From positions 1 to 64,000 of the IMG/VR virus record IMGVR_UViG_3300037502_002729: a stretch of 64,000 nt of DNA; one strand, given 5' to 3'. Under the pieces are notes generated by a model. That model was not told the origin of the DNA. It was given only the letters and a program-made list of their open reading frames with translations, and did not search any database. Source of the stretch: a virus. Shown here in pieces: positions 1 to 64,000 of this stretch. How positions within the stretch are numbered: position 1 is the first letter of the stretch; every line of letters starts with the position of its first letter. The position numbers and the translations under genes are program-made.

Positions 1-61
1 TGTAATTCTCTAAGTATTTTGGCTACATCTTTTTCCATAACTCATCATCTTTATGATAGGA

Positions 62-92
62 CAAAGATAATTGTATTTTTCATAAAATCAAA
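62..92 (-). promoter_or_regulatory. Bacteroidota-type housekeeping sigma promoter (-33 TTTG, -7 TATCTTTG)
   Basis: Minus strand reads TTTG-N19-TATCTTTG, upstream of an ORF (ATG at 38) that runs off the window start. Confidence 0.7.
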
Positions 93-100
93 AAAAACAT

Positions 101-913
101 TTAAATAATGTAAAGAATATTTTCACGAGTTCTAATTTGACTCCCAGCATTAGATCCTGGTATTTCCATACCTTCAAAAACAAATGGTGTATTTTGTTTA
201 TTTAAATGCCTTGAATATGCTTGTGCTATTTTATTTATGTTAAAATCTTGTTTTTCAAAAGCATTAAAACGACCCAAAGAATCCATTAAGCCAACTTTTT
301 TACCATTAGAATATACAATTGTGTCTTGAACCTCCCCACCTATTGTCATTAAATCAATCATTTTATTTTTAAAAAAATCTGAACTCATATCTTTTGGTTT
401 AACAACAAAATAAGTCCTTTCAGTAGATGGTTTTAAATATTTTTCTGGACATTTCTTGTATTCTATCTGGGGATTACAAAATTTATCACTTTCTGGACAG
501 AACATAATGTTAGACACATTTTTCTTACACATAATTTCTTCTTTTGGGCAATCTTCAACAGATATGTCATTTTGACATTCTTGCCAAACTCCAATCAAAG
601 GATGAACACCCATTTTTAAATCATTCAATTTACCCCTTAAAACACGGTTACGTTCAATATTTTGTTTCCTAGACTTACTATATCTATATGCTGTGATAAT
701 TGCAAATTCACTATTATTTTTCTGAACTTGCCTCATTAATCTTGTTAAGGATGATTCACTAATTACTCCACCATTCTTACAATTCTCAAATATTTTTGTT
801 CCATCTTGTAAAATTTTAATTGGCCCTATATCGTCCAAAGCAGTAACAGGGTATTTTACTTTTTCAGTTAAGTAAATTGATTCATTAATCATTTTTCTCA
901 TTTCTTCTATCAT
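101..913 (-). CDS. hypothetical phage protein (DUF3293-like core, Cys-rich insert)
   Basis: 270-aa ORF; FAIITAYR...NIERN...L motif; TATTTAT upstream. Confidence 0.55.
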   Translation of the reverse strand: MIEEMRKMINESIYLTEKVKYPVTALDDIGPIKILQDGTKIFENCKNGGVISESSLTRLMRQVQKNNSEFAIITAYRYSKSRKQNIERNRVLRGKLNDLKMGVHPLIGVWQECQNDISVEDCPKEEIMCKKNVSNIMFCPESDKFCNPQIEYKKCPEKYLKPSTERTYFVVKPKDMSSDFFKNKMIDLMTIGGEVQDTIVYSNGKKVGLMDSLGRFNAFEKQDFNINKIAQAYSRHLNKQNTPFVFEGMEIPGSNAGSQIRTRENILYII

Positions 914-943
914 AATATTATATTTTTATAATAAATATATTAA

Positions 944-1138
944 TTAACTTGTTTTTCTACTCAAAACATCTTTTAATTCTAATTGCTCAACCAATGTTTT
1001 AGGATCAACTATTTTGAAGGCTTTTTCACCATCATTAAACCCTATTCCATATCTTCCAAACTTGCAATATGTTATACCATCAAGCATAAAAAAATTGTTT
1101 TCTGGAAGTTTTTCAAACTCAATGTGTTTATTTGACAT
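944..1138 (-). CDS. hypothetical protein
   Basis: ORF; start re-assigned to MSNKHIEF after an A-rich leader. Confidence 0.5.
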   Translation of the reverse strand: MSNKHIEFEKLPENNFFMLDGITYCKFGRYGIGFNDGEKAFKIVDPKTLVEQLELKDVLSRKTS

Positions 1139-1194
1139 AGTTGTGTTTTTTATAAACAATGATAGTGAATTTTTTGGCATAAACCAAATTTTAA

Positions 1195-2100
1195 TTATTT
1201 CAAGTAGGAGAAAATATGTGAAATAACATCAATTGTCCAAGCATTACCAATCATTTTTTTTGCTTGTGATGTAGATACAACACTTGTATAACCTTCTGGT
1301 ATTGTTTGAAGTCTCTCATACTCTTTTAATGTGTAGTATCTAAATGGTAATTTATCCTTGAATGCATTTGGATGCCTTCCAATGGGCATTGTGGTCAACA
1401 CATTGTCCTTATCAACTGTGGTGAGACAATTGCTCTTATTTGTATTGGTTGCCCTTACCTCTAAGCATTGGGTAATAGGTATATCTTTGTCATAATCTTT
1501 TCTCTTTCCATCAGGGTTTAACCTTCTACCAATTATGGTTGCTTTATTTAACCTTCTACCCCTAATTGCACCAGGATTTATAATAGAATCATCCTCAAGA
1601 ATATCACTCAATGAAATGTTCCTATCATCCGGCTCTTTAACATTTGGTATATTTGTCCAATATAATCTAACCCTATTCTGTGCTGAAACCAATGAACTAT
1701 TAATCTTGATTGGTTCTACTCCCAAATATTGGGTAATAACATCCTGGTATTCTTTTTTCATTACAACATTTTCTAATAAGAAATATTTTGGTTTACATTC
1801 ATCAAGCAACCTAACAAATTCAAAAAACAATTTACTCCTTGAATCATTAAAATTAAGTTGCTTTCCAGCAAATGAGAACCCCTGACAAGGGCTACCCCCA
1901 ATTAACAAATCAATCTTTGTAGCAATAAACTCAATTTTTGTCACATCACCCAATTGAACTGTGTTAGGGTAATGATGTTGTGTGACTTTTATGGCATTCT
2001 TATCTATTTCTGATGCAAAATAATTGTTGTATTGAATATTAGCCCTATTCAAAGCAATTTGACCACAAGACATCCCATCAAACAAACTTAATACATTCAT
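1195..2100 (-). CDS. DNA (cytosine-5)-methyltransferase
   Basis: Motif I LFDGMSCG, IV GGSPCQGFS, VI LENV, VIII QNRVRLYW, X IGNAW. Confidence 0.95.
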   Translation of the reverse strand: MNVLSLFDGMSCGQIALNRANIQYNNYFASEIDKNAIKVTQHHYPNTVQLGDVTKIEFIATKIDLLIGGSPCQGFSFAGKQLNFNDSRSKLFFEFVRLLDECKPKYFLLENVVMKKEYQDVITQYLGVEPIKINSSLVSAQNRVRLYWTNIPNVKEPDDRNISLSDILEDDSIINPGAIRGRRLNKATIIGRRLNPDGKRKDYDKDIPITQCLEVRATNTNKSNCLTTVDKDNVLTTMPIGRHPNAFKDKLPFRYYTLKEYERLQTIPEGYTSVVSTSQAKKMIGNAWTIDVISHIFSYLK

Positions 2101-2112
2101 ACTTATTATTTA

Positions 2113-2592
2113 TTATTCTTCATCTTCATTATAAAATATATAATCTATTTCTTTAACATCATCAAATGATATAATATAAACATATGAATTTTTTAAGTTA
2201 ATTCTATCATATATCAATCTATGGTGGCCATTTAATATCCAATAATTACCTTTTTTGTCTTCTGCTACAATAATATCACTATCATTATATACTTTATCTG
2301 TTATACTATCTATAAATGTTTTTGAAACATATTTTTGTGTTGAAAATAGTTTTTTATTTTTATCTAATTCTTTTTTTATAAAGTGCATAAACTCCAATGT
2401 ATCATCCCAATATTTTGAAACTGTTGCACTATCGTGTATATTTATTAATTCTAATGGTAATGTTTTTTTATTCACTATATTATAATCAGATGTTCTTAAA
2501 TAATTACCAATACCATGAATTTCATCTCCAATTTTTTTATGGTCTTCCATTAAAAATTTAACCCTATTAATTTGTTTATGTAATTTATTCAT
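2113..2592 (-). CDS. ParB/Srx-like domain protein
   Basis: IIVA...YWILNGHHRL resembles the ParB-N (D/N)GHHR motif. Confidence 0.55.
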   Translation of the reverse strand: MNKLHKQINRVKFLMEDHKKIGDEIHGIGNYLRTSDYNIVNKKTLPLELINIHDSATVSKYWDDTLEFMHFIKKELDKNKKLFSTQKYVSKTFIDSITDKVYNDSDIIVAEDKKGNYWILNGHHRLIYDRINLKNSYVYIISFDDVKEIDYIFYNEDEE

Positions 2593-2614
2593 ATTTTTTA
2601 TTATATAAATATAG

Positions 2615-3769
2615 TTATAAACTTTTTAAGTTTTCAAATATATGTGAAATAACATCAACTGTCCATCCATTGCCCAACATTTTATACCTTTGAGTGTTTG
2701 AAACCCCCTCTGTATAATTATCTGGAACTGTTTGCAACCTTTCACATTCAATAGGAGTCAATTTCCTAATTTTGTATTCATCTTTTATATCATCTGTTAT
2801 TAATGTATTACCAACCCCAGCACTACCACCACTATTTGCAGACAAACAAGGTGATTTACCATCAGTTGAATATATTCTCTCCCCTTGTGAGAAGTTTCTT
2901 TGCAAGTTTTTACCATTATCAAGCCATTTCTTATTTTTACCCAATGCACCAACACATTTTAATTCAGAATCTGATTGATGATTATCAATTGTAATAACAT
3001 ATGGCATAAAGGAGGGGGTTATTGCAACAAATTTGCCCTCATCTAAATAAATTCTATCTTGTAATGATGGTTGTAAATCTGGAATATCCTTGACATACTG
3101 CTGATCTCTACCTCCCATCTTATAATATCCAGCATGTATTGTTCCAGATTTTTCAGGAATGCCCAATTCCTTAATTACTTTATTACCATGTCTATTTAGT
3201 TTTTCAACAGCAATCTGTGATATGTAATATTTGTCATCCACAATAGGTTCTAAAACATCTTTTAGATATATTTTCCTATTTTCTGGTTGTTCAACACCTT
3301 CAATATTTGTCCAATATAACCTAAGTCTATTTTGGGCAGAAACTAATGAACTATTTATCTTAATAGGTTCAACTCCAAGATGTTCTGATATTATATCAGA
3401 GAATTCTTTCTTCATTTTCACATTCTCAAGCAAAAATTTAACATTTGGATTAGTTTCTCTAACCTCATTTAGTATTCTAACATACTCAAAGAACAATTTA
3501 CTCCTTGGATCATCAAAATTAAGTTGTTTCCCAGCAAATGAAAAGCCCTGGCAAGGACTACCACCAATCAATAAGTCAATTTTTGGCAAATTATTACCCC
3601 TTATTTGAGTTACATCACCCAAATGAACTGTGTTGGGGTAGTTTTTCTTTGTTATTTGCATACCATACTTGTCTATTTCAGCAGCATAGTAGTTATTATA
3701 TGGAATATTTGCTTTATTTAAAGCAATTTGGCCACAACTCATCCCATCAAACAAACTTAATACATTCAT
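2615..3769 (-). CDS. DNA (cytosine-5)-methyltransferase with long variable region
   Basis: LFDGMSCG, GGSPCQGFS, LENV, QNRLRLYW, ECERLQ, LGNGW. Confidence 0.95.
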   Translation of the reverse strand: MNVLSLFDGMSCGQIALNKANIPYNNYYAAEIDKYGMQITKKNYPNTVHLGDVTQIRGNNLPKIDLLIGGSPCQGFSFAGKQLNFDDPRSKLFFEYVRILNEVRETNPNVKFLLENVKMKKEFSDIISEHLGVEPIKINSSLVSAQNRLRLYWTNIEGVEQPENRKIYLKDVLEPIVDDKYYISQIAVEKLNRHGNKVIKELGIPEKSGTIHAGYYKMGGRDQQYVKDIPDLQPSLQDRIYLDEGKFVAITPSFMPYVITIDNHQSDSELKCVGALGKNKKWLDNGKNLQRNFSQGERIYSTDGKSPCLSANSGGSAGVGNTLITDDIKDEYKIRKLTPIECERLQTVPDNYTEGVSNTQRYKMLGNGWTVDVISHIFENLKSL

Positions 3770-3779
3770 ATTCTTAATT

Positions 3780-4625
3780 CTATAGATTATCTACAATAAT
3801 TTCACATGTTTTATAGTCATTTTTAACAGATTTGACTGCCGCAGACCAAGAATTGTAGTTTTTATCAATATATTTGACATTATATTTGGAAATCCAGTCA
3901 TTTAGGTGTTCATTCTTTACTCCTCTATGATATAATGTGTTGGATAAGACAAATTTCCTCCCAATTTTGTTCAAATTATCAATATATTCCAATAATTTAA
4001 CATCATCTTCAACATTCCATCCATTATATTGGTATTTTGATGCAATATATGGTGGATCTAAGTAAATTATGGCATTTTTGCACAAAGAAATGTCCAATTT
4101 ATCATATTCTAACTCAAATATGGTGATATTTCTTGATTTTGATATGTTTGAATGTATTAAAACCCTATTAAAGTCAGGTTTTTTCATCCCAAATGGCACA
4201 TTATACCCATTTTTGCTAAATCTAACCAAAGAATTGAAGGATAATTGGCATAATAATAGAAAATGTGGTGCAATTTCATCAAAAAACCCAAATAATTTCC
4301 ATTTTTCATTGAAAAATGACCTTAATTCCATATAAGAATCCTTATTTAGCCCATTTTTGAAGTAAAAATGGTAAATTTCCTCCATTTTCTTGTCAATTTC
4401 ATCAATTTTTAGTGAATTATGCATAAAAACAACCGCTTTATTGGTGTCAGAGCCTATTCCACCCCCCTTTGCATTGTATAATATGGGTGCAGACCCAGCA
4501 AATGGCTCAATAACCTGGTCAAATTCATCAAAAATGGGCTTCAAATGAGCCTTATATATCTTATATTTGTTCCCACTATATGAAAAAGGACCTTTTATTT
4601 CCATAATAAAGTTGTTTTTGCACAA
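3780..4625 (-). CDS. dam: Dam-family DNA adenine methyltransferase
   Basis: YSGNK, EPFAGS, YNVPFG, YLDPPY motifs. Confidence 0.88.
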   Translation of the reverse strand: MCKNNFIMEIKGPFSYSGNKYKIYKAHLKPIFDEFDQVIEPFAGSAPILYNAKGGGIGSDTNKAVVFMHNSLKIDEIDKKMEEIYHFYFKNGLNKDSYMELRSFFNEKWKLFGFFDEIAPHFLLLCQLSFNSLVRFSKNGYNVPFGMKKPDFNRVLIHSNISKSRNITIFELEYDKLDISLCKNAIIYLDPPYIASKYQYNGWNVEDDVKLLEYIDNLNKIGRKFVLSNTLYHRGVKNEHLNDWISKYNVKYIDKNYNSWSAAVKSVKNDYKTCEIIVDNL

Positions 4626-4639
4626 TAAACTTAACTAAT

Positions 4640-5278
4640 TTATTGAGCAATATTTGGTTTATTTAGTGATTCTAATATTTCATAACACAATTGTTCAGGT
4701 ATTTTACTCCTTTCATAAGAGTCTTTTCTCCCTTGTGTTCCAGTTTTTGACCCCCTTGGAGCAGGTGCATGATGACATTCCTTATTTCCATTATGACATA
4801 CTGGTTTTGGAATCCAATTATCTGAATTTGTCCATATATCAGTGGGTTTAGCCCTTTCATCACCATACTGGCAATACCAGATAGTGTGTCTTTTAAATTC
4901 TTGCATCCATGGCATTTTCCTTAACATACCCCTTGGATTCTCAATAAAGAAAACCATATCTGGATTAATCTCCAACCATTCCTTAATTAAGGATATGAAA
5001 TGCTGATTAGTTGCATCACATTGTTTTGCATAATTACTTTTTGGCTCTGTCCCATTCCTATGTGTTGAAATAGCAGCAATACTATATGTTGTACAATCTG
5101 GTGAAGCCCAAACAAAGTCTGGAATAAAAGGCACATCTTCTTTTTTTAATTTTGCAACATCAATACACAAGTCAATATCCTTATATTTTTCCCAATCAAC
5201 AGAAAATACATTCATACCTAACTTATCACCAACTTTACCAATAGATCTGCTACCAGCAAATAATTCTAATATATTCAT
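4640..5278 (-). CDS. short DNA (cytosine-5)-methyltransferase
   Basis: ELFAGS (motif I), WASPDC (IV), IENP (VI), KPTDIW. Confidence 0.8.
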   Translation of the reverse strand: MNILELFAGSRSIGKVGDKLGMNVFSVDWEKYKDIDLCIDVAKLKKEDVPFIPDFVWASPDCTTYSIAAISTHRNGTEPKSNYAKQCDATNQHFISLIKEWLEINPDMVFFIENPRGMLRKMPWMQEFKRHTIWYCQYGDERAKPTDIWTNSDNWIPKPVCHNGNKECHHAPAPRGSKTGTQGRKDSYERSKIPEQLCYEILESLNKPNIAQ

Positions 5279-6135
5279 AATTCATTTTTTAGGGGGGAGA
5301 ATATATGTGCAATCACATCAACAGTCCAGCCATTCCCAAGCATATGACTTCTTTCTCTATCACTGCATATAGAAGTGTAACCAACTGGAACACCTTGTGC
5401 CATTTCTGCTTCTTCATTGGTTAAATACCTATACTTCTCCCCATTTGAAATTAATATCATTCCACTATGATATTGATTATAACCCCTTGCTGTCAAACAA
5501 GGTAATTTTGATTTTCTTCCAATAAATGTTGCATTTTTTAAAGGTTTTTGTTGAGCCTTCCAATTAGCAATTCTTTCAACTCTTTCATCTTCAAGCCAAT
5601 TATCACTATTTGAATTTATATCATCAAATGAAATTTCCTTATCAATAGGTTCAGAAATATTTGGGATATTTGTCCAATATAATCTATCTCTCTTTGCTGC
5701 TGTAAATTTTGAACTATTAATCCTCATTGGTTGAACCCCCAACAAATCACTAATGACATCTTGCCATTCTTTCTTCATCTTCACATTCTCCAATAAGAAA
5801 TATTTTGGTTTGCATTCATCAAGCAACCTAACAAACTCAAAGAATAGAATACTTCTTGGATCCTCAAAATTAAGTTTCTTTCCAGCAAAAGAAAACCCTT
5901 GGCATGGACTACCCCCAATCAACAAATCAATTTGTGGTAAATCTTCACCCTTTAATTTGGTAACATCCCCAACCTGGATTGTATCTGGATAATTGTGTTG
6001 TGTTACTTTTATAGCAGGATTATCAATTTCAGATGCATAATACTTTGATACCTTTATACCAAGTCTATTTAATGCAATTTGTCCACAAGACATTCCATCA
6101 AATAAACTTAAAACATTAATTCCTTCACTTTTCAT
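5275..6135 (-). CDS. DNA (cytosine-5)-methyltransferase
   Basis: LFDGMSCG, GGSPCQGFS, LENV, RDRLYW, LGNGW. Confidence 0.95.
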   Translation of the reverse strand: MKSEGINVLSLFDGMSCGQIALNRLGIKVSKYYASEIDNPAIKVTQHNYPDTIQVGDVTKLKGEDLPQIDLLIGGSPCQGFSFAGKKLNFEDPRSILFFEFVRLLDECKPKYFLLENVKMKKEWQDVISDLLGVQPMRINSSKFTAAKRDRLYWTNIPNISEPIDKEISFDDINSNSDNWLEDERVERIANWKAQQKPLKNATFIGRKSKLPCLTARGYNQYHSGMILISNGEKYRYLTNEEAEMAQGVPVGYTSICSDRERSHMLGNGWTVDVIAHIFSPLKNEL

Positions 6136-6210
6136 TTTTGATTATTTTGTTCTTAACAATAATAAGAAACATTAATCAAAAACACAACTAATTTGGCACA
6201 TAAATTAAAT

Positions 6211-6513
6211 TTAGGCAATCTTTTTGGCATTTATGATATAACCTGCTAATTCAGCCTTAACCTCTTTTATTTTGCCTTTACCATCCCTTGAGAAAATTGC
6301 CAACCCTTTGAAAGGGAAATAAGTTATTTTAAAAGTATCTAGTTCAGTATCTGGATTGAAGGTTATTGTCTTTCCATCATATGTGAACTTTATCTTGTCA
6401 CCCTCCACATATAATTTTCCAGTTCTACCATCATCAGCTTGGTATTCACCAATATAATCATTTAAGATTATGTTATTCTTTTTTTGATTGAAAAATTTAA
6501 ATACATTAAACAT
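6211..6513 (-). CDS. hypothetical beta-rich protein
   Basis: 100-aa ORF in operon context. Confidence 0.55.
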   Translation of the reverse strand: MFNVFKFFNQKKNNIILNDYIGEYQADDGRTGKLYVEGDKIKFTYDGKTITFNPDTELDTFKITYFPFKGLAIFSRDGKGKIKEVKAELAGYIINAKKIA

Positions 6514-6517
6514 ATTA

Positions 6518-7114
6518 TTACATTTTACTTTTAACTAGATTATAGAAAAATTTACTAATTTCAGTAGGTGATGATAAGTTTTGACTTTCTAATTGTTTTC
6601 TAAAACCACTTATCATACTTTTTATTGAGTGAATTGATACATTCTTATATTGTGATGTTGGTTTATACTTATCATCTATTAATCCTTTTTTCTGCAACTC
6701 CCTTATCTTCCTCATAGCAAATTCATCAGCAACCTCTTCTGTGTGTTTCATAAATTTGGCAGCCTCATCAATACTAACATCACCAGAATAAACACCATAC
6801 ATAATCTTATCACCATATTTCTTAAACTGGAATTGATGTGCTATCTCATGGAAAATAACAAAAACCAAAAAATTTAAACTCCCGCCAACCATAGTTGAGT
6901 TTATCATAACACCATTATGTAAGGCCAATCCAAGGGCAGGATAATTGAATTTTGCAAATTCTATTTTCTTGCAATCAGATTTCTCTATGAAATTCATAAG
7001 TTCAGTATATAAGGAATCTGATATATCATACTCTTTTTGTATTTTATTTAAAAAAATAGTAATACCATCAGTTTCCTCATTAATTAGTGTTTTAAAAATT
7101 TCTATTAATTTCAT
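6518..7114 (-). CDS. putative HExxH zinc metallopeptidase
   Basis: FHEIAHQ plus downstream EEVADEFA (ImmA/IrrE-like pattern); leader MKLIEIFKTLINEE. Confidence 0.6.
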   Translation of the reverse strand: MKLIEIFKTLINEETDGITIFLNKIQKEYDISDSLYTELMNFIEKSDCKKIEFAKFNYPALGLALHNGVMINSTMVGGSLNFLVFVIFHEIAHQFQFKKYGDKIMYGVYSGDVSIDEAAKFMKHTEEVADEFAMRKIRELQKKGLIDDKYKPTSQYKNVSIHSIKSMISGFRKQLESQNLSSPTEISKFFYNLVKSKM

Positions 7115-7118
7115 TACT

Positions 7119-8675
7119 TTAGTCAGTTCTATATGTTATATATGTTTCATCACAAACTCTTATTTCTACCCATTCACCATCATAATATGCTAATGTGGAA
7201 TACCCATCCTCTTCAAAAATGGCTTCATCAAATTTATTTCTATTAAAATAACTAGTTTCATCGATATCAAAATCACGAATAAAACTTTTTGGATTTTCCT
7301 CATAATGATCTACTTCATTATCAATATATTCATAAACTTCTTTATCTGTATAATCATCTTTATCCAAAAAATGTTTTGGATCATCCCAAACCATAGATGA
7401 AATATATTCCATCATTTCATCTTTAGATATTTCAACAAAACTATCCAAATCAATTCCACGATTTTCATAATATGTTCTATTTCTAAATAACTCTGCTATA
7501 TTATCATAAATATCATGAATTGAGGTTATTGCTCTTTCTCTTGCATCTTCTTCTTTAAAGATTTCATATTCCTCTTTTACACCATTTTCATTTACAAAAT
7601 GAAAAACATGTCCCCCATATCTTTCTTCAATTTCCATATCAAAAAAATCAACTTTATCATTCTTTAACTCAAAATATCTATTTAATAAATCAACAAATTC
7701 TTCATTTGGTAAAACATTAGATTCTTCATATAATTTAAAAATAATATTAGCATATTCTAAATTACTATTCTCATCTCTTATTTCCATTTTTTCATAACTA
7801 GTCAAGAACTGATAAACAGCTTGTCTAACACAATCTTCATTTTCATCAAACAATGTTCCACTTTCTAAACTATCTAATCTTTTTCCATTATTTTCAAGAA
7901 CTTCATCTGATATTAACAAATCAATTCTAGTTTTGAAAAAATCAACATACTTTGAGAAATCAAGATCCATAACATTAAAATCTTCCTTTGAAGCATATTC
8001 TGAACCAAATGATTTTATCATATAATCTCCATCTGGGTTCTTCTTTAATAGAAGTTTTATAATGTAATCATAATATTCTTCACTTGGTTTCTTATTGAAC
8101 CTACCCTTCATTTGATAAACAACCCCATTCTTAATTGATGCTGTAACAAGTGATTTATTACTAACTTTACCAGTTTGACCTTTTAACTCATTAACCCTAA
8201 GAGAATATAAATCACCTTTTCCAGATCTACCACAATGCCCCATCCTTTCAGCCTCCTCTCTGCAAGGATTGGTTTTTAACTTAACCCAATAATACCCCAA
8301 CCCAGAATCATCCCTAAAATCCAATATAGTTATGTTTTCATCAAGATATTCAAAATCATAATCTTTTGCCTTCAATGATTTGTGCCATCTATCTTGCATA
8401 TTAACCAATTCATTGAATTCAACATTCTTAATGGTTTGTGTATTACCGTTTAATCCAGTTTTTATCCAATCAATTATCCCAGTTATATCCTCAATTTTTG
8501 ACCTTATCCTTTTGTCTTTAATTTTCTTTGCCAACCACATAGATAATTTACCAGCAACTGAATATAATAATTCAGCATCAGATTGGGATAGCTTGGCAAT
8601 CTTAACAAGATTATCAATAGTAGCCTTATTTTCAGTTAAGATACCAAATTGACTTTCTGTTATAATTATTTTCAT
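7119..8675 (-). CDS. hypothetical protein with PcfJ-like domain (paralog of 28848..30401)
   Basis: EAERMGHC, LYSLR, QMKGRFNKKP; start re-assigned to MKIIITESQ downstream of TATTTAT. Confidence 0.6.
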   Translation of the reverse strand: MKIIITESQFGILTENKATIDNLVKIAKLSQSDAELLYSVAGKLSMWLAKKIKDKRIRSKIEDITGIIDWIKTGLNGNTQTIKNVEFNELVNMQDRWHKSLKAKDYDFEYLDENITILDFRDDSGLGYYWVKLKTNPCREEAERMGHCGRSGKGDLYSLRVNELKGQTGKVSNKSLVTASIKNGVVYQMKGRFNKKPSEEYYDYIIKLLLKKNPDGDYMIKSFGSEYASKEDFNVMDLDFSKYVDFFKTRIDLLISDEVLENNGKRLDSLESGTLFDENEDCVRQAVYQFLTSYEKMEIRDENSNLEYANIIFKLYEESNVLPNEEFVDLLNRYFELKNDKVDFFDMEIEERYGGHVFHFVNENGVKEEYEIFKEEDARERAITSIHDIYDNIAELFRNRTYYENRGIDLDSFVEISKDEMMEYISSMVWDDPKHFLDKDDYTDKEVYEYIDNEVDHYEENPKSFIRDFDIDETSYFNRNKFDEAIFEEDGYSTLAYYDGEWVEIRVCDETYITYRTD

Positions 8676-8728
8676 AAAATGTGTATTTATATTAATAAAT
8701 ATAATATATTCCAAAAACAAAAGAAAAT

Positions 8729-9133
8729 ATGAAATTAATTGTTAGTAAAAAACAATTAGATGTTTTGGTAAAATCAATCAATGATTTGGATAGTTTAAAA
8801 AAACTAAAAAATTGGTTTAAAAAAACTAATGTATTTATCCAGGATAATTGGGAGAAATTACAACATTCCACAAAGTTAGAAAAAGAAGAAACAATAATTG
8901 CATTTTCCATCTTAAAAAGATACATTTTAAATCAAGGTGTAACTGTAAAGGAGTTAACCTTCCTAAAAAACCAATCCCTGGATCTTATTAAGGTATTCTT
9001 TCTAATATGCACCAGGTTTGTCCCACTACCTTTACCAATATTGCCCACATTAATATGGATTTCAAAAAAGACAAGATTTAACTTCTTTCCAAACTCACAT
9101 TTAAAAAATGGTGATGAAATAAAAACCCCCTAA
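8729..9133 (+). CDS. hypothetical protein with C-terminal hydrophobic segment
   Basis: 134-aa ORF followed by a terminator hairpin. Confidence 0.6.
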   Translation: MKLIVSKKQLDVLVKSINDLDSLKKLKNWFKKTNVFIQDNWEKLQHSTKLEKEETIIAFSILKRYILNQGVTVKELTFLKNQSLDLIKVFFLICTRFVPLPLPILPTLIWISKKTRFNFFPNSHLKNGDEIKTP

Positions 9134-9155
9134 CCATGAATGGTAGGGGGCGTTT
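9121..9155. terminator. bidirectional intrinsic terminator
   Basis: CCCCCTAACCAT-GA-ATGGTAGGGGG hairpin between convergent units. Confidence 0.65.
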
Positions 9156-9156
9156 G

Positions 9157-9230
9157 TTAGGATGACAGGATTTGAACCTGCAACTACTTGCTCCCAAAGC
9201 AAGTGCGCTACCGGATTGCGCCACATCCTA
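9157..9230 (-). tRNA. trnP: tRNA-Pro (UGG)
   Basis: Acceptor TAGGATG/CATCCTA, anticodon arm CTTGC-TTTGGGA-GCAAG, T-arm GGTTCAAATCC; followed by CAA, not CCA. Confidence 0.93.
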
Positions 9231-9237
9231 TTTTAAT

Positions 9238-9312
9238 TGGTTGCAGGGATAGGACTCGAACCTATATCTCTGGGTTATGAGCCCAATATACTAACCCTTA
9301 TACGACCCTGCG
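9238..9312 (-). tRNA. initiator tRNA-fMet (CAU)
   Basis: Anticodon arm GGG-CTCATAA-CCC (three G-C pairs), C1:A72 mismatch, T-arm GGTTCGAGTCC, encoded CCA. Confidence 0.9.
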
Positions 9313-9321
9313 ATGTCTCTT

Positions 9322-9480
9322 CTATGCGTAGTAGAAGTTTATGTACTTTGGATTTTCAAAGTCCATTCTTCTTAATTTTTTATTTAATAAAATTCTCATC
9401 TTTTTTTTATAAGCACTATTCATTCTCTGCTTACTTGCTTTGCACTGTGTGCATGTACAAACTTTTAATGGATTCTTCAT
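9322..9480 (-). CDS. small basic protein with CxCxxC (52 aa; not in ORF track)
   Basis: MKNPLKVCTCTQCKASKQRMNSAYKKKMRILLNKKLRRMDFENPKYINFYYA; TATCTTTG -7 box at 9504-9511. Confidence 0.6.
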   Translation of the reverse strand: MKNPLKVCTCTQCKASKQRMNSAYKKKMRILLNKKLRRMDFENPKYINFYYA

Positions 9481-9543
9481 ATGTTTGCTTTTTTATTACT
9501 CTACAAAGATAAGAATGTTTTTTTAAAAAAACAACTTATACCA

Positions 9544-9822
9544 TTAAATACTTGATAAAATGTTTTTTACTCTTTCAATACCCTTTGAATTATGTGCTTT
9601 AACAAACCATTTATTTGTTTCAAGATAATTCTCATTATCATTTAGTATTGCAATAGAATCTTCTGTATCTTCAAACGTTAATTTCCAGATTGCATAATTA
9701 TTATCTTCAATAATTGTTGGTACACCAAAGGTACGTTCAAGAATATGATAAGGAACACTAATTGTGCTTTTCTTACTTAATCCAGTTATATTTATTTCCT
9801 TACCTAATCTAAAATTATCCAT
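9544..9822 (-). CDS. hypothetical protein
   Basis: Start re-assigned to MDNFRL just after the upstream gene stop. Confidence 0.55.
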   Translation of the reverse strand: MDNFRLGKEINITGLSKKSTISVPYHILERTFGVPTIIEDNNYAIWKLTFEDTEDSIAILNDNENYLETNKWFVKAHNSKGIERVKNILSSI

Positions 9823-9826
9823 ATTT

Positions 9827-10438
9827 TTAGTTTTCAATAATGTCATAATAATAAGAATTTGTGTTTTCTGAAACCCATCTATCTGAAACAGATTCAACAG
9901 AGGGGATTTCTGTGTCAACCTTTATATCTTTTAAATCCATTGGGAAATTTGTTGTGACCCAATTTGAATCCCTCCATATAATTCTATTGTTTGGCATAGC
10001 CAGTAAATAACCATCATCTGAATAAAGAATATGGGCACATTTGTAATCTGATGGTTCTTCTGATGAAGCATTATTGAACCAATCAACTGTAAACATATAG
10101 TTAGCCCAGGTCTTTGTTTTATCCCTTAATATGACCTCACATTTCAAACCTTCAAGGTAGTCAAATTTCATCACCTCACAATTTTCAGAAAATGCATCCC
10201 ATAATTGTTTAAAATGAAATGGTACATCATTCTTTGGCTCAAATATAAATATTTCAGATAATGGAACTCTACTCCTTAACATACCATAATCTGTCATAAC
10301 ATGGAATGTTAATATTTTATTCTGAACTGATTGCAAACCAAAGACAAATACTGAATCAAATGTATCAAAATCAGCATTGTCTTTGGTAAACCAACTTCTT
10401 CTAACTAAGGCCTTAAACTCTGGTATATTATGGTTCAT
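9827..10438 (-). CDS. hypothetical phage protein
   Basis: 203-aa ORF overlapping the RNA ligase stop; QLWD, YMFTVDW, PNNRIIW motifs. Confidence 0.65.
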   Translation of the reverse strand: MNHNIPEFKALVRRSWFTKDNADFDTFDSVFVFGLQSVQNKILTFHVMTDYGMLRSRVPLSEIFIFEPKNDVPFHFKQLWDAFSENCEVMKFDYLEGLKCEVILRDKTKTWANYMFTVDWFNNASSEEPSDYKCAHILYSDDGYLLAMPNNRIIWRDSNWVTTNFPMDLKDIKVDTEIPSVESVSDRWVSENTNSYYYDIIEN

Positions 10439-11486
10439 TAAGTTCTAATTTAGACAATAAAGAATATTCATCTGGTTTTACTATATTCCATATTATATCC
10501 TCATATCTTTTTTTATCCCAAAATGCAAACAACAAAGATTTATTTTTTGGGTCTAAATCCTTTATTAATAAAGCAAAATCTTTTTTGGAATTTATTTCAT
10601 TTTCATTTAACAAGTTCTCATAAAAATCTAATGCAGTATCATATACAACATTATAGTTTATTTTCAAGAAGTCAACAAAATCCCTAACATTATTGTCCAT
10701 TTCATCTGGTATAGCATCCAATAATAAAGATAAATCTTCACCATTTTTCAAAGATAACCATATATCCATATTAGATATATTAGTTAATATTTTGTGAAGT
10801 CTAACATACTGTTCACCCTTTATCTTAACCCTCATTCCATTTTTGAAGCGTAACACATACCCCTCTTTGTTGTCCTCTATACCCCTCTTTAAGTCTGCAA
10901 AATTATTTGGTAAATTATTATAGCAATTAACAACATCAAAATTTGCTTTGTAATATTCAGTTTGAACATCACCTTCTTCACCAGTTATAACATTGTATTT
11001 TGCTAATAAAACTAATTTCTCTTCATTGTAGCGTACAACTATAACATTTTCAGGATATAATATTTCAAATAAGTAAGTGTAATTTACATTCAACAAGGAT
11101 AAGTCATATCTATTCAATATTTCCAAACCTTTTATAGCCTGGTCAGAGTTAAAGGAACCCCTAGTTGCCATATTCCACTTGTTGTCATAGAAATATACTA
11201 TACCCAAAGATCCATCCATTTTCTCATAGATGTTGAAATCTTCATTTGGTAATTCATCAGCAGAGTGTTCCTCAAAATTTTTAAATTTTGGGAAACTTTT
11301 AGCAACTAAATTACCATCTTCATCCAATATAGTTCCTCTAAAATTTATGGTAACATTATCCCACAAATTACCATACTGAACAGTTCTAGTATAGTTGTAT
11401 ATATACAATGGGTATATTTTGTGTTTTGCTCTCATTAACAAACCATCCTCAACATACTTGTTCAAAACATCTAAATCATATCTCAT
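10428..11486 (-). CDS. T4 Rnl1-like RNA ligase
   Basis: Nucleotidyltransferase motif I EKMDGS, ATRGSF, FEIL, EGYV, RVKIK. Confidence 0.88.
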   Translation of the reverse strand: MRYDLDVLNKYVEDGLLMRAKHKIYPLYIYNYTRTVQYGNLWDNVTINFRGTILDEDGNLVAKSFPKFKNFEEHSADELPNEDFNIYEKMDGSLGIVYFYDNKWNMATRGSFNSDQAIKGLEILNRYDLSLLNVNYTYLFEILYPENVIVVRYNEEKLVLLAKYNVITGEEGDVQTEYYKANFDVVNCYNNLPNNFADLKRGIEDNKEGYVLRFKNGMRVKIKGEQYVRLHKILTNISNMDIWLSLKNGEDLSLLLDAIPDEMDNNVRDFVDFLKINYNVVYDTALDFYENLLNENEINSKKDFALLIKDLDPKNKSLLFAFWDKKRYEDIIWNIVKPDEYSLLSKLELNEP

Positions 11487-11518
11487 AGTTGTGGTTTTAT
11501 TTGGTGATTAAGTTTAAG

Positions 11519-11549
11519 CAAAGATACAGACTATTTTTCTACTTTCAAA
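11519..11549 (-). promoter_or_regulatory. Bacteroidota-type sigma promoter for the RNA ligase operon
   Basis: TTTG-N19-TATCTTTG. Confidence 0.75.
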
Positions 11550-11647
11550 CTTTTTTCTTTAGTTTCTTTTATCTTGATTTCATCAGGTAAGTTTATCTTT
11601 ATTTTACCTTTCAAAGCATCAGGAATTTTAATGTTATTGATATCCAT
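11531..11647 (-). CDS. small protein (38 aa), paralog of 12794..12919
   Basis: MDINNIKIPDALKGKIKINLPDEIKIKETKEKSLKVEK; TATCTTTG at 11660-11667. Confidence 0.55.
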   Translation of the reverse strand: MDINNIKIPDALKGKIKINLPDEIKIKETKEKSLKVEK

Positions 11648-11678
11648 ATTTTTTTTTGACAAAGATATAATTTATTTT

Positions 11679-12797
11679 TTATGATTCATAATTATCTGGC
11701 ACATCTTCATATAATTTAGCAATTTTTTTCTTCATTTTAATTGCTGTAGCATTCATATCTTTTATTATTGCTCTATATGTTTTTTCTGTATCTATAACCT
11801 GATTTGAAGCGTATTTAATAAATAAATGATTTTTTAAAAAACTCTTAAACTTGCTTAAATAAGCATTTTTTATAGATATATCCCCTTTTGAGATAGGAAT
11901 CATTGTTTTTAAGTAATCTTTACCACTAGCAATCATTTTTCTTATGGTTTTACTTAATTCATTTGATATAAGTTTATCTTTAGATTTACTAAATTTTTCA
12001 GGGGATACTTTTGTTGCTAACTCTTCCCCCAAATCATTGTATAATTTTTCATATGTTATATTTTGACAAATATCAAACTTTTTATACATTTTAGAATTAT
12101 AATAAATTTCCTTGAAATCTTTTTTTGTTACATTCTCATTATCCAATTTTGTTTTTAACTCAGAAGGCCTAACAAGATTTTCAAGTGATGAAAGGTAATA
12201 TAGATTAAAGAAAAAATCAATTAATGTTTGACTATCAGTAAAATTTCTTGCCTGTGAAACTACTTGATACTTTGCATTTAATGCTATATCCTTTTCACCT
12301 TTTAATTGGTTATCAATAAAATGCTTAAGTTCATGTCCAAATGAATCTAAAAATCTAGCGTAATTATCTTTTAATATTATGTGTATCTTTTCATAAACTT
12401 CTTGTATATCTCTACTTGCTAAAAAATTAATAGTAATAGTTGGGTTTTCACTCTTGAGAATTTTTAAATTATAATTTTTTGTTAGGTTATTGTCTATGTC
12501 AAACCGCATACCTAAACTACTCAACAGTAATTCGTCACTTTTTTCTTTAATATCAGGGTTAGCCTTTACAATTGCCTTAATTTGTTGGCTAGTATAAAAT
12601 TTTAAATTTATAAGAACATTTACATCATTAATTTGAAGAGTCTTATCATTTTTAAAAAAAGTCCCTGGTATATTTATAATTGTGGATTTATTAAAATTAG
12701 GGCTTTTTAGGTCTTCTAAAAATTTATCTAATATTTTTTTTGCATAAATAGTAAGCCCCTCTGGAACTCCCCTAGCCTCATTCATTTGTTTTCTCAT
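11679..12797 (-). CDS. HExxH protein, paralog of 12954..14120
   Basis: MRKQMNEARGVPE, FGHELKH, ENLVRPSE. Confidence 0.65.
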   Translation of the reverse strand: MRKQMNEARGVPEGLTIYAKKILDKFLEDLKSPNFNKSTIINIPGTFFKNDKTLQINDVNVLINLKFYTSQQIKAIVKANPDIKEKSDELLLSSLGMRFDIDNNLTKNYNLKILKSENPTITINFLASRDIQEVYEKIHIILKDNYARFLDSFGHELKHFIDNQLKGEKDIALNAKYQVVSQARNFTDSQTLIDFFFNLYYLSSLENLVRPSELKTKLDNENVTKKDFKEIYYNSKMYKKFDICQNITYEKLYNDLGEELATKVSPEKFSKSKDKLISNELSKTIRKMIASGKDYLKTMIPISKGDISIKNAYLSKFKSFLKNHLFIKYASNQVIDTEKTYRAIIKDMNATAIKMKKKIAKLYEDVPDNYES

Positions 12798-12919
12798 GAT
12801 TTGGTTATTTCTACTTTCAAACTTTTTTCTTTATTTTCTCTTATCTTTATTTGTTCAGGTAAGTTTATCTTTACTTTACCTTTCAAATCATCTGGTATTC
12901 TAATGTTGACTATATACAT
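12794..12919 (-). CDS. small protein (41 aa), paralog of 11531..11647
   Basis: MYIVNIRIPDDLKGKVKINLPEQIKIRENKEKSLKVEITKS; ATGA overlap with the next gene. Confidence 0.55.
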   Translation of the reverse strand: MYIVNIRIPDDLKGKVKINLPEQIKIRENKEKSLKVEITKS

Positions 12920-12953
12920 ATCTTTTTTTTTTTACAAAAATACAATTTATTTT

Positions 12954-14120
12954 TTAATTCTCATACTCATTTGGTATATCTTCATATATTTTTGCAAGTT
13001 TTTTCTTCATTTTAGTTGCTGTAATATTCATATCTTTTATTATTGCTCTATATGTTTTTTCTGTATCTATATCTATACTTGGTATATTATTAATAATAAC
13101 TGATTTATATTTAACAAATAAATGATTTTTTAAAAATGATTTAAATTTTTTTGAAAATACTTCAAATGTTTCATCTAAAGATGAATTAGGCATCTTTTGT
13201 ATAATAACCTTTCTTATAAAGTCTTTACCAGTATATATCATTTTACTAAGGGTTTGTTTTAAAACTTTTGATATTATATCATCTTTAGTGTAATCATTAT
13301 ATGATTGAGGATCTAATTCTTGTTTTAACTCTACATCCAAATTATTATATAATTGTTCATATTTTGTATTTTCACATATATTAAATGTTTTATATATTTC
13401 TGAATCATAGTAACTTTGTAAAAATTGTTTTTTTGTTATTTTTTTAGATTCTAAAAATGTTATTAATTCGCTAGGTCTAACAATATTTTCAGTAGAGATA
13501 AGATAATACAAGTTGAAAACAAACTCATTTAATGTCTCAGTATCTGTAACTGCTCTTGAATTTGCAACAGTTAAATATTTTGCTCTTAATGCTAAATCAT
13601 CTTCTCCTTTTGCTTCCATATTAATGTAGTGCATAATTTCATGCCCAAATTTACTTAAAACTTCATTATAATTGTTTTTTAAAAATTCATATACATTATA
13701 CCCTATATTATCCAAATCATCACTTGCTAACAAATTAATTTGTAGGGTTGGAGTTGAAGTTCTATTAATTTTTAAATTATTATCTTTTGTTAGTTCATCA
13801 TCTACTTCAAAACCCATAGAAAATGAGGTCAACAATAATTCATCAGTTTTTAGTGTAACATTAGGATTTTGATTTACTATGTTTTCTATATCAGAACTAG
13901 ATTGAAAATCAAAATTTATATTAATTAGAACTCTATCAATTTCAACTAGTTTTTTATCTTTTAAGAATTTATATGGTGCATCTATATATCCACTAAGTGA
14001 ATCAAACATCATAAAAAAATTATTGTTTTTTAATTTTGATAATACTTTATCAAATACAATTTTTGAATATTTGCTGATGTTTTCTGGCACACCCCTAGCC
14101 TCATTCATTTGTTTTTTCAT
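12954..14120 (-). CDS. HExxH protein, paralog of 11679..12797
   Basis: MKKQMNEARGVPE, FGHEIMH, ENIVRPSE. Confidence 0.65.
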   Translation of the reverse strand: MKKQMNEARGVPENISKYSKIVFDKVLSKLKNNNFFMMFDSLSGYIDAPYKFLKDKKLVEIDRVLININFDFQSSSDIENIVNQNPNVTLKTDELLLTSFSMGFEVDDELTKDNNLKINRTSTPTLQINLLASDDLDNIGYNVYEFLKNNYNEVLSKFGHEIMHYINMEAKGEDDLALRAKYLTVANSRAVTDTETLNEFVFNLYYLISTENIVRPSELITFLESKKITKKQFLQSYYDSEIYKTFNICENTKYEQLYNNLDVELKQELDPQSYNDYTKDDIISKVLKQTLSKMIYTGKDFIRKVIIQKMPNSSLDETFEVFSKKFKSFLKNHLFVKYKSVIINNIPSIDIDTEKTYRAIIKDMNITATKMKKKLAKIYEDIPNEYEN

Positions 14121-14392
14121 AATTCAGTTATTTCTACAATTAGGGGTTCATCACCCTTAATAACTCTATGCCACAACCCTTTTGGTATGGATATAGTGTC
14201 ATTATTTTTTAGTTTAATAGGTAAAGCATCCCAGCTTTGGTATTTCCATCCTCCACCCTGGATTATCTTAACCTCTCTATTTGTTCTATCTCTATGCCAA
14301 TGTAATTCTTCAATATCAACAAATTGACTAAACTCTCTAATCAATTTTCCTTCTTTATTTTCTTGTTTGAATGGTAATGTTTCTTTTTCCAT
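14117..14392 (-). CDS. cupin-domain protein
   Basis: HWHRD...EV and IPKGLWHRV cupin motifs. Confidence 0.7.
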   Translation of the reverse strand: MEKETLPFKQENKEGKLIREFSQFVDIEELHWHRDRTNREVKIIQGGGWKYQSWDALPIKLKNNDTISIPKGLWHRVIKGDEPLIVEITEL

Positions 14393-14796
14393 TATCTATG
14401 TATTATTCCATTTATAAATCCAGGTTTAACCATATCTTGTAATTCTTCATCTGAATATTTTACTAATGCTGTATGTCTAATATACAAACTACTACCAAGT
14501 TCTAGTCCTTTTGGCAAGGAGGTTATTTTTGTATCTCTTATATCCAAAAAACGCCCAACTTCTAATCCTTTTGGTAATGAGGTTATTTTTGAACCAAAAA
14601 TATCCAAATCACGCCCAACTTTCAATCCTTCTGGTAATGATTCTATATTTGATCGAACCAAACTCAAATCACCTTCAACATTTAATTCTTCTTTTGTTAA
14701 TGGTAGATTATTTTCATGTTTCCATATAAATGGTGGATTTTTATTTTCCTTATCTTCAAGGAACTCAAATATCCTTTTTAGTACTTCTTTTTTCAT
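14392..14796 (-). CDS. 20-aa leucine-rich-repeat protein (3 LP repeats)
   Basis: N-cap MKKEVLKRIFEFLE, LPxGLxVGxxLxI repeats, C-cap KPGFING. Confidence 0.85.
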   Translation of the reverse strand: MKKEVLKRIFEFLEDKENKNPPFIWKHENNLPLTKEELNVEGDLSLVRSNIESLPEGLKVGRDLDIFGSKITSLPKGLEVGRFLDIRDTKITSLPKGLELGSSLYIRHTALVKYSDEELQDMVKPGFINGIIHR

Positions 14797-15266
14797 TCTG
14801 CATTAATTCTTCCTTTTATAAATCCAGGTTTAATCATTTTTCTTAGTTCATCATCATCATAATCTTCACCTAATGTTATACCTGTTAATTCCAAATTACC
14901 CCCAACTTTCAATCCTTTTGGTAAGGTTTTTATATTGGCACAACCATCTAATATTAAATCACCCCCAACTTCCAATCCTTTGGGTAAAAACTCTATATCT
15001 GATTCAGTTAAATCCAAATGACCACCAACTTTCAATCCTTTTGGTAATGACCTTATATATGTGTAGGATAAATCCAAATCACCACTAATTTTTAATCCTT
15101 CTGGTAAAGATTCTATTTCTGATTGTGAAAAATCCAAATCACCTTTAACATTTAAATCATCTTCTGTTAATGGCATATCATTTTTAAATTTCCATAAGAA
15201 TGGTATTCTCTGTTCTCCTTTTTCTTCAAGGAATTCAAATATTCTTGTTAATGCTTCTTTTTTCAT
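14793..15266 (-). CDS. 20-aa leucine-rich-repeat protein (4 repeats)
   Basis: Same caps and repeat consensus. Confidence 0.85.
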   Translation of the reverse strand: MKKEALTRIFEFLEEKGEQRIPFLWKFKNDMPLTEDDLNVKGDLDFSQSEIESLPEGLKISGDLDLSYTYIRSLPKGLKVGGHLDLTESDIEFLPKGLEVGGDLILDGCANIKTLPKGLKVGGNLELTGITLGEDYDDDELRKMIKPGFIKGRINAE

Positions 15267-15928
15267 TTTCTAATTATTCTTCCTTTTATAAAACCAGAAC
15301 CAATCATTTTTTTTAATTCATCATCTGTGTATTTGGTTAAAGTTGTCCAACTTATAAATAAATCATCACCAACTTCCAATCCTTTTGGTAAGGAAGTTAT
15401 TTTAGAACCGGATAAACTGAACCATTTCCCAACTTTTAATCCTTCTGGTAATGAGGTTATATCATTACAATTATTCAAATTCAAAGTTCCACCAACTTTC
15501 AATCCTTTTGGTAATGTTTGTATTGGCGAAAAAGCTAACCCTAAATTACCATCAACTTTCAATTCATCTGGTAATGAAGTTATGTTTGAATATGATAAAT
15601 TTAAATAACCACCAACTTTCAATCCATCTGGTAATGAGGTTATGTTTAAAAATGATAAATCCAAATCACCACCAACTTTCAATCCTTTTGGTAAAGAGGT
15701 TATATTTGTATCACTTAAATCCAAATTACCTTCAATATTTAATTCTTCATCTGTTAATGGTATATTATTTTTATGCTTCCAAAATAATGGACCCCTATGT
15801 TCTCCTTTTTCTTCAAGGAATTCAAATATTCTTGTTAATGCTTCTTTTTTCATTTTCTAATTATTCTTCCTTTTATAAAACCAGAACCAATCATTTTTTT
15901 TAATTCATCATCTGTGTATTTGGTTAAA
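15211..15928. repeat. ~131-bp direct repeat (15211-15341 and 15798-15928) spanning LRR gene junctions
   Basis: Apparently identical copies 587 bp apart, covering the C-cap of one gene and the N-cap of the next. Confidence 0.85.
15263..15853 (-). CDS. 20-aa leucine-rich-repeat protein (6 repeats)
   Basis: Same caps and repeat consensus. Confidence 0.85.
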   Translation of the reverse strand: MKKEALTRIFEFLEEKGEHRGPLFWKHKNNIPLTDEELNIEGNLDLSDTNITSLPKGLKVGGDLDLSFLNITSLPDGLKVGGYLNLSYSNITSLPDELKVDGNLGLAFSPIQTLPKGLKVGGTLNLNNCNDITSLPEGLKVGKWFSLSGSKITSLPKGLEVGDDLFISWTTLTKYTDDELKKMIGSGFIKGRIIRK

Positions 15929-16620
15929 TTTGCCCGAATTATAAATAAATCACCCCCAACTTTCAATCCTTTTGGTAATGAAGTTAATTTTTTGCAATCA
16001 TTTAAAGCTAAAATCTCACCAACTTCCAAGCCTTTTGGTAATGAACCTATAGTGGTATCTCTTAAATCCAACCGACCCCCAACTTTAAATCCTTCTGGTA
16101 AGGATCTTATTTTTGAACCCAACAACTTAATATCACCTCCAACTTTTAATCCTTTTGGTAATGTGGTTATATTTGAAAAACTTAAAGTCAAATTGCCCTT
16201 GACTTCCAAATCATTTGGTAATCGTGTTATTTCTGAATGTAAAAAGTTTAAATTACCTCCAACTTTCAATCCTTCTGATAAAGATTTTATTTTTGAATCT
16301 GATAAATCCAAGTTGCCCCCAATATCCAATCCTTTTGGTAATGAAGTTATGAGTGTATCAACTAAAATCAAATTACCCCTAACTATCAATCCTTCTGGCA
16401 ATGAAGTTATGTCTGAACTTAGTAAATCCAAATCACCCCCAACTTTCAAGCCTTGTGGTAATGAGGTTATGTTAGTATATGATAAATCCAAATCACCTTC
16501 AACATTTAAGTCTTCTTCTATTAATGGTATATTATTTAACAATTTAAATTTAAGTGGTATCCTATGTTCTCCCTTCCGTTCAAGGAAATCAAATATTCTT
16601 TTTATTGTTTCTTCTTTCAT
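15850..16620 (-). CDS. 20-aa leucine-rich-repeat protein (9 repeats)
   Basis: Same caps and repeat consensus. Confidence 0.85.
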   Translation of the reverse strand: MKEETIKRIFDFLERKGEHRIPLKFKLLNNIPLIEEDLNVEGDLDLSYTNITSLPQGLKVGGDLDLLSSDITSLPEGLIVRGNLILVDTLITSLPKGLDIGGNLDLSDSKIKSLSEGLKVGGNLNFLHSEITRLPNDLEVKGNLTLSFSNITTLPKGLKVGGDIKLLGSKIRSLPEGFKVGGRLDLRDTTIGSLPKGLEVGEILALNDCKKLTSLPKGLKVGGDLFIIRANLTKYTDDELKKMIGSGFIKGRIIRK

Positions 16621-17084
16621 TCTCTATCTATTTTTCCTTTTATAAACCCAGGCTTAATCATTTCTCTTAATTCTTCATCTGAATATTTTGTTAAATATGT
16701 ACCCCCAATAAACAACCAACCACCAACTTTTAATCCTTTGGGTAATAATTTTATATTTGTTCCTCTAAAATCCAACCAATCTCCAACTTTCAATCCTTCT
16801 GGTAATGATTTTATATTTGTTTCTCTTAAATCCAACCAACCTCCAACTTCCAAGCCTTCTGGTAATGATTTCATATGTGAATCTTGCAAATCCAAACATC
16901 CTCTAACTTGTAACCCTTTTGGTAATGAGGCTATATCTAAATATGATAAGTCCAAATCACCTTTAACAATTAATTCTTCTTTTGTTAATGGTATATTATT
17001 AAATAATTTCCACAAGAATGGTACTTTGTGCCCTTCCTTTTCTTCAAGAAAATCAAATATTTTTTTTAGTGCTTCTTTTTCCAT
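16617..17084 (-). CDS. 20-aa leucine-rich-repeat protein (4 repeats)
   Basis: MEKEALKKIFDFLEEK start overlaps the upstream TAA. Confidence 0.85.
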   Translation of the reverse strand: MEKEALKKIFDFLEEKEGHKVPFLWKLFNNIPLTKEELIVKGDLDLSYLDIASLPKGLQVRGCLDLQDSHMKSLPEGLEVGGWLDLRETNIKSLPEGLKVGDWLDFRGTNIKLLPKGLKVGGWLFIGGTYLTKYSDEELREMIKPGFIKGKIDRE

Positions 17085-17704
17085 TACCAACTATTTGAAG
17101 ATTTCAATCCAAGTTGTTTGGAATATCTTCCCACATTACATGACCAGTATCCTGCTGTGGTTCTATCTTTCTTTTGGTCACACTTATGTCTTGCTCTAAA
17201 TGATTTGGCTGCACCTTTGTTTTTATTTCTCACCTTTAAATTTGGATCACCAAATGTAACCTTTTTAACACCCCCACCTGGGGTTTTAACATAAACTGCA
17301 AATTTCTTTGGTCCACCAGGAGTTCTAAATGGTCTTCCCAAATTAACTTTCTTGCCCCTATGTTCAGCCTCATTTAAGAAATCAAAATCATCACTTTCAA
17401 GTACAGGTGCATCAAGATAAACCATTTCACCTTCAAATAATGCAACTTTGCCAGTATCTGACATTACCATTTGTTCATCTTCTTCATTTAGTTGGATTAA
17501 ATCTCTCATCCATAAATCTCTAACTTCATTAATCAAGTCAAAGTATTTTTTGGAATAAACCATAAAAACATTATTAGTTAATGTTAAGTTTTCATCAATG
17601 TGATATTGTAGTTCTTCTGATACTTTCACATTTTCTTTAATAACCAAAGTTCTATTAGAGAACTTCTCTAAATTCTCTTTAATTAATTTTGTAATATTAT
17701 CCAT
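17084..17704 (-). CDS. conserved phage protein with basic C-terminal domain
   Basis: KKFAVYV, VTFGDP, SFRARHKC, AGYWSC motif typical of large T4-like phages; TATTTAT upstream. Confidence 0.65.
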   Translation of the reverse strand: MDNITKLIKENLEKFSNRTLVIKENVKVSEELQYHIDENLTLTNNVFMVYSKKYFDLINEVRDLWMRDLIQLNEEDEQMVMSDTGKVALFEGEMVYLDAPVLESDDFDFLNEAEHRGKKVNLGRPFRTPGGPKKFAVYVKTPGGGVKKVTFGDPNLKVRNKNKGAAKSFRARHKCDQKKDRTTAGYWSCNVGRYSKQLGLKSSNSW

Positions 17705-17780
17705 ATTTGTTATAATTTATACTAATAAATATAGTATTTATATAATTATAACTATTATATAACAAAAATATAAAAATATT

Positions 17781-18407
17781 ATGGATCAGTCAAGTGCCAA
17801 GCAAAAATTAATGGGAATTATTCCAGAATCAATCATAAATCAGATTGATTTAATCTATGAAAAGTATGATATAAACACACAATTAAGGTTAGCACATTTC
17901 TTAGCACAATGCGCTCATGAATCAGGAAATTTTATTGCTGTACAAGAGAATTTAAACTATTCTGCAAAAAGATTACAAGAGGTTTTTGGTAAGTATTTTA
18001 CAACAAAGGAGAAAGCATTATTGTATGAGAGAAAACCATCTAAGATTGCAAGTCTTGTTTATGCAAATAGAATGGGAAATGGTGATGAAGATAGCATTGA
18101 AGGGTATAAATATAGAGGTAGGGGTTACATACAATTGACTGGTAAAAATAATTACTTATTATTTAATAAATCATTAAATGAGGCAGGTATGGATGTTGAT
18201 ATAATTGGCAATCCAGATTTAGTTGCAACAACATATCCATTGGCATCTGCTGGTTGGTTTTTTGATAAAAACAAATTGAATGAGATTGCAGATCTTGGTG
18301 CAACAAGAGATATTATTACAAGAATTACAAAAAGAGTAAATGGTGGAACACACGGGTTAGATTCAAGGATTTCCTATTTCAATAAATTTTATAAAAAACT
18401 AAATTAA
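17781..18407 (+). CDS. glycoside hydrolase family 19 endolysin
   Basis: AHFLAQCAHES, ENLNYS, YRGRGYIQLTGKNNY, ITKRVNGG. Confidence 0.92.
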   Translation: MDQSSAKQKLMGIIPESIINQIDLIYEKYDINTQLRLAHFLAQCAHESGNFIAVQENLNYSAKRLQEVFGKYFTTKEKALLYERKPSKIASLVYANRMGNGDEDSIEGYKYRGRGYIQLTGKNNYLLFNKSLNEAGMDVDIIGNPDLVATTYPLASAGWFFDKNKLNEIADLGATRDIITRITKRVNGGTHGLDSRISYFNKFYKKLN

Positions 18408-18411
18408 AAAA

Positions 18412-20232
18412 ATGAAAAAATTAAAATTAATATTGATTTATTCAATATTAACATTCTCATTATTCTCACAGAATAATAAACCTATATCCATTTTCTTTGA
18501 AACAAATTCAAAGGAGTTGAGAACAACATCACACAATTATGCAACCCCCCTCATATTGAACAAAAATATTATTAGAGAAATCATAAATAATGATTTGGAT
18601 TCTCTAACAATCCAATTACCAACCCCAGAGGGCGTTAAAATCCTTAACTTAACCAAAATGGAAATATATGTGGATAACCCCAAAATATATTCTGAATGTA
18701 ATGCCATATATGAACCACAATCGCTTATTTATTCTGGAAAGGTTCAAGGTAATGATAGTGCATTTGCATCTATTGTAATCAATGATAATAGCTTTCAGAC
18801 CTATATTATGGGTGATGGTGAAGGTTGGATTTTTGGTCCAGTAGAGAAGGGGTTTCATGGTGTTTGGCATGAATTAGATGTGAAGCAAACAAAAAATTTC
18901 AAATGTGTTTTACCAAATGAGGAAGAGTTTTTTAAGGAAACCCAAATGTTTGAATATGCACAAGAAAAATCAAATAAAATCAAAGTCATAACAATGTATT
19001 TTGAGGCAGATTATGATATGATTGAAACACTTGGTTCAGGAAAAGAAGTTATTAAATTTATTGAAAACATATTTGCTCAAACTCATTTAATTTATTTAAA
19101 GGAAGGGGTTAATATTAAAATTGCAAGGTTTAAATTATGGGATAGACCAAGTGGTTATAATTATGATGGAACTAATATGTTATATTCATTTGCCAACCAA
19201 TTTAAATCTGAGGATCAATTACCTGAAACATTTGGACAGTTGGTATCTTTAAGAGATGGATTAGGTGTAGCTTTCCTTAGTTCTCTTTGTGATATTGCAA
19301 GATGGAGAACAAGTTATGCTGGTTTGGATATGGAACCAGGAGTATTTCCAAATTATTCTTGGAACACAACAGTAATGACCCATGAAATTGGTCATTTACT
19401 TGGTTCACCCCACACACATGCTTGTTGGTGGAATGGTAATGGAACTGCTTTGGATGGTTGTTGGTTTGTGGAACAGACTGGACCAGTAAAATGTCCAGAG
19501 TTAGAGGTTACATCTGAAACAAAGGGAACAATAATGTCATATTGCCATTTGAATCCAAAGGTGGGAATAAACTACAAGTGGGGGTTTGGGGAACAACCTG
19601 GAAATAAGATAAGAAGAAATATTGCAGAAGCAATTTGTTTGCCACTTGTTGATGCACCTAGAGATTGCAATGCAAATGATTCAACATATTCAAGAATTAA
19701 GATAGAAATTGATAAAAATAAGTTTTTTGAAGATTTTTATTATAATGTGCAACAAAATGGGATTACAATTGTTGAATATAATCCTAACCAAAAAAGAATA
19801 ACAAATGATACCACAATTTGCTTAAAAATTGATTCTTGTTTTACATTAACTTTAAAACATAAAGCAAAATCACCATATAAAAATAAAATTAATTTTAGAA
19901 TATTAAATGGATTTGATACTATATTCCAAATAAATGATGTCTATATAATAGATGAGACAATAACAATTTGTTCAAACAAACAACACAAATATGACAAAAT
20001 TACAAATGATTATTTATCAATTAACATTATTGATAATTTTTACAATAGTAGTTATATTAATCCATCAGAAGGTGATAAATGGATTTTATATAATTTATTG
20101 GGTATTCAAACATCAAGTGGAGTTGGACAATTTAAAATAAATTTAGAAAATAACAATTTTGAAACAGGTTTATATATCCTAACAATAAATGGAAAATTTT
20201 ATAAAAAAATGTTTATAAAAAAAGTGGAATAA
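18412..20232 (+). CDS. secreted M12/reprolysin-like zinc metalloprotease with T9SS-like C-terminal domain
   Basis: Signal peptide, HEIGHLLGSPH, Met-turn TIMSY, C-terminal YNLLG...GLYILTI...KMFIKK. Confidence 0.8.
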   Translation: MKKLKLILIYSILTFSLFSQNNKPISIFFETNSKELRTTSHNYATPLILNKNIIREIINNDLDSLTIQLPTPEGVKILNLTKMEIYVDNPKIYSECNAIYEPQSLIYSGKVQGNDSAFASIVINDNSFQTYIMGDGEGWIFGPVEKGFHGVWHELDVKQTKNFKCVLPNEEEFFKETQMFEYAQEKSNKIKVITMYFEADYDMIETLGSGKEVIKFIENIFAQTHLIYLKEGVNIKIARFKLWDRPSGYNYDGTNMLYSFANQFKSEDQLPETFGQLVSLRDGLGVAFLSSLCDIARWRTSYAGLDMEPGVFPNYSWNTTVMTHEIGHLLGSPHTHACWWNGNGTALDGCWFVEQTGPVKCPELEVTSETKGTIMSYCHLNPKVGINYKWGFGEQPGNKIRRNIAEAICLPLVDAPRDCNANDSTYSRIKIEIDKNKFFEDFYYNVQQNGITIVEYNPNQKRITNDTTICLKIDSCFTLTLKHKAKSPYKNKINFRILNGFDTIFQINDVYIIDETITICSNKQHKYDKITNDYLSINIIDNFYNSSYINPSEGDKWILYNLLGIQTSSGVGQFKINLENNNFETGLYILTINGKFYKKMFIKKVE

Positions 20233-20256
20233 TTGTACTTTTGATATATATAAAGA

Positions 20257-20361
20257 TATTTATTTATTATTTTTAAAATCATTCCTCTTCTTTGGAATTT
20301 TATATATATCCGATTTTTTTCAAAGAGACCTAACAAAAAACTTGTTGGGTCTATTTTTTTT
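20257..20361 (+). ncRNA. candidate small RNA (own TATTTAT box and terminator)
   Basis: TATTTAT at 20257, no ORF, hairpin AGACCTAACAA/TTGTTGGGTCT plus T-run; complementary to the 40.27 and 41.65 kb elements. Confidence 0.45.
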
Positions 20362-20364
20362 AAC

Positions 20365-20372
20365 TATATTTG
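20365..20372 (+). promoter_or_regulatory. Bacteroidota -7 box TATATTTG
   Basis: TAnnTTTG 25 nt upstream of the 20398 ATG. Confidence 0.55.
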
Positions 20373-20397
20373 CAGTATAAACAAATAAATTAACACT

Positions 20398-20736
20398 ATG
20401 AGCAAACTTTTTGAATTTTTTATTAAACTTTTTAAGTTTATCCCTATATTATGGAATTATGCACATTGGGATTACACTTTTATATTAGCAAGTATGAAAG
20501 CATCAACTGAACTAATGTTAAAATCTTATATAGAGAATGAGGCATCTTTAAAAGATATCAAAGAATTAAGAAGATTTATCCAATTATTGGATAATCATTT
20601 GAAGGATGAATATTATCTTATTGATGATGTTAAAGAATCAGTAGCTTTAGAAGAAAAAGAATGGGATGAATTATGTGAGATATTTAAAGGAAACAAAGAA
20701 ATTGAAAAATATGGTGTAAAATCCTGGTGGACATAA
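20398..20736 (+). CDS. hypothetical protein
   Basis: 112-aa ORF. Confidence 0.6.
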   Translation: MSKLFEFFIKLFKFIPILWNYAHWDYTFILASMKASTELMLKSYIENEASLKDIKELRRFIQLLDNHLKDEYYLIDDVKESVALEEKEWDELCEIFKGNKEIEKYGVKSWWT

Positions 20737-20746
20737 AAACAAAAAA

Positions 20747-21412
20747 ATGAAAATAACATTTATTTCAGACACACATAACAAACACAAAGAATTAACAGAC
20801 AATAACTTATTGCCTAGTGGTGATGTCATTATTCATAGTGGAGATATTTCAGGTCGGGGTTATGAGCATGAAATAACTGATTTTTTAGATTGGTTTCAAG
20901 GTTTGAATTACACTCACAAAATATTTATTGCTGGTAATCATGATTTCTGGTTTGAGAAAAACTTTGATATTGAACAGAAATATAAAGATAAAGGTGTTGT
21001 TTATTTATTTGACCATTTTATGAATATTGATGGTTTGAATATATATGGATCACCTTGGCAACCAGCATTCTTTAACTGGGCTTTTAATTTACACACAAGC
21101 AAGGACTTAAAATATTATTGGGACAAAATACCTAATAATCTTGATGTTCTAATTACACATGGTCCTCCAAAATACATATTAGATGTTTTGCCAGTTGGGG
21201 TCAATGTTGGTTGTGAGGAATTAACAAAACGTGTTGAGGTTGTTAAACCAAAAATACATTGCTTTGGTCATATCCATTCTGGTTATGGTGAGAAATATGC
21301 TGATGGTGTCCAGTATTTCAATGCTGCTGTCTTGGGAGAGAATTATAAGTTAGCAAACAATCCAATTAACATAGAATACAATATAGAATCAAAGGAAATT
21401 ATCTTTATTTAA
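20747..21412 (+). CDS. metallophosphoesterase (MPPED/239FB-like)
   Basis: SDTH, HSGD, AGNHD, THGPP, FGHIH. Confidence 0.9.
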   Translation: MKITFISDTHNKHKELTDNNLLPSGDVIIHSGDISGRGYEHEITDFLDWFQGLNYTHKIFIAGNHDFWFEKNFDIEQKYKDKGVVYLFDHFMNIDGLNIYGSPWQPAFFNWAFNLHTSKDLKYYWDKIPNNLDVLITHGPPKYILDVLPVGVNVGCEELTKRVEVVKPKIHCFGHIHSGYGEKYADGVQYFNAAVLGENYKLANNPINIEYNIESKEIIFI

Positions 21413-21432
21413 GATGTAAATGCTTTTTATTG

Positions 21433-21464
21433 AAAAGTTTGGGATTTTGTGTCCCAAACTTTTT
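21433..21464. terminator. intrinsic terminator
   Basis: AAAAGTTTGGGA...TCCCAAACTTTT. Confidence 0.7.
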
Positions 21465-21506
21465 CTATTTACACTATTTAGCATATTTATAATAAAAGAA
21501 AAATAA

Positions 21507-21803
21507 ATGGATGAAAATACAATAGCAACTGTTTTAATTACAGCAATAACAGTTTTAGGTTCAGCAAGTGCTTGGAGGTTTTATGAAAAAAGAGAAGAAC
21601 GTAAAAGGAATGAGGATAATTTTATCCGTGAAGATTGTAGAGATAGAATTGCAAAATTAGAAGTTCTATTATTGAAAAGTTCAGAAGAAAAGGATCAAAT
21701 GAGAGATACAATCCTTAAATTAGTTGAGCAAGTTTCAGCTTTAACTGTTAAAGTACAGTTTTTAGAAGAAGAAAATAAAACATTAAAATCAAATCAACAT
21801 TAA
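21507..21803 (+). CDS. membrane-anchored coiled-coil protein
   Basis: N-terminal TM helix followed by a heptad-rich tail; TATTTATA at 21484. Confidence 0.6.
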   Translation: MDENTIATVLITAITVLGSASAWRFYEKREERKRNEDNFIREDCRDRIAKLEVLLLKSSEEKDQMRDTILKLVEQVSALTVKVQFLEEENKTLKSNQH

Positions 21804-21805
21804 TT

Positions 21806-22888
21806 ATGAAAATATTAGTAACAGAAAAACAATTAGCACATATTGTGAATGAATCTTTAGTTAAATCAACAAAGTCTTTTAAAGTTTTTGAATCCCTTGA
21901 ATTAAAAGAAGATATAACTCCTGATGAAATGATTGCTCGAATGACAAAACAAGTTGGTAATAAAATATCAGGAGTAGTTACTAGTCTTGGGAGATTAAGA
22001 ACTCTTGAATCAGAAGATATGAAAAGGGATATAAAAAGATTATTAGACTCATGTGAAAAATTTGAATATGAAGGGAGTATTTTTTATGTGTTTCAACAAA
22101 TTCCATCATTAAGACCAGAGAATGTAATATTCAAAGATAATAGAAGGGAAATTGCATTATATGTAAAACCAAATGTTAATAATCCTTATGAAGATAACAT
22201 TATCTACTATAACAAATTAGTTTTTAATAGATTGCCTTCAAAAGATAGGGGAGAAAATGCAGAATATGTCACAAAATATAATATTATAAATGTATTAATT
22301 GATGAAGATGTTATAACCAAAGAATCATTTACTGAAAATATTAGAAGATATTATAATGCTCATAAAAAAAATAGACAAAGTGCTGACCCATTATTTGAAT
22401 GGTTTGATAAGTTTATTCATGGAAAGGTGACTAGTGAAATACTACAAAAAACTGGGTTAAAAAATTTGAAGGATTTAGACATACATAGTATGAAGCCAGA
22501 CACTTTTAGTGATGAAGGTTTATCTGGGTTTGGTAAATTAAAAAGGAGTATAAGTAGAAAACTAACAGGTCTTGATGCTAAAGAATCTTATTATGTATCA
22601 AAGTTAGCAGACATATTTGATTTAGCTTTTAAGGATGAAAAACGTAGTCATATTTTTAATATATCAGATGAGGATGGTGAAGATTATATGTTATTCCAGT
22701 CAAAACCTTGTTCAGTTTTCTTGAAAAATAACCCTGTAATATATGATGATTCATTAGTGCCATATTTTGAAAATATTGGAACTAAATTTACTGATTTGGT
22801 TAAAAAAGCAGCAGATAAAACATCAAATAAAGAATTAAAAAATATGATTAGAAATTGTAATCCACAATATGGAATTTCACTTAAATAA
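21806..22888 (+). CDS. hypothetical protein with leader MKILVTEKQL
   Basis: 360-aa ORF. Confidence 0.65.
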   Translation: MKILVTEKQLAHIVNESLVKSTKSFKVFESLELKEDITPDEMIARMTKQVGNKISGVVTSLGRLRTLESEDMKRDIKRLLDSCEKFEYEGSIFYVFQQIPSLRPENVIFKDNRREIALYVKPNVNNPYEDNIIYYNKLVFNRLPSKDRGENAEYVTKYNIINVLIDEDVITKESFTENIRRYYNAHKKNRQSADPLFEWFDKFIHGKVTSEILQKTGLKNLKDLDIHSMKPDTFSDEGLSGFGKLKRSISRKLTGLDAKESYYVSKLADIFDLAFKDEKRSHIFNISDEDGEDYMLFQSKPCSVFLKNNPVIYDDSLVPYFENIGTKFTDLVKKAADKTSNKELKNMIRNCNPQYGISLK

Positions 22889-22923
22889 TTAGATATTTTT
22901 CATTATCTTTACAAAAAAAAAAG

Positions 22924-23118
22924 ATGAAAAAAGAAACCCCAACCAACACAGCAAAGAAATACACAAGAGTATTTGTTGATGAGAATTCAACAACAACCTG
23001 GTATTATGATGAATCAATAACAACTAGAGGACCAGTTGAGGTAGTCACAAAGTATAAGAAGTCTTATGAGGATGCCTTAAATAAAGAAGTTAGCAAAACA
23101 AAAAAGGTAAGAACTTAG
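22924..23118 (+). CDS. hypothetical protein
   Basis: 64-aa ORF after an A-rich leader. Confidence 0.55.
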   Translation: MKKETPTNTAKKYTRVFVDENSTTTWYYDESITTRGPVEVVTKYKKSYEDALNKEVSKTKKVRT

Positions 23119-23612
23119 TTCTTACCTTTGATAACACCTAAACAGTGTTTAATATATTCTCTACCTCTTGGTGATACACTTTCATCACCATAGATTTTTT
23201 CCAAATCTTTAACCAATTCCTCACCATGTTTATTCTCTTTATATAGTTCAATTATTTTATCCATAGCAGAAACACACTGATTACTTGTTTCATCAAAATA
23301 ATTATATGGTTTATATTGGTTAATTGTATTTGATACCTTATAACATAAGTCTTCTCCTTTGTCTGTTAAGTTTGGTCTAGTCCTCATTGTCTTTAATGTT
23401 TCAATCATATCAGTTAGTGCATTAATGCCAGACTTTCTAATTTTAATACCTTCAATATAATCATCTTGTTCATCATCACCAACAATTTCTTCTAAAGTCT
23501 TAATATTTTTCTTATGGCAGAAACGTCTATTTTCTTCTTTTGATTTTTCATTTAGATATAGATTTTGTATTCTAATCTTATCCTCATCTGTAATATTAAA
23601 TTTTATACTCAT
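23115..23612 (-). CDS. hypothetical protein with leader
   Basis: Start re-assigned to MSIKFNITDEDK; TATTTAT upstream. Confidence 0.6.
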   Translation of the reverse strand: MSIKFNITDEDKIRIQNLYLNEKSKEENRRFCHKKNIKTLEEIVGDDEQDDYIEGIKIRKSGINALTDMIETLKTMRTRPNLTDKGEDLCYKVSNTINQYKPYNYFDETSNQCVSAMDKIIELYKENKHGEELVKDLEKIYGDESVSPRGREYIKHCLGVIKGKN

Positions 23613-23697
23613 TGTGTTATTTTTATTTATTACAATAAATATATATTTTTTCAAAAAAAATAAATAAAATTACTATTTATGTAAAAAATATAGACAT

Positions 23698-24747
23698 ATG
23701 AACTTAAATTTTTCATCAAAAGACATTGCTCTAGCAAAGAAAATCAATTTTGATTTGATTGCAAAACACTTTAAAGCATTAGAAGAAGGTAATGAGGTAA
23801 TTATTGATTTACCCCCAGCCCAAATACAGGCTTTATCAACAGAATCATCCTTAAATAATCAACCAAGTTGGGGTTGGGTGTTCTTGCAAAGTAATATATT
23901 GGATAACAAGATAATAATGGGGGAGAAATTTCAGCGTAAAGTTCTTTATTGTGTTATTGATACTATGGCATATCCAACTCATACTGCATTAATATCAGAT
24001 AACCAATTTGTAGATAAGAAATATTGCAAAGATTTCACAACTGATAGTAGCCAAGATGATGGTCACGGTCATGGTCATCATGTTGCTGGTATTATATTAG
24101 GAAAACATCCCCAATATAAGCTAGGTGTTGGATATGTTAATGGTAAAAATCATGGTGATTTAATTATGGCTCAAAAGGGTTTAAACAAAAATGGTGGGGG
24201 ATCAACAGAAAGTTTGGTAAATGCAATCAATCATGCAATGAATGTGTGGAAAGATAATTTTAAGGATTATTTGTTGGTGTTTAATTTCTCTTGGGGTGCA
24301 ACAACAGAAAACAAGGAAATAACAAAAACAATAAATGATGCAGTAAAAAATGGAGCATTTATTAATGCTGCTGCTGGAAATAATGGTACTGGAGCATTGT
24401 CATTTCCAGGGGCATTATCAAATGTAATTTCTTGGGGTGCTCATGATATTAGAGGCAATAAGGCATCTTTTTCACAATATGGAAATACATTAGTTGGTAT
24501 TGCACCAGGAGTTCAAATTTGGTCTTGCTTTAAAGATAATGGATCTTATGTTAGTTGGGATGGAACATCTATGGCAACACCACATGGTAGTGCTGCTATT
24601 GGCTTATTGTTAAAATATAAACCAGAAATTAAAAATCAAAATGACTTAAAAGAATATCTAACAAAAAACCTCACAGATGGTGGTAATCCTGGTCGTGATG
24701 ATTGGTATGGTTGGGGTTATCCAAAGTTTAGTAGTTTATTCAAATAA
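23698..24747 (+). CDS. subtilisin-like S8 serine protease
   Basis: VIDT, HGHHVAG, AAGN, GTSMATPH catalytic motifs. Confidence 0.92.
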   Translation: MNLNFSSKDIALAKKINFDLIAKHFKALEEGNEVIIDLPPAQIQALSTESSLNNQPSWGWVFLQSNILDNKIIMGEKFQRKVLYCVIDTMAYPTHTALISDNQFVDKKYCKDFTTDSSQDDGHGHGHHVAGIILGKHPQYKLGVGYVNGKNHGDLIMAQKGLNKNGGGSTESLVNAINHAMNVWKDNFKDYLLVFNFSWGATTENKEITKTINDAVKNGAFINAAAGNNGTGALSFPGALSNVISWGAHDIRGNKASFSQYGNTLVGIAPGVQIWSCFKDNGSYVSWDGTSMATPHGSAAIGLLLKYKPEIKNQNDLKEYLTKNLTDGGNPGRDDWYGWGYPKFSSLFK

Positions 24748-24782
24748 CTTTACAATCTAATTATTTTATTTATTATTTTTTT

Positions 24783-25601
24783 ATGGAAAAGATTATAATA
24801 ACTGGAACAAAAGGATTTATTGGGGGAAATTTGTTGGATAGATTAAAAGGCAAATTTGATATTTTAGAAATAAATGAAGACATATTTGATTATAAAGATT
24901 GGATTGGTGAATTAAATTCAATTTTGTTGGATTTCAACCCAAGTACAATATTTCATATTGGAGCATGTTCAAATACTCTTGAGAGTGATGTTAATTATAT
25001 GATGAAAGTGAATTATGAGTTCACAAAAATATTATCAGACTATTGTTTTGATAATGATGTAAAATTAATATACTCATCATCTGCTGCAAATTATGGTATA
25101 AATGGTTTGTACCCATCTAATCTATATGGTTGGAGTAAATATATTGCTGAAAATTATGTTATAAAGAATAATGGATTAGCACTAAGATATTTTAATGTTT
25201 ATGGGTTTGGTGAACAAAATAAAGGCAATATGGCCTCAGTTGCTTATCAGATGTATTTAAAAAAGTTGAAAAATGAAGAAATAAAATTGTTTCCATTAAA
25301 ACCAAAAAGAGATTTTGTATATATTGATGATGTGATTGATGCAAATATTTTTGCAAATGATAATTATAAAACATTATGTGGATTTTATTATGAAGTTAGT
25401 AGTGGAGAATCAAGATTATTTGAAGATATTATGAATATTTTTGGTTTAAGTTATTCATATGCAAACAAAGAACTAATACCAAAAGGATACCAATTTTTAA
25501 CTCAAAGCAATAAAGAAAAATGGATGCCAAATTGGCATCCAAAATATAATTTAGAAAAAGGATTAAAAAAGTATTTTTCAGAACTTAATCAGTTTTTTTA
25601 G
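24783..25601 (+). CDS. NAD-dependent sugar epimerase (HldD/RfaD-like)
   Basis: TGTKGFIG, YSSSAANYG, YGWSK, LRYFNVYG, RDFVYIDD. Confidence 0.85.
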   Translation: MEKIIITGTKGFIGGNLLDRLKGKFDILEINEDIFDYKDWIGELNSILLDFNPSTIFHIGACSNTLESDVNYMMKVNYEFTKILSDYCFDNDVKLIYSSSAANYGINGLYPSNLYGWSKYIAENYVIKNNGLALRYFNVYGFGEQNKGNMASVAYQMYLKKLKNEEIKLFPLKPKRDFVYIDDVIDANIFANDNYKTLCGFYYEVSSGESRLFEDIMNIFGLSYSYANKELIPKGYQFLTQSNKEKWMPNWHPKYNLEKGLKKYFSELNQFF

Positions 25602-26127
25602 ATTTAATAAATTCTTTGAATGTAATCCAACCCCAATCAAAATATCTTTCATTTACATATTGTGGTTGATACATAAATGGGCAATCTTTCCCAGATATAT
25701 CATAATGACGATGAACATCTTCAATTGTTAGATTGTGTTTTTCAAATAAATGATGTAATAATTCTTTTACATTATTGATGGTTTTTCCCCAATCATTATC
25801 TATATTTACACACATTTCAATCCCAATGAAATAATCATTTGGACTTCCACCTTGGGGTACTAATGCTTTTCTAATGGGTAGATTGCTTTTTCTTTCCCTA
25901 TCACCAACATGGTAGGCAACTTCATCATCCGGAATTAAATAAATAATTTCTTTATCATCAACAACATAATGAGTACAACCTATTTTCCAATTATTTTTAA
26001 AATAATTCAAATGAGCAGAGGCTCCTGCCCCAGATCGTGTATTTGCTGTCCAATGGACTATAATTCCCTTTAATTTCTTTAATTTTTTATTAGGTCTTTC
26101 AGTAATAAATTTTTCATTAATTGTCAT
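25585..26127 (-). CDS. N-acetylmuramoyl-L-alanine amidase (Amidase_2)
   Basis: IVHWTA, HYVVD, AYHVG, IGIEMC, RHYDISGKDCP. Confidence 0.9.
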   Translation of the reverse strand: MTINEKFITERPNKKLKKLKGIIVHWTANTRSGAGASAHLNYFKNNWKIGCTHYVVDDKEIIYLIPDDEVAYHVGDRERKSNLPIRKALVPQGGSPNDYFIGIEMCVNIDNDWGKTINNVKELLHHLFEKHNLTIEDVHRHYDISGKDCPFMYQPQYVNERYFDWGWITFKEFIKSKKTD

Positions 26128-26223
26128 TTTTTTAAAATTTATTATAAATATTCCTAAAATTAATTTTGATTATTATTTTTTTTTTAATATCTTTGATATT
26201 TATAATTAAAAACTAAAAAAAAT

Positions 26224-26973
26224 ATGGCAAAGACTATAAGACTAACAGAACATGACTTATCTATAATCATCAAGAGGGTTATTAGAGAGCAAAATGAAGC
26301 AACAATTTCAAACTATAGAAAGATATTTGTTGATTCTGGTAAATTATCAGAAGAAATATTTGATGAGATTGTTGAAGTTTCCAAAGGCAAAGGTGCTTAT
26401 GTAAAATGGTTGGCAGCAAGAGTTGCTGAAAAGAAAATTAAGGATGAGGATATCTACAAATTTGAAGAATATTTGGATTCTTTTGAAAAAGCAAAAAGAA
26501 GTCCAAGAGGAAAAGCAATGTTTCCTATCATAGATATCAATCAAGTAAAATCATCTTCTGATGTTAGAGCATTTATTGATGCTGCCATCCAGTTTGAAGA
26601 AGTTGGTTCTGTTGAAGGAGAAGAGGAAGAAATGGATTCAGACTCAGTTTTGGTATCAAAATCAGATATTTTGAAATTAAAAGATGTTGGTATTAATTTA
26701 ATTGGTTTAGTTGCTGGTTATCAAATATTCAAAGTATCCAATATGGATAAGCAAACTTGGGAAGTGTATAGAACTATCTTGGGTAAATGTAAGGAGGGTG
26801 CTTCAATACATATATGTACAATTGCAGGATATTCACACTTTAAGAACTACTTGGAAAAACATCCAGGTTCTTCATACTATGTGATATTCAACCAAAATGA
26901 CCCATTATCACCATACCAGTTTCACTATGAATCAAACCAATTCAAGGATAGAAAAGACGCAGATGTATTTTAA
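26224..26973 (+). CDS. hypothetical protein with leader and CT-motif domain
   Basis: MAKTIRLTEHDL leader; HICT...YQFHYESNQFKD resembles part of 30415..32340. Confidence 0.6.
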   Translation: MAKTIRLTEHDLSIIIKRVIREQNEATISNYRKIFVDSGKLSEEIFDEIVEVSKGKGAYVKWLAARVAEKKIKDEDIYKFEEYLDSFEKAKRSPRGKAMFPIIDINQVKSSSDVRAFIDAAIQFEEVGSVEGEEEEMDSDSVLVSKSDILKLKDVGINLIGLVAGYQIFKVSNMDKQTWEVYRTILGKCKEGASIHICTIAGYSHFKNYLEKHPGSSYYVIFNQNDPLSPYQFHYESNQFKDRKDADVF

Positions 26974-26990
26974 GTAAAATTAAAATATAT

Positions 26991-27028
26991 AAAAAAGGGA
27001 ATCATACATTATGGTTCCCTTTTTTTTA
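26991..27028. terminator. bidirectional terminator
   Basis: AAAAAAGGGAATCATA...TATGGTTCCCTTTTTT. Confidence 0.65.
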
Positions 27029-27284
27029 TTAACATATCAAAGCCCCTCATACTCAACCATTTTCCAATAATGCTACCTGCAATATAAACAGGGATTACAA
27101 AGTAATTATGGTTAAATAGGTTATCTAATGAATAATAAGCAACACATAAAGAAGTTAAATTAATCCAAATAGAATTAACTAATAACTCTTTTAATTTATC
27201 TTCATATGTGTATTTTATCTCAAATGTCTTAAATATGTTAAAAACAATCTGGAATATAAAAATTAAAATATAATCAATAATCAT
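27009..27284 (-). CDS. small multi-pass membrane protein
   Basis: Three hydrophobic segments. Confidence 0.65.
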   Translation of the reverse strand: MIIDYILIFIFQIVFNIFKTFEIKYTYEDKLKELLVNSIWINLTSLCVAYYSLDNLFNHNYFVIPVYIAGSIIGKWLSMRGFDMLIKKREP

Positions 27285-28021
27285 TATTTGGATATTCTAA
27301 ATCCAGCCCCAATTGAAAAATCAGGGTTTATAGGATCCATATCAAACTTAACAACAAATTTTTTAAAGTCAAACAATCCCCCAACTTTAATTCCGACAAA
27401 ACTCCTTCCAAATTTTGGAAATGAATATGATTTGCTTCCATTCAAAATAGCCAAATCATCAATAAACTGATAATTCACAACCCTGCTTCCAATACCTACT
27501 GAAACAAATGGGGATATAAAGCCTATACGTTGACCATAACCAACATAAATCCTATAACCCTTCTCTATATCCTTTAAACGTTCATCATTCCACTGGATAG
27601 CATTCTGGATGTTTATATTGGAATAAAATTCACTATTATCTAGGTTTGGCCTAAACATCAAATCTCCAACCAAGAATTTGTCTTCACCTACTGTAAAAAA
27701 TAAACCAATTAATCTTACACTTTTGCTTAACCCAATTGTCCCTCTAAATGGTCTTGGGACTAATGTTGTAGGATTATAGTAATATGGGTTACTGTAATGC
27801 ATATTACGATAATACATAACCCTAGGATTAAACAATCCATAACCTTGGTCAAATATTGGTTCAATATCTCTAACAATTACAGTATTAGTTTTTGGAGCAT
27901 ATTTTTCTGTTCTTAATTTCTGTTTTTCTTCACTTTCTTTATTTAGTGTCATTTGTTTGTTCTCAATGTTTTGAGAAAGGCCAATAATAGGCATTAGTAG
28001 TAAGAAAATTAATTTATTCAT
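27284..28021 (-). CDS. putative outer-membrane beta-barrel protein
   Basis: Signal peptide; alternating beta-strand pattern; C-terminus FSIGAGFRI. Confidence 0.6.
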   Translation of the reverse strand: MNKLIFLLLMPIIGLSQNIENKQMTLNKESEEKQKLRTEKYAPKTNTVIVRDIEPIFDQGYGLFNPRVMYYRNMHYSNPYYYNPTTLVPRPFRGTIGLSKSVRLIGLFFTVGEDKFLVGDLMFRPNLDNSEFYSNINIQNAIQWNDERLKDIEKGYRIYVGYGQRIGFISPFVSVGIGSRVVNYQFIDDLAILNGSKSYSFPKFGRSFVGIKVGGLFDFKKFVVKFDMDPINPDFSIGAGFRISK

Positions 28022-28127
28022 AATATTAGGTTTATTTATAAATATTGATTTTTTTTGGAATATATCAATATATTTGTTATTAATTGTATAATTATATCAT
28101 TTTTGGATATTTATAAAATAAAACAAA

Positions 28128-28835
28128 ATGAAACTTAATGAATATTTAACAGTTGTCATTCCATGCAAAAATGAAAAAAATGTCATTATAGATTGTTTGA
28201 ATTATTTAGATAAACAGAATAACATCACAGGAACAAAAGTTTATATTTGTGATTCATCAAATGATAGACTAACCAAACCATTGATAAAATTAAATGAGTT
28301 TAAAAACTTGGATATTGAAATATTAGGTGGAGGTTTACCAGCAAAAGCAAGGAATATTGGGTTTAAGCATTCAAAAACAATATATACCTTATTTCTTGAT
28401 GCTGATGTTTTTTTAACTGATAAGAATTTATTAACAAAGTGTATGAAAATTTCTCTTGATTATTATTTAGATTTGCAGACTGTAAAATTCAAGACCATAA
28501 ATGGTAAATATGATTTTGCATATATTATGTTGGATTTTTTAAGGAAAATGGTTTCAAAAATATCTCCATTCTGTCTTGGTGGTTTTATGTTGTTTAGAAC
28601 ATTGAAATTGCGTGAGTTGGGGGGGTTCAATAATGAGTGTGTGTTTGCAGAAGATTATGAATTGAGCAAAAGGATTGAGCCAAAGAAGTTTAAAGTTAGC
28701 AATTACAATGTTTACACCTTAAATAGAAGATTTGAATCAAAGGGTATTTATTATATGGGTAAGATGTTACTCAAATCTTTCTTTAATAGAAATAATCCAG
28801 AGTTTTTTAAAAAATCATATGATTACTGGACTTAA
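28128..28835 (+). CDS. glycosyltransferase family 2
   Basis: VVIPCKNE, ARNIG, FLDAD, AEDYELS. Confidence 0.88.
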   Translation: MKLNEYLTVVIPCKNEKNVIIDCLNYLDKQNNITGTKVYICDSSNDRLTKPLIKLNEFKNLDIEILGGGLPAKARNIGFKHSKTIYTLFLDADVFLTDKNLLTKCMKISLDYYLDLQTVKFKTINGKYDFAYIMLDFLRKMVSKISPFCLGGFMLFRTLKLRELGGFNNECVFAEDYELSKRIEPKKFKVSNYNVYTLNRRFESKGIYYMGKMLLKSFFNRNNPEFFKKSYDYWT

Positions 28836-28847
28836 AAAATTTATAAA

Positions 28848-30401
28848 ATGAAATTAATTAATGTTACAAAAAGTTTAATACTAGAAGCATCAGCAAAAGA
28901 TGTTTTGGTGAATAAGTTAAAATTAAGTGATAAAGCCGCAGATTTCTTTGTTGAAAAATGTGGTAAATTGGCAATTATAATGGCTAATAAAATTATTGAA
29001 ACTATTGTAAAGAATAACCAAAAAGTTACAACAGAACAAGCAATTATTTTGCTAAATAAAGATTATAGAATCTTTAGTGAAAATTTGGTATCCATTATGG
29101 ACTGGATTAAGGTAGGTTTAAATGGTAATTTGGGAACTCATAAAAATGATGATTACCAAACATTAGTTAGGGAATCTAAAAAATGGCATGATGAATTAGA
29201 GGTTGGTTCTGGTATATATAATTATGAAGAGGATGAAGATAATATCATTCTTGATTTTAGGGATGAGGATGGTATGGGATTTTATTGGATAGATTTGCAG
29301 ACTTCATATTGTAATGATGAACAGAAAAGAATGGGACATTGTGCTTCAACTCGTGGTGATACTTTATTTTCATTGCGTGAAACAAGAAGAATAAATGATA
29401 AATTCACAATAAATAAAAGTCATTTAACAGCAGCCATAGAAGAACAAAGTGAGGGTTTTAAAATATTACAACTAAAAGGTCAGAAGAATTCAAAACCAGC
29501 ACAAAAATATCATAAATATATTGCTCAATTACTTATAGACCCAAAAGTTGATATTGTTGGGTTTGGTTCTGAATATGATTCAGCTAGTGATTTTAAATTA
29601 GCAGATTTAAATGATGATTTATTTAAACTTGTTATGAAACATAATGAAAAATTATTTGGAACTATTGCCTTATATTCTGCATACAAAAAAGGATTGATTG
29701 ATAAAGCACCACAGGTAGTTTTTGATATTTTTATAAAACCTGATGAAATGTATATATATGTTAATTCAGAGGACTATGATAGTAGAAGGCGATTAAAAAG
29801 TGGTGGCACAGAAACTATTAATTTTATTGAAAACTTCCTAGAAAATGGTTTGGATTATTTTGATTTTGATCACAATTGGAAAGATTTTACTTATTATACA
29901 AGTAGTGAATTAGAGGATAAAATTGAGGAATATTTAATAAATAATTTTAAAGATGAAATAAATGATTTAAATGAATCAAATGATGATGATGAATATTTTC
30001 AGGATTTAAACTTAGTTGATAAAATTGAAGAATTAGATATAGATGAACTTACTGATGTTATTAGGCAGGCAATGGATCGTGCTTATGAAAGTGCTTACTA
30101 TAATGATATTCATAAATGTATTGAAAAAGCATTATCTGATTATGGTGAGGTTTTAAAATCGAATTATGAGGGTGCATTAATAAGAGTTAATATTTTAGAT
30201 TTTAAAGATGTTATTGATTCTGCTAAAGTTTTATCCACAGCAGGAGAGGTCAAAGATGAGTTATATTGGTTAGTATATGAAGAAGAAAGGATAAGGAAAC
30301 CTAGGTTATATATTGATACTTATTCATATATTGATAAAAGTGAGTTTGTGGATATTTTTTATGAAGCATGTTTAGAAAATAATATACCAATAAAAAGATA
30401 A
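28848..30401 (+). CDS. hypothetical protein with PcfJ-like domain (paralog of 7119..8675)
   Basis: DWIKVGLNGN, ILDFRD, EQKRMGHC, LFSLR, QLKGQKNSKP, FGSEY. Confidence 0.6.
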   Translation: MKLINVTKSLILEASAKDVLVNKLKLSDKAADFFVEKCGKLAIIMANKIIETIVKNNQKVTTEQAIILLNKDYRIFSENLVSIMDWIKVGLNGNLGTHKNDDYQTLVRESKKWHDELEVGSGIYNYEEDEDNIILDFRDEDGMGFYWIDLQTSYCNDEQKRMGHCASTRGDTLFSLRETRRINDKFTINKSHLTAAIEEQSEGFKILQLKGQKNSKPAQKYHKYIAQLLIDPKVDIVGFGSEYDSASDFKLADLNDDLFKLVMKHNEKLFGTIALYSAYKKGLIDKAPQVVFDIFIKPDEMYIYVNSEDYDSRRRLKSGGTETINFIENFLENGLDYFDFDHNWKDFTYYTSSELEDKIEEYLINNFKDEINDLNESNDDDEYFQDLNLVDKIEELDIDELTDVIRQAMDRAYESAYYNDIHKCIEKALSDYGEVLKSNYEGALIRVNILDFKDVIDSAKVLSTAGEVKDELYWLVYEEERIRKPRLYIDTYSYIDKSEFVDIFYEACLENNIPIKR

Positions 30402-30414
30402 ATTTTAAAAAGAT

Positions 30415-32340
30415 ATGAGATTATTAAAATCATTAGAGCAATTAATCATTGAATCCAGGGTGGATGATATTTATGCCAAGTATTATAATGACATTCCAAG
30501 GAATATATTTGATAGAATTGTGAAAGCAGATCCCAAAACAAAAGTACAGAATGATGATGTCATTCTTATAGGGAAATATGCCAAAGTATTATTGAACATC
30601 TACAAGATTGGCAATATGCCAAATCTTGAGAACTTGGTTGAAGCCACAAGATACTTGAAAATTGTTTATGCAAAAAATTTGAGCATTGATTTGAAGTCTA
30701 TCAAGCAAATATCAGATTTGTATAATGTTGTAAAAGATTATATTGTATCTATTAATACACCAATACGAGAAATCTTAAAAGAATTGCCAAAAGATTCATA
30801 TGAACTTCTTCACAATGGTGAAAAATGGGTTGTATTTAGGCCAAAAACAGAGAAGGCAGCAGCCTGGCTTGGAGTTGGTTCATCCTGGTGTACAACTTGG
30901 GGTAAATACAGTTTAGACCCAGCATACAAAAGTAGGGGCAATTTATTTACAACATATAATTATGCTCCAATATATATTATGATTGATAAGAGTGATGAAA
31001 AACACAAATACCAATTTCAGTTTAAAAAGAATGAGTTTAGAGATATTAGAGATGGTATGATAAACGTTAAAGGATTTTTTAATAAACATGAAGAATTAAG
31101 GGAGTTTTATTTTCCATTATTAACCAACAAAGAAGGTATTTTTAGTGAGGATGTACAATTTGATAGAATGGATGCATTATCAGAAAAGTTTGCAGGTAAA
31201 TTAAATTATATTAGAATTCAAAGATTAATTGAAGCTGGTATAAGCAACCCAATTGCTTTGGCTTTTGCTGAAAATCAAACTTATGACCAAATGACAGAGT
31301 ATGATGAAGATGATGATGAGAGTATGGCACTTATTACTGATGGTAATATTGATAGTATCACATATGATGGGGCAAACATTGATTTTGAACTTAGAAGACC
31401 TTGTTCAAAGACAGGACAAAAATATAATTCAATAGGTGATTTAGAAAATCGTATTTCATACCTAGAAAGTGAAAAAAGGAATAATAATTTGTCTGATTCA
31501 ATTTATGATGAAAGGTATGATTTTAATGAAACATTAGAAAATTATGTAGATGATTATTTTGAAAAAAATAGTAATTCTATAAAGTATATGAATTATAATT
31601 TTGCAACATTAGATAAATTTAAAAAATATTTCTTACAACATATAAATAATAAAAACTCAAAATATTTTGATAAAATATTTGAGGCATATTCAGACAAAAC
31701 ATATGATGCAACCATATCAAATTATAATGGGGCAATAGAAAGAGATTTAGATGATATAAAAAAATACGCATATGTAACTGAAACAGGATATTATTCAAGG
31801 ACACAAGTTTTAAGTGTGAATTCTTATGAGTTTATACAATATGTTAATAGGCAAAGACTTACTGAAATAGATGATTTTTGTGAACTATTTGAAAATTATA
31901 TTGATTATGTTGATATTGTAACTGATGAATGGTATATTGAATATGATACTGTATATCCATCATATGGAGATATGCACCCAGTTATTGCAGATGTATTAGA
32001 AGATTTCATTATGGATGAGTTTGGTGATTTGGATGAGCCAAATCCTGAAAATTTAAGAATTAGAATGAAGTTGTTTGATATAATTGAAAAGTATTATAAG
32101 AATAATGATGAATATAATTGGGAATATAGAGATTACCCAAAAGTTTTTGATGGTTCACTTGTGAAGATATATTTAAATCCAGAAATTGATTTTGATGATG
32201 CAGATGTTAAAGTAATCTTGATTGATAAAAAGACAAAAAATAAATATACTGGAAATATGCCTGTTGATGAATTATATAATAATATGTTTAATTATAAATT
32301 AGACCTATTTTTGAATAATAGTGATGCAGAAGAAGTATAA
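30415..32340 (+). CDS. hypothetical protein with WCTT motif
   Basis: 641-aa ORF; GSSWCTT...KYQFQF; leader ending LIIES. Confidence 0.6.
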   Translation: MRLLKSLEQLIIESRVDDIYAKYYNDIPRNIFDRIVKADPKTKVQNDDVILIGKYAKVLLNIYKIGNMPNLENLVEATRYLKIVYAKNLSIDLKSIKQISDLYNVVKDYIVSINTPIREILKELPKDSYELLHNGEKWVVFRPKTEKAAAWLGVGSSWCTTWGKYSLDPAYKSRGNLFTTYNYAPIYIMIDKSDEKHKYQFQFKKNEFRDIRDGMINVKGFFNKHEELREFYFPLLTNKEGIFSEDVQFDRMDALSEKFAGKLNYIRIQRLIEAGISNPIALAFAENQTYDQMTEYDEDDDESMALITDGNIDSITYDGANIDFELRRPCSKTGQKYNSIGDLENRISYLESEKRNNNLSDSIYDERYDFNETLENYVDDYFEKNSNSIKYMNYNFATLDKFKKYFLQHINNKNSKYFDKIFEAYSDKTYDATISNYNGAIERDLDDIKKYAYVTETGYYSRTQVLSVNSYEFIQYVNRQRLTEIDDFCELFENYIDYVDIVTDEWYIEYDTVYPSYGDMHPVIADVLEDFIMDEFGDLDEPNPENLRIRMKLFDIIEKYYKNNDEYNWEYRDYPKVFDGSLVKIYLNPEIDFDDADVKVILIDKKTKNKYTGNMPVDELYNNMFNYKLDLFLNNSDAEEV

Positions 32341-32342
32341 AT

Positions 32343-32378
32343 AAAAAACCCCCTACTTTATTATGGTAGGGGGTTTTT
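32343..32378. terminator. bidirectional terminator
   Basis: AAAAAACCCCCTAC...GTAGGGGGTTTTT. Confidence 0.75.
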
Positions 32379-32384
32379 AGATTG

Positions 32385-32597
32385 TTATTTTTCAATAAAC
32401 ATATTTGTTACATTTACTGGAAATCTTGCAACAGGATAAGTTTTTTCATCCTCATCTTTCTGTTTAACCTCATAGTACCCATCATAGATTTTTACTGTTG
32501 GAACTGAACCAAATTTACATATAATAGTACCTTCTGGTTTTGGTCCATCATAAAGTCTTACAGTTTTTTCTGTTGTGTTGAAAAGTAGTGTCTGCAT
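32385..32597 (-). CDS. hypothetical protein
   Basis: 70-aa ORF. Confidence 0.6.
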   Translation of the reverse strand: MQTLLFNTTEKTVRLYDGPKPEGTIICKFGSVPTVKIYDGYYEVKQKDEDEKTYPVARFPVNVTNMFIEK

Positions 32598-32667
32598 TTT
32601 GTTTTGTTTTTAAATGTTTATGTGACGTATTTGTCTTAGTTTAAATATATGCAATATAGAAATAAAA

Positions 32668-33114
32668 TCAATATAACAATGGTTTTACATCCCCAAATTT
32701 AAATGTATGATTTGAATCAAAGGTAATATCTTCAATAATAGTTACATTCATATTAAAGAATAATTTATCAAAATCATCAATTGTTGCATTTTTGTTATTA
32801 TCAGAATACTCCAAATAAAATTTTATAACTTCTTTTGGTGTATATTTGCCAAATTGGAAATCCAAATGTTTTTTATTTAGTAAATATTTATATCCCATTT
32901 TGGTTGAGCCAATAATGTTATATAATTTATTCTTTGAGACAGAAAAATAGGTTGATTCACCCTTAACTTTAATTAAATTGTGTGTATTATTTGCATATCC
33001 AATTATCTCACCAAATGTTTGATATCCAGAAATAAATATATAGAGACCAACATCAATAGTTGATATTGGTTCTCCTATATAATATTCACCATCTTTATAT
33101 CTAATTAATATCAT
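32668..33114 (-). CDS. hypothetical protein
   Basis: 148-aa ORF coupled by an ATGA overlap. Confidence 0.55.
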   Translation of the reverse strand: MILIRYKDGEYYIGEPISTIDVGLYIFISGYQTFGEIIGYANNTHNLIKVKGESTYFSVSKNKLYNIIGSTKMGYKYLLNKKHLDFQFGKYTPKEVIKFYLEYSDNNKNATIDDFDKLFFNMNVTIIEDITFDSNHTFKFGDVKPLLY

Positions 33115-33764
33115 CCCACAACATTTAAAAGTTCTTCAGTGTGGTGATCAAACCCCATATCTGATGCAATAGGTTGTTTGTTTAATAAAGCAACAACTTC
33201 TGTCAAATTGTATGGTCTAAATTCTGGGTGTCCATCCATCCCCACATCAATTCTTTTCCCTTTTCCAAACCTTTTATTGGTTGTAAGGTGGCAGTGTCCA
33301 TGTAGGTGCATTATGCCCTTATTTAAGCCATTCCAGGATGCTATGGGGTAGTGGCATAATACAAACTTATTACCATCAACATCAAGTTCAACATAGGAAT
33401 TAACACTCATAAACAACCTCTGGATGTCAGACTTGTTCTTTTCAATATGCTCATCATGATTGCCTAATACTAGGTGTATGTTTTTACATATTAGCCTATC
33501 ATAGAACTCTTGGATTGAATCAAATCCACCAAATGACCAATCACCCAAGCATATTAATAAATCATCCTGGTTGACAACTGCATTTATGTTATTCACAATA
33601 GCAGCATTCATTTTGTCTAATGTTTCAAAATCCCGGGTATTGTTTATGGGGATTTCACCATCTTTGGTTCTCCAATTGGTTGTACCCCTACATATATTCT
33701 TGTGGTTATAGTGGGGATCACTAAATACCCAGATTTGCCTTTCTTTTTTTAATTTTAATTTCAT
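33111..33764 (-). CDS. calcineurin-like metallophosphoesterase
   Basis: SDPH, LGDW, GNHD, LCHYP, HLHGHCH; start re-assigned to MKLKLK; TATATTTG box at 33787-33794. Confidence 0.88.
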   Translation of the reverse strand: MKLKLKKERQIWVFSDPHYNHKNICRGTTNWRTKDGEIPINNTRDFETLDKMNAAIVNNINAVVNQDDLLICLGDWSFGGFDSIQEFYDRLICKNIHLVLGNHDEHIEKNKSDIQRLFMSVNSYVELDVDGNKFVLCHYPIASWNGLNKGIMHLHGHCHLTTNKRFGKGKRIDVGMDGHPEFRPYNLTEVVALLNKQPIASDMGFDHHTEELLNVVG

Positions 33765-33839
33765 TTGTGTTATGTTTTGTGGAGTACAAATATACAAAAA
33801 AAAATACAATAATGCTATATTTATAGAAAAAATAAAATT

Positions 33840-34424
33840 ATGAAAAATACTTTTAGATTAACAGAATCAGATTTGGTTAGACTTGTGAAAAGGGTTACTA
33901 ATGAAAACAGAATATTAGAACAAAAATCAGGTAAATCATATAATATATATTTAGCTGGACCTAATGTTTTTAAAAAAGATGCCATTGAGGATTTAAATAA
34001 AATGAAAGAAATTTCAAAAAAATATAATCAGATTGGTAATGCACCCATTGATAATGAAGTTGACTTCACTAAAGTTGGTGCAGCAACTAGAATATTCCAT
34101 GGAAATATTGAGATGATGGATATGTGTGATGTTATTATTGCAAATCTTGAGCCATTTAGAGGTCCAAATGTTGATGATGGCACAGCTTTTGAATTAGGTT
34201 ATGGTTATTCAAAAAATAAAATTATGTATGGGTATATGACTCATTCAGATAGGGAATTAAAAGATATTACTGCTGATTTATATGGAGATGATGAAAAATT
34301 TCCACATGTTGAGAATTTTAAATATCCAAGAAACTTGATGATTGTTGATTCTATTCGTTCTTCAGGTGGCAACATATTCAAAACATTTGAAGAGTGTGTT
34401 AAACACTTGGTTGAAAACCATTAA
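33840..34424 (+). CDS. nucleoside 2-deoxyribosyltransferase family protein with N-terminal leader
   Basis: IYLAGP, CDVIIANL, DDGTAFELGY; extra MKNTFRLTESDL...ILEQ extension. Confidence 0.85.
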   Translation: MKNTFRLTESDLVRLVKRVTNENRILEQKSGKSYNIYLAGPNVFKKDAIEDLNKMKEISKKYNQIGNAPIDNEVDFTKVGAATRIFHGNIEMMDMCDVIIANLEPFRGPNVDDGTAFELGYGYSKNKIMYGYMTHSDRELKDITADLYGDDEKFPHVENFKYPRNLMIVDSIRSSGGNIFKTFEECVKHLVENH

Positions 34425-34439
34425 TTTTTTTGTAAAAAA

Positions 34440-34904
34440 CTACATAAACCAATAAGGGATATCTCTATTTTTCCAGGTAGCAAACCTTTTTTTGTCACCA
34501 ATATAATAGTTCCTATATGATTGGACATAATCATCTACTTTATATTGTTCTGGCATTGCAAGTGCAGGTTTAGTAAAACCAATATCTTTAATTTCTGGAA
34601 GATTATCTAAGCACCAATGAATCACATCTGTTGATTTATGGTGCTTTTTGTATCTATATGTGTATTCTTTTGATAGTTCAAGACCTAATTCACATAATAC
34701 TAAATAATTTGTTAATGAAGTTCTACACCAGATGGAACATGGGTGGTTCTTATGAGCCAATTTATATGGAACATCAACTACATCACACATATGATGAACA
34801 GAACATAACAATTGTGCAGTTTCCAATATCATCTTAACAACATGTTTATCACAATGATATTGGGCATTTAGTTGTGGATTTTCATCCAGAAAGAAAATGT
34901 TCAT
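34440..34904 (-). CDS. pyrimidine dimer DNA glycosylase/DenV-like family protein
   Basis: MNIFFLD, HCDKHVVKMILETAQLL, HKNHPC, AMP, YRNYY; TATCTTTG box at 34918-34925. Confidence 0.75.
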   Translation of the reverse strand: MNIFFLDENPQLNAQYHCDKHVVKMILETAQLLCSVHHMCDVVDVPYKLAHKNHPCSIWCRTSLTNYLVLCELGLELSKEYTYRYKKHHKSTDVIHWCLDNLPEIKDIGFTKPALAMPEQYKVDDYVQSYRNYYIGDKKRFATWKNRDIPYWFM

Positions 34905-34971
34905 ATGTTTTTTTTTGCAAAGATACTAAAATTTTATAAACTACATAATATTTATAATAAAACTTAAAATT

Positions 34972-35520
34972 ATGAATTCTTATTTTTTTAAAATAACAGA
35001 TCAAGAGCAAAAAGACATTTTAGCAAAACATAGGGAACTATATAATGGATATCTTTCTATGCAGCCAAAAGTTAATCCACAAAGGATTTCAATGTATGAT
35101 GATATTTCTGATAAGCAAGGATTTACTTTAAAAAATTCTGATTTAATTAGAGAAGGTAAAACTGGCATGTGTTCTGAATGTGGTGGTAGAATGTATGAAG
35201 GTGAATGCTCTGAATGTGGCTCAATGAATGAAGGTTGGAATACAGAAGACATTGACAATGAAAATAAAATGGATTTTATTGAAATGGATGAAATGTATGA
35301 TGATATGGATGAAACTATCTATGAATTTGAGTATGATGAATATGACGAAATGAGTCCAATGGTTGAAGCATTTGTTAGAGAATCTAAAAAATTAATTTTA
35401 TCTGAATCAAGAAAAAAGAAATCTAAAAAAATTATTAATGAAAATTATATAAAAAATAATCCTATTAATGACAAATTAACTGAAATCAAAAACTTTATGC
35501 ATAGGATTGCAAAATATTAA
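34972..35520 (+). CDS. hypothetical protein with Zn-ribbon
   Basis: CSECGGRMYEGECSECG; acidic stretch. Confidence 0.6.
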   Translation: MNSYFFKITDQEQKDILAKHRELYNGYLSMQPKVNPQRISMYDDISDKQGFTLKNSDLIREGKTGMCSECGGRMYEGECSECGSMNEGWNTEDIDNENKMDFIEMDEMYDDMDETIYEFEYDEYDEMSPMVEAFVRESKKLILSESRKKKSKKIINENYIKNNPINDKLTEIKNFMHRIAKY

Positions 35521-35523
35521 AAA

Positions 35524-35826
35524 ATGGAAATTAAAGAACTTACAGCATTTTTTGTTGATAAAGAAACAAATATACTTGATGTTACATTTAGATTAATTGA
35601 TGATTCTGATGATACTATTAGACAGGATCAAATTGATTATGATTTGGCAGAAGAGTATGGGTATTCAATAATTCCAAATCAATTATCAATTCCAGATGAT
35701 GAGTTACCTGATTCTGAAATTGATGAATTTGAGGATATTGATGTTGATAAATTAGAATTAATAAATTTCTTAACTGAATATTACACAGTTAATCCAAATT
35801 TATTACCAAAACCACAAAATTATTAA
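35524..35826 (+). CDS. acidic hypothetical protein
   Basis: 100-aa ORF in operon. Confidence 0.6.
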   Translation: MEIKELTAFFVDKETNILDVTFRLIDDSDDTIRQDQIDYDLAEEYGYSIIPNQLSIPDDELPDSEIDEFEDIDVDKLELINFLTEYYTVNPNLLPKPQNY

Positions 35827-35828
35827 TT

Positions 35829-36053
35829 ATGAAATTTAAAAAACAATTTGGAGAACAAGAAGAAGCACCAGCATCAAATGGTGGAACACCAGCATCAAAA
35901 TGGGAATCAGGAGCAACAAGAGGCAAAGCCAATCCTATTGATAGCAAATCAAAATGGGAATCAGGAGCAACAAGAGGCAAAGCCAATCCTATTGATAGCA
36001 AATCAAAATGGGAATCAGGAGCAACAAGAGGAAAAGCCAATCCTTTAAATTAA
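35829..36053 (+). CDS. small protein built of SKWESGATRGKANP repeats
   Basis: Three repeats in a 74-aa ORF. Confidence 0.65.
   Translation: MKFKKQFGEQEEAPASNGGTPASKWESGATRGKANPIDSKSKWESGATRGKANPIDSKSKWESGATRGKANPLN
35894..36044. repeat. 54-bp tandem repeat, ~2.8 copies
   Basis: Units begin at 35894, 35948 and 36002. Confidence 0.9.
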
Positions 36054-36061
36054 ATAATAAA

Positions 36062-37060
36062 ATGAAACAATTCATAATAACTGAGCAAGAGAAGTATAAT
36101 ATCTTAAAACAATATGGATTGTTTGAACAAAACAAAACATACCCATATAGAAGGCCTGGTGAACAATATTATACACCACCAACTGGACCATTTGCACCTC
36201 CACCAACAAAAGATGAATGGAAGTTAAGTGGAATGCCAACAAAAGAAGACTGGGAAGATTGGTTAATTACAATGTATGAGCCAAGAATAAAAATTCCAGT
36301 TCCTATTTTGGGTGAAATAAAAATGAGTGTAATGGATATTGCTTCAATTTTTGCAAACCTTATACCTTATATTGGTCCATATGTTTCAATAGCATTAGAT
36401 GCTAGTAGTGCTGCTTACTTTACAAGTAAAGGGAATAATTATGAGGCTGGGTTAAGAGCATTATTTATGATAATACCAGGAGTACAACTTCCAATAGTTC
36501 AAAAATTTGGGAAAGAAAAATTAATAAAACTTTTAGCAAAAGTAGAAAATTTAAAGGGAGATGTTAATTTAGCATCAAATTTATCAAAAGAAGAAATGAG
36601 AGATATTGTTTATATATTTAGATATTTTAGACAAAATAAAGAATCAATTAAATTAATATTATCAAAAAGTGCAAAAATAATTGTATCTCTTGGACGTCTT
36701 TCTAAAATAATGTCAGGAATGACAATTGCTCAGTTTATGAGCGCAATGCATAGATTGTACAAAATAAACCCAAAACATCATTTATTTACTAAAGGTAGTA
36801 AAGTTTTATTAAATATATTTACACAATTTGGAATACCTTTTGGGTTATACAAAGGTTGGGATTATTTTTGGAATAAATATGCTTCTGAATATGAAAAACT
36901 TAAAAAGAATAACTATGATAAAGTTGGAAAAAAAACTAGTAATGAGATTATTTTAGATATAATGGAAGCTGGTGAGGATTTTTATTTAAAAGAAGAAACA
37001 ATGGAACAATTTTTTAACTCAATATATGAGTCTAAAGAAGACCAAAAAAACTTTAAATAA
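36062..37060 (+). CDS. hypothetical protein with leader and pre-toxin-TG-like hairpin
   Basis: Start re-assigned to MKQFIITEQEK; DIASIFANLIPYIG...AAYF...EAGL...IPG. Confidence 0.6.
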   Translation: MKQFIITEQEKYNILKQYGLFEQNKTYPYRRPGEQYYTPPTGPFAPPPTKDEWKLSGMPTKEDWEDWLITMYEPRIKIPVPILGEIKMSVMDIASIFANLIPYIGPYVSIALDASSAAYFTSKGNNYEAGLRALFMIIPGVQLPIVQKFGKEKLIKLLAKVENLKGDVNLASNLSKEEMRDIVYIFRYFRQNKESIKLILSKSAKIIVSLGRLSKIMSGMTIAQFMSAMHRLYKINPKHHLFTKGSKVLLNIFTQFGIPFGLYKGWDYFWNKYASEYEKLKKNNYDKVGKKTSNEIILDIMEAGEDFYLKEETMEQFFNSIYESKEDQKNFK

Positions 37061-39555
37061 TGGAAAAAAATATTTTATTAGAAATAAATAGAAATTTAGA
37101 ATTAATGGGAGGTAAACAATTGTTAACAGAAGCTAAATATCCAACCTTTAATCCAAAGATATCAGATAACATTATTGATAATTTAAAATCATTTGAGGGG
37201 TATATTACTAAACAAAATTTAAGGTATAAATTACCACAAATAAATGATTTAATTAAAAAATTAGATGACAACTATCCAAAATCGCTTGAAATAGCAAGTG
37301 AGTTCATAAATAATCCAATTTTTACTTATGGTGAAAAAATATCATTTTTTTCTAATTTATTTAAAATTAATTATAATAATTTAAATCAAATAGTTGAAGC
37401 TTATACTAATATAAGAGGTACTATACAGGATAGAGAATTATTTTTGAATTCTTATGTAAAATCCTTTCCTGAATCAGATGTTGGAAATTTTTTTAAAAAA
37501 ATAATTCCATTATTGTCTAAAACAAATAAAAATCACAATAGAAATATAATTAAATTTTATGAAAAATTTTATGATTTTGTTAAAAATAAAAATATAAACA
37601 TAGATTTAGGACAGTTAAATCAAAAAATAGATGCTATTTTTAGTAATCCTAATATAGCACAAAATGTCAAATTTAATTTGTTACTAAAATTAACAGGTTT
37701 AAATAAAGAAAAAATATATGAATTTTATGGTAAATTACTAAATTTATATAACAAAAGCGAAATAAATACACGAGTTAAAACTAATATAAATCATTTCTTA
37801 GAAACAGGTGATGAATTAAGTAGAACTAGATTACAAGATGTAAAAGAAATAAAAAAATTATTTGAAGAAATTAATATTAATGATGGTGCAAGTATGTCTG
37901 CTATATTAGCCTATTTGCCTTTTTTTTATAAAAAAGGTGCATTTGGTGGTAGGATAGGTGCATTAAAGGGTACAGGTGCAAAGGTATTAGGTGAAAAAGC
38001 TCTAATACTTTTTGCAAGATTATTTCCAATACATATTAAACATTTGTATGATGCTTTATCTATTTTTTTTATTTCTCAAAAAAGAAGTAAGGCAGCAATA
38101 GAAGGTAAACTAATTAGTATTATTAATGATTGGGGAACAGCACTTAATTCTATTGAAATTTATAATGATAGTATTAAAAAAGGTATTTTTCCAGCTAAAC
38201 CACCAAACTTCAATGAAATTAAGTTTAAATATGAAAAACAAATAAAAAATTTATTGGGTGGGTACATTCTTATAACAAATAAAACATTAGCTCAAACTTT
38301 AATCCCAGAATTAAAAAAAATAATAGATGTTATAAATACAAATAAACAATTTAAATATGATAAATTAGATTTAATACAAATTTTAAATGAACAAGTTAAG
38401 GAGTTGACTGAAGCAAGTACTGATGCTAAAGTTCCAATAAAATTTATTGAATTTTTAGATACTTTAGATTCAATCCAAATTGATCCTAACATTAGACCAG
38501 CCAGTAAAAAAGAGAAAATTTTTGATTTGATGTTTTCAACATATCATATGCCTATTGATGTTAATAATTTGAAAAAAACTTTAACAGAACGTATAAAAAA
38601 TATAGTAAGTGCTGATAACCTCAAAAAAATACTCACAAATGGTTTAAAGACAGTTATCTATGGAGCACCAATTAATCCTATATTGATAAGAAGATGTTTT
38701 AAAATTTATAAAGATGAGATAATAAAAAATAAAGGTAGAAAGGGATTTCCAAAACTTTTTTACCAAGTTAAAATTATATTACATGCTTATTTGACATATG
38801 TGTTTGTCTCAATAATTATTAGGTTTTTATATGGTATTTTTATTACATTAGCTAATGCAATTACTTTATATCCTAGATGGCTTTTTGACCAACAATATAA
38901 TTTAGAAAGTAGTGATAATTCTAAATGGCAAGGGTTAGTGAATAATAATTATGAGAAAGCAATTATAGAAGCAAAAAATAATAATGAATCATTTATTAAA
39001 ACATTTCTTTTTTATGAACTTAAAAAAAATATATTACCAATATTAGAAAATACTATTAATTCAACAGCAGATAAAGATTTTACAAATGTTCTAAAAAGTT
39101 TTGGATCAGAATGGTATAAATTACTTATACCACCTGAATTATTAAATTTTGAAACAGGTATTATGTCTAAAGTATGGAAAATTGCTATTGGGTATATAAC
39201 AAAAGAAGATTATAGTAGTTTTATTGCTGCAATAAATGATGTTTTATATCGCATAAAAGAAGATTTGCTTAAAAGTCTTAGAAATATAAATTTAAATCAA
39301 ACAAACACAACATCTACTACAAACCAAACCATTTATAAAACATATAATTATGATTCTATGTATAATAAAACCTTTGTTCCTTATTTTACATATGAAAATA
39401 TAAAGTCAATTAAATTAAATAATATTGATATTAGTAGAAACGTAATAAAAAATCAAAGAGGAGGTATTATAATAAAAGATGTTCAAAGAAATGATGTTGA
39501 AAATATTGTAATAACAAGCAAATATAATAATAACATATATAAACTAAAAAATTAA
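37060..39555 (+). CDS. large helical hypothetical protein with TM segment
   Basis: 831 aa; leader MEKNILLEINRNLELM...LLTEA. Confidence 0.65.
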   Translation: MEKNILLEINRNLELMGGKQLLTEAKYPTFNPKISDNIIDNLKSFEGYITKQNLRYKLPQINDLIKKLDDNYPKSLEIASEFINNPIFTYGEKISFFSNLFKINYNNLNQIVEAYTNIRGTIQDRELFLNSYVKSFPESDVGNFFKKIIPLLSKTNKNHNRNIIKFYEKFYDFVKNKNINIDLGQLNQKIDAIFSNPNIAQNVKFNLLLKLTGLNKEKIYEFYGKLLNLYNKSEINTRVKTNINHFLETGDELSRTRLQDVKEIKKLFEEININDGASMSAILAYLPFFYKKGAFGGRIGALKGTGAKVLGEKALILFARLFPIHIKHLYDALSIFFISQKRSKAAIEGKLISIINDWGTALNSIEIYNDSIKKGIFPAKPPNFNEIKFKYEKQIKNLLGGYILITNKTLAQTLIPELKKIIDVINTNKQFKYDKLDLIQILNEQVKELTEASTDAKVPIKFIEFLDTLDSIQIDPNIRPASKKEKIFDLMFSTYHMPIDVNNLKKTLTERIKNIVSADNLKKILTNGLKTVIYGAPINPILIRRCFKIYKDEIIKNKGRKGFPKLFYQVKIILHAYLTYVFVSIIIRFLYGIFITLANAITLYPRWLFDQQYNLESSDNSKWQGLVNNNYEKAIIEAKNNNESFIKTFLFYELKKNILPILENTINSTADKDFTNVLKSFGSEWYKLLIPPELLNFETGIMSKVWKIAIGYITKEDYSSFIAAINDVLYRIKEDLLKSLRNINLNQTNTTSTTNQTIYKTYNYDSMYNKTFVPYFTYENIKSIKLNNIDISRNVIKNQRGGIIIKDVQRNDVENIVITSKYNNNIYKLKN

Positions 39556-39559
39556 TAAT

Positions 39560-40243
39560 ATGAATTATATTGAAAAACATTTAAATTTATCAAAAAATTT
39601 AAATAAATTATTAAATGAAGAAATATGTAAAAATGGAAAAAATAATTTAAACAATTTGCTAAATAATGGTTTTTTTTTAAAAAAAAATATACTAACTGAA
39701 GCAGCAATTGAACCAGTAGAAGGTTTATTAATTAAATATAGAAATTTTTATTACAAAAATATTGCAAAAAAAATTTATAATGAAAAAATAAGTTATACTG
39801 GTTTTAGTGATGTTAAAATTTATAACCATTCTAATATTTTACAAAATCCAAATTATTATTTTATATTAACTTTTAAAACAGGTGATACTGGGACTTATTC
39901 TGCTGATACTAAAGTGATGTTATATAATTTACCAAAACAAAGATTTTTTTATTATGAATATGATAATAGTTCTGTTGCAAAATGGAAAAAACCAATTATA
40001 GGATATACACCTTTAGGAAGGGGAACAGAACTTGATTTTTATGAAGATTCAATTGATGCTTTAGTTCTTTCTGCAACAACAAAAGAAGTGAATTTTGGTG
40101 TAGAAAAATTTAAAATGGATCGTTTATCACCTTCACCTGATTGGTCAAAATCATTCCCAGCAAGTAAAATATTTGAAGATTTTGATGAATATTCAGAAGA
40201 TTTGTTAAGAGCTAAAAACCAAGTAATTAAAAAAATAACATAA
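39560..40243 (+). CDS. hypothetical protein
   Basis: 227-aa ORF; LLNEE and ILTEA motifs. Confidence 0.6.
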   Translation: MNYIEKHLNLSKNLNKLLNEEICKNGKNNLNNLLNNGFFLKKNILTEAAIEPVEGLLIKYRNFYYKNIAKKIYNEKISYTGFSDVKIYNHSNILQNPNYYFILTFKTGDTGTYSADTKVMLYNLPKQRFFYYEYDNSSVAKWKKPIIGYTPLGRGTELDFYEDSIDALVLSATTKEVNFGVEKFKMDRLSPSPDWSKSFPASKIFEDFDEYSEDLLRAKNQVIKKIT

Positions 40244-40248
40244 ATCTT

Positions 40249-40347
40249 ACAGATAGCATCTGTTGATTATAAATCGGATTTTTTAAAAAGAGGAGGTGTT
40301 CAAAATTTGGAAAAGGTTGGTGATAAGCCAACCTTTTCTTTTTTTTT
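40249..40347 (+). other. structured 3' element with orphan extended Shine-Dalgarno, followed by a terminator
   Basis: Hairpin ACAGAT-AGC-ATCTGT, AAATCGGAT, AGGAGGTGTTC (40291-40301), terminator AAAAGGTTGG...CCAACCTTTT. Confidence 0.5.
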
Positions 40348-41014
40348 AACCCTTCTTTGACATAATAACTTTATCAATTATTCCATAAGCCAAAGATTCA
40401 TTTGCATCTAGCCATAAATCCCTACTAGCATCAGTTTTAACAACTTCTGGATCTTTTCCACAATATTGACCTAGCAAGGTGAACAAAATATCATTTGTTT
40501 TTTGCCATTCTTTCATTGTGATTTCAGCATCTTGAATATTCCCAACAGCACCCCCAGAACTCTGGTGTAACATTGTTTTGGAAAACCGCAAGGAACTTCT
40601 CTTTCCTTTTGTTCCAGCACCAAGCAATATTGAACCCATTGATGCAGCCATTCCTGTGTTCACTGTGGCCACATCACACTTAATGTAGTCCATAACATCA
40701 ACAATTGATAAACCTGCCTTCACAGAGCCACCAGGGCTATCTATATGCAATGTTACATCAGATGAATCAGATGAATCCAAGAACATAAGTTGAGCCTGGA
40801 TTATGGTGGACATTCTATCTTCAACTGGACCTGCCACCCATATTAACCTATCTCTCATCAATCTTGAGAAGATATCAATTTGTGTTGCCCTCATTTCCCT
40901 TTCTTCAAGGATATAAGGTGTCATAGATGCAGATACATTTTTTTCAAAATAATCCAAATGGGATGATGGTTTTCCCAAGTGATCCACATAATAAGATTTA
41001 AATTCATTCTTCAT
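40346..41014 (-). CDS. clpP: ATP-dependent Clp protease proteolytic subunit
   Basis: DIFSRL, IDSPGG, GMAASMG, MLHQ, RDLW. Confidence 0.96.
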   Translation of the reverse strand: MKNEFKSYYVDHLGKPSSHLDYFEKNVSASMTPYILEEREMRATQIDIFSRLMRDRLIWVAGPVEDRMSTIIQAQLMFLDSSDSSDVTLHIDSPGGSVKAGLSIVDVMDYIKCDVATVNTGMAASMGSILLGAGTKGKRSSLRFSKTMLHQSSGGAVGNIQDAEITMKEWQKTNDILFTLLGQYCGKDPEVVKTDASRDLWLDANESLAYGIIDKVIMSKKG

Positions 41015-41048
41015 ATTATCCTTTTTTCAAAATATAATAAAAAATAAA

Positions 41049-41537
41049 TTAATAAGCAAATGATGATTTATAATCTTCCCATATTTTTATAATGGATGAA
41101 TCATTTGATAGAAATGATGGTGTTCTTGGTGTAAACCTTAAAGGCATTTTGGCTTCATCTGGTGTTTTATCCCCCTTCTTTAGGTTACAAGGTAAACAGC
41201 AAGTTATTAAATTATTCCAAGAATTTTTACCCCCTCTTGATTTTGGAATTATATGGTCAATTGTTAATTCTTTTTTTGACCCGCAATAAGCACATTCATT
41301 ATTATCTCTTTTATATATACGTTGTCTATTAACTCTTAAATTCTTCATCTTATGTGAGATATATTTAAGAAGCCGGATTATCAATGGTTTTTCATAATGA
41401 GTTGTTTCTGTTCTTATAACTTCAAAACCATTCTTTATAATTTCAGCTTTTCCCTTAATCACCAATATAATAGCTCTTTTTAGTGTTGTAATATTAAGTG
41501 GTGTATAATCTGAATTTAGAACAAGTATTGTTTCCAT
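41049..41537 (-). CDS. HNH endonuclease
   Basis: LVLNSDY, RDNNECAYCG, TIDHIIPKSRGG, CLPCNLKKG. Confidence 0.9.
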   Translation of the reverse strand: METILVLNSDYTPLNITTLKRAIILVIKGKAEIIKNGFEVIRTETTHYEKPLIIRLLKYISHKMKNLRVNRQRIYKRDNNECAYCGSKKELTIDHIIPKSRGGKNSWNNLITCCLPCNLKKGDKTPDEAKMPLRFTPRTPSFLSNDSSIIKIWEDYKSSFAY

Positions 41538-41565
41538 ATTTTTTTATTAAAAATATAATAAAATA

Positions 41566-41601
41566 AAAAAAGGGTTGCAAGTATTTTGGCAACCCTTTTT
41601 T
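41566..41601. terminator. intrinsic terminator
   Basis: AAAAAAGGGTTGC...GCAACCCTTTTTT. Confidence 0.75.
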
Positions 41602-41603
41602 AA

Positions 41604-41687
41604 TTATAAGTTTATGGCTTGAAGCCGTGTTTGCAATTTCAACATCCGATTTTCTCCAAAAAGACATAACATGTTTGATATTTTCAT
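41604..41687 (-). other. stand-alone small transcript: 27-aa ORF or sRNA
   Basis: MKISNMLCLFGENRMLKLQTRLQAINL between TATTTAT (41708-41714) and the terminator. Confidence 0.45.
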
Positions 41688-41784
41688 ATTATATATTGTT
41701 ATATTTAATAAATATTTGTTTATAAAAAAGTGTGTATTAATTTGGATATAAAAAAAATATAATTATATTTATACTAAAAAAAAT

Positions 41785-42108
41785 ATGGAACTTACAAAAG
41801 AACAACTAGTAGAAAAAATAAATGCTGGTGAAAAAATGGTTGTGGACTTCTATTCAAATAATTGTGGTCCTTGTAGAATTTTAAAACCTATGTTTGAGCA
41901 TTTGGCAAACAAATTAAAAAATAATAATTCTGATGTTTCATTATACACATTTAATATCCAGACTGATGTTAATTATGCTGTTAATGAAGTTGGAGTTAGG
42001 GGTGTCCCAACAATAAAGAGTTACTTGGAAGCAAAGGAAAAAGAAACAATTGTTGGATTGCCAAGTATGTTTGAATTAGAAGGGTTAGTTACTGCATTAA
42101 ATGGATAA
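41785..42108 (+). CDS. thioredoxin
   Basis: VDFYSNNCGPC, GVRGVPT. Confidence 0.88.
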   Translation: MELTKEQLVEKINAGEKMVVDFYSNNCGPCRILKPMFEHLANKLKNNNSDVSLYTFNIQTDVNYAVNEVGVRGVPTIKSYLEAKEKETIVGLPSMFELEGLVTALNG

Positions 42109-42138
42109 TAAGTATATTTATATATAAATATATAGAAT

Positions 42139-43044
42139 ATGCTACGTATAAGTGAAAATGAAAAAAAATATATAAGGTCTTTATACTATACTAAAAATAT
42201 AAATGAGCAAGGCTCTGCTGATTCACCTAGGTCTTTTATGAATCCTACTCAATATTCTAGGTATAATGAAAAAGAGGCAAAAGAATTAATAGACACATAT
42301 AATAATGTTATTACTAGATATGATGTTAGTACATCAAATGGTATTCATAACTTATTAAGTGATGCACAACTTACAGCAGCATTTGCAACTGGTGGTGTTG
42401 CTGATAATTATATTGGTTTATTACATTCACTTTATTGGTTTTATGAGGGTTTAAATTTACCTGAAAATGATGAGAATAGGACTAAAAAATTTATACTTGG
42501 TGTTATTGAATTAGTATTGGCTGTGCCAGGTTTTGCTGAATTAACGCCAGTTGCAAAATGGAAAGATACTATAGTGAATCAACCAGTTGTTCATTCAATA
42601 GATAAAATTAATAATATATTTACTCCATTTTGGAGGAAAATAGAAGATTATTTTAAAACTATTAATAAATCATTAAATGATATGCTTGTTTTCTTTTTAG
42701 AAATAAATTTTGATTTATTGGCAAATATATGCAAATTTCTTTTAGATAAATTTGATGCTATAAATTCTTGGTTTTTTAAAATGGTTGAATATATGAAAAC
42801 ATTAGGGGGTGGTGTTTTGAAAAAAGTTGAATCTAGTGCAAATGTTTATGTTACTGGTCAAAATGCTGAAAACTTAAAAAGTGGTGTAGAAACAATCCTA
42901 ACAAGTCCTAATCCAAAAGTACAAACTAATCCAAATGTGTATTCCCTATCAAATATACCAATGAATGCACAAGATTCAACAGATCCTGCACAATACCAAC
43001 CAAAACAGAACCCTACTCCGCAAAAAATCACCAAAAAATTCTAA
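42139..43044 (+). CDS. hypothetical protein with leader and hydrophobic hairpin
   Basis: MLRISENEKKYIRSLY...INEQ. Confidence 0.6.
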   Translation: MLRISENEKKYIRSLYYTKNINEQGSADSPRSFMNPTQYSRYNEKEAKELIDTYNNVITRYDVSTSNGIHNLLSDAQLTAAFATGGVADNYIGLLHSLYWFYEGLNLPENDENRTKKFILGVIELVLAVPGFAELTPVAKWKDTIVNQPVVHSIDKINNIFTPFWRKIEDYFKTINKSLNDMLVFFLEINFDLLANICKFLLDKFDAINSWFFKMVEYMKTLGGGVLKKVESSANVYVTGQNAENLKSGVETILTSPNPKVQTNPNVYSLSNIPMNAQDSTDPAQYQPKQNPTPQKITKKF

Positions 43045-43097
43045 TCATTATTTGAATGGTGCTTAATTTTTACTATTTTTAAAAAAAAACTAAAAAT

Positions 43098-43811
43098 ATG
43101 ACAGACAACAAGGCAATTTTGATTGGACACTATGGTGGAGATAATACACATAGTTTGGCAGCATGGAGTTCAACTTTCTTAGATTTGGAAATACCTATGC
43201 CAGAGAATATAGATGAAAGGGTTGATGCAATTGTTGACTATATTGTGAACAATTCAAAGAAGATTAGGAATGTGGAACAATTATTGCTTTATTTGGGACA
43301 AGAAGGGCATAATTCGCCTTTTAGGTTTAGCGCCTTACACTTTGTCACAACAACAGAAATAGCCACTCATATTCAATTTTTAAAGCATTCTGTGGCATTA
43401 TTAGCAGAGAATGCAGAATCAGCAAGATATAAGGAATTAAAAGAAGATAAATTCTATTTGCCAAAAGATTGGCTTGAGTTTGGAGAAAAAGGTAAATTTT
43501 GGTATGATACATTAAATGCTCAAAGTGAGAAATTGAATAAAATGTATCATAATTGTTTTAAAGATTTGGTTGAAGCAGGAGTGCCAAAAGCAAGAGCAAA
43601 GGAATCTGCTAGATTTTTCAAGATGTATAACTCACAGCTAAATAGTAATAAGTTCCTATCATTTGATGGGTTTGTCCAAATCTACAAGAAAAGATGTTTG
43701 GAATCACCATCACAATATGAGATTGGTAATGTTGTTGAACAAATGCTTAATCAGATTAAAGAAATACCTGGAAACCCATTTAAATATTCATTAAAAGCAT
43801 TTGGCTTATAA
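43098..43811 (+). CDS. thyX: FAD-dependent thymidylate synthase (divergent)
   Basis: GHNSPF, KH...ESARY, FYLP, AKESARFF, SQYEI. Confidence 0.8.
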   Translation: MTDNKAILIGHYGGDNTHSLAAWSSTFLDLEIPMPENIDERVDAIVDYIVNNSKKIRNVEQLLLYLGQEGHNSPFRFSALHFVTTTEIATHIQFLKHSVALLAENAESARYKELKEDKFYLPKDWLEFGEKGKFWYDTLNAQSEKLNKMYHNCFKDLVEAGVPKARAKESARFFKMYNSQLNSNKFLSFDGFVQIYKKRCLESPSQYEIGNVVEQMLNQIKEIPGNPFKYSLKAFGL

Positions 43812-43843
43812 AAAAAAGGGCTTATATCACTATAAGCCCTTTT
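43810..43843. terminator. bidirectional terminator
   Basis: AAAAGGGCTTATA...TATAAGCCCTTTT. Confidence 0.75.
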
Positions 43844-43861
43844 CTATTTTGGCAAATTTGA

Positions 43862-44083
43862 TTATTTACCTTTTTTTGCAACTTTTGGAGTTTCAACTGG
43901 TGTTTCAGTAGGTGTAATAACTGGGGTTTTTGAGATAAAAGACCACACAGCACCAATTAATGTAGAAAGACCACCAATGATTTCAGTTACAACTGTTTCA
44001 TCAACAAGGCCTTTTGTAACTAGAATACCACCAAAGAATGTAAGTAAATGTCTAACAACTCCTAGAATCTGTTCTTTAGTCAT
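43862..44083 (-). CDS. putative holin-like membrane protein
   Basis: MTKEQILGVVRHLLTFFGG; two TM segments, basic tail. Confidence 0.6.
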   Translation of the reverse strand: MTKEQILGVVRHLLTFFGGILVTKGLVDETVVTEIIGGLSTLIGAVWSFISKTPVITPTETPVETPKVAKKGK

Positions 44084-44160
44084 TTGTTTTTTTTTTAAAA
44101 AAATGTTTAGATATAACAATATTGTTATATTTATAAATATATAAAAAATTGTAAAAATTT

Positions 44161-45738
44161 ATGAATAGTTTTAATTTATTTAGATTAGATGAGGGTGCAG
44201 CTAGGAAACCAAAATATATTTCAGAAAATGAATTCCAATTTGTTTATGATTGTATTAAGGGAAAATATAAGAGTATTGTAAGTGAGGCAGATAAAGATAA
44301 ATTGCGGGACAAAATATTAAGTTATTTGACTGTAGAAACTACTTTTGAGGAAAATGTTAATTATGGTAATTGTGAAGCTGCTATGGCATATATTAAAAAA
44401 TTAAAAAAAGATAATCCTAATAGTGAAGATTTATCAAAAGTTCAATTATTTTGTAGTACAGTACCAAAATTTATGAATGAATGGATTCAAAAAATATTTG
44501 ACAATATTGTACAAGAAAAAAACTACCTTCTTCGTAAAAATTTCATTTCATTACATATAGATATTTTTATTGATTTTTTTACAAATAGGGAAAGCGCAGA
44601 TATTGTTAAAAAAACACCAAAAAGTTCACTTTATGATAGTTTGGTTGTATTGTATGATTCAAAATTTGATAAAAAAAATAGTTTAATCTCATTTGAATTT
44701 AATAATGAAACTAAAAATTTTATATTTAAATTATTAAAAATTTATTTAGGTATTAACCAAAAAAATCAACCTAAAAGTAAAACTTATGGGCATAATGATT
44801 GTAGAAGGTTAGATACAACAATTAGAAAACTTTTATGTGCAATAACTCATAGTAGACGGTCCCCAGATTATTTTAAATTTGAAAGAGGGTTTGAACATTC
44901 AAATCAATTTAAACCATTTAAAGGTGGTATTGCTTATAATATATCCACAATTGATGATTTAAATGCTGCTGGACAAATTGAAAAATATAGTGATGAAAAA
45001 GAAGAATCTATTACTCAACAAAAAGTATATGTTGGATATATTAATTTATTAAAAATAATGTTAGCAAGTGATAGTATTAAAGAATTATATAAAAATTGCC
45101 ATCAAGAAAATGAAAACTATACTAATTGCAAAGTTAATAATTCAAAGGTTAAAGAAGAAGTTAGAGAAATTTTTAATAATACAGTTTTTTTACAAATAAT
45201 TAATAATGAAAAAATGACAAAAGGTGATGTAATGGTGACTAATCCTGTTTCTTTATGTAGAAATTATGAAGAAAATGTTTTAGTTAAAGATGATATTTTA
45301 GAATTAAAATACTTCACCATAAAGGATATTGTAGATAAAGATTATATTGTTCATATAACAAGAATATTAGAACCAGATTTTAAAAAAATATATGCCAATA
45401 TTGATTATAATACTTTTATTAAAAATAATGGAGGTGATTCTAATTTTTTTATTAAATTTTTTAAAGAATTAATCTCTACTATAATAGAGATTTCCCAAGA
45501 AAAAATTGAAAAAGATTTTGAACAAATTAAAAATACATTTTCAAACTTAAATGGTTTAATAATTGCAGGACCAAAGTATGTTAAAAATGAAAATTGGAGA
45601 ATTTTTATAGATAGGGGTACTGGTAAACAAAGAGGTATTGGTGTGGCTATTAATGTAGAGTTACCACCAGATTTTGCAACTAAAGCAAGAGATATTTATT
45701 ATGTTAAATCAAGGAATCTTTTCTGTTTCAAAAACTAA
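44161..45738 (+). CDS. hypothetical protein
   Basis: 525-aa ORF; TATTTATA upstream. Confidence 0.6.
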   Translation: MNSFNLFRLDEGAARKPKYISENEFQFVYDCIKGKYKSIVSEADKDKLRDKILSYLTVETTFEENVNYGNCEAAMAYIKKLKKDNPNSEDLSKVQLFCSTVPKFMNEWIQKIFDNIVQEKNYLLRKNFISLHIDIFIDFFTNRESADIVKKTPKSSLYDSLVVLYDSKFDKKNSLISFEFNNETKNFIFKLLKIYLGINQKNQPKSKTYGHNDCRRLDTTIRKLLCAITHSRRSPDYFKFERGFEHSNQFKPFKGGIAYNISTIDDLNAAGQIEKYSDEKEESITQQKVYVGYINLLKIMLASDSIKELYKNCHQENENYTNCKVNNSKVKEEVREIFNNTVFLQIINNEKMTKGDVMVTNPVSLCRNYEENVLVKDDILELKYFTIKDIVDKDYIVHITRILEPDFKKIYANIDYNTFIKNNGGDSNFFIKFFKELISTIIEISQEKIEKDFEQIKNTFSNLNGLIIAGPKYVKNENWRIFIDRGTGKQRGIGVAINVELPPDFATKARDIYYVKSRNLFCFKN

Positions 45739-45968
45739 TTATTCTTTTTTGCATTAAAAACTTCTGCAAACTTTTCACTTGCAACAAAACCTAATCCAGC
45801 AATTGCCAACCAAACCAAACCTTCAAAAACATAGTTAGTTATTGTAAAATCTGAAAATAAATCAACAATTGATGCAAATATGATTGTCATTGATGCTGAA
45901 ATACCTATTGATCTTTTACTTGAAATTTCCCCATTTGCTGTCAATAATGATTTAAAAAACTTTTTCAT
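45735..45968 (-). CDS. putative holin-like membrane protein
   Basis: ISSKR followed by two TM helices; coupled to the M23 gene. Confidence 0.55.
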   Translation of the reverse strand: MKKFFKSLLTANGEISSKRSIGISASMTIIFASIVDLFSDFTITNYVFEGLVWLAIAGLGFVASEKFAEVFNAKKNN

Positions 45969-47131
45969 TTCATAATACTAATTATTCTATTTATTTCAGT
46001 TATTAGTTGTTTTGATATAATCTTATTTTCAAATTTATAAGGTTCAGTAAATGATTTTGATATATTTGACAATGAAAAATCATAAGGTTGATTTAATGAA
46101 TTTGTAATATTTGATGATGAGAAATCATAAGGGCTAACAAATGACTTTGTTTGTGATGTGGTTGGAAAAGTATATCCTGTATCAACATCATCATTTTTAG
46201 AGAATTTATATGGTTCTGATTGTTTTTTTTGTTTTTCTTTTAGTTTTATTTTAGATGTTAGCCCTAAAGTAACTGTTACATCAATATATGAATTTTCTTG
46301 TGAAAAACTAGCAATTAAGTCTCCTAATACTGCATTTTTTTTATTAAAGTTTATATCTTCTGAGCATATTTTTACTATATAATTTTTTGAATTATGAGAA
46401 ACTGATATTTTATGGCAATTACTAGATGATGTGTTATTTACCTTACATGTTTTGAATTTACAATAAAATTTTGTAGCATCAGGGTTATACATGTAATCAC
46501 TACTAAAATTATCTTCACTAGAATTAAATGAATTTTGAATAATACTACCTATTTCTGTTAAACTATAATTTGGTTTGTCCTTTACTGATTCAACAGTTAT
46601 ATTATTTTTTGTATTTTTTCCACTAAAATCATATGAATCATCTTTTAGTTTTTGACTAAAATCATATGAATCATATTTAACTATAGGTTCATTATTAACA
46701 TCTTTTGGTATTAGTTGCCCACTTATCACATCTTCAGGATTCAAAAATTCCCCCCTTCTAATTACTTCAAAATGTAGATGAGCACCAGTTGTATGACCTT
46801 TACCAGGGTCATTTTGATCACCCCCACTTAATCCAATAAGTTGACCAACTTTAACAACATCTTTAGGCTTAACTAACACTTTTCTCAAATGACAATATTT
46901 TGTAACAATATCATCATTATGTTTTATCTTAATGAATCCACCACAAGTACTCCTATTTGGATCACTATCTATAACAACCCCATCTGCTGGGGCAAAAACT
47001 TCAGTTCCAGATTTAACACCAATGTCTAAACCTTTGTGTTTTTTATTACCCCTAACTGCATTAAATTTAGAGGTTATTAGACTTTTTTGATAGTTCTTTA
47101 TTGGTGGATATAGAATATTTTCAATCAACAT
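45965..47131 (-). CDS. M23 family peptidase
   Basis: HKGLDI, YCHL, GAHLHFEV. Confidence 0.9.
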   Translation of the reverse strand: MLIENILYPPIKNYQKSLITSKFNAVRGNKKHKGLDIGVKSGTEVFAPADGVVIDSDPNRSTCGGFIKIKHNDDIVTKYCHLRKVLVKPKDVVKVGQLIGLSGGDQNDPGKGHTTGAHLHFEVIRRGEFLNPEDVISGQLIPKDVNNEPIVKYDSYDFSQKLKDDSYDFSGKNTKNNITVESVKDKPNYSLTEIGSIIQNSFNSSEDNFSSDYMYNPDATKFYCKFKTCKVNNTSSSNCHKISVSHNSKNYIVKICSEDINFNKKNAVLGDLIASFSQENSYIDVTVTLGLTSKIKLKEKQKKQSEPYKFSKNDDVDTGYTFPTTSQTKSFVSPYDFSSSNITNSLNQPYDFSLSNISKSFTEPYKFENKIISKQLITEINRIISIMK

Positions 47132-47166
47132 AATTTATATATTTTATATATAAATATAGTAAATGA

Positions 47167-47772
47167 TTAAACTATTTTTTTAACATCAATCAAATCACAT
47201 AATTTTTTTTGGTATTCATCAATATTTCTACTTTCTTTTAATTGTTTTAGTAATTTTAAGTCCTTATTTATTATGTGTTGATTTTCATTTATTATCTTCT
47301 TAACATAATGGACATATGTTTTATTTTCAGCATATATTCTATACAAGAAATCAAAATAATCATCCCTTGACTTTTCTTTATTTCTAAATAAAAATTCTTG
47401 AAATAATTTATAATCTTTAACACTATCTATCCAGCAATTATAAGTTGAATAATTTTTATTAACCCCTACTGCAACAGTTGGTCTTCTTTCAGGGTAACGC
47501 ATACCAAATAGATTGTTGTTTTCAACAAAAATTTGACTAGACATATATCCACTTTCTAATATTGCTTGGGCAAAAACAATGTCTGGATATTTTATATTAT
47601 TTTCAAGAATTTCAAAATATAGAAAAACTAATTCAACATTATTTTCCTCCATTAATTTTGCTTCATCTATTTTCAAAGAGGGAATTTTATTTTGTTGAGG
47701 TTTAAAACCTACTACTTGCCCAAATAAGCAAATATTTCCAATTACACATATTGTGTATAATATTTTTTTCAT
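47167..47772 (-). CDS. glucosaminidase (GH73-like) domain protein
   Basis: AQAILESG, NNLFGM, YAE; N-terminal signal-like segment. Confidence 0.8.
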   Translation of the reverse strand: MKKILYTICVIGNICLFGQVVGFKPQQNKIPSLKIDEAKLMEENNVELVFLYFEILENNIKYPDIVFAQAILESGYMSSQIFVENNNLFGMRYPERRPTVAVGVNKNYSTYNCWIDSVKDYKLFQEFLFRNKEKSRDDYFDFLYRIYAENKTYVHYVKKIINENQHIINKDLKLLKQLKESRNIDEYQKKLCDLIDVKKIV

Positions 47773-47805
47773 AAAATTATTTTTAAAGTTTTATATAATA
47801 AAATA

Positions 47806-47830
47806 GAAGAGTCATATAATATGACTCTTC
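47806..47830 (-). terminator. terminator downstream of tmRNA
   Basis: GAAGAGTCATAT-A-ATATGACTCTTC inverted repeat. Confidence 0.6.
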
Positions 47831-47833
47831 ATT

Positions 47834-48255
47834 TGGTGGAGACGCAGGGAATTGAACCCTGGTCTTGCTCGTAATTAAGTAAATAGACTACATGTTTATT
47901 CCATAGATTCTGTATGGACACATAAGACAGTTCATATTTTGCCATTTGATCTGCCAACTGTGGAGGGTTCACTTCTGCTATTTGCATAGACTAACAGGTA
48001 GCACCCCTAACCAAAACCTTTGACACAATAAGTAGTATCACACTATGAGGCTTCTGTTCCTAGGTTATATGCCCACCGACCTGGGGTTGTTATGACTACT
48101 AAGCCGCAACAACAGCATCTTCACGTACAAGACCTAAAGTTGCTAAAGTTTCTAAAGTGTTGCCATTTAAAGGCTTGAACCAGTTGTTAATGAGGTTAAT
48201 TCAGCCCCAACATGCCTACTTACACAATCCACGCCAATCGATACCTTTCGTCCCC
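47834..48255 (-). ncRNA. ssrA: tmRNA
   Basis: 5' GGGGACG pairs with 3' CGTCTCC-ACCA giving G3:U70; T-arm GGTTCAATTCC; tag ORF 48164-48099 GNTLETLATLGLVREDAVVAA then TAG TAG. Confidence 0.95.
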
Positions 48256-48264
48256 TTGTCTTTG

Positions 48265-48324
48265 TATAAATACCTCACTTGTTTTGAGAATACAAATATA
48301 CATCCCTTTTTTTGATTTTCCAAA
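48265..48324 (-). promoter_or_regulatory. dual tmRNA promoter (host-type plus late-type)
   Basis: TTTG-N20-TATATTTG (48324-48293) and TATTTATA (48272-48265). Confidence 0.65.
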
Positions 48325-48397
48325 TGTTTTTATATAAATTTTATTAGAAGTTTACAAAAATTATTTTTATATTTGCATTTAATAAAAACAAAAAACT

Positions 48398-49258
48398 ATG
48401 TTAGTAGCACATATGCCAATTCCAAAATCAAATCTTATTGATTCTATATTTTCTTTATTGAAAAAAAATAATGGGAAATTTAAATCAGAGAAACAATCTA
48501 ATTTTTTAATAACTCAATTAAAAATGCATAATGGGTTTTTAGGTTATGTTAATAATGGCAAAATAAAAAATCCTATATTTGTTGAATATGATAAATATGG
48601 TATTACAAAACTATTAAAGAAATTAACTGGTTCAAATATGATTGAAATTATTTTTGAGAGGAATGCACAAAGTGAATTACATCCTAAAGATGTTATAATG
48701 CTAAAAAAAATTGAATCAATTTTGATTGAGCAACAACCAAAAGAAACTATTACAAATAAAAAACAATATAGGTTATCAACATATGAACTTGCAAAAAATG
48801 TATATAGTTTAGCAAAAAACAATAATGGACTTTTTAAGTCAGAGGCACAAGGAAATTTCTTGATTGAACAACTAAATTTATCTGATGGATATTTGGGTCA
48901 AACAAATGGGATTAAGTATAAAAACCCAATTTTTGCAGAATACAATAAGGAGGGTATTACAAAGATATATAAACAAATGGCTGCTTCAACTAAGGTTGAA
49001 ATAATTTTTGAGAGAAAAGTTGAAGGTGAGTTGACATCTCTTGAGGTTAAAGCCCTAGCTTCTTATAAAAGGAAATTGAAAAAACTTGAAAAGGAATTGA
49101 AGGAAAGAATGACATCTTTTTTGACTGGGGATTTCAATAGTAGTGGGGATCCTTCAACATATACAGAAGATATCATTGAAATGTATAATAGGGATAATGA
49201 TGTGAAAATAAAAGCCATTGAACATATTAAAAGTGAGATTGCCAAACTTGAAAAATAG
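48398..49258 (+). CDS. hypothetical protein with tandem-duplicated domain
   Basis: NNGxFKSExQxNFLIxQL...KNPIFxEY...EIIFER occurs twice; TATATTTG box at 48368. Confidence 0.65.
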   Translation: MLVAHMPIPKSNLIDSIFSLLKKNNGKFKSEKQSNFLITQLKMHNGFLGYVNNGKIKNPIFVEYDKYGITKLLKKLTGSNMIEIIFERNAQSELHPKDVIMLKKIESILIEQQPKETITNKKQYRLSTYELAKNVYSLAKNNNGLFKSEAQGNFLIEQLNLSDGYLGQTNGIKYKNPIFAEYNKEGITKIYKQMAASTKVEIIFERKVEGELTSLEVKALASYKRKLKKLEKELKERMTSFLTGDFNSSGDPSTYTEDIIEMYNRDNDVKIKAIEHIKSEIAKLEK

Positions 49259-49294
49259 TTTGGTTGTATATTTATAATTGAAATTAACTATGCA

Positions 49295-49699
49295 ATGGAA
49301 AAAGAAAAACTAAAAAAAATATTTGAATTCATTGAAGAGAAGGAAGGGCATAAATTTCCAATTATATGGAAATTAATTAATAATATCCCATTTACAAAAG
49401 AAGAATTAAATATTGAAGGTGATTTGGATTTATCATACACTACTAAAATAACCTCTTTACCCCAAGGCTTGAGAATTGAAGGTGATTTTTATATTGATTA
49501 TTCATATGTTGAACTACCAAAAGGATTAGAAGTTGGTGGTGATGTGTATGTAACAGGCACATACTTGGAGGATTACACAAAGGAACAGGTAATGACAATG
49601 ATTTATCCTGGTTTTATAAAAGGTGATTTAATTTATAATATGGGTGATTCTTATGAGAATGATGGGGATGAGGATGAAAATGATGATGGGTTTCTATAA
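49295..49699 (+). CDS. 20-aa leucine-rich-repeat protein (2 repeats, acidic tail)
   Basis: MEKEKLKKIFEFIEEK cap, PGFIKG cap. Confidence 0.8.
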   Translation: MEKEKLKKIFEFIEEKEGHKFPIIWKLINNIPFTKEELNIEGDLDLSYTTKITSLPQGLRIEGDFYIDYSYVELPKGLEVGGDVYVTGTYLEDYTKEQVMTMIYPGFIKGDLIYNMGDSYENDGDEDENDDGFL

Positions 49700-49711
49700 A
49701 TTAAAAATACA

Positions 49712-50089
49712 ATGAAAAAAGAACAATTAAAAAGAATATTTGAATTCATTGAAGAGAAGGAAGGGCATAATGTACCATTTTTATGGAAATTTAAAAATAA
49801 TATACCATTAACAGAAAAAGATTTGAATGTTAATGGTGATTTGAATTTATCTGATTCAAAAATAAAATCATTACCAGAAGGTTTAAAAGTTGGTGGTGAT
49901 TTGTATTTAGATGGTTCATATGTGGAATCATTACCAAAAGGATTAGAGGTTTATGGAGATTTATATATAGCAGATACAGTCTTAGCCTCTAAATCTAATG
50001 ATGATTTAATAGTAATGATAAAACCTGGATTTATAAAAGGAGAAATAATAAATAATGAAGAAGAATATGATGAAGGATATGATGATTGA
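49712..50089 (+). CDS. 20-aa leucine-rich-repeat protein (2 repeats, acidic tail)
   Basis: Same family. Confidence 0.8.
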   Translation: MKKEQLKRIFEFIEEKEGHNVPFLWKFKNNIPLTEKDLNVNGDLNLSDSKIKSLPEGLKVGGDLYLDGSYVESLPKGLEVYGDLYIADTVLASKSNDDLIVMIKPGFIKGEIINNEEEYDEGYDD

Positions 50090-50106
50090 TTTAAATTAAA
50101 AATAAA

Positions 50107-50517
50107 ATGGAAAAAGAACAATTAAAAAGAATATTTGAATTCCTTGAAGAGAAGGATAACAAGAGAGTACCCCTAACATGGAAATTAATCAATGATTTTG
50201 ATTCAATAGATGATAAAGATTTATTTTATGATGATAATTTTGATTTATATGGTGCAAGAGTAAAAAGATTACCAGACAATTTTACTGTTAAAGGATATCT
50301 TGATTTAAGATTGACAAAAATAAAAACTCTCCCAGATAATTTAACTGTTGATGGTGATTTATACCTAACGGCTTTAGAAATAGATTCAGTTCCAAAAAAT
50401 CTAAAAGCACACTCAATGTTTGCAAAATACACAACTCTATCTGAAAAATATTCATACAAAGAAATTAAGGATATGATAAAAGAAAAGGGTGGTGAAGTTA
50501 AGTTTTTAACAATTTAA
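50107..50517 (+). CDS. 20-aa leucine-rich-repeat protein (3 LPDN-type repeats)
   Basis: Same N-cap, divergent repeats and C-cap. Confidence 0.75.
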   Translation: MEKEQLKRIFEFLEEKDNKRVPLTWKLINDFDSIDDKDLFYDDNFDLYGARVKRLPDNFTVKGYLDLRLTKIKTLPDNLTVDGDLYLTALEIDSVPKNLKAHSMFAKYTTLSEKYSYKEIKDMIKEKGGEVKFLTI

Positions 50518-50542
50518 TTACCTATATTTATAGAAAAAAAAT

Positions 50543-51355
50543 ATGAACAAAGAATTATTAAAAGAAGTGTTATCAATTCCATCATATAGTGGCAGGGAAC
50601 TAAAATTAGTTAATTACATATGTGAATTTCTAAAAAAGAATAATATACCATATGAGGTAGATGAGATGCTCAACATATATTGCACAAAGGGTGAAACAGA
50701 AACCTATCCTTGTGTTGTAGCACACACAGATACAGTCCACAACAACACTTATATAGATGTTAGAACTGAACTAAGGGAAAATTCAAAAGGTGTCTTAAAA
50801 GAGGCTTATAAGGGTTATAATAAGATTGGGCAACCAACTGGAGTTGGGGGTGATGATAAAGCTGGTGTTTTTGCCTGTTTGACTTTATTGACAGAATTAC
50901 CAGTTTTAAAGGCTGCTTTTTTTGTATCAGAAGAAATTGGGTGCATTGGTTCATTGGCAGCAGATCCAGAATTTTTCAAAAATGTTGGCTATGCCATACA
51001 GTTTGATGCTCCATTTGATTGGATGGTGACTGAAATTTCATCTGGTGTTCCTTTATTTAATAGGGATAGTGAGTTCTTCAATAAGATTAATAGTGTATTA
51101 GTAGAGAATATAGCCCCCAAGTATGGTTCACATCCTTATACAGATGTATATGCTTTAAAGAAGTTATTTGATTTTAGTTGTCTTAACATATCTATTGGGT
51201 ATTATGATTATCATACACCAGATGAGTATGTTGTTTTAGAAGATGTGGAGAATGGAATTAAAATAGGAAGGGAAATGATTGCAAGTTTAGGTTATAAAAA
51301 ATATGAAAAGAAACATATACCAGTTATAAGGCCTTTTTTAAGGGAAAAGGGATAA
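50543..51355 (+). CDS. M20/M28/M42-type metallopeptidase
   Basis: VAHTDTV, GGDDKAG, SEEIG, FD, YHT. Confidence 0.85.
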   Translation: MNKELLKEVLSIPSYSGRELKLVNYICEFLKKNNIPYEVDEMLNIYCTKGETETYPCVVAHTDTVHNNTYIDVRTELRENSKGVLKEAYKGYNKIGQPTGVGGDDKAGVFACLTLLTELPVLKAAFFVSEEIGCIGSLAADPEFFKNVGYAIQFDAPFDWMVTEISSGVPLFNRDSEFFNKINSVLVENIAPKYGSHPYTDVYALKKLFDFSCLNISIGYYDYHTPDEYVVLEDVENGIKIGREMIASLGYKKYEKKHIPVIRPFLREKG

Positions 51356-51360
51356 AAAGG

Positions 51361-51385
51361 AAGGGGGTCAATTGACCCCCTTTTT
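51361..51385. terminator. bidirectional terminator
   Basis: AAGGGGGTCAATTGACCCCCTTTT. Confidence 0.6.
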
Positions 51386-53380
51386 AATTATAACATTTTC
51401 ATCTTCAACAACCAAATTGTAAGGTTCATTTTCTTTAATGAAGCCATTTAAAACCTCATCAGATATTAAATCCTCAATCTTATCTTGGATTGCTCTCTTA
51501 ATTGGCCTTGCACCATAAGTTTCATCAAATCCAACTTTGCTAATTAAATCAATAATAGATGAATCAAAGGAAACAATGTAATTAGATTCTGTTAATCTTG
51601 TAATTAGTTTGTTAAGTTCAATTTCAGTTATCTTTTTAACATTCTCATCATTCAATGTATTGAATACAATGGTATCATCAATACGGTTCAAGAATTCAGG
51701 TGAAAAGAACTTTTTCAATTCTTTCATTAGCATTTCTTTTTTAGCAACTTCATTGCCATATTTGGATGATGTGAAACTAATTCCAGTTCCAAAGTCTTGG
51801 AATTTTTTAATACCCAAGTTTGTTGTTAAAATGATGATTGTATTTTTGAAATTAATAGTTTTACCTAAACTATCTGTTAGATGACCTTCATCCAATATCT
51901 GCAATAACAAATTAAAAACATCCTTGTGGGCTTTTTCAATCTCATCAAATAAGATAATTGAATATGGGTTATTCTTAACTTTTTCAGTTAGTTGACCACC
52001 TTCATCATGACCAACATAGCCTGGAGGTGAACCTATTAATCTTGATATGGTGTGTTTTTCTTGGTATTCACTCATATCAACCCTAATCAATGATTTCTCA
52101 TTTCCAAATAATTGTTTGGCTAATTGCTTTGCTAAATGTGTTTTACCAACTCCTGTGGATCCTAAGAATATGAAACTACCTACTGGTCTATTTGGGTCTT
52201 TAATGTTAAGCCTATTTCTTTTAATAGACCTTGTAATAGATTCAACAGCAGCATCTTGACCAATAAGGTTTTCTTTAATTTTCTTATCTAAATTTATTAA
52301 TTTTTGTTTTTCATCTATGTTCATTTGTTCTAGTGGAATATTTGTCATAATAGAAACCACAGAATAAACATCCTCAATATCAATCTTTCTCTTATTCTTT
52401 AAATTATTTTCTTCAAACTTTTTTGTTTCAGAATCAAGTTTTGTCAATAACTTCAATTCTTTATCTCTAATTTCAGCAGCCAATTCATATTCTTGGTTGA
52501 TAACAACTCTTGTTTTTTCTTTCTTCAAATCATTAATCTTTTCTTTTAATATTTGAATTGATTCTGGTATCTTGACATCAACTTGGAGTTTTGCACCAAC
52601 TTCATCAATAATATCAAAAGCCTTATCAGGGAATGCTCTATCATTAATATATCTATCAGCCATCTTAACACATAATTCTATAACATCATCACTATATGAT
52701 GCCTTATGGAAGGATTCATATTTGTCAATAGATTGTTTAACAATTTTTATTGTTTCACTTATTGAAGGTTGTTCAAGTTTGATTTTTTGAAATCTTCTTG
52801 CTAATGCACCATCTTTTTCTATTGATTTTTTGAATTCATCAAATGTGGTTGCACCAATACATTGAATTTCCCCAGATGCCAATGCTGGTTTAAATATGTT
52901 TGCACCATCCATAGCATTAGATGAATTACCAGATCCAATTAATGTGTGTATTTCATCAATGAATATAATAACATTTGGGTTTGCAATTAACTCATCAAGA
53001 ATTACCTTCATCCTTTCCTCAAACTGACCCCTATATTTGGTACCAGCAACAACAGATGTTAAATCTAAATTTACAATTCTTTTGTTTAGTAGATTTTGAG
53101 GTCCTTCACCTTTTGAAATCATTAAGGCAACGCCCTCAATCAAGTTTGTTTTACCACAACCAGCATCACCAAGAATTAATGGATTGTTTTTCTTGCGTCT
53201 TGATAAGACTTGAGCCAATCTCTTAACTTCTTTTTCCCTACCAATTGACATATCTAGTTTCCCCATTTCAGCCAATTTGGTTAAATCTCTACTAAAATTG
53301 TCCAATACTGGAGTTTTTGAACCAGAGGTGTTTTTCTTACCTCTTGTTGTTTTTTCATCATCAAAATAGTCAACATTCAT
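51368..53380 (-). CDS. clpC: ClpC-like AAA+ unfoldase lacking the N-terminal Clp-repeat domain
   Basis: Walker A GDAGCGKT and GSTGVGKT, FIDEIH, LFDEIEK, UVR-like middle domain YELAAEIRD, GISF loop. Confidence 0.9.
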   Translation of the reverse strand: MNVDYFDDEKTTRGKKNTSGSKTPVLDNFSRDLTKLAEMGKLDMSIGREKEVKRLAQVLSRRKKNNPLILGDAGCGKTNLIEGVALMISKGEGPQNLLNKRIVNLDLTSVVAGTKYRGQFEERMKVILDELIANPNVIIFIDEIHTLIGSGNSSNAMDGANIFKPALASGEIQCIGATTFDEFKKSIEKDGALARRFQKIKLEQPSISETIKIVKQSIDKYESFHKASYSDDVIELCVKMADRYINDRAFPDKAFDIIDEVGAKLQVDVKIPESIQILKEKINDLKKEKTRVVINQEYELAAEIRDKELKLLTKLDSETKKFEENNLKNKRKIDIEDVYSVVSIMTNIPLEQMNIDEKQKLINLDKKIKENLIGQDAAVESITRSIKRNRLNIKDPNRPVGSFIFLGSTGVGKTHLAKQLAKQLFGNEKSLIRVDMSEYQEKHTISRLIGSPPGYVGHDEGGQLTEKVKNNPYSIILFDEIEKAHKDVFNLLLQILDEGHLTDSLGKTINFKNTIIILTTNLGIKKFQDFGTGISFTSSKYGNEVAKKEMLMKELKKFFSPEFLNRIDDTIVFNTLNDENVKKITEIELNKLITRLTESNYIVSFDSSIIDLISKVGFDETYGARPIKRAIQDKIEDLISDEVLNGFIKENEPYNLVVEDENVIIKKGVN

Positions 53381-53434
53381 ATCTTATGTTTTTTTTATAA
53401 ATATCATACAAATTTTGGACTAATCCAATAGTTT

Positions 53435-53537
53435 TGACAAATTGTCAGGAAAATAATATATTATATGACATTTTGGCATATAATGACACCTATAACTGAC
53501 GTTTTGTCATATAAAAATAATTTGGCATTAAATTTGA
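53435..53537 (+). promoter_or_regulatory. three TGACA-N3-TG(T/G)CA boxes plus sigma54-like promoter upstream of hsp20
   Basis: Boxes at 53435, 53466 and 53497; TGGCAT-N5-TTGA at 53523-53537. Confidence 0.6.
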
Positions 53538-53579
53538 CTTCCTCATAAAAAAAATAAACAATTATAAAAAAACAAAATT

Positions 53580-54011
53580 ATGAAAAACAAAGATTATTTA
53601 GCAGAGTTATTATTTGGATCATTTAGTCCATTTATTATTTCATCAAACTCACCTTACAACCCTTTTAGTTCATTAGACCAAAACATTTCATCACAATCAA
53701 CCCAAAGTCATAGTATTTTTGGTGATGAGTATGATATTGAAACAACAAAAGATGGGGCATATGTTTCCTTTGAAGTTCCAGGTTATACAAAAGACAATTT
53801 AGAAATTGTTTTAGAAAACAAGGAAATAAATATAATTGGAAAAAGGACATATAACAAGAAGGGGGATACCAAAACAATAAAACACAGGTTTAAGTTGGGT
53901 AATTACCAAATTAATGAGGCTAACATTGAGGCAACAGTTTCAAATGGAATTTTAACATTATTTTTACCAAATTATGTTGAAACAGGTAAAAAAACAATAT
54001 CCATTTCATAA
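53580..54011 (+). CDS. Hsp20/alpha-crystallin small heat shock protein
   Basis: EVPGYTKDNLEI, IEATVSNGILTLFLP. Confidence 0.88.
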   Translation: MKNKDYLAELLFGSFSPFIISSNSPYNPFSSLDQNISSQSTQSHSIFGDEYDIETTKDGAYVSFEVPGYTKDNLEIVLENKEINIIGKRTYNKKGDTKTIKHRFKLGNYQINEANIEATVSNGILTLFLPNYVETGKKTISIS

Positions 54012-54038
54012 ATGCTATATATTTATATTAAAAAAAAT

Positions 54039-54503
54039 ATGAAAAATTTCATTCCCCTACTTATACTATTCTTAATGTTCTCATGTGAGAAGGATGTAAT
54101 TACATTACAACAAGTTGTGTTAAATAAAAAAATAAATGCTGTTGAGTTGTCAATTGATTCTACAATAAAATATTCTAGTCTAAATGAAGATTGGTTTTCA
54201 ATTGCCTCAAATGCAACTCATAGAATTTCAACTAAATTTTATCATAATGATAGTTTGGGCAATATAACAAACTTAACATCTATGATTATAGATAGTAATT
54301 ATGTTGTTAAATATCAGTTAGATTCTTTATCAAAAAGCAAGATTACTATTTTGGATAAGAATAAAGAGGGGAATGATTTAGGTTTACTTTTTAATATAAA
54401 GACAACAACACCTGAATTTGGTTTTGTGTATGTTAAAGTCTATAACAAAAATTGTGATTCTATTTTCCATTACAAATATCCTTTTATTGTTTCTACACCT
54501 TAA
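54039..54503 (+). CDS. putative lipoprotein
   Basis: MKNFIPLLILFLMFSC lipobox followed by EKD. Confidence 0.7.
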   Translation: MKNFIPLLILFLMFSCEKDVITLQQVVLNKKINAVELSIDSTIKYSSLNEDWFSIASNATHRISTKFYHNDSLGNITNLTSMIIDSNYVVKYQLDSLSKSKITILDKNKEGNDLGLLFNIKTTTPEFGFVYVKVYNKNCDSIFHYKYPFIVSTP

Positions 54504-54524
54504 ATTAGACTAATTATTTTTACT

Positions 54525-54565
54525 AAGTCTCCAAAATATTTTATATATTTTTGGAGGCTTTTTTT
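54525..54565 (+). terminator. intrinsic terminator
   Basis: AAGTCTCCAAAA...TTTTGGAGGCTTTTTT. Confidence 0.6.
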
Positions 54566-54592
54566 ATTTTATATATTTATATAAAAAAAACT

Positions 54593-54835
54593 ATGGCAAT
54601 CACAAAAGAAATTATAAGTGGCACAAAAATCATTAATGAAATAAAATCTAGTAATGTCAAAAAGACTGAATACAATTTAGAAACAAAGAAATTGCTAGTA
54701 GAATTCAATAATGGAATTAAATATGAATATGATGATGTCCCACACAAAATATACACACAATTTAGAATGGCAGAATCCCAAGGCAAATTCTTTAGTTCAA
54801 ATATTGCAAAAAGTTATAAATACACAAAGAAATAA
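54593..54835 (+). CDS. KTSC domain protein
   Basis: SSNV, EY, LLVEF, YEYDDVP, AESQGKFF. Confidence 0.88.
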   Translation: MAITKEIISGTKIINEIKSSNVKKTEYNLETKKLLVEFNNGIKYEYDDVPHKIYTQFRMAESQGKFFSSNIAKSYKYTKK

Positions 54836-54837
54836 GA

Positions 54838-55581
54838 ATGGAAAATAATATATTAAAAAGTTTTGTTGTTAAAGATACATTGAATCCAAAAGTTTGGGAT
54901 CATCCCAATGATATAAAAAAGGCAAAAATAAAACCAGAAATCAAAAAAGGTTTATTGGATATTGCAAATGAATTTATTGAATTTTTGGATGAGGATGTTT
55001 TTGTTGAAGATATAATATTAACTGGTTCCCTATCCAATTATAATTGGTCAGAATATTCTGATTTTGATTTGCATATAATTATTGATTTGAATCAATTTGA
55101 GGATGAAGGTGAGATTTATTTAAAATTATTTTCAGCAAAGAAATTAATTTTTAATGATAAACATAATTTAACAATCAAAGGTTATGATGTGGAAGTTTAT
55201 CCTCAAGATGAAAAAGAAGAACACACAGCAGAAGGTCAATACTCATTAATGAATGAGGAATGGTTGGTTGTGCCAAAAAAAGAAAAGCCCCCAGTTAATA
55301 AAACAAAATTAAAATTAAAAATAAACCATTGGGTTGAATTTGTTAAGAAGACATTAAAAGATGCAGATGAGGCATCATTAAAAGTTTCAAAAACAAAAAT
55401 AAAAAAATTAACAGATAAATTAAGAAAGTTTAGGAAAGGTGGTTTGGAGAAGGGAGGGGAATTCTCAAATGAAAATTTAGTTTATAAATATTTAAGAAGA
55501 AGTGGCCTATTAGATAAGGTGTTTAATTATCAATATAAGAAAAGAACAAAGGAACTATCTATTGAGAATGAAATTTATTAA
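54838..55581 (+). CDS. Pol-beta superfamily nucleotidyltransferase
   Basis: LTGS...SDFDLH and DVEVY. Confidence 0.7.
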   Translation: MENNILKSFVVKDTLNPKVWDHPNDIKKAKIKPEIKKGLLDIANEFIEFLDEDVFVEDIILTGSLSNYNWSEYSDFDLHIIIDLNQFEDEGEIYLKLFSAKKLIFNDKHNLTIKGYDVEVYPQDEKEEHTAEGQYSLMNEEWLVVPKKEKPPVNKTKLKLKINHWVEFVKKTLKDADEASLKVSKTKIKKLTDKLRKFRKGGLEKGGEFSNENLVYKYLRRSGLLDKVFNYQYKKRTKELSIENEIY

Positions 55582-55644
55582 ATTTTATTTTTTGCATATT
55601 AATATTTGACATTATAGATATATTTATATATAAATAAAAATAAA

Positions 55645-55839
55645 ATGGCAGTAGTTAGTGCAAATACTTTTTATGAATACACCAAAGGTATGTTGGGTTT
55701 TTTTGATGGAAGTCCTATAACTGGGACAACACAAGTACCACATCCACAAGCAGTTGTTATAAATACAACAGGTGGGACTGATACAGTTATTGAATTGTCA
55801 GCAGTTGCATTAGGTGGAATAAATGGCTTAAATAATTAA
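55645..55839 (+). CDS. hypothetical protein
   Basis: 64 aa; TATTTATA at 55621. Confidence 0.6.
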   Translation: MAVVSANTFYEYTKGMLGFFDGSPITGTTQVPHPQAVVINTTGGTDTVIELSAVALGGINGLNN

Positions 55840-55852
55840 AAAAATATAAAAA

Positions 55853-57151
55853 ATGAGTAGATTAAAACCAATAGGTAGTGAAAAACTACAAGGTGATGCA
55901 AAGTTAAATAGAATGTTAGAGATTGCTATGTACAAGGAAGTTGATAAAGAAAATATCAATGAAACTAGTTCAAAAGAATATGACATTCAATTGATGGATG
56001 GTAATATATATGCAGTTGTCAAGGAAAAATTGGGCTATATAATTAAAAAAGGCATAAATGAATCTTCATTAGATTATATTGACCCAATTAGGAATAGAAA
56101 ATATTATAGATCATATTCTCAAGCATTTAAAAAATTAAATTTAATAACAAAAGAACTAAATGAGTTATATGATAACCCAAATGGTATATCATTGTTTGGT
56201 GAGCAAAAGAAATTTACATTAAAAACGCCAAAACCAGCTCAACCAGATAATGAAATGGGTGATATGCCTGCACCACCACCAGAACCACCTGCTGTGCCAA
56301 GTCCAGAATTACCCCCATCCCCATTGGAAGGTGGTGAAGGTCAAATGCCACCACCTGCTGAACCAGGTATGGAAGGTGAAATGCCAGATATGGAAGGTAT
56401 GGATGATGAAATGCCAGATATGGAAGGTATAGATGGTGATATGCCAGATATGGAAGATGAACCAATAGATTCAAAACAAGACAAGGGTGATGAGGAAGTT
56501 ACATTTAAAACAATCCAAAAACTAACAGGAAGATTAACACAAAAGATTAGAACTTTGGAAAATGAGGAAGGTTTAACATCTGAAGAAGTTAAGTATGTTA
56601 TTAATATGGTTATATCCTCATTAAATATTGACATTCTTGATGAAGAAGATATTGATGATATTATTTCAAAATTTGAAGGAGGTGGAGAAGAAGGTGATAT
56701 GGATAATGAATTACCTGATATGGAAGGGATAGATGACACAGAGGGAATGCCTGATATTGAGGGTATGGATGATATGGGTGGTGAAATGCCAGATATGGAA
56801 GGTATGCCTGATATGGAAGGAATGCCACAACAAGGGGGTGAAGAATATACACCAAAAAAGAGGTATAGTGAGTCTAAGATTGATAATATTATTTCAAAAT
56901 ATTTTGAATTAAGCCCTCAAGAAAAATTAATATCTGAACAAAAGAAAAGAAAATTAGAAAAATCATTAAATGAAAATTTAAAATCAATTAAAATTTTATC
57001 TGAAACAGAAAAACAATATTCTGCTGCAAATAATTTCTTAAATAAGTTTAAAAGATTTGAAGTTATAGGTAAGACTAACTTGGGTAATATTATGTTGAAA
57101 CTAAATGAAAACACTATAAAAATAACAAAAAAAGGACAAATCATAAAATGA
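55853..57151 (+). CDS. acidic Pro/Met-rich protein, possibly head-associated
   Basis: MPDMEG repeats; late operon upstream of terminase. Confidence 0.55.
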   Translation: MSRLKPIGSEKLQGDAKLNRMLEIAMYKEVDKENINETSSKEYDIQLMDGNIYAVVKEKLGYIIKKGINESSLDYIDPIRNRKYYRSYSQAFKKLNLITKELNELYDNPNGISLFGEQKKFTLKTPKPAQPDNEMGDMPAPPPEPPAVPSPELPPSPLEGGEGQMPPPAEPGMEGEMPDMEGMDDEMPDMEGIDGDMPDMEDEPIDSKQDKGDEEVTFKTIQKLTGRLTQKIRTLENEEGLTSEEVKYVINMVISSLNIDILDEEDIDDIISKFEGGGEEGDMDNELPDMEGIDDTEGMPDIEGMDDMGGEMPDMEGMPDMEGMPQQGGEEYTPKKRYSESKIDNIISKYFELSPQEKLISEQKKRKLEKSLNENLKSIKILSETEKQYSAANNFLNKFKRFEVIGKTNLGNIMLKLNENTIKITKKGQIIK

Positions 57152-57540
57152 ATAGATTAGTTTTTATAAATTCTCTTGGTGTTAATTATAAAGGTGATTT
57201 TTTGTATGAATTTATCTTTTCATCTTCTGATTCAGTTTGGGGTGAAAACTGGGAGGCAAAACCATCAAATGGTTATCCAAAACCACCAGAATTAAAATAT
57301 ATTAAAAAAGTTGGACAATTATTATCAGAAGATGTATCATTGTATTTGATACAGAACTCTGATTATTTTTCTATGATTGATTCTGTTGATGGTGTTATAG
57401 CATTAGGATGGGAAGTTAATGAAGATGTCAAAAATAGATTGGTATTTAAGTTTGGGGAAACTGAACAAGAAATAAAAAATAAACTCTATGAAAGAGATTT
57501 AGTTTTGGAATTTGAAAAAACCATAGTATATGAAAATTAA
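57148..57540 (+). CDS. hypothetical protein
   Basis: 130 aa, translationally coupled. Confidence 0.65.
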   Translation: MNRLVFINSLGVNYKGDFLYEFIFSSSDSVWGENWEAKPSNGYPKPPELKYIKKVGQLLSEDVSLYLIQNSDYFSMIDSVDGVIALGWEVNEDVKNRLVFKFGETEQEIKNKLYERDLVLEFEKTIVYEN

Positions 57541-58309
57541 TAAAAAAGTATTAACCTTATTGGAGGAGGGTTTTTCTATAAACACTTTAAAAGGTATGAG
57601 TGATAATAATATAAATTATTTATACTCAAAGTTGTTAGGTGAGCAATCAACCACAACAAAAGGAAGCATCTCAACTAAAAATGAACCAAAGGCTATGCAA
57701 TTAGCAGCCAAAGGTTATAATGTTAGATTAGAGAAAAGAGAAATGGGTGAGGCTAAAAAGTCTAAAGCCAATCCTTGGGCTATTTGCACAGCACAATTAA
57801 AGAAAGAATTTGGCACATCTGAAAGAAGTGAGTGGACAAAAGCACAAAAAAACAAATATGAAAGATGTGTTATGGATGTTAAGGGTAATTCAAAAAAAGA
57901 TATGAAGGAATCAAATATGATTGATTCTTTTATTGAAGACCAAATGAATAAAATGGTTGAATCAAAATTAAGACCACAAGTTACAAAGAGAGGTTTGTTA
58001 AATCATTTAAAAGAACAAGCCCCTGACACAAAGCCAGTTGTAAAACCAGCTAATCCAAAAATAAAACCATCAAGGAGAGATAACCCATTCCAAAACCCAC
58101 GCCCAGGTGTAAAAACTGTTCCAAAAGCAGATACTACAACAAAGCCAGTTGTAAAACCAGCTGATCCAAAAATAAAACCATCAAGGAGAGATAACCCATT
58201 TCAAAACCCACGCCCAGGTGTAAAAACTGTCCCAAAGGCAATATCACCAGATAAAGCAAAAAATGCTATTATTGATAACATCATGCAATTAATAAATTTT
58301 GAAGGATAA
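57530..58309 (+). CDS. hypothetical protein with 37-aa duplication
   Basis: NPWAICT motif; KPVVKPAxPKIKPSRRDNPFQNPRPGVKTVPKA occurs twice. Confidence 0.65.
   Translation: MKINKKVLTLLEEGFSINTLKGMSDNNINYLYSKLLGEQSTTTKGSISTKNEPKAMQLAAKGYNVRLEKREMGEAKKSKANPWAICTAQLKKEFGTSERSEWTKAQKNKYERCVMDVKGNSKKDMKESNMIDSFIEDQMNKMVESKLRPQVTKRGLLNHLKEQAPDTKPVVKPANPKIKPSRRDNPFQNPRPGVKTVPKADTTTKPVVKPADPKIKPSRRDNPFQNPRPGVKTVPKAISPDKAKNAIIDNIMQLINFEG
58028..58240. repeat. 111-bp tandem duplication
   Basis: Near-identical units starting at 58028 and 58139. Confidence 0.85.
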
Positions 58310-59655
58310 TGAAGAACATAGACAAACTAATCAACAAAAAATTAAGAGAACAATTAGAATACACTGGTCCTGAACGCATGGATCCTAGATTGGAGAAAAA
58401 ACTTGCAGACCCAAATTCTATGTTTGGACAAAACCCCGCCTTAAAGAGGGGGGCATTAGATGTTCAAAAACTATATAGCCGTTCATTTAATGATGTATTA
58501 AATAGGGTTAGAAGAATTGCAGGTAAAGAAACTTTAACAGCAAATGAATTAGTTTCAATTGTAACATCAAGAGTATATCAGAATGCTGCTGCAATTCAAC
58601 AATTAGAATCTAGGTATAGTGATGAACTAGTTGAACTAGCAATTAGTGAAACATTAAATGAAATGGAAGTTAGTGATGATGAGTTTATCATTAATGCTAC
58701 TTTAGGAATGCCAGGCAATGATGTTGTTGGTAAAATGAGAAAAGAAAAAGATAAAATTAAACAAGAATTATCACCAGAAGAAGAAGAAGAATTATCAAAT
58801 GAAGTTTTCAAAAGGGATATTATCAATGCTATCATTGGTGGGGTTGCAAGGAAAACTCATTACATATATGAGAAGCCAGAGGTTAAAGCACAATTAGATG
58901 CAATTAACCCAAAATTATACCAACTATACTCAACAACAGTTCCTTTAATTGATGCATTATATTTCTTGAATGAAGGTATGATGGATATGGCAGCAAAAGG
59001 TGGTGGAGTTTCAGCTGCTGTTGATGTTGATGATGAAGAAGATCCAGAAACTGGTGAAACAAAGACTGTAATCAATGCAACAGCATTTATGTTTCCAATA
59101 TTATGTCATGAAATTGCAAAGGGGATTGAAGAGGCATTAGCAAAGCATGGTTATCCTAGTGATGATAATATGGCTAATATGACATTAGGTCAAGCAGACA
59201 CATTAAAATCAGAAACAGAAGGTTTAAGAATTGGTCCAGCCATTTTGGAAAAAATAAGAAATATTTTACCTACCGAATTATTTGATAAATCAGATATTGG
59301 TTTGATTAGGTTTTTCTTTGTTGAGTTATATAAAACACCAGCAGATGAATTTATTAATTTAATGAAATATGTAATATCAGATACACCATCTGACCAAGAC
59401 TATGCAAAAAGAGAATTTGATGGATTAATTGAACAAGCTAAAGTTAGTAAAGAGAGATATCTTGATTACTTACAAAGCCAATATATGGATGATATGGATA
59501 TAGATGATGAAGATGCTTATGATGGTAGTGGATTTGCTCCTAATCAAGCACCAGATGATTATACTGGTGGTAAGCAAACAAATTTTGACCCCTCAGATTT
59601 TGAGGACATATCACTTGATGAGTTATTGAAAGATTTAAATATTAGAAGAAATTAA
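58309..59655 (+). CDS. hypothetical late protein
   Basis: 448 aa; PILCHEIAKG; acidic tail. Confidence 0.65.
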   Translation: MKNIDKLINKKLREQLEYTGPERMDPRLEKKLADPNSMFGQNPALKRGALDVQKLYSRSFNDVLNRVRRIAGKETLTANELVSIVTSRVYQNAAAIQQLESRYSDELVELAISETLNEMEVSDDEFIINATLGMPGNDVVGKMRKEKDKIKQELSPEEEEELSNEVFKRDIINAIIGGVARKTHYIYEKPEVKAQLDAINPKLYQLYSTTVPLIDALYFLNEGMMDMAAKGGGVSAAVDVDDEEDPETGETKTVINATAFMFPILCHEIAKGIEEALAKHGYPSDDNMANMTLGQADTLKSETEGLRIGPAILEKIRNILPTELFDKSDIGLIRFFFVELYKTPADEFINLMKYVISDTPSDQDYAKREFDGLIEQAKVSKERYLDYLQSQYMDDMDIDDEDAYDGSGFAPNQAPDDYTGGKQTNFDPSDFEDISLDELLKDLNIRRN

Positions 59656-59669
59656 TAAAAAAAATATTT

Positions 59670-59704
59670 AAAACCCCAATCTTTAATTAGGTTGGGGTTT
59701 TTTT
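59670..59704 (+). terminator. intrinsic terminator
   Basis: AAAACCCCAATCT...AGGTTGGGGTTTTTTT. Confidence 0.7.
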
Positions 59705-59734
59705 ATTTTGTGTGTATTTATAAAAAAAGAGAAT

Positions 59735-61486
59735 ATGACAAGAGACCAAGTATTAATTGAATCTGCTAAATGCATAAAAAGTACACCATACTGTTTAAAG
59801 ACTTATTTGCAGACATATGATAATACTGTAAAAAAATATGTTCCATTAGATTTATTTCCAGACCAGATTAAACTAATTGAGGATTTTGATACATATAATG
59901 AAAATATAGCACTAAAATATAGACAAGCAGGTGTGTCAACAGTAACTGCTGCTTGGATATCAAAAAGGTTGGCATTTGCAAATAGAAATAAACCTGAGAA
60001 AATATTGATTATTGCAAATAAATTGGATACTGCTGTGGAAATGGCAAATAAAGTTAGGCATTTTACAGAACAATGGCCAAATTGGGTTGGTATTGGATTT
60101 TCATCAGAAAAAAACTCTGCAAGGCATTTTAAATTGAATAATGATTGTGAGGTTAAGGCAGTAGCAACATCAAAAGACGCATTAAGGGGTTATACCCCCA
60201 CCACATTAATATTTGATGAGGCAGCATATATTGATGCTGATCCTGACTTCTGGGCAGCATCTATGGCATCCCTATCAACAGGTGGTAAAGTTGTTGTGAT
60301 ATCAACACCTAATGGATATGACCCAATATATTATGAGATATATGATCAAGCATTGCGTAATGTTAATGATTTTAAAATCACAGAAATGGTTTGGTATAGA
60401 GATCCAAGATATACCAAAGATTTGTATATGGTGAAAACAAAAGATATGATTCATTATCTTTTGAATAAAGAAGAGTATAGCAAAGATGATATAATTGATT
60501 TATCACATGAGAGTTCTTATGATAGAGACCATCAGAGAGTTATTGAATATATTGAAGAAGGTTATAAGCCATGTTCATCTTGGTATGAAGGAATGGTTAA
60601 AAAACTTAAATATGATAAGAGAAAAGTATCACAAGAGATTGAGAGTAATTTCTTGGGGTCAGGGGATAATGTATTTGATTCTGAATTATTAATGAATATA
60701 TCAAAAAACTATTTGGCAAATCCAATATCAAAATTGATGGGAAATAGTTTATGGATGTTTAAAGAACCAGAAAATGGTCATAGGTATGTTGCAGGTGTTG
60801 ATGTATCAAGAGGAGATTCAGAAGATTTTTCTGTAATTCAAATAATTGATTTTGATGCTCAAGAACAAGTTTTGGAATATGTTGGCAAAATACCTCCGGA
60901 TATATTGGCTGAAGTTGTTTATAAATGGTGTTCATTATATAAGGCATTTGTTGTTGTTGATTTAACAGGCGGAATGGGTGTGGCAACATCTAGGAAACTA
61001 CAAGAAATGAATTATCCAAGTTTATATTATGATAATATTGATTCAGGAAATAAATGGAAATATGACCCAAAAATAAATGAAAGAATACCAGGAATAAATT
61101 TTAATAATAAAAGAGTTCAAATGATTGCTTCATATGAGGAAGCTCTAAGACATAACTTTAAGATTTATTCAAATAGACTATACAATGAAATGAATACGTT
61201 TATATATATAAATGGAAGACCAGATCACCAAAAAGGACATCATGATGATTGTATTATGGCAATTGCTATGGCAACATTTGTTGCTGAAAAATCATTCCAG
61301 AATTTGGAAAAAGTAACAAACCATACAAAAGCAATGATTAATTCTTGGAGTACTTTTACAAACACATACACAGAACAATCTTTATTTTTTAACCCAATGA
61401 TTCCAAGTAGTGGACCTAGAAAAATAAAAAATGAACCAAATGTAAATGATTATCAAAAATATAATTGGCTATTTGGTGTTAGATAA
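59735..61486 (+). CDS. terL: terminase large subunit (T4 gp17-like)
   Basis: KYRQAGVST Walker A, LIFDEAA Walker B, ISTPNG, GVDVSRG, HDDCIMA; TATTTATA at 59715. Confidence 0.93.
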   Translation: MTRDQVLIESAKCIKSTPYCLKTYLQTYDNTVKKYVPLDLFPDQIKLIEDFDTYNENIALKYRQAGVSTVTAAWISKRLAFANRNKPEKILIIANKLDTAVEMANKVRHFTEQWPNWVGIGFSSEKNSARHFKLNNDCEVKAVATSKDALRGYTPTTLIFDEAAYIDADPDFWAASMASLSTGGKVVVISTPNGYDPIYYEIYDQALRNVNDFKITEMVWYRDPRYTKDLYMVKTKDMIHYLLNKEEYSKDDIIDLSHESSYDRDHQRVIEYIEEGYKPCSSWYEGMVKKLKYDKRKVSQEIESNFLGSGDNVFDSELLMNISKNYLANPISKLMGNSLWMFKEPENGHRYVAGVDVSRGDSEDFSVIQIIDFDAQEQVLEYVGKIPPDILAEVVYKWCSLYKAFVVVDLTGGMGVATSRKLQEMNYPSLYYDNIDSGNKWKYDPKINERIPGINFNNKRVQMIASYEEALRHNFKIYSNRLYNEMNTFIYINGRPDHQKGHHDDCIMAIAMATFVAEKSFQNLEKVTNHTKAMINSWSTFTNTYTEQSLFFNPMIPSSGPRKIKNEPNVNDYQKYNWLFGVR

Positions 61487-61497
61487 ATTAAAATATT

Positions 61498-63354
61498 ATG
61501 GAGAGCAATAAAAATCAAAATTTAACAGTTTGGCAAAGGTTATCTGCAACTTTTGGTCCAAATTCATTATTAAGTCAAGATGTTCCAACATATAAGTTTG
61601 ACAAAAAAGAATTGTTAAGAACTCAAAATAAACTTGATTATGAAAGGGAACGTTTACAAGCACAACAATCATTCTACTTATCAAACCAATGGGCAAAAAT
61701 TGACAATCATTTATATACACAAGCAGTTTACTATGAACCAACAAGATTGGCCTCAGTTTATGATTTTGAATCAATGGAATTTACGCCAGAAATAGGTGCA
61801 GCATTGGATATATATGCAGAAGAGTCAACAACAACAGATGAAGATGGGCATATGTTGCAAATATATTCTGAATCAAAAAGAATAAAATCAGTATTGGCTG
61901 ACTTATTCAATAACATTTTGGATATAAATACATCATTACCAATGTGGACAAGAAATACTTGTAAGTTTGGTGATAATTTTGTCTTTTTAAAATTAGATCC
62001 TGAGAAAGGTATTGTTGGTTGTAATCAATTACCAAATATTGAGATTGAAAGATTAGAGCCAGGTAGTTCAGAAAAATCTCCAAATTATGGTGAAATGTCA
62101 TCAAGCAATGAAACATTGAAATTTAAGTGGAAGAATAAACAAATGGAATTCCAACCTTGGGAAATTGCACATTTTAGAATATTAGGTGATGATAGAAAAT
62201 TACCATATGGAACATCATTATTGGAAAAAGCAAGACGTATATGGAAACAACTTTTGTTGGCAGAAGATGCTATGTTGATTTATAGAACATCAAGAGCACC
62301 AGAAAGAAGGGTGTTTAAGGTGTTTGTTGGAAATATGGATGATAATGATGTTGAAGCATATGTACAACGTGTTGCAAATAAATTTAAAAGGGAACAAATT
62401 GTTGATGGTAAAACAGGAAATGTTGATATGAGATTTAATCAAATGGCTGTTGACCAAGATTATTTTGTTCCAGTTAGGGATCCAGGTCAAGTAAGTCCAA
62501 TTGAAACTTTACCAGGTGGAACTAATTTAGGTGAAGTTGCTGATATTGAATATATACAAAAGAAATTGGTAACAGCACTAAGAATTCCAAAAACATTTTT
62601 AGGGTTTGAAGATGTAGTTGGTGATGGTAAAACATTGTCATTACAAGATATTAGATTTGCAAGAACCATAAATAGAATACAAAAATGTATGATATCTGAA
62701 CTAAACAAGATTGCAATTATACATTTATTTTTGTTAGGGTTTGAAGATGAACTTTCAAATTTTACATTAGGTTTAACAAATCCATCAACTCAAGCAGATT
62801 TATTAAAAATTGATATATGGAAAGAAAAAATTGGTCTATATCAACAAGCAGTTGCTGATCCTGGAACAGGTATTGCCCCAACATCTACAACTTGGGCTAA
62901 AAAACATATTTTTGGTTGGTCAGATGAGGAAATTAGATTAGATTTACAACAACAAAGAATTGAGAGAGCAGCTGGTGAAGAATTAAAACAAACACCATTA
63001 ACTATAAAGAAAACTGGATTATTTGATAATATTGACAAATTATATGGTGCAGTTAGTGGTACAACAACTGGTACACCACCACCACCTCCACCCCCAGGCG
63101 GAATGGATATGGGTGGAATGGATTTGGGTGGAATGGATATGGGGGCACCTCCACCTCCTCCAGCACCAGAATTAGGTGGTGGAGAAGCACTACCACCACC
63201 TGAACCTGGATTGGCTCCAGAGTCAAGAATACGTAATTTGAATATTCTTCTTGAAAATAATACTATTGATAGTGGCGGTTATAAATCATTAGAAAAAAGT
63301 AGAAAATCTTTAGGTGTTATTGAGAAAGAATTAAAAAAGTTATTAAACTTATAA
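61498..63354 (+). CDS. portal protein (T4 gp20-like)
   Basis: QLLLAEDAMLIYRTSRAPERRVF, DYFVP, IETLPGG, ALRIP. Confidence 0.92.
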   Translation: MESNKNQNLTVWQRLSATFGPNSLLSQDVPTYKFDKKELLRTQNKLDYERERLQAQQSFYLSNQWAKIDNHLYTQAVYYEPTRLASVYDFESMEFTPEIGAALDIYAEESTTTDEDGHMLQIYSESKRIKSVLADLFNNILDINTSLPMWTRNTCKFGDNFVFLKLDPEKGIVGCNQLPNIEIERLEPGSSEKSPNYGEMSSSNETLKFKWKNKQMEFQPWEIAHFRILGDDRKLPYGTSLLEKARRIWKQLLLAEDAMLIYRTSRAPERRVFKVFVGNMDDNDVEAYVQRVANKFKREQIVDGKTGNVDMRFNQMAVDQDYFVPVRDPGQVSPIETLPGGTNLGEVADIEYIQKKLVTALRIPKTFLGFEDVVGDGKTLSLQDIRFARTINRIQKCMISELNKIAIIHLFLLGFEDELSNFTLGLTNPSTQADLLKIDIWKEKIGLYQQAVADPGTGIAPTSTTWAKKHIFGWSDEEIRLDLQQQRIERAAGEELKQTPLTIKKTGLFDNIDKLYGAVSGTTTGTPPPPPPPGGMDMGGMDLGGMDMGAPPPPPAPELGGGEALPPPEPGLAPESRIRNLNILLENNTIDSGGYKSLEKSRKSLGVIEKELKKLLNL

Positions 63355-63376
63355 TATTTATAAAAAAAAGAAAAAT

Positions 63377-64000
63377 ATGAAATTTGGCAAATTAAAAACA
63401 ACCATTGAGAATGATCTTTCAGAATCAATAAAAGATAGAAAGGTTTTTAAAGAAAATATTAAAAATTTTAAAAAGCATATATTAGGTGATAAAAATTTAT
63501 CCAAACTATATGTTCTATATGGTGATTTATCTAAACCTAGGGGTTTGAATGAAGTTGATGCAAAAAATTACTTGGATGAAGGTATTGATTGGGCAAAAAA
63601 GTTGATAAAAAAATCAAAAACACCATTGATATTAAATGGTTCAAATAACAATAATTATGAAGACATTGATAAATTGGTTTACGAAACAATCAATAATATT
63701 GATGAGCAGATTAAGGTTAAAAATAGAATATTGGAGACAATAAAAAAACCATTAGTTACTAATGAAAATATTATTAATATACCAATAAAATCTATGGTTA
63801 AGATTGCAAATAACAAAATTAGTGAGTATATAAATACTCTAAATGAGGAAACAAAAAAAGAAATATTAATACTTTTGAAAGAAGATAAAAATAAATTAAA
63901 CTTGGATTTTAATCAATTAAAAGAAGATGTTAGTAAAAAATTAAATGATTTATTGATTACTGAAAAGAATAGTGATGTTAGTTCAAAAATACTAAAAGCA
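63377..64000 (+). CDS. hypothetical protein (truncated by window end)
   Basis: MKFGKLKTTIEN..., open to the end of the window; TATTTATA at 63355. Confidence 0.6.
   Translation, partial: MKFGKLKTTIENDLSESIKDRKVFKENIKNFKKHILGDKNLSKLYVLYGDLSKPRGLNEVDAKNYLDEGIDWAKKLIKKSKTPLILNGSNNNNYEDIDKLVYETINNIDEQIKVKNRILETIKKPLVTNENIINIPIKSMVKIANNKISEYINTLNEETKKEILILLKEDKNKLNLDFNQLKEDVSKKLNDLLITEKNSDVSSKILKA

Follow-up and report, generated by a model that had tools for sequence, protein, structure and literature searches.

A candidate small RNA of an uncultured giant phage, predicted to pair in trans with the mRNA of a small basic peptide encoded 21 kb away

The phage DNA analysed here (the window, 64,000 nucleotides) probably encodes a small RNA (sRNA) that acts in trans, by base-pairing, on the mRNA of a small basic peptide, within the coding region at +23 to +44. 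That two separately transcribed RNAs pair in trans over ~22 nt is supported by compensatory changes among related genomes, by sequence differences between the two sites that give nothing but G-U pairs in the predicted orientation, by the top rank of this target in both genome-wide scans, and by the conserved boxes and terminators of the two units. Pairing over 22 nt between RNAs from 20.3 kb and 41.6 kb had been proposed in an earlier note on this DNA, and these lines of evidence bear it out.

Read along one DNA strand, the two 22-mers form a direct repeat, identical at 19 of 22 positions (Table 1). Their three differences (T/C, T/C and G/A) become G-U pairs only if a plus-strand RNA from 20.3 kb is set against a minus-strand RNA from 41.6 kb. 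The dinucleotide CG is rare in the window, with 137 occurrences observed and 1266 expected. The sequences, positions and strands of the 22-mers, their complementarity with all three differences as G-U in this orientation, and the rarity of CG had been pointed out in the earlier note and were reproduced when rechecked and recomputed on the window. The match in one genome is nevertheless only marginal evidence, because same-strand 19/22 pairs are frequent, numbering 542 in the window, if unconditioned, and 75-119 in Markov shuffles, and those anchored on CG are expected at 0.17 per shuffled window; its significance comes from the relatives. A third TCCGATTT, at 40271-40278 on the minus strand, has a common stretch of just 8-9 nt and was taken as a chance occurrence.

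Covariation was analysed in five sequence-distinct genomes, related to one another, that carry both loci. The two sites co-vary at positions 5, 10, 12 and 14, while positions 5, 13 and 18 move through G-C, G-U and A-U, and all seven variable positions retain pairing via Watson-Crick or G-U states. The cognate pairs comprise 98 Watson-Crick pairs, 10 G-U pairs and two failures among 110 positions. Their arrangement is the best among 120 permutations; two of the 120 score equally, differing by a swap of two identical seeds. Of the six distinct differences within genomes, five are transitions whose polarity allows G-U pairs solely between plus-strand RNA at 20.3 kb and minus-strand RNA at 41.6 kb. 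Position 10, the most variable column in the entire sRNA, occurs in the seed/target states T/T, C/C and A/A; these matched natural variants are ready-made specificity mutants, and natural covariation already supplies the evidence expected of compensatory mutation. Among the irregularities, position 14 is a C-A mismatch in the pair of c3757 (loci L046/L044), and the pair of G005 contains a 1-nt bulge. Some of the concerted change could stem from gene conversion between these short repeats, above all in c3757, the target of which appears to have been copied from the seed. A new seed variant with A at position 18 was found in the metagenome contig Ga0304730_1000283, which lies outside the five-genome set. 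What comparison of the genomes shows is a complementarity preserved by selection through many substitutions. A search for compensatory changes in related phages had been suggested as a check on the pairing, with a lack of conservation or covariation expected to speak against it; the comparison instead found co-varying sites within conserved units.

Table 1. Predicted features of the two units, with positions in the window.
Feature	Position	Strand	Basis or remark
TATTTAT promoter-like box, sRNA unit	20257-20263	+	same in 14/14 distinct sRNA-locus variants
Predicted non-coding sRNA, ~87 nt	20272-20358	+	5′ end inferred from box, 3′ end from terminator
sRNA 5′ hairpin, 5-bp stem	20281-20298	+	RNAalifold consensus structure, weak support
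Seed, 22 nt, single-stranded, complementary to small-ORF mRNA	20308-20329	+	match, co-folding
Intrinsic terminator, sRNA unit: 11-bp stem, 5-nt loop, T-run	20326-20361	+	terminator scan (20326-20352 with a T-run), 0 in shuffles
TATTTAT promoter-like box, small-ORF unit	41708-41714	-	27 nt before ATG; kept in 6/6 locus variants
27-codon ORF, small basic peptide	41604-41687	-	frame open in 6/6 variants (26-27 codons)
Target site in mRNA, codons 8-15	41644-41665	-	+23 to +44 from A of ATG
Intrinsic terminator, small-ORF unit: GC-rich hairpin, then seven U	41560-41595	-	fold; hairpin 41595-41572

Each 22-mer lies in a short unit of its own, bounded by a TATTTAT box and a terminator, and the two units face in opposite directions. 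This layout, with a 27-aa ORF on the minus strand at 41.6 kb and no ORF at 20.3 kb, agrees with the description in the earlier note, and the boxes, both terminators and the ORF were located. Both units exceed their neighbours in conservation. They are separated by 21.3 kb here and by 17.7-21.5 kb in relatives.

The predicted sRNA contains no ATG, and its 20.3-kb unit contains no plus-strand ORF. It folds more stably than shuffled sequences (z = -4.2), and across relatives the unit is 83-94% identical, compared with 64-85% for the flanking coding DNA. The spacer immediately upstream of the invariant box diverges among the 14 variants. In the 5′ hairpin of the G005 variant one pair is altered on both sides, from U-A to C-G, and the terminator stem is kept across variants with one G-U change. 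A covariance model found a single copy per genome in the window and in a 270-kb relative, the next matches having E-values of at least 1.2. The gene upstream encodes a metallopeptidase, and the upstream genes are of lysis type. The sRNA sequence would also occur as the 3′ UTR of this metallopeptidase gene, and a separate primary transcript therefore stays a prediction.

The ORF at 41.6 kb has suffered no indels in six variants, and the other two frames contain stops. The peptide variants carry a net charge of +2 to +8, and their best 17-residue Kyte-Doolittle windows score between -0.11 and 1.26, with no membrane-spanning hydrophobic stretch; a search of PHROG families gave no match to the peptide. 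With its 27 codons, the gene offers a concrete case of a phage micro-protein that may be functional. Its terminator works on the minus strand, because the U-run of a minus-strand transcript (an A-run on the plus strand) is invariant while the T-run on the plus side decays in G001 and G005. Such asymmetry of the terminators fixes the strands of the units. The consensus terminator scan, which had a loop limit of 8, missed this hairpin, the loop of which is probably longer.

TATTTAT is the main upstream box of the phage and, judging from the motif, a putative promoter element. Among 7-mers upstream of ORFs it shows the strongest enrichment (~10-fold), being present in 30 of 55 such regions on the phage's own contig and, in the relative G004, in 60 of 151; its median position is -24 from the ATG. 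Since both units bear the same class of box, the boxes reveal no temporal logic.

Duplex prediction, also suggested beforehand as a check, put the small-ORF mRNA first among targets in both genome-wide scans. On the phage's own contig (107 kb) the site in this mRNA forms the seed's best non-self duplex at -34.3 kcal/mol, the next best reaching -23.4, against a background of -8.6 (sd 3.1), so that the target stands at a z-score of about -8. The homologous site is likewise the best non-self duplex in G004 (270 kb; -33.4 vs -28.0, z about -7). When full-length RNAs were co-folded, the duplex formed in five of five pairs and both terminators were kept in every pair; the energy gained was -13.7 to -24.2 kcal/mol.

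From these features a course of action can be proposed. Transcription from the TATTTAT box to the intrinsic terminator would yield a phage sRNA of ~87 nt (20.27-20.36 kb, plus strand), in which a single-stranded seed lies between a small 5′ hairpin and the hairpin of the terminator. Codons 8-15 of the minus-strand mRNA from 41.6 kb would be bound by this seed in a duplex of ~20-24 bp. Because +23 to +44 lies outside the ribosome initiation footprint, this duplex would most likely be cleaved as double-stranded RNA (RNase III type) or block elongation, and by either route less of the small basic peptide would be made. Decay of both RNAs would be coupled, and control would accordingly be stoichiometric. 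Pairing this deep within a coding region is not at a classic site of translational repression. As the centre of the seed varies freely, the comparison suggests that the small-ORF mRNA is the main or only essential partner of the sRNA.

The roles of the two RNAs may also be reversed or mutual, an alternative that we consider unlikely. The 41.6-kb transcript would then serve mainly to sponge or regulate the 20.3-kb RNA, its peptide being incidental; for instance, sequestration of the seed and of the foot of the terminator stem could cause readthrough from the upstream lysis-type genes into the downstream genes. The base of the terminator stem is indeed made up of the seed's final 4 nt, and in several genomes the complementarity can reach a few pairs into its 5′ arm. 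Moreover, not even synonymous sites vary within the ORF's first 10 codons, which suggests that the RNA itself is under constraint. However, the terminator stays intact upon co-folding, the extension into the stem is unconserved in c3757 and G005, the gene downstream of the sRNA has its own conserved TAnnTTTG box, and the ORF has remained open without indels in its six variants. Extended pairing that involves both the terminator arm and the start-codon region was considered separately; it is present in some genomes and unconserved.

Less probable still is a role of the 22-mer as a DNA site with no RNA-RNA function, whether as the operator pair of a co-evolving protein or as repeats homogenised by recombination or gene conversion. 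The copies are indeed direct repeats on one strand, 49 and 51 nt from their boxes, and sets of operators would likewise match within a genome and differ between genomes. The 22-mer is, however, non-palindromic; it follows each box by ~50 nt, points the opposite way with respect to transcription in the two units, and has just two copies in a 270-kb genome. A 1-nt difference in length is tolerated in G005, and the G-U polarity of five of the six differences is predicted by neither a protein site nor gene conversion. Dyad symmetry, promoter overlap and a common orientation to the promoters, as expected of a protein operator pair, were not found. Finally, it is very hard to credit that the resemblance is coincidental, each element being conserved for its own reason, one as the 3′ UTR and terminator of the upstream gene and the other as a small gene: frequent as 19/22 matches are in this AT-rich window, with even CG-anchored ones expected at 0.17 per shuffle, chance does not account for parallel changes to the same base at four positions of both loci across lineages, for a cognate arrangement that tops all permutations, or for a site that is the top match in two genome-wide scans.

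Base-pairing in trans, the preferred reading, concerns an element of narrow distribution. The phage is an uncultured freshwater giant phage, apparently virulent, with a host of Bacteroidota type, a group with little-explored sRNA biology; to our knowledge, Bacteroidota lack Hfq. The sRNA element is confined to one clade, because it is absent from two contigs of more distant relatives, L084 and L085, which encode a homologue of the downstream gene with 28-30% identity. Even among genomes that still carry the sRNA, the downstream protein is just 52-53% identical. Searching the virus collection by a hairpin pattern and, independently, by a pattern for the start of the ORF returned the same contigs, a sign of saturation. 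BLAST of the 20.3-kb region against GenBank phage records gave no match. In Rfam, only tRNA and tmRNA were found at the gathering threshold, and matches at the E-value threshold scored far under the cut-off (OrzO-P, 21.6 bits vs 60).

The co-varying, hypervariable centre of the duplex (positions 10-14) invites a further idea, which we put forward as a speculation with the odds well against it: it may be a specificity code among closely related giant phages that share a lake and carry different matched versions of seed and target, by analogy with plasmid antisense-RNA incompatibility groups and the heteroimmunity of P1 and P7. In P1 and P7, matched changes in the c4 RNA and its target confer separate specificity. 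If the idea were true, the RNA of each phage would control the small gene of its own kind only, and would represent an RNA-based device for self/non-self recognition or superinfection immunity in a virulent phage.

Among known systems, the label of a type I toxin-antitoxin-like pair given in the earlier note is not supported. A predicted and co-varying pairing of one RNA with the mRNA of a small protein is present, as between antitoxin RNA and toxin mRNA. The peptide, though, is basic and not a small hydrophobic membrane protein by charge and Kyte-Doolittle profile, and the genes are neither overlapping nor adjacent, lying 18-21 kb apart (21.3 kb in the window). Type I pairs with non-overlapping sRNA antitoxins, namely zorO-orzO, tisB-istR-1 and shoB-ohsC, are among the nearest in design (PMC3919570). 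In zorO-orzO the complementarity is 18 nt and repression requires cleavage of the duplex by RNase III, and in pairs of this type a variable region decides which sRNA recognises which mRNA (PMC3919570). The phage pair resembles them in the short complementarity between a small RNA and the mRNA of a protein of ~30 residues. In contrast to their adjacent divergent genes, hydrophobic membrane toxins and pairing in the 5′ UTR, it has distant genes, a basic non-hydrophobic peptide and pairing inside the ORF.

The c4 antisense RNA of P1/P7 (immI: c4-icd-ant; Citron and Schuster, 1990, as cited in PMC8198154) is likewise a phage RNA acting in trans on a phage mRNA, and its target mRNA begins with a small ORF. 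In P1/P7, c4 is processed from the operon of its own target, blocks the icd ribosome site and acts in the lysogenic immunity of a temperate phage, whereas the present pair consists of far-apart separate units with a coding-region site in a phage of virulent, giant make-up. The Rfam family C4 gave no match at gathering or E-value thresholds, and the target at +23 to +44 belongs to a separate unit.

The architecture matches that of generic trans-encoded base-pairing sRNAs. Like these, the 20.3-kb RNA has its own promoter (on the evidence of the motif) and a Rho-independent terminator without an ORF, a small 5′ hairpin, an accessible, unstructured seed, and imperfect, G-U-containing pairing with a distant target that has been kept in evolution. 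It differs from them in a duplex of 20-24 bp, compared with the usual seed of 7-12 nt, and in being dedicated to a single phage target instead of a host regulon. The phage-encoded sRNAs characterised so far almost all act on host mRNAs or are cis-antisense (reviewed in PMC12197685); a dedicated trans pair between distant phage loci, if true, would represent a layer of self-regulation that annotation pipelines miss.

The source contig, a 107-kb IMG/VR virus contig whose first 64 kb form the window, is estimated to be 35% complete; genes in the window include those for terminase, portal protein, ClpP, a Lon-like protease, tmRNA and two tRNAs. The window has a G+C content of 28% and is strongly depleted in CG (137 observed vs 1266 expected, ratio 0.11). 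Many of the remaining CGs lie in clusters within the tRNA and tmRNA genes. The two 22-mers, at 20308-20329 and 41644-41665, have the sequences given in the earlier note and are identical at 19 of 22 positions. As described there, each belongs to its own unit with a TATTTAT box and a terminator hairpin, and the two units lie on opposite strands.

Features of the two units and of the RNA genes in the window
Feature	Position	Strand	Context
sRNA-unit gap, 165 nt			between reprolysin-like gene (stop 20232) and 112-aa gene (start 20398)
TATTTAT box of sRNA unit	20257-20263		upstream of first 22-mer
sRNA terminator hairpin, 11-bp, with T-run			adjoins first 22-mer
Small-ORF unit			between HNH endonuclease gene (minus, start 41537) and thioredoxin gene (plus, start 41785)
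27-codon ORF	41687-41604	minus	holds second 22-mer
TATTTAT box of small-ORF unit			27 nt before ATG of 27-codon ORF
GC-rich hairpin, then seven U		minus	3′ of 27-codon ORF
tmRNA (86.5 bits, long tag peptide), tRNA-Pro, tRNA-Met	47834-48255, 9156-9312	minus	

The window has 542 same-strand pairs of 22-mers that agree at 19 or more positions, against 75-119 in first-order Markov shuffles. Since shuffled windows give 0.17 pairs sharing an aligned CG, against three in the real window (two of them local tandem repeats in genes), the single-genome match is, taken alone, marginal, at roughly P = 0.15. In the orientation that promoters and terminators predict, all three differences can form G-U pairs, as the earlier note had proposed, which adds a modest factor. 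A third TCCGATTT (minus strand, 40271-40278) occurs in a structured convergent intergenic element at 40249-40347 that also contains a hairpin and a terminator; with 8-9 nt in common with the seed and a covariance-model E of 1.5, it was rejected as a related site and is probably a chance occurrence.

The clade was located by pattern and protein searches of IMG/VR, and both loci were then found inside matching records. They are present, 17.7-21.5 kb apart, in five sequence-distinct genomes: the window's own contig (G000); G003/G004 with a third contig of the same sequence; G005; the c1216 group, named after contig 3300042479_001216 (loci L057/L029); and c3757, named after contig 3300042890_003757 (loci L046/L044). 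Besides 3300042479_001216, the c1216 group has both loci on 3300042863_002721 and on no other contig; 3300042506_000543 has a further copy of its sRNA locus and 3300044991_001618 a further copy of its mRNA locus. Two further variants have one locus only on their contig. The addition of twelve metagenome contigs brought the distinct sRNA-locus sequences to 14; the Ga0209191 metagenome holds two different seed variants (L091, L092), and a further one with A at position 18 (L089) lies on the 44.8-kb contig Ga0304730_1000283.

The compensatory changes that the earlier note had looked to relatives for were found: across the five genomes, seed and target take matched states at variable positions.

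States observed at variable columns of the 22-mer (20.3-kb base/41.6-kb base)
Position	States
5	G/G, G/A, A/A
10	T/T, C/C, A/A
11	T/C, T/T
12	T/T, T/C, C/C
13	T/C, T/T, C/C
14	C/C, T/T, once C/T
18	G/A, A/A, G/G

With the 20.3-kb locus read as plus-strand RNA and the 41.6-kb locus as minus-strand RNA, all states pair as Watson-Crick or G-U with two exceptions, a C-A in c3757 at position 14 and, in G005, a bulge of one base in a U-run. The cognate pairs of the five genomes total 98 Watson-Crick pairs, 10 G-U pairs and 2 failures in 110, and among all 120 possible seed-target assignments the true one alone reaches these values, apart from a trivial twin that swaps two identical seeds. Were the RNAs taken from the opposite strands, these differences would become A-C mismatches; the polarity giving G-U is seen in 5 of 6 distinct within-genome differences, for which we estimate a probability of ~0.001-0.005 under a random-substitution null. 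Terminator asymmetry points to these strands as well: at 20.3 kb a T-run follows the stem on the plus strand only, and at 41.6 kb the run giving minus-strand U is invariant and the plus-side T-run decays in two relatives (G001 and G005). A DNA operator, or gene conversion between the sites, is a further possible reading of the matching sequences and is ranked lower as an explanation. Occasional gene conversion is hinted at because the c3757 target (L044) looks like a patch copied from the sRNA locus, matching the seed at 21/22 positions including 11, 13 and 18, which differ in other genomes.

The putative sRNA is predicted to fold into a 5′ hairpin with a stem of 5 bp, which carries one double change (in G005), followed by an unpaired seed and then by the terminator hairpin; among the 14 distinct locus sequences, the whole sRNA varies most at seed position 10. 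Between the window and relatives, identity is 83-94% over the sRNA unit (flanking coding DNA, 64-85%) and 83-93% over the 41.6-kb unit (intergenic DNA beyond, 62-72%); the protein encoded downstream of the sRNA is only 52-53% identical in genomes keeping the sRNA. The seed region was slid with RNAduplex over both strands of the window's own 107-kb contig and of G004, a 270-kb, 90%-complete relative. The duplex prediction suggested in the earlier note bore it out in both scans: the 41.6-kb minus site is the best non-self duplex on the own contig (-34.3 kcal/mol; next -23.4; background -8.6, sd 3.1), and the homologous site is again first in G004 (-33.4 kcal/mol; next -28.0; background -9.7, sd 3.4). 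On full-length co-folding, the duplex forms with both terminators still folded in all five cognate pairs, with a gain over the monomers of -13.7 to -24.2 kcal/mol; trans-antitermination at 20.35 kb is ranked below pairing of the sRNA with the small-ORF mRNA.

A frame of 26-27 codons is kept without indels in 6/6 variants, the other two frames carrying stops, and we read the small ORF as a real micro-protein gene. Its first ten codons are almost invariant, synonymous sites included, and the most variable codons are 11-12, at the duplex centre; RNA-level constraint in the 5′ half is evident. By their C-terminal half the variants form two families. With a charge of +2 to +8 the peptide is basic, and a PHROG search returned no match to it.

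In both the own contig and G004, the 7-mer most enriched in front of ORFs, about 10-fold, is TATTTAT, which occurs in 30/55 and 60/151 upstream regions, respectively, with a median position of -24 relative to the ATG; the terminase, thioredoxin and Lon-like genes are among those behind it. The box is unchanged at both units across relatives, and neighbouring spacers diverge. A second class, which includes the gene directly 3′ of the sRNA, matches the Bacteroidota TAnnTTTG box; the two classes are probably phage-specific and host-sigma promoters. In the window and the whole contig, about half of the transcription units have TATTTAT (for example 59735, 41785 and 53380) and another set TAnnTTTG(CA) (11486, 20398, 33764, 34904 and 48398). 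The upstream regions of ClpP (41014-41060) and the HNH endonuclease (41537-41575), on the minus strand, have TTATTATATTTT in common, which falls in neither main class; it may mark promoters of a third type; alternatively, HNH may rely for its expression on transcription reading through the small-ORF terminator. A role of the 41.6-kb unit as a leader for the HNH-ClpP genes is likewise ranked lower.

For the preferred reading, a trans-encoded sRNA pairing with the small-ORF mRNA, the target site lies at +23 to +44 relative to the start codon. Because this is outside the initiation footprint, the predicted duplex would most likely act through cleavage or decay, or by blocking elongation, and not by direct occlusion of the ribosome site. 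In the zorO-orzO system, repression by an 18-nt duplex requires RNase III (PMC3919570). Either of the two RNAs may be the regulator, and the putative sRNA may be transcribed on its own or may double as 3′ UTR of the gene before it.

The phage pair, as proposed, works like type I antitoxin-mRNA pairs and like the c4 RNA of P1/P7, yet lacks defining features of each family. Of the earlier note's type I toxin-antitoxin-like label, the putative RNA-mRNA mode of pairing stands and two defining features of the family do not, as the genes lie far apart and a search of six peptide variants found no hydrophobic stretch of membrane-helix grade. An Rfam search returned no relative of the sRNA. Cases covered in a 2025 review of phage sRNAs are mostly host-directed or cis-antisense (PMC12197685). 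The pair described here is distinguished by an apparently single, dedicated target within a coding region, by three-state covariation at one position (T/T, C/C, A/A) and by different matched variants occurring side by side in a single metagenome (Ga0209191).

Follow-up and report, generated by a model that had tools for sequence, protein, structure and literature searches.

Ribosomes of Flavobacterium johnsoniae ignore Shine-Dalgarno (SD) sites because the 3' tail of their 16S rRNA is held by the proteins bS21, bS18 and bS6 (PMC7797042, Jha et al. 2021). The one gene with a strong SD is rpsU, which is better translated by ribosomes that lack bS21 (PMC9976891, McNutt et al. 2023). A 13-bp helix between SD and anti-SD is formed on rpsU mRNA only when bS21 is absent, since helix and protein clash sterically (PMC13000453, PMC13000457, 2026), and single mismatches in the core SD of rpsU already abolish initiation (PMC13000453). 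Jumbo phages of freshwater Bacteroidetes that encode bS21 were described by Chen et al. (2022; PMC9723584); their predicted hosts are mainly Flavobacteriia. McNutt et al. (PMC9976891) speculated that bS21 phages encode products that aid the exchange of bS21, for example a protease.

The present analysis concerns a phage locus in which an SD-like sequence resembling that of rpsU is followed directly by a terminator. We know of no use of the 16S tail in Flavobacterium other than the autoregulation of rpsU. Genes for bS21 are carried by many aquatic phages, which poses the question of how the phage protein reaches the ribosomes and what it does there.

The clpP locus and its phage family

The window, by which we mean the whole stretch of 64 kb that was analysed, is the first part of a 107-kb IMG/VR record that is about 35% complete. 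It has a G+C content of 28% and contains clpP, an HNH endonuclease, thioredoxin, thyX, a tmRNA and two tRNAs. The SD-like word AGGAGGTGTTC at 40291-40301 of the plus strand occurs once in the window (with matches in 0 of 100 shuffles) and once in the entire record. It lies between two convergent genes, in a region with the following features, given in window positions.

39560 to 40243, plus strand: upstream ORF of 227 aa without family assignment (stop codon 40241-40243), whose transcript may read into the element
40243 to 40268, plus strand: predicted hairpin P1 (AATC..ACAGAT-AGC-ATCTGT.GATT), which ends directly before AUAAA
40244 to 40345: convergent gap of 102 nt between the plus-strand ORF 39560-40243 and clpP on the minus strand
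40267 to 40337, plus strand: match to the covariance model from AUAAA through P3 (56.7 bits, E 7e-9)
40269 to 40273, plus strand: AUAAA (inside TATAAAT), nearly invariant in an alignment of 50 sequences
40274 to 40310, plus strand: tentative hairpin P2 from predicted folds, with 40274-40282 (UCGGAUUUU) opposite 40302-40310 (AAAAUUUGG) and a loop that contains the purine block
40289 to 40301, plus strand: extended SD-like block AGAGGAGGUGUUC, with 13 contiguous pairs, one of them G·U, to the 16S tail GGAACACCUCCUUUCU
40307 to 40360, plus strand: TTG-initiated frame of 17 codons that runs through the terminator, not a gene
40309 to 40347, plus strand: intrinsic terminator P3 from a terminator scan (stem 40309-40339, T-run 40340-40347), which clpP shares in the opposite direction
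40346 to 41014, minus strand: phage clpP, convergent with the element (Pfam CLP_protease, E 2e-56)

The clpP stop codon (40346-40348) falls within the T-run of the element. The 227-aa ORF matched nothing in Pfam or PHROG, and no relatives were found by a search with its protein. The search based on ClpP yielded more than 599 related viral stretches, 80 of which were kept, including complete genomes of 317-326 kb. Three of the complete genomes encode bS21; the solved structure nearest to the phage protein is bS21 of F. johnsoniae (7JIL chain z, E 4e-16). By gene content and the context of bS21, the phages that carry the element match a freshwater Bacteroidota family with genomes of about 320 kb that includes the bS21-encoding phages of Chen et al. 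(2022) together with related phages. The 317-326 kb relatives, which are placed in the same family, encode bS21 at a conserved position on the reverse strand; the clade of the window differs from the phages of Chen et al. in having no bS21.

The first-pass annotation, made from the letters of the window alone, had reported an orphan SD motif between a hairpin and a terminator. The motif is indeed present as a single copy, and a search of the record and its relatives established its conservation: each of the 80 ClpP-linked loci that were kept has the element immediately 3' of clpP and on the strand opposite to it. The strict pattern of the element occurs in 74 of these loci, and the remaining six contain weaker variants (-13.4 to -19.8 kcal/mol) with differing 3' extensions. 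The order of the parts is hairpin P1, the nearly invariant AUAAA, an A-rich stretch, GGRGGU(G/A)UU and the terminator P3. Across 50 distinct aligned sequences, from phages with ClpP proteins 72-98% identical to that of the window, GG.GGU.UU is invariant and ATAAA nearly so (columns invariant or at least 90%), and the flanks can hardly be aligned. The block reads AAAAGGGGGUGUUC(U/C) in most relatives and AAGAGGAGGU(G/A)UU(C/U) in the clade of the window. Since the upstream gene of the window's clade is unrelated to that of the distant relatives, the element is tied to the end of clpP and not to the gene that precedes it. The constant position 3' of clpP had not been noted in the first-pass annotation, nor had the lack of phage bS21 in the window's clade. 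The element abuts the phage clpP, and its link to the exchange protease of which McNutt et al. speculated is one of position only.

Every genome checked contained one copy of the element. Second copies of GGAGGTGTTC in the genomes G002 and G004 were considered as additional elements and discarded; they lie within a coding ORF and were taken as chance. On the reverse strand of the phage genomes no match to the motif was found. A search of all viral contigs for exact copies of AAAAGGGGGTGTTC gave 80 matches, of which 19 show the strict element pattern and two more are variant-like; most of the others either have a start codon 4-12 nt downstream, in the manner of ribosome-binding sites, or belong to unrelated phages. 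A covariance model, the construction of which had been suggested at the outset, gives one strong match per relative locus. The match at 40267-40337 is the only strong one on the plus strand of the 64-kb window; its terminator is also covered by a weaker match of 38.1 bits to the other strand. The model found no match in the host rpsU and phage bS21 loci. With Rfam 15 at gathering thresholds the window yields only the tmRNA and two tRNAs and no match to the element; a permissive E-value scan of 40150-40450 had PyrG_leader as its best result, with 23.9 bits against a cut-off of 65. No such RNA is described in the text of Chen et al. (2022; PMC9723584) or elsewhere in the literature searched. It is concluded that a conserved, non-coding RNA element, presumably transcribed, is encoded at 40243-40347 of the plus strand.

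The search for bS21 led to a site far from the element. In the genomes G001 and G002, bS21 lies between genes of 149 and 232 aa, and the window reaches into the corresponding region of its own record.

63377 to 64000, plus strand: part of the syntenic bS21 site that lies within the window (flanking genes at 63377-64069 and 64141-64569 of the record, E 4e-45 and 2e-51)

At this site (63.4-64.6 kb) the two flanking genes are 71 nt apart and no bS21 lies between them. No bS21 was found in the genomes G000, G003 (90% complete) and G005, and G003 and G005, which are the closest relatives, share the arrangement with the empty site. In 24 further relatives the flanking gene was located on 21 contigs. 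Outside the window's clade bS21 stood beside it at the fixed position in 17 of 17 cases; in all four further members of the GGAGG clade the site was empty, which brings the count for the window's clade to seven of seven. One bS21-bearing relative, L024, has a GGAGG core. The absence of bS21 in the clade, which probably goes back to a single evolutionary event, shows the RNA to be independent of phage bS21; it does not demonstrate that block allele and bS21 are correlated. In the relatives that have bS21 its gene is situated about 30-40 kb from the element, and the phage rpsU genes have no SD.

Folding, strand and coding capacity

Of 45 distinct relatives, 43 have a hairpin whose end lies 0-2 nt ahead of AUAAA; its stem is built from more than 10 unrelated sequences, and the median z is -2.6. 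The plus-strand fold of P1 is more stable than the minus-strand fold in 37 of the 45. The adjoining AUAAA is a candidate single-stranded processing or binding site, or else a candidate T4-type TATAAATA promoter box. The word TATAAATA is enriched between the genes of this phage, with 37 of 65 copies in the intergenic 7.5% of the genome, in both orientations. If P2 is formed, its outer pairs would begin immediately after AUAAA, which argues for a position of AUAAA inside the RNA and against its being the -10 box of a short RNA, but P2 is weak.

P2 itself is a plausible hairpin that is not established. In relatives (G)AACA is predicted to pair with UGUU(C), the outer stems vary and AAAGGRGG is left in the loop. 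In a fixed register, 69% of the cells of the inner and 54% of those of the outer stem can pair; energies range from -2 to -4 kcal/mol, with a median z of about -0.9 against shuffles. The predicted unpaired probability has a median of 0.81 for the core of the block and of 0.25 for its UGUUC extension. Because UGUUC is mostly paired in the weak P2 that is predicted, part of its conservation could be structural. Yet the 3' strand of P2 is fixed while its partner strand varies, and is wholly different in the clade of the window, which suggests that a constraint from outside acts on UGUUC.

In P3, 98-99% of the cells pair, with compensatory changes in 7-9 of the 11 pairs. P3, a G+C-rich hairpin with a U-run behind it, is the only part of the element with the properties of an intrinsic (bidirectional) terminator, and a terminator leaves the conserved block upstream of it unexplained. 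In the relatives the stop codon of clpP can be read as lying within the loop of P3; in the clade of the window a new hairpin seems to have replaced the left arm, so that clpP ends just beyond it. The wobble cells of P3 comprise 13 G·U and one A·C, a ratio that favours a plus-strand RNA. A function of the minus strand, i.e. of a mimic of the 16S tail lying beyond the clpP terminator, was ruled out by this 13:1 ratio and by the greater plus-strand stability of P1, and also by the exchange of GGAGG for GGGGG, which preserves the pairing only if the RNA is the plus strand.

No gene follows the block. The TTG at 40307 is located 10 nt past GGAGG, the spacing that the AUG has in host rpsU, but its frame stops after six codons in the closest relatives (L002, 98% ClpP identity) and the codon is TTA in the sister lineages L005-L010. 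A small ORF or leader peptide behind the SD was rejected as the frame is not conserved. Within 3-14 nt past the core, 47 of the 50 distinct relatives have neither ATG, GTG nor TTG, and ATG occurs in none of the 50. A start codon of the rpsU type that opens a bS21 ORF about 10 nt downstream is missing, and the terminator directly follows the block. The statement of the first-pass annotation that no credible ORF follows the motif is borne out by these data.

Pairing with the 16S tail, host rpsU leaders and a candidate partner RNA

The 3' end of Flavobacterium 16S rRNA is GGAACACCUCCUUUCU according to the oligonucleotide T1 (PMC13000453). The sequence occurs 3-11 times per genome in five complete Flavobacterium genomes, and one copy that was checked is the 3' end of SSU rRNA; the tail given in the first-pass annotation is correct for this genus. 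No other site in the 107-kb record pairs as strongly as the block, for which RNAduplex predicts -22.4 kcal/mol with the tail; of the 25 best windows listed it alone is intergenic. A site inside a coding region at 75271 of the record comes close, with -21.3 kcal/mol, and is attributed to chance. The pairing is in the range of the extended SD of rpsU (9-13 or more consecutive pairs, below about -13 kcal/mol). Genuine initiation regions of the phage present a different picture: 133 such regions give a median of -1.5 kcal/mol for the predicted duplex with the tail, in agreement with the earlier description of the leaders as A-rich and devoid of an SD, and they are also poor in G. Seven of them reach -7 kcal/mol or better, five of which have a common AAAAGGAGA junction. 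In the relatives the block is predicted to form 13-14 contiguous pairs with the Flavobacterium tail, with a median of -22.3 kcal/mol (47 elements). In two lineages the sequence is UAUUC, which is mismatched to the canonical tail, and their duplexes reach only -14 to -18 kcal/mol.

For comparison with the host, rpsU was sought in bacterial genomes with a profile of phage bS21, which found nothing; a protein search with the same profile returned only proteins of 59-76 aa with 66-100% identity, none of them named as bacterial. With the F. johnsoniae bS21 sequence as the query, 80 Flavobacteriaceae rpsU loci were obtained. In these leaders a TAnnTTTG promoter box precedes ...ACGAGAGGAGGUGUC-N6-AUG or ...ACGAAAGGGGGUGUC-N6-AUG. 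Across 33 distinct host leaders, the duplex predicted with the tail has a median of -21.7 kcal/mol, which is on a par with the phage median. The GA-GGAGG allele is found in 60 of 80 host leaders and six of 50 phage elements, and the AA-GGGGG allele in 15 of 80 and 39 of 50, respectively; either allele forms exactly one G·U with the tail. That the same two alleles recur in host and phage is the strongest argument from sequence that the block and the rpsU SD are read by the same partner. Good binding of the GGGGG form, with its G·U, would be expected from its presence in the 15 host leaders.

Altogether, the phage element resembles the extended SD region of Bacteroidia rpsU (PMC7797042, PMC9976891, PMC13000453, PMC13000457) in its 13-14 nt of complementarity, the equal predicted energy, the two common alleles and a genetic background that is otherwise free of SDs. 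It differs in being phage-encoded, in having neither start codon nor ORF and in its position between hairpin plus AUAAA on one side and the terminator on the other. It also pairs further toward the 5' side of the tail, with UGUUC in place of the UGUC of Flavobacterium rpsU.

A second possible partner is an RNA encoded in the window itself.

20270 to 20362, plus strand: candidate partner small RNA, clade-specific, composed of a hairpin ATTCC/GGAAT with the pyrimidine loop UCUUCUUU, then AUCCGAUUU, then a terminator

This 20.3-kb RNA is 81-88% identical among relatives of the clade. The first-pass annotation had suggested that it is complementary to the element and gates it. The complements do exist: ATCCGATTT is located at 20308 and TCCTCTT within 20283-20290, and AUCCGAUUU is complementary over 9 nt to AAAUCGGAU at 40271-40279. 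A third copy of ATCCGATTT occurs at 41644. In the L010 lineage the element reads AAAUUGGAU and the partner AUCCAAUUU, which amounts to one compensatory change (C>U with G>A). The duplex of the element with the 20.3-kb RNA is predicted at -23.3 kcal/mol, in the top 0.1% but not the best of the genome (approximately 13th-17th of 21,458 genome windows). The RNA is confined to the clade; a counterpart in distant relatives, sought via the neighbouring protein, gave only one marginal match. Pairing with the 20.3-kb RNA, or gating by it, is kept as a tentative lead that rests on the one compensatory change.

Proposed function, rival explanations and known systems

Our preferred reading, to which we assign a probability of about 0.5, takes the RNA for a copy of the rpsU initiation region that has no ORF and would occupy the freed anti-SD on 30S subunits lacking bS21; its transcription, its binding to 30S and the physiological effect are inferred. 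The purine block would copy the extended SD of rpsU, the only functional SD that the host has, but lacks a start codon behind it, and 13-14 nt of the RNA would pair with the 16S rRNA 3' tail. Since this helix and bound bS21 are mutually exclusive, pairing would be limited to 30S subunits whose tail is not locked by bS21. The RNA would hold such subunits, compete with host rpsU mRNA and thereby break or bias the autoregulatory loop of host bS21. In relatives with an SD-less bS21 of their own, the phage protein would be favoured; in the clade of the window, which has no phage bS21, the supply of host bS21 would simply be lowered. A decoy for bS21-deficient 30S subunits had been put forward in the first-pass annotation. 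The part of the proposal that concerns the pairing has held up, as it equals that of rpsU leaders and fits the published structures, while the binding stays a prediction. In a wider form, which we regard as possible but would not bet on, the virus uses a decoy for one subpopulation of ribosomes, cuts the bS21 feedback and may evict host bS21; the allele would track host rpsU and the 20.3-kb RNA might serve as antidote or timer. In the window's clade, a decrease in host bS21 should also harm the phage's own SD-less messages (McNutt 2023), which counts against the decoy. Also counted against it were that AUAAA and P1 are not accounted for, that UGUUC is partly sequestered, that UAUUC creates a mismatch in two lineages and that six loci have other 3' extensions, that initiation on rpsU is lost with single core mismatches, which bears on the G·U of the GGGGG form, and that a coding-region site pairs almost as strongly by chance.

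Some of these points favour a rather unlikely alternative in which the element is a trans-acting sRNA or a protein-binding RNA. Its conserved purine loop would then recognise a pyrimidine-rich site in an mRNA of host or phage, the 20.3-kb RNA or an RNA-binding protein, and the 16S match would be a by-product. The layout of 5' hairpin, single-stranded seed and terminator is typical of sRNAs, the conserved AUAAA and P1 are unnecessary for anti-SD pairing, UGUUC lies partly within a stem, and the 20.3-kb RNA offers two complementary segments and one compensatory change. Yet no other long complement was found in the phage genomes or the five Flavobacterium genomes, the 20.3-kb partner is confined to one clade and its duplex is not unique, and the fixed 3' strand of P2 opposite a varying partner strand indicates an outside constraint. 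Above all, 14 nt of complementarity together with the two alleles of rpsU are hard to obtain as a by-product. The location directly after a plus-strand ORF and before the terminator of its transcript would also suit a cis-acting element in the 3'-UTR of the late transcript from upstream, similar to STAB-SD. Such an element would recruit a 30S subunit or retain a terminating ribosome, and so shield the mRNA end from nucleases or help ribosome recycling, and would leave host bS21 unaffected. In some relatives the upstream stop is just 17-25 nt from the purine block, and SD-like stabilisers that do not initiate are known in Bacillus (PMC4113751). We consider this explanation improbable: the upstream gene differs between clades and the element stays with clpP, the known STAB-SD elements work at 5' ends against 5' exonucleases, and replete ribosomes of Bacteroidia do not read SDs (PMC7797042), so that only the small bS21-free pool could bind.

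An element without function can hardly be reconciled with the data. It would be a chance SD-like word beside a bidirectional terminator, as suggested by the chance site of similar strength in a coding region of the same record, or the decaying remnant of a lost rpsU initiation region, as suggested by the absence of bS21 from the window's clade. A chance word would not be expected to remain invariant in 50 distinct sequences with ClpP identities of 72-98% and flanks that cannot be aligned, i.e. in relatives that are not near-identical at neutral sites. The relic of a phage rpsU, which the first-pass annotation had offered as an alternative to the decoy, was rejected: bS21-bearing relatives keep the same ORF-less anatomy, their bS21 lies elsewhere and lacks an SD, and the bS21 site of this genome is a different, fixed one at 64 kb that is empty.

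Should the mimic of the rpsU docking site be confirmed, it would be the first case known to us of a virus that targets the rRNA tail with a decoy RNA. Encoded next to clpP, such an RNA provides a concrete and easily testable handle on the question of phage bS21. Its retention in a clade without bS21 separates the role of the RNA from that of the protein and predicts an effect on the supply of host bS21 or on bS21-free subunits.

Outside the Bacteroidota, the closest likeness is to the STAB-SD of Bacillus thuringiensis cry3A (PMC4113751), which is SD-like and thought to bind the 3' end of 16S rRNA without initiation. STAB-SD is part of the 5' leader on a long mRNA in Firmicutes, whose ribosomes read SDs freely, and blocks decay from the 5' end. 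The phage element shares with it the non-initiating SD-like sequence and differs in location: it follows the upstream stop, next to the terminator and with clpP convergent, and is thus at the 3' end of an mRNA or in a short RNA, in hosts whose ribosomes hide the anti-SD. RNA decoys that mimic natural ligands are well known in bacteria, with 6S RNA imitating open promoter DNA and CsrB/RsmZ imitating the target sites of CsrA. The logic would be common to all of them, in that a non-coding RNA copies a binding site and thereby titrates a piece of cellular machinery. In contrast to these decoys, the proposed target of the phage RNA is the 16S tail of a subpopulation of ribosomes, each RNA would carry a single site, and the binding is as yet deduced from the predicted pairing.

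Terminator remodelling and breadth of the element family

In the window's clade, that is, the close relatives with a GGAGG-type element, the terminator shared with clpP has been remodelled such that a new stand-alone hairpin (GGTTGG...CCAACC) stands in place of the ancestral left arm. The old right arm is kept as the last clpP codons (KKG*) at 40348-40357 of the window, where it corresponds to the right arm of the P3 terminator in the relatives. The predicted consequence of transcriptional readthrough is base pairing between the old right arm and the AGGAGG block of the element. An exact-word scan revealed further variants of the element with differing terminator stems on two viral contigs, one of 219 kb (L306, at about 1010-1080) and one of 133 kb (L307, at 7687-7757). 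Because of these two variants, the element family must be wider than the 80 ClpP-linked loci that were kept.

A candidate small RNA and a third copy of the 9-nt word

The following two features of the window lie outside the element.

20270-20362, plus strand: candidate small RNA, conserved within the window's clade
41644-41652, plus strand: third copy of ATCCGATTT, located intergenically where the HNH endonuclease and thioredoxin genes diverge

In the candidate small RNA, a hairpin stem (ATTCC/GGAAT) carries a pyrimidine loop and is followed by AUCCGAUUU and then by a terminator. The loop reads UCUUCUUU in the window; the L010 lineage of the same clade has CUCCUCCAUCUUU instead, with CCUCC inside it. 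The RNA and the element share two stretches of complementarity, with one compensatory change. Three copies of ATCCGATTT were observed in the window versus 0.13 expected, and upstream of the copy listed here, at 41569-41597, stands a strong terminator-like hairpin (GGGTTGC...GCAACCC) between an A-run and a T-run.

Other complements to the 16S tail and intergenic boxes

The second-best complement in the 107-kb record to the 3' end of Flavobacterium 16S rRNA is AAGGGGGGTGTTTC, located outside the window at 75268-75290 (plus strand), with a predicted duplex energy of -21.3 kcal/mol. The site falls within a stretch called coding by the ORF caller, and the match is taken as a chance occurrence. Upstream of genes in this phage, partial SD-like words (-6 to -9.7 kcal/mol) were found only at the junctions of tandem paralogues, which share ...TATAAAAGGAGA/AAGGAAGA... 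13-19 nt before each ATG.

14392-16620 of the window, minus strand: tandem paralogues
75818-78965 of the record: tandem paralogues
41767, 42116-42130, 44129-44139 and 55622-55636 of the window: examples of TATAAATA / TATTTATA boxes

Over the whole record, 37 of the 65 copies of these boxes are intergenic, a strong enrichment given that intergenic sequence makes up 7.5% of the DNA. The boxes precede start codons by 8-20 nt, can face either way, frequently form back-to-back palindromes, and probably represent a phage promoter box, perhaps of a T4-like late type.

The empty phage bS21 site and host rpsU

63377-64000 of the window, continuing to 64569 of the record: adjoining genes, separated by a 71-nt gap, that flank phage bS21 in relatives

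bS21 is absent from this otherwise fixed site in the window's phage and its clade and is present in 17/17 other relatives. Among the 80 Flavobacterium host rpsU loci (gene at positions 401-577), the Shine-Dalgarno sequence occurs as two coupled alleles, GAGA-GGAGG in 60 species and GAAA-GGGGG in 15, each forming one G·U pair with the 16S tail; the perfect AAAGGAGG is rare in host rpsU (3/80).
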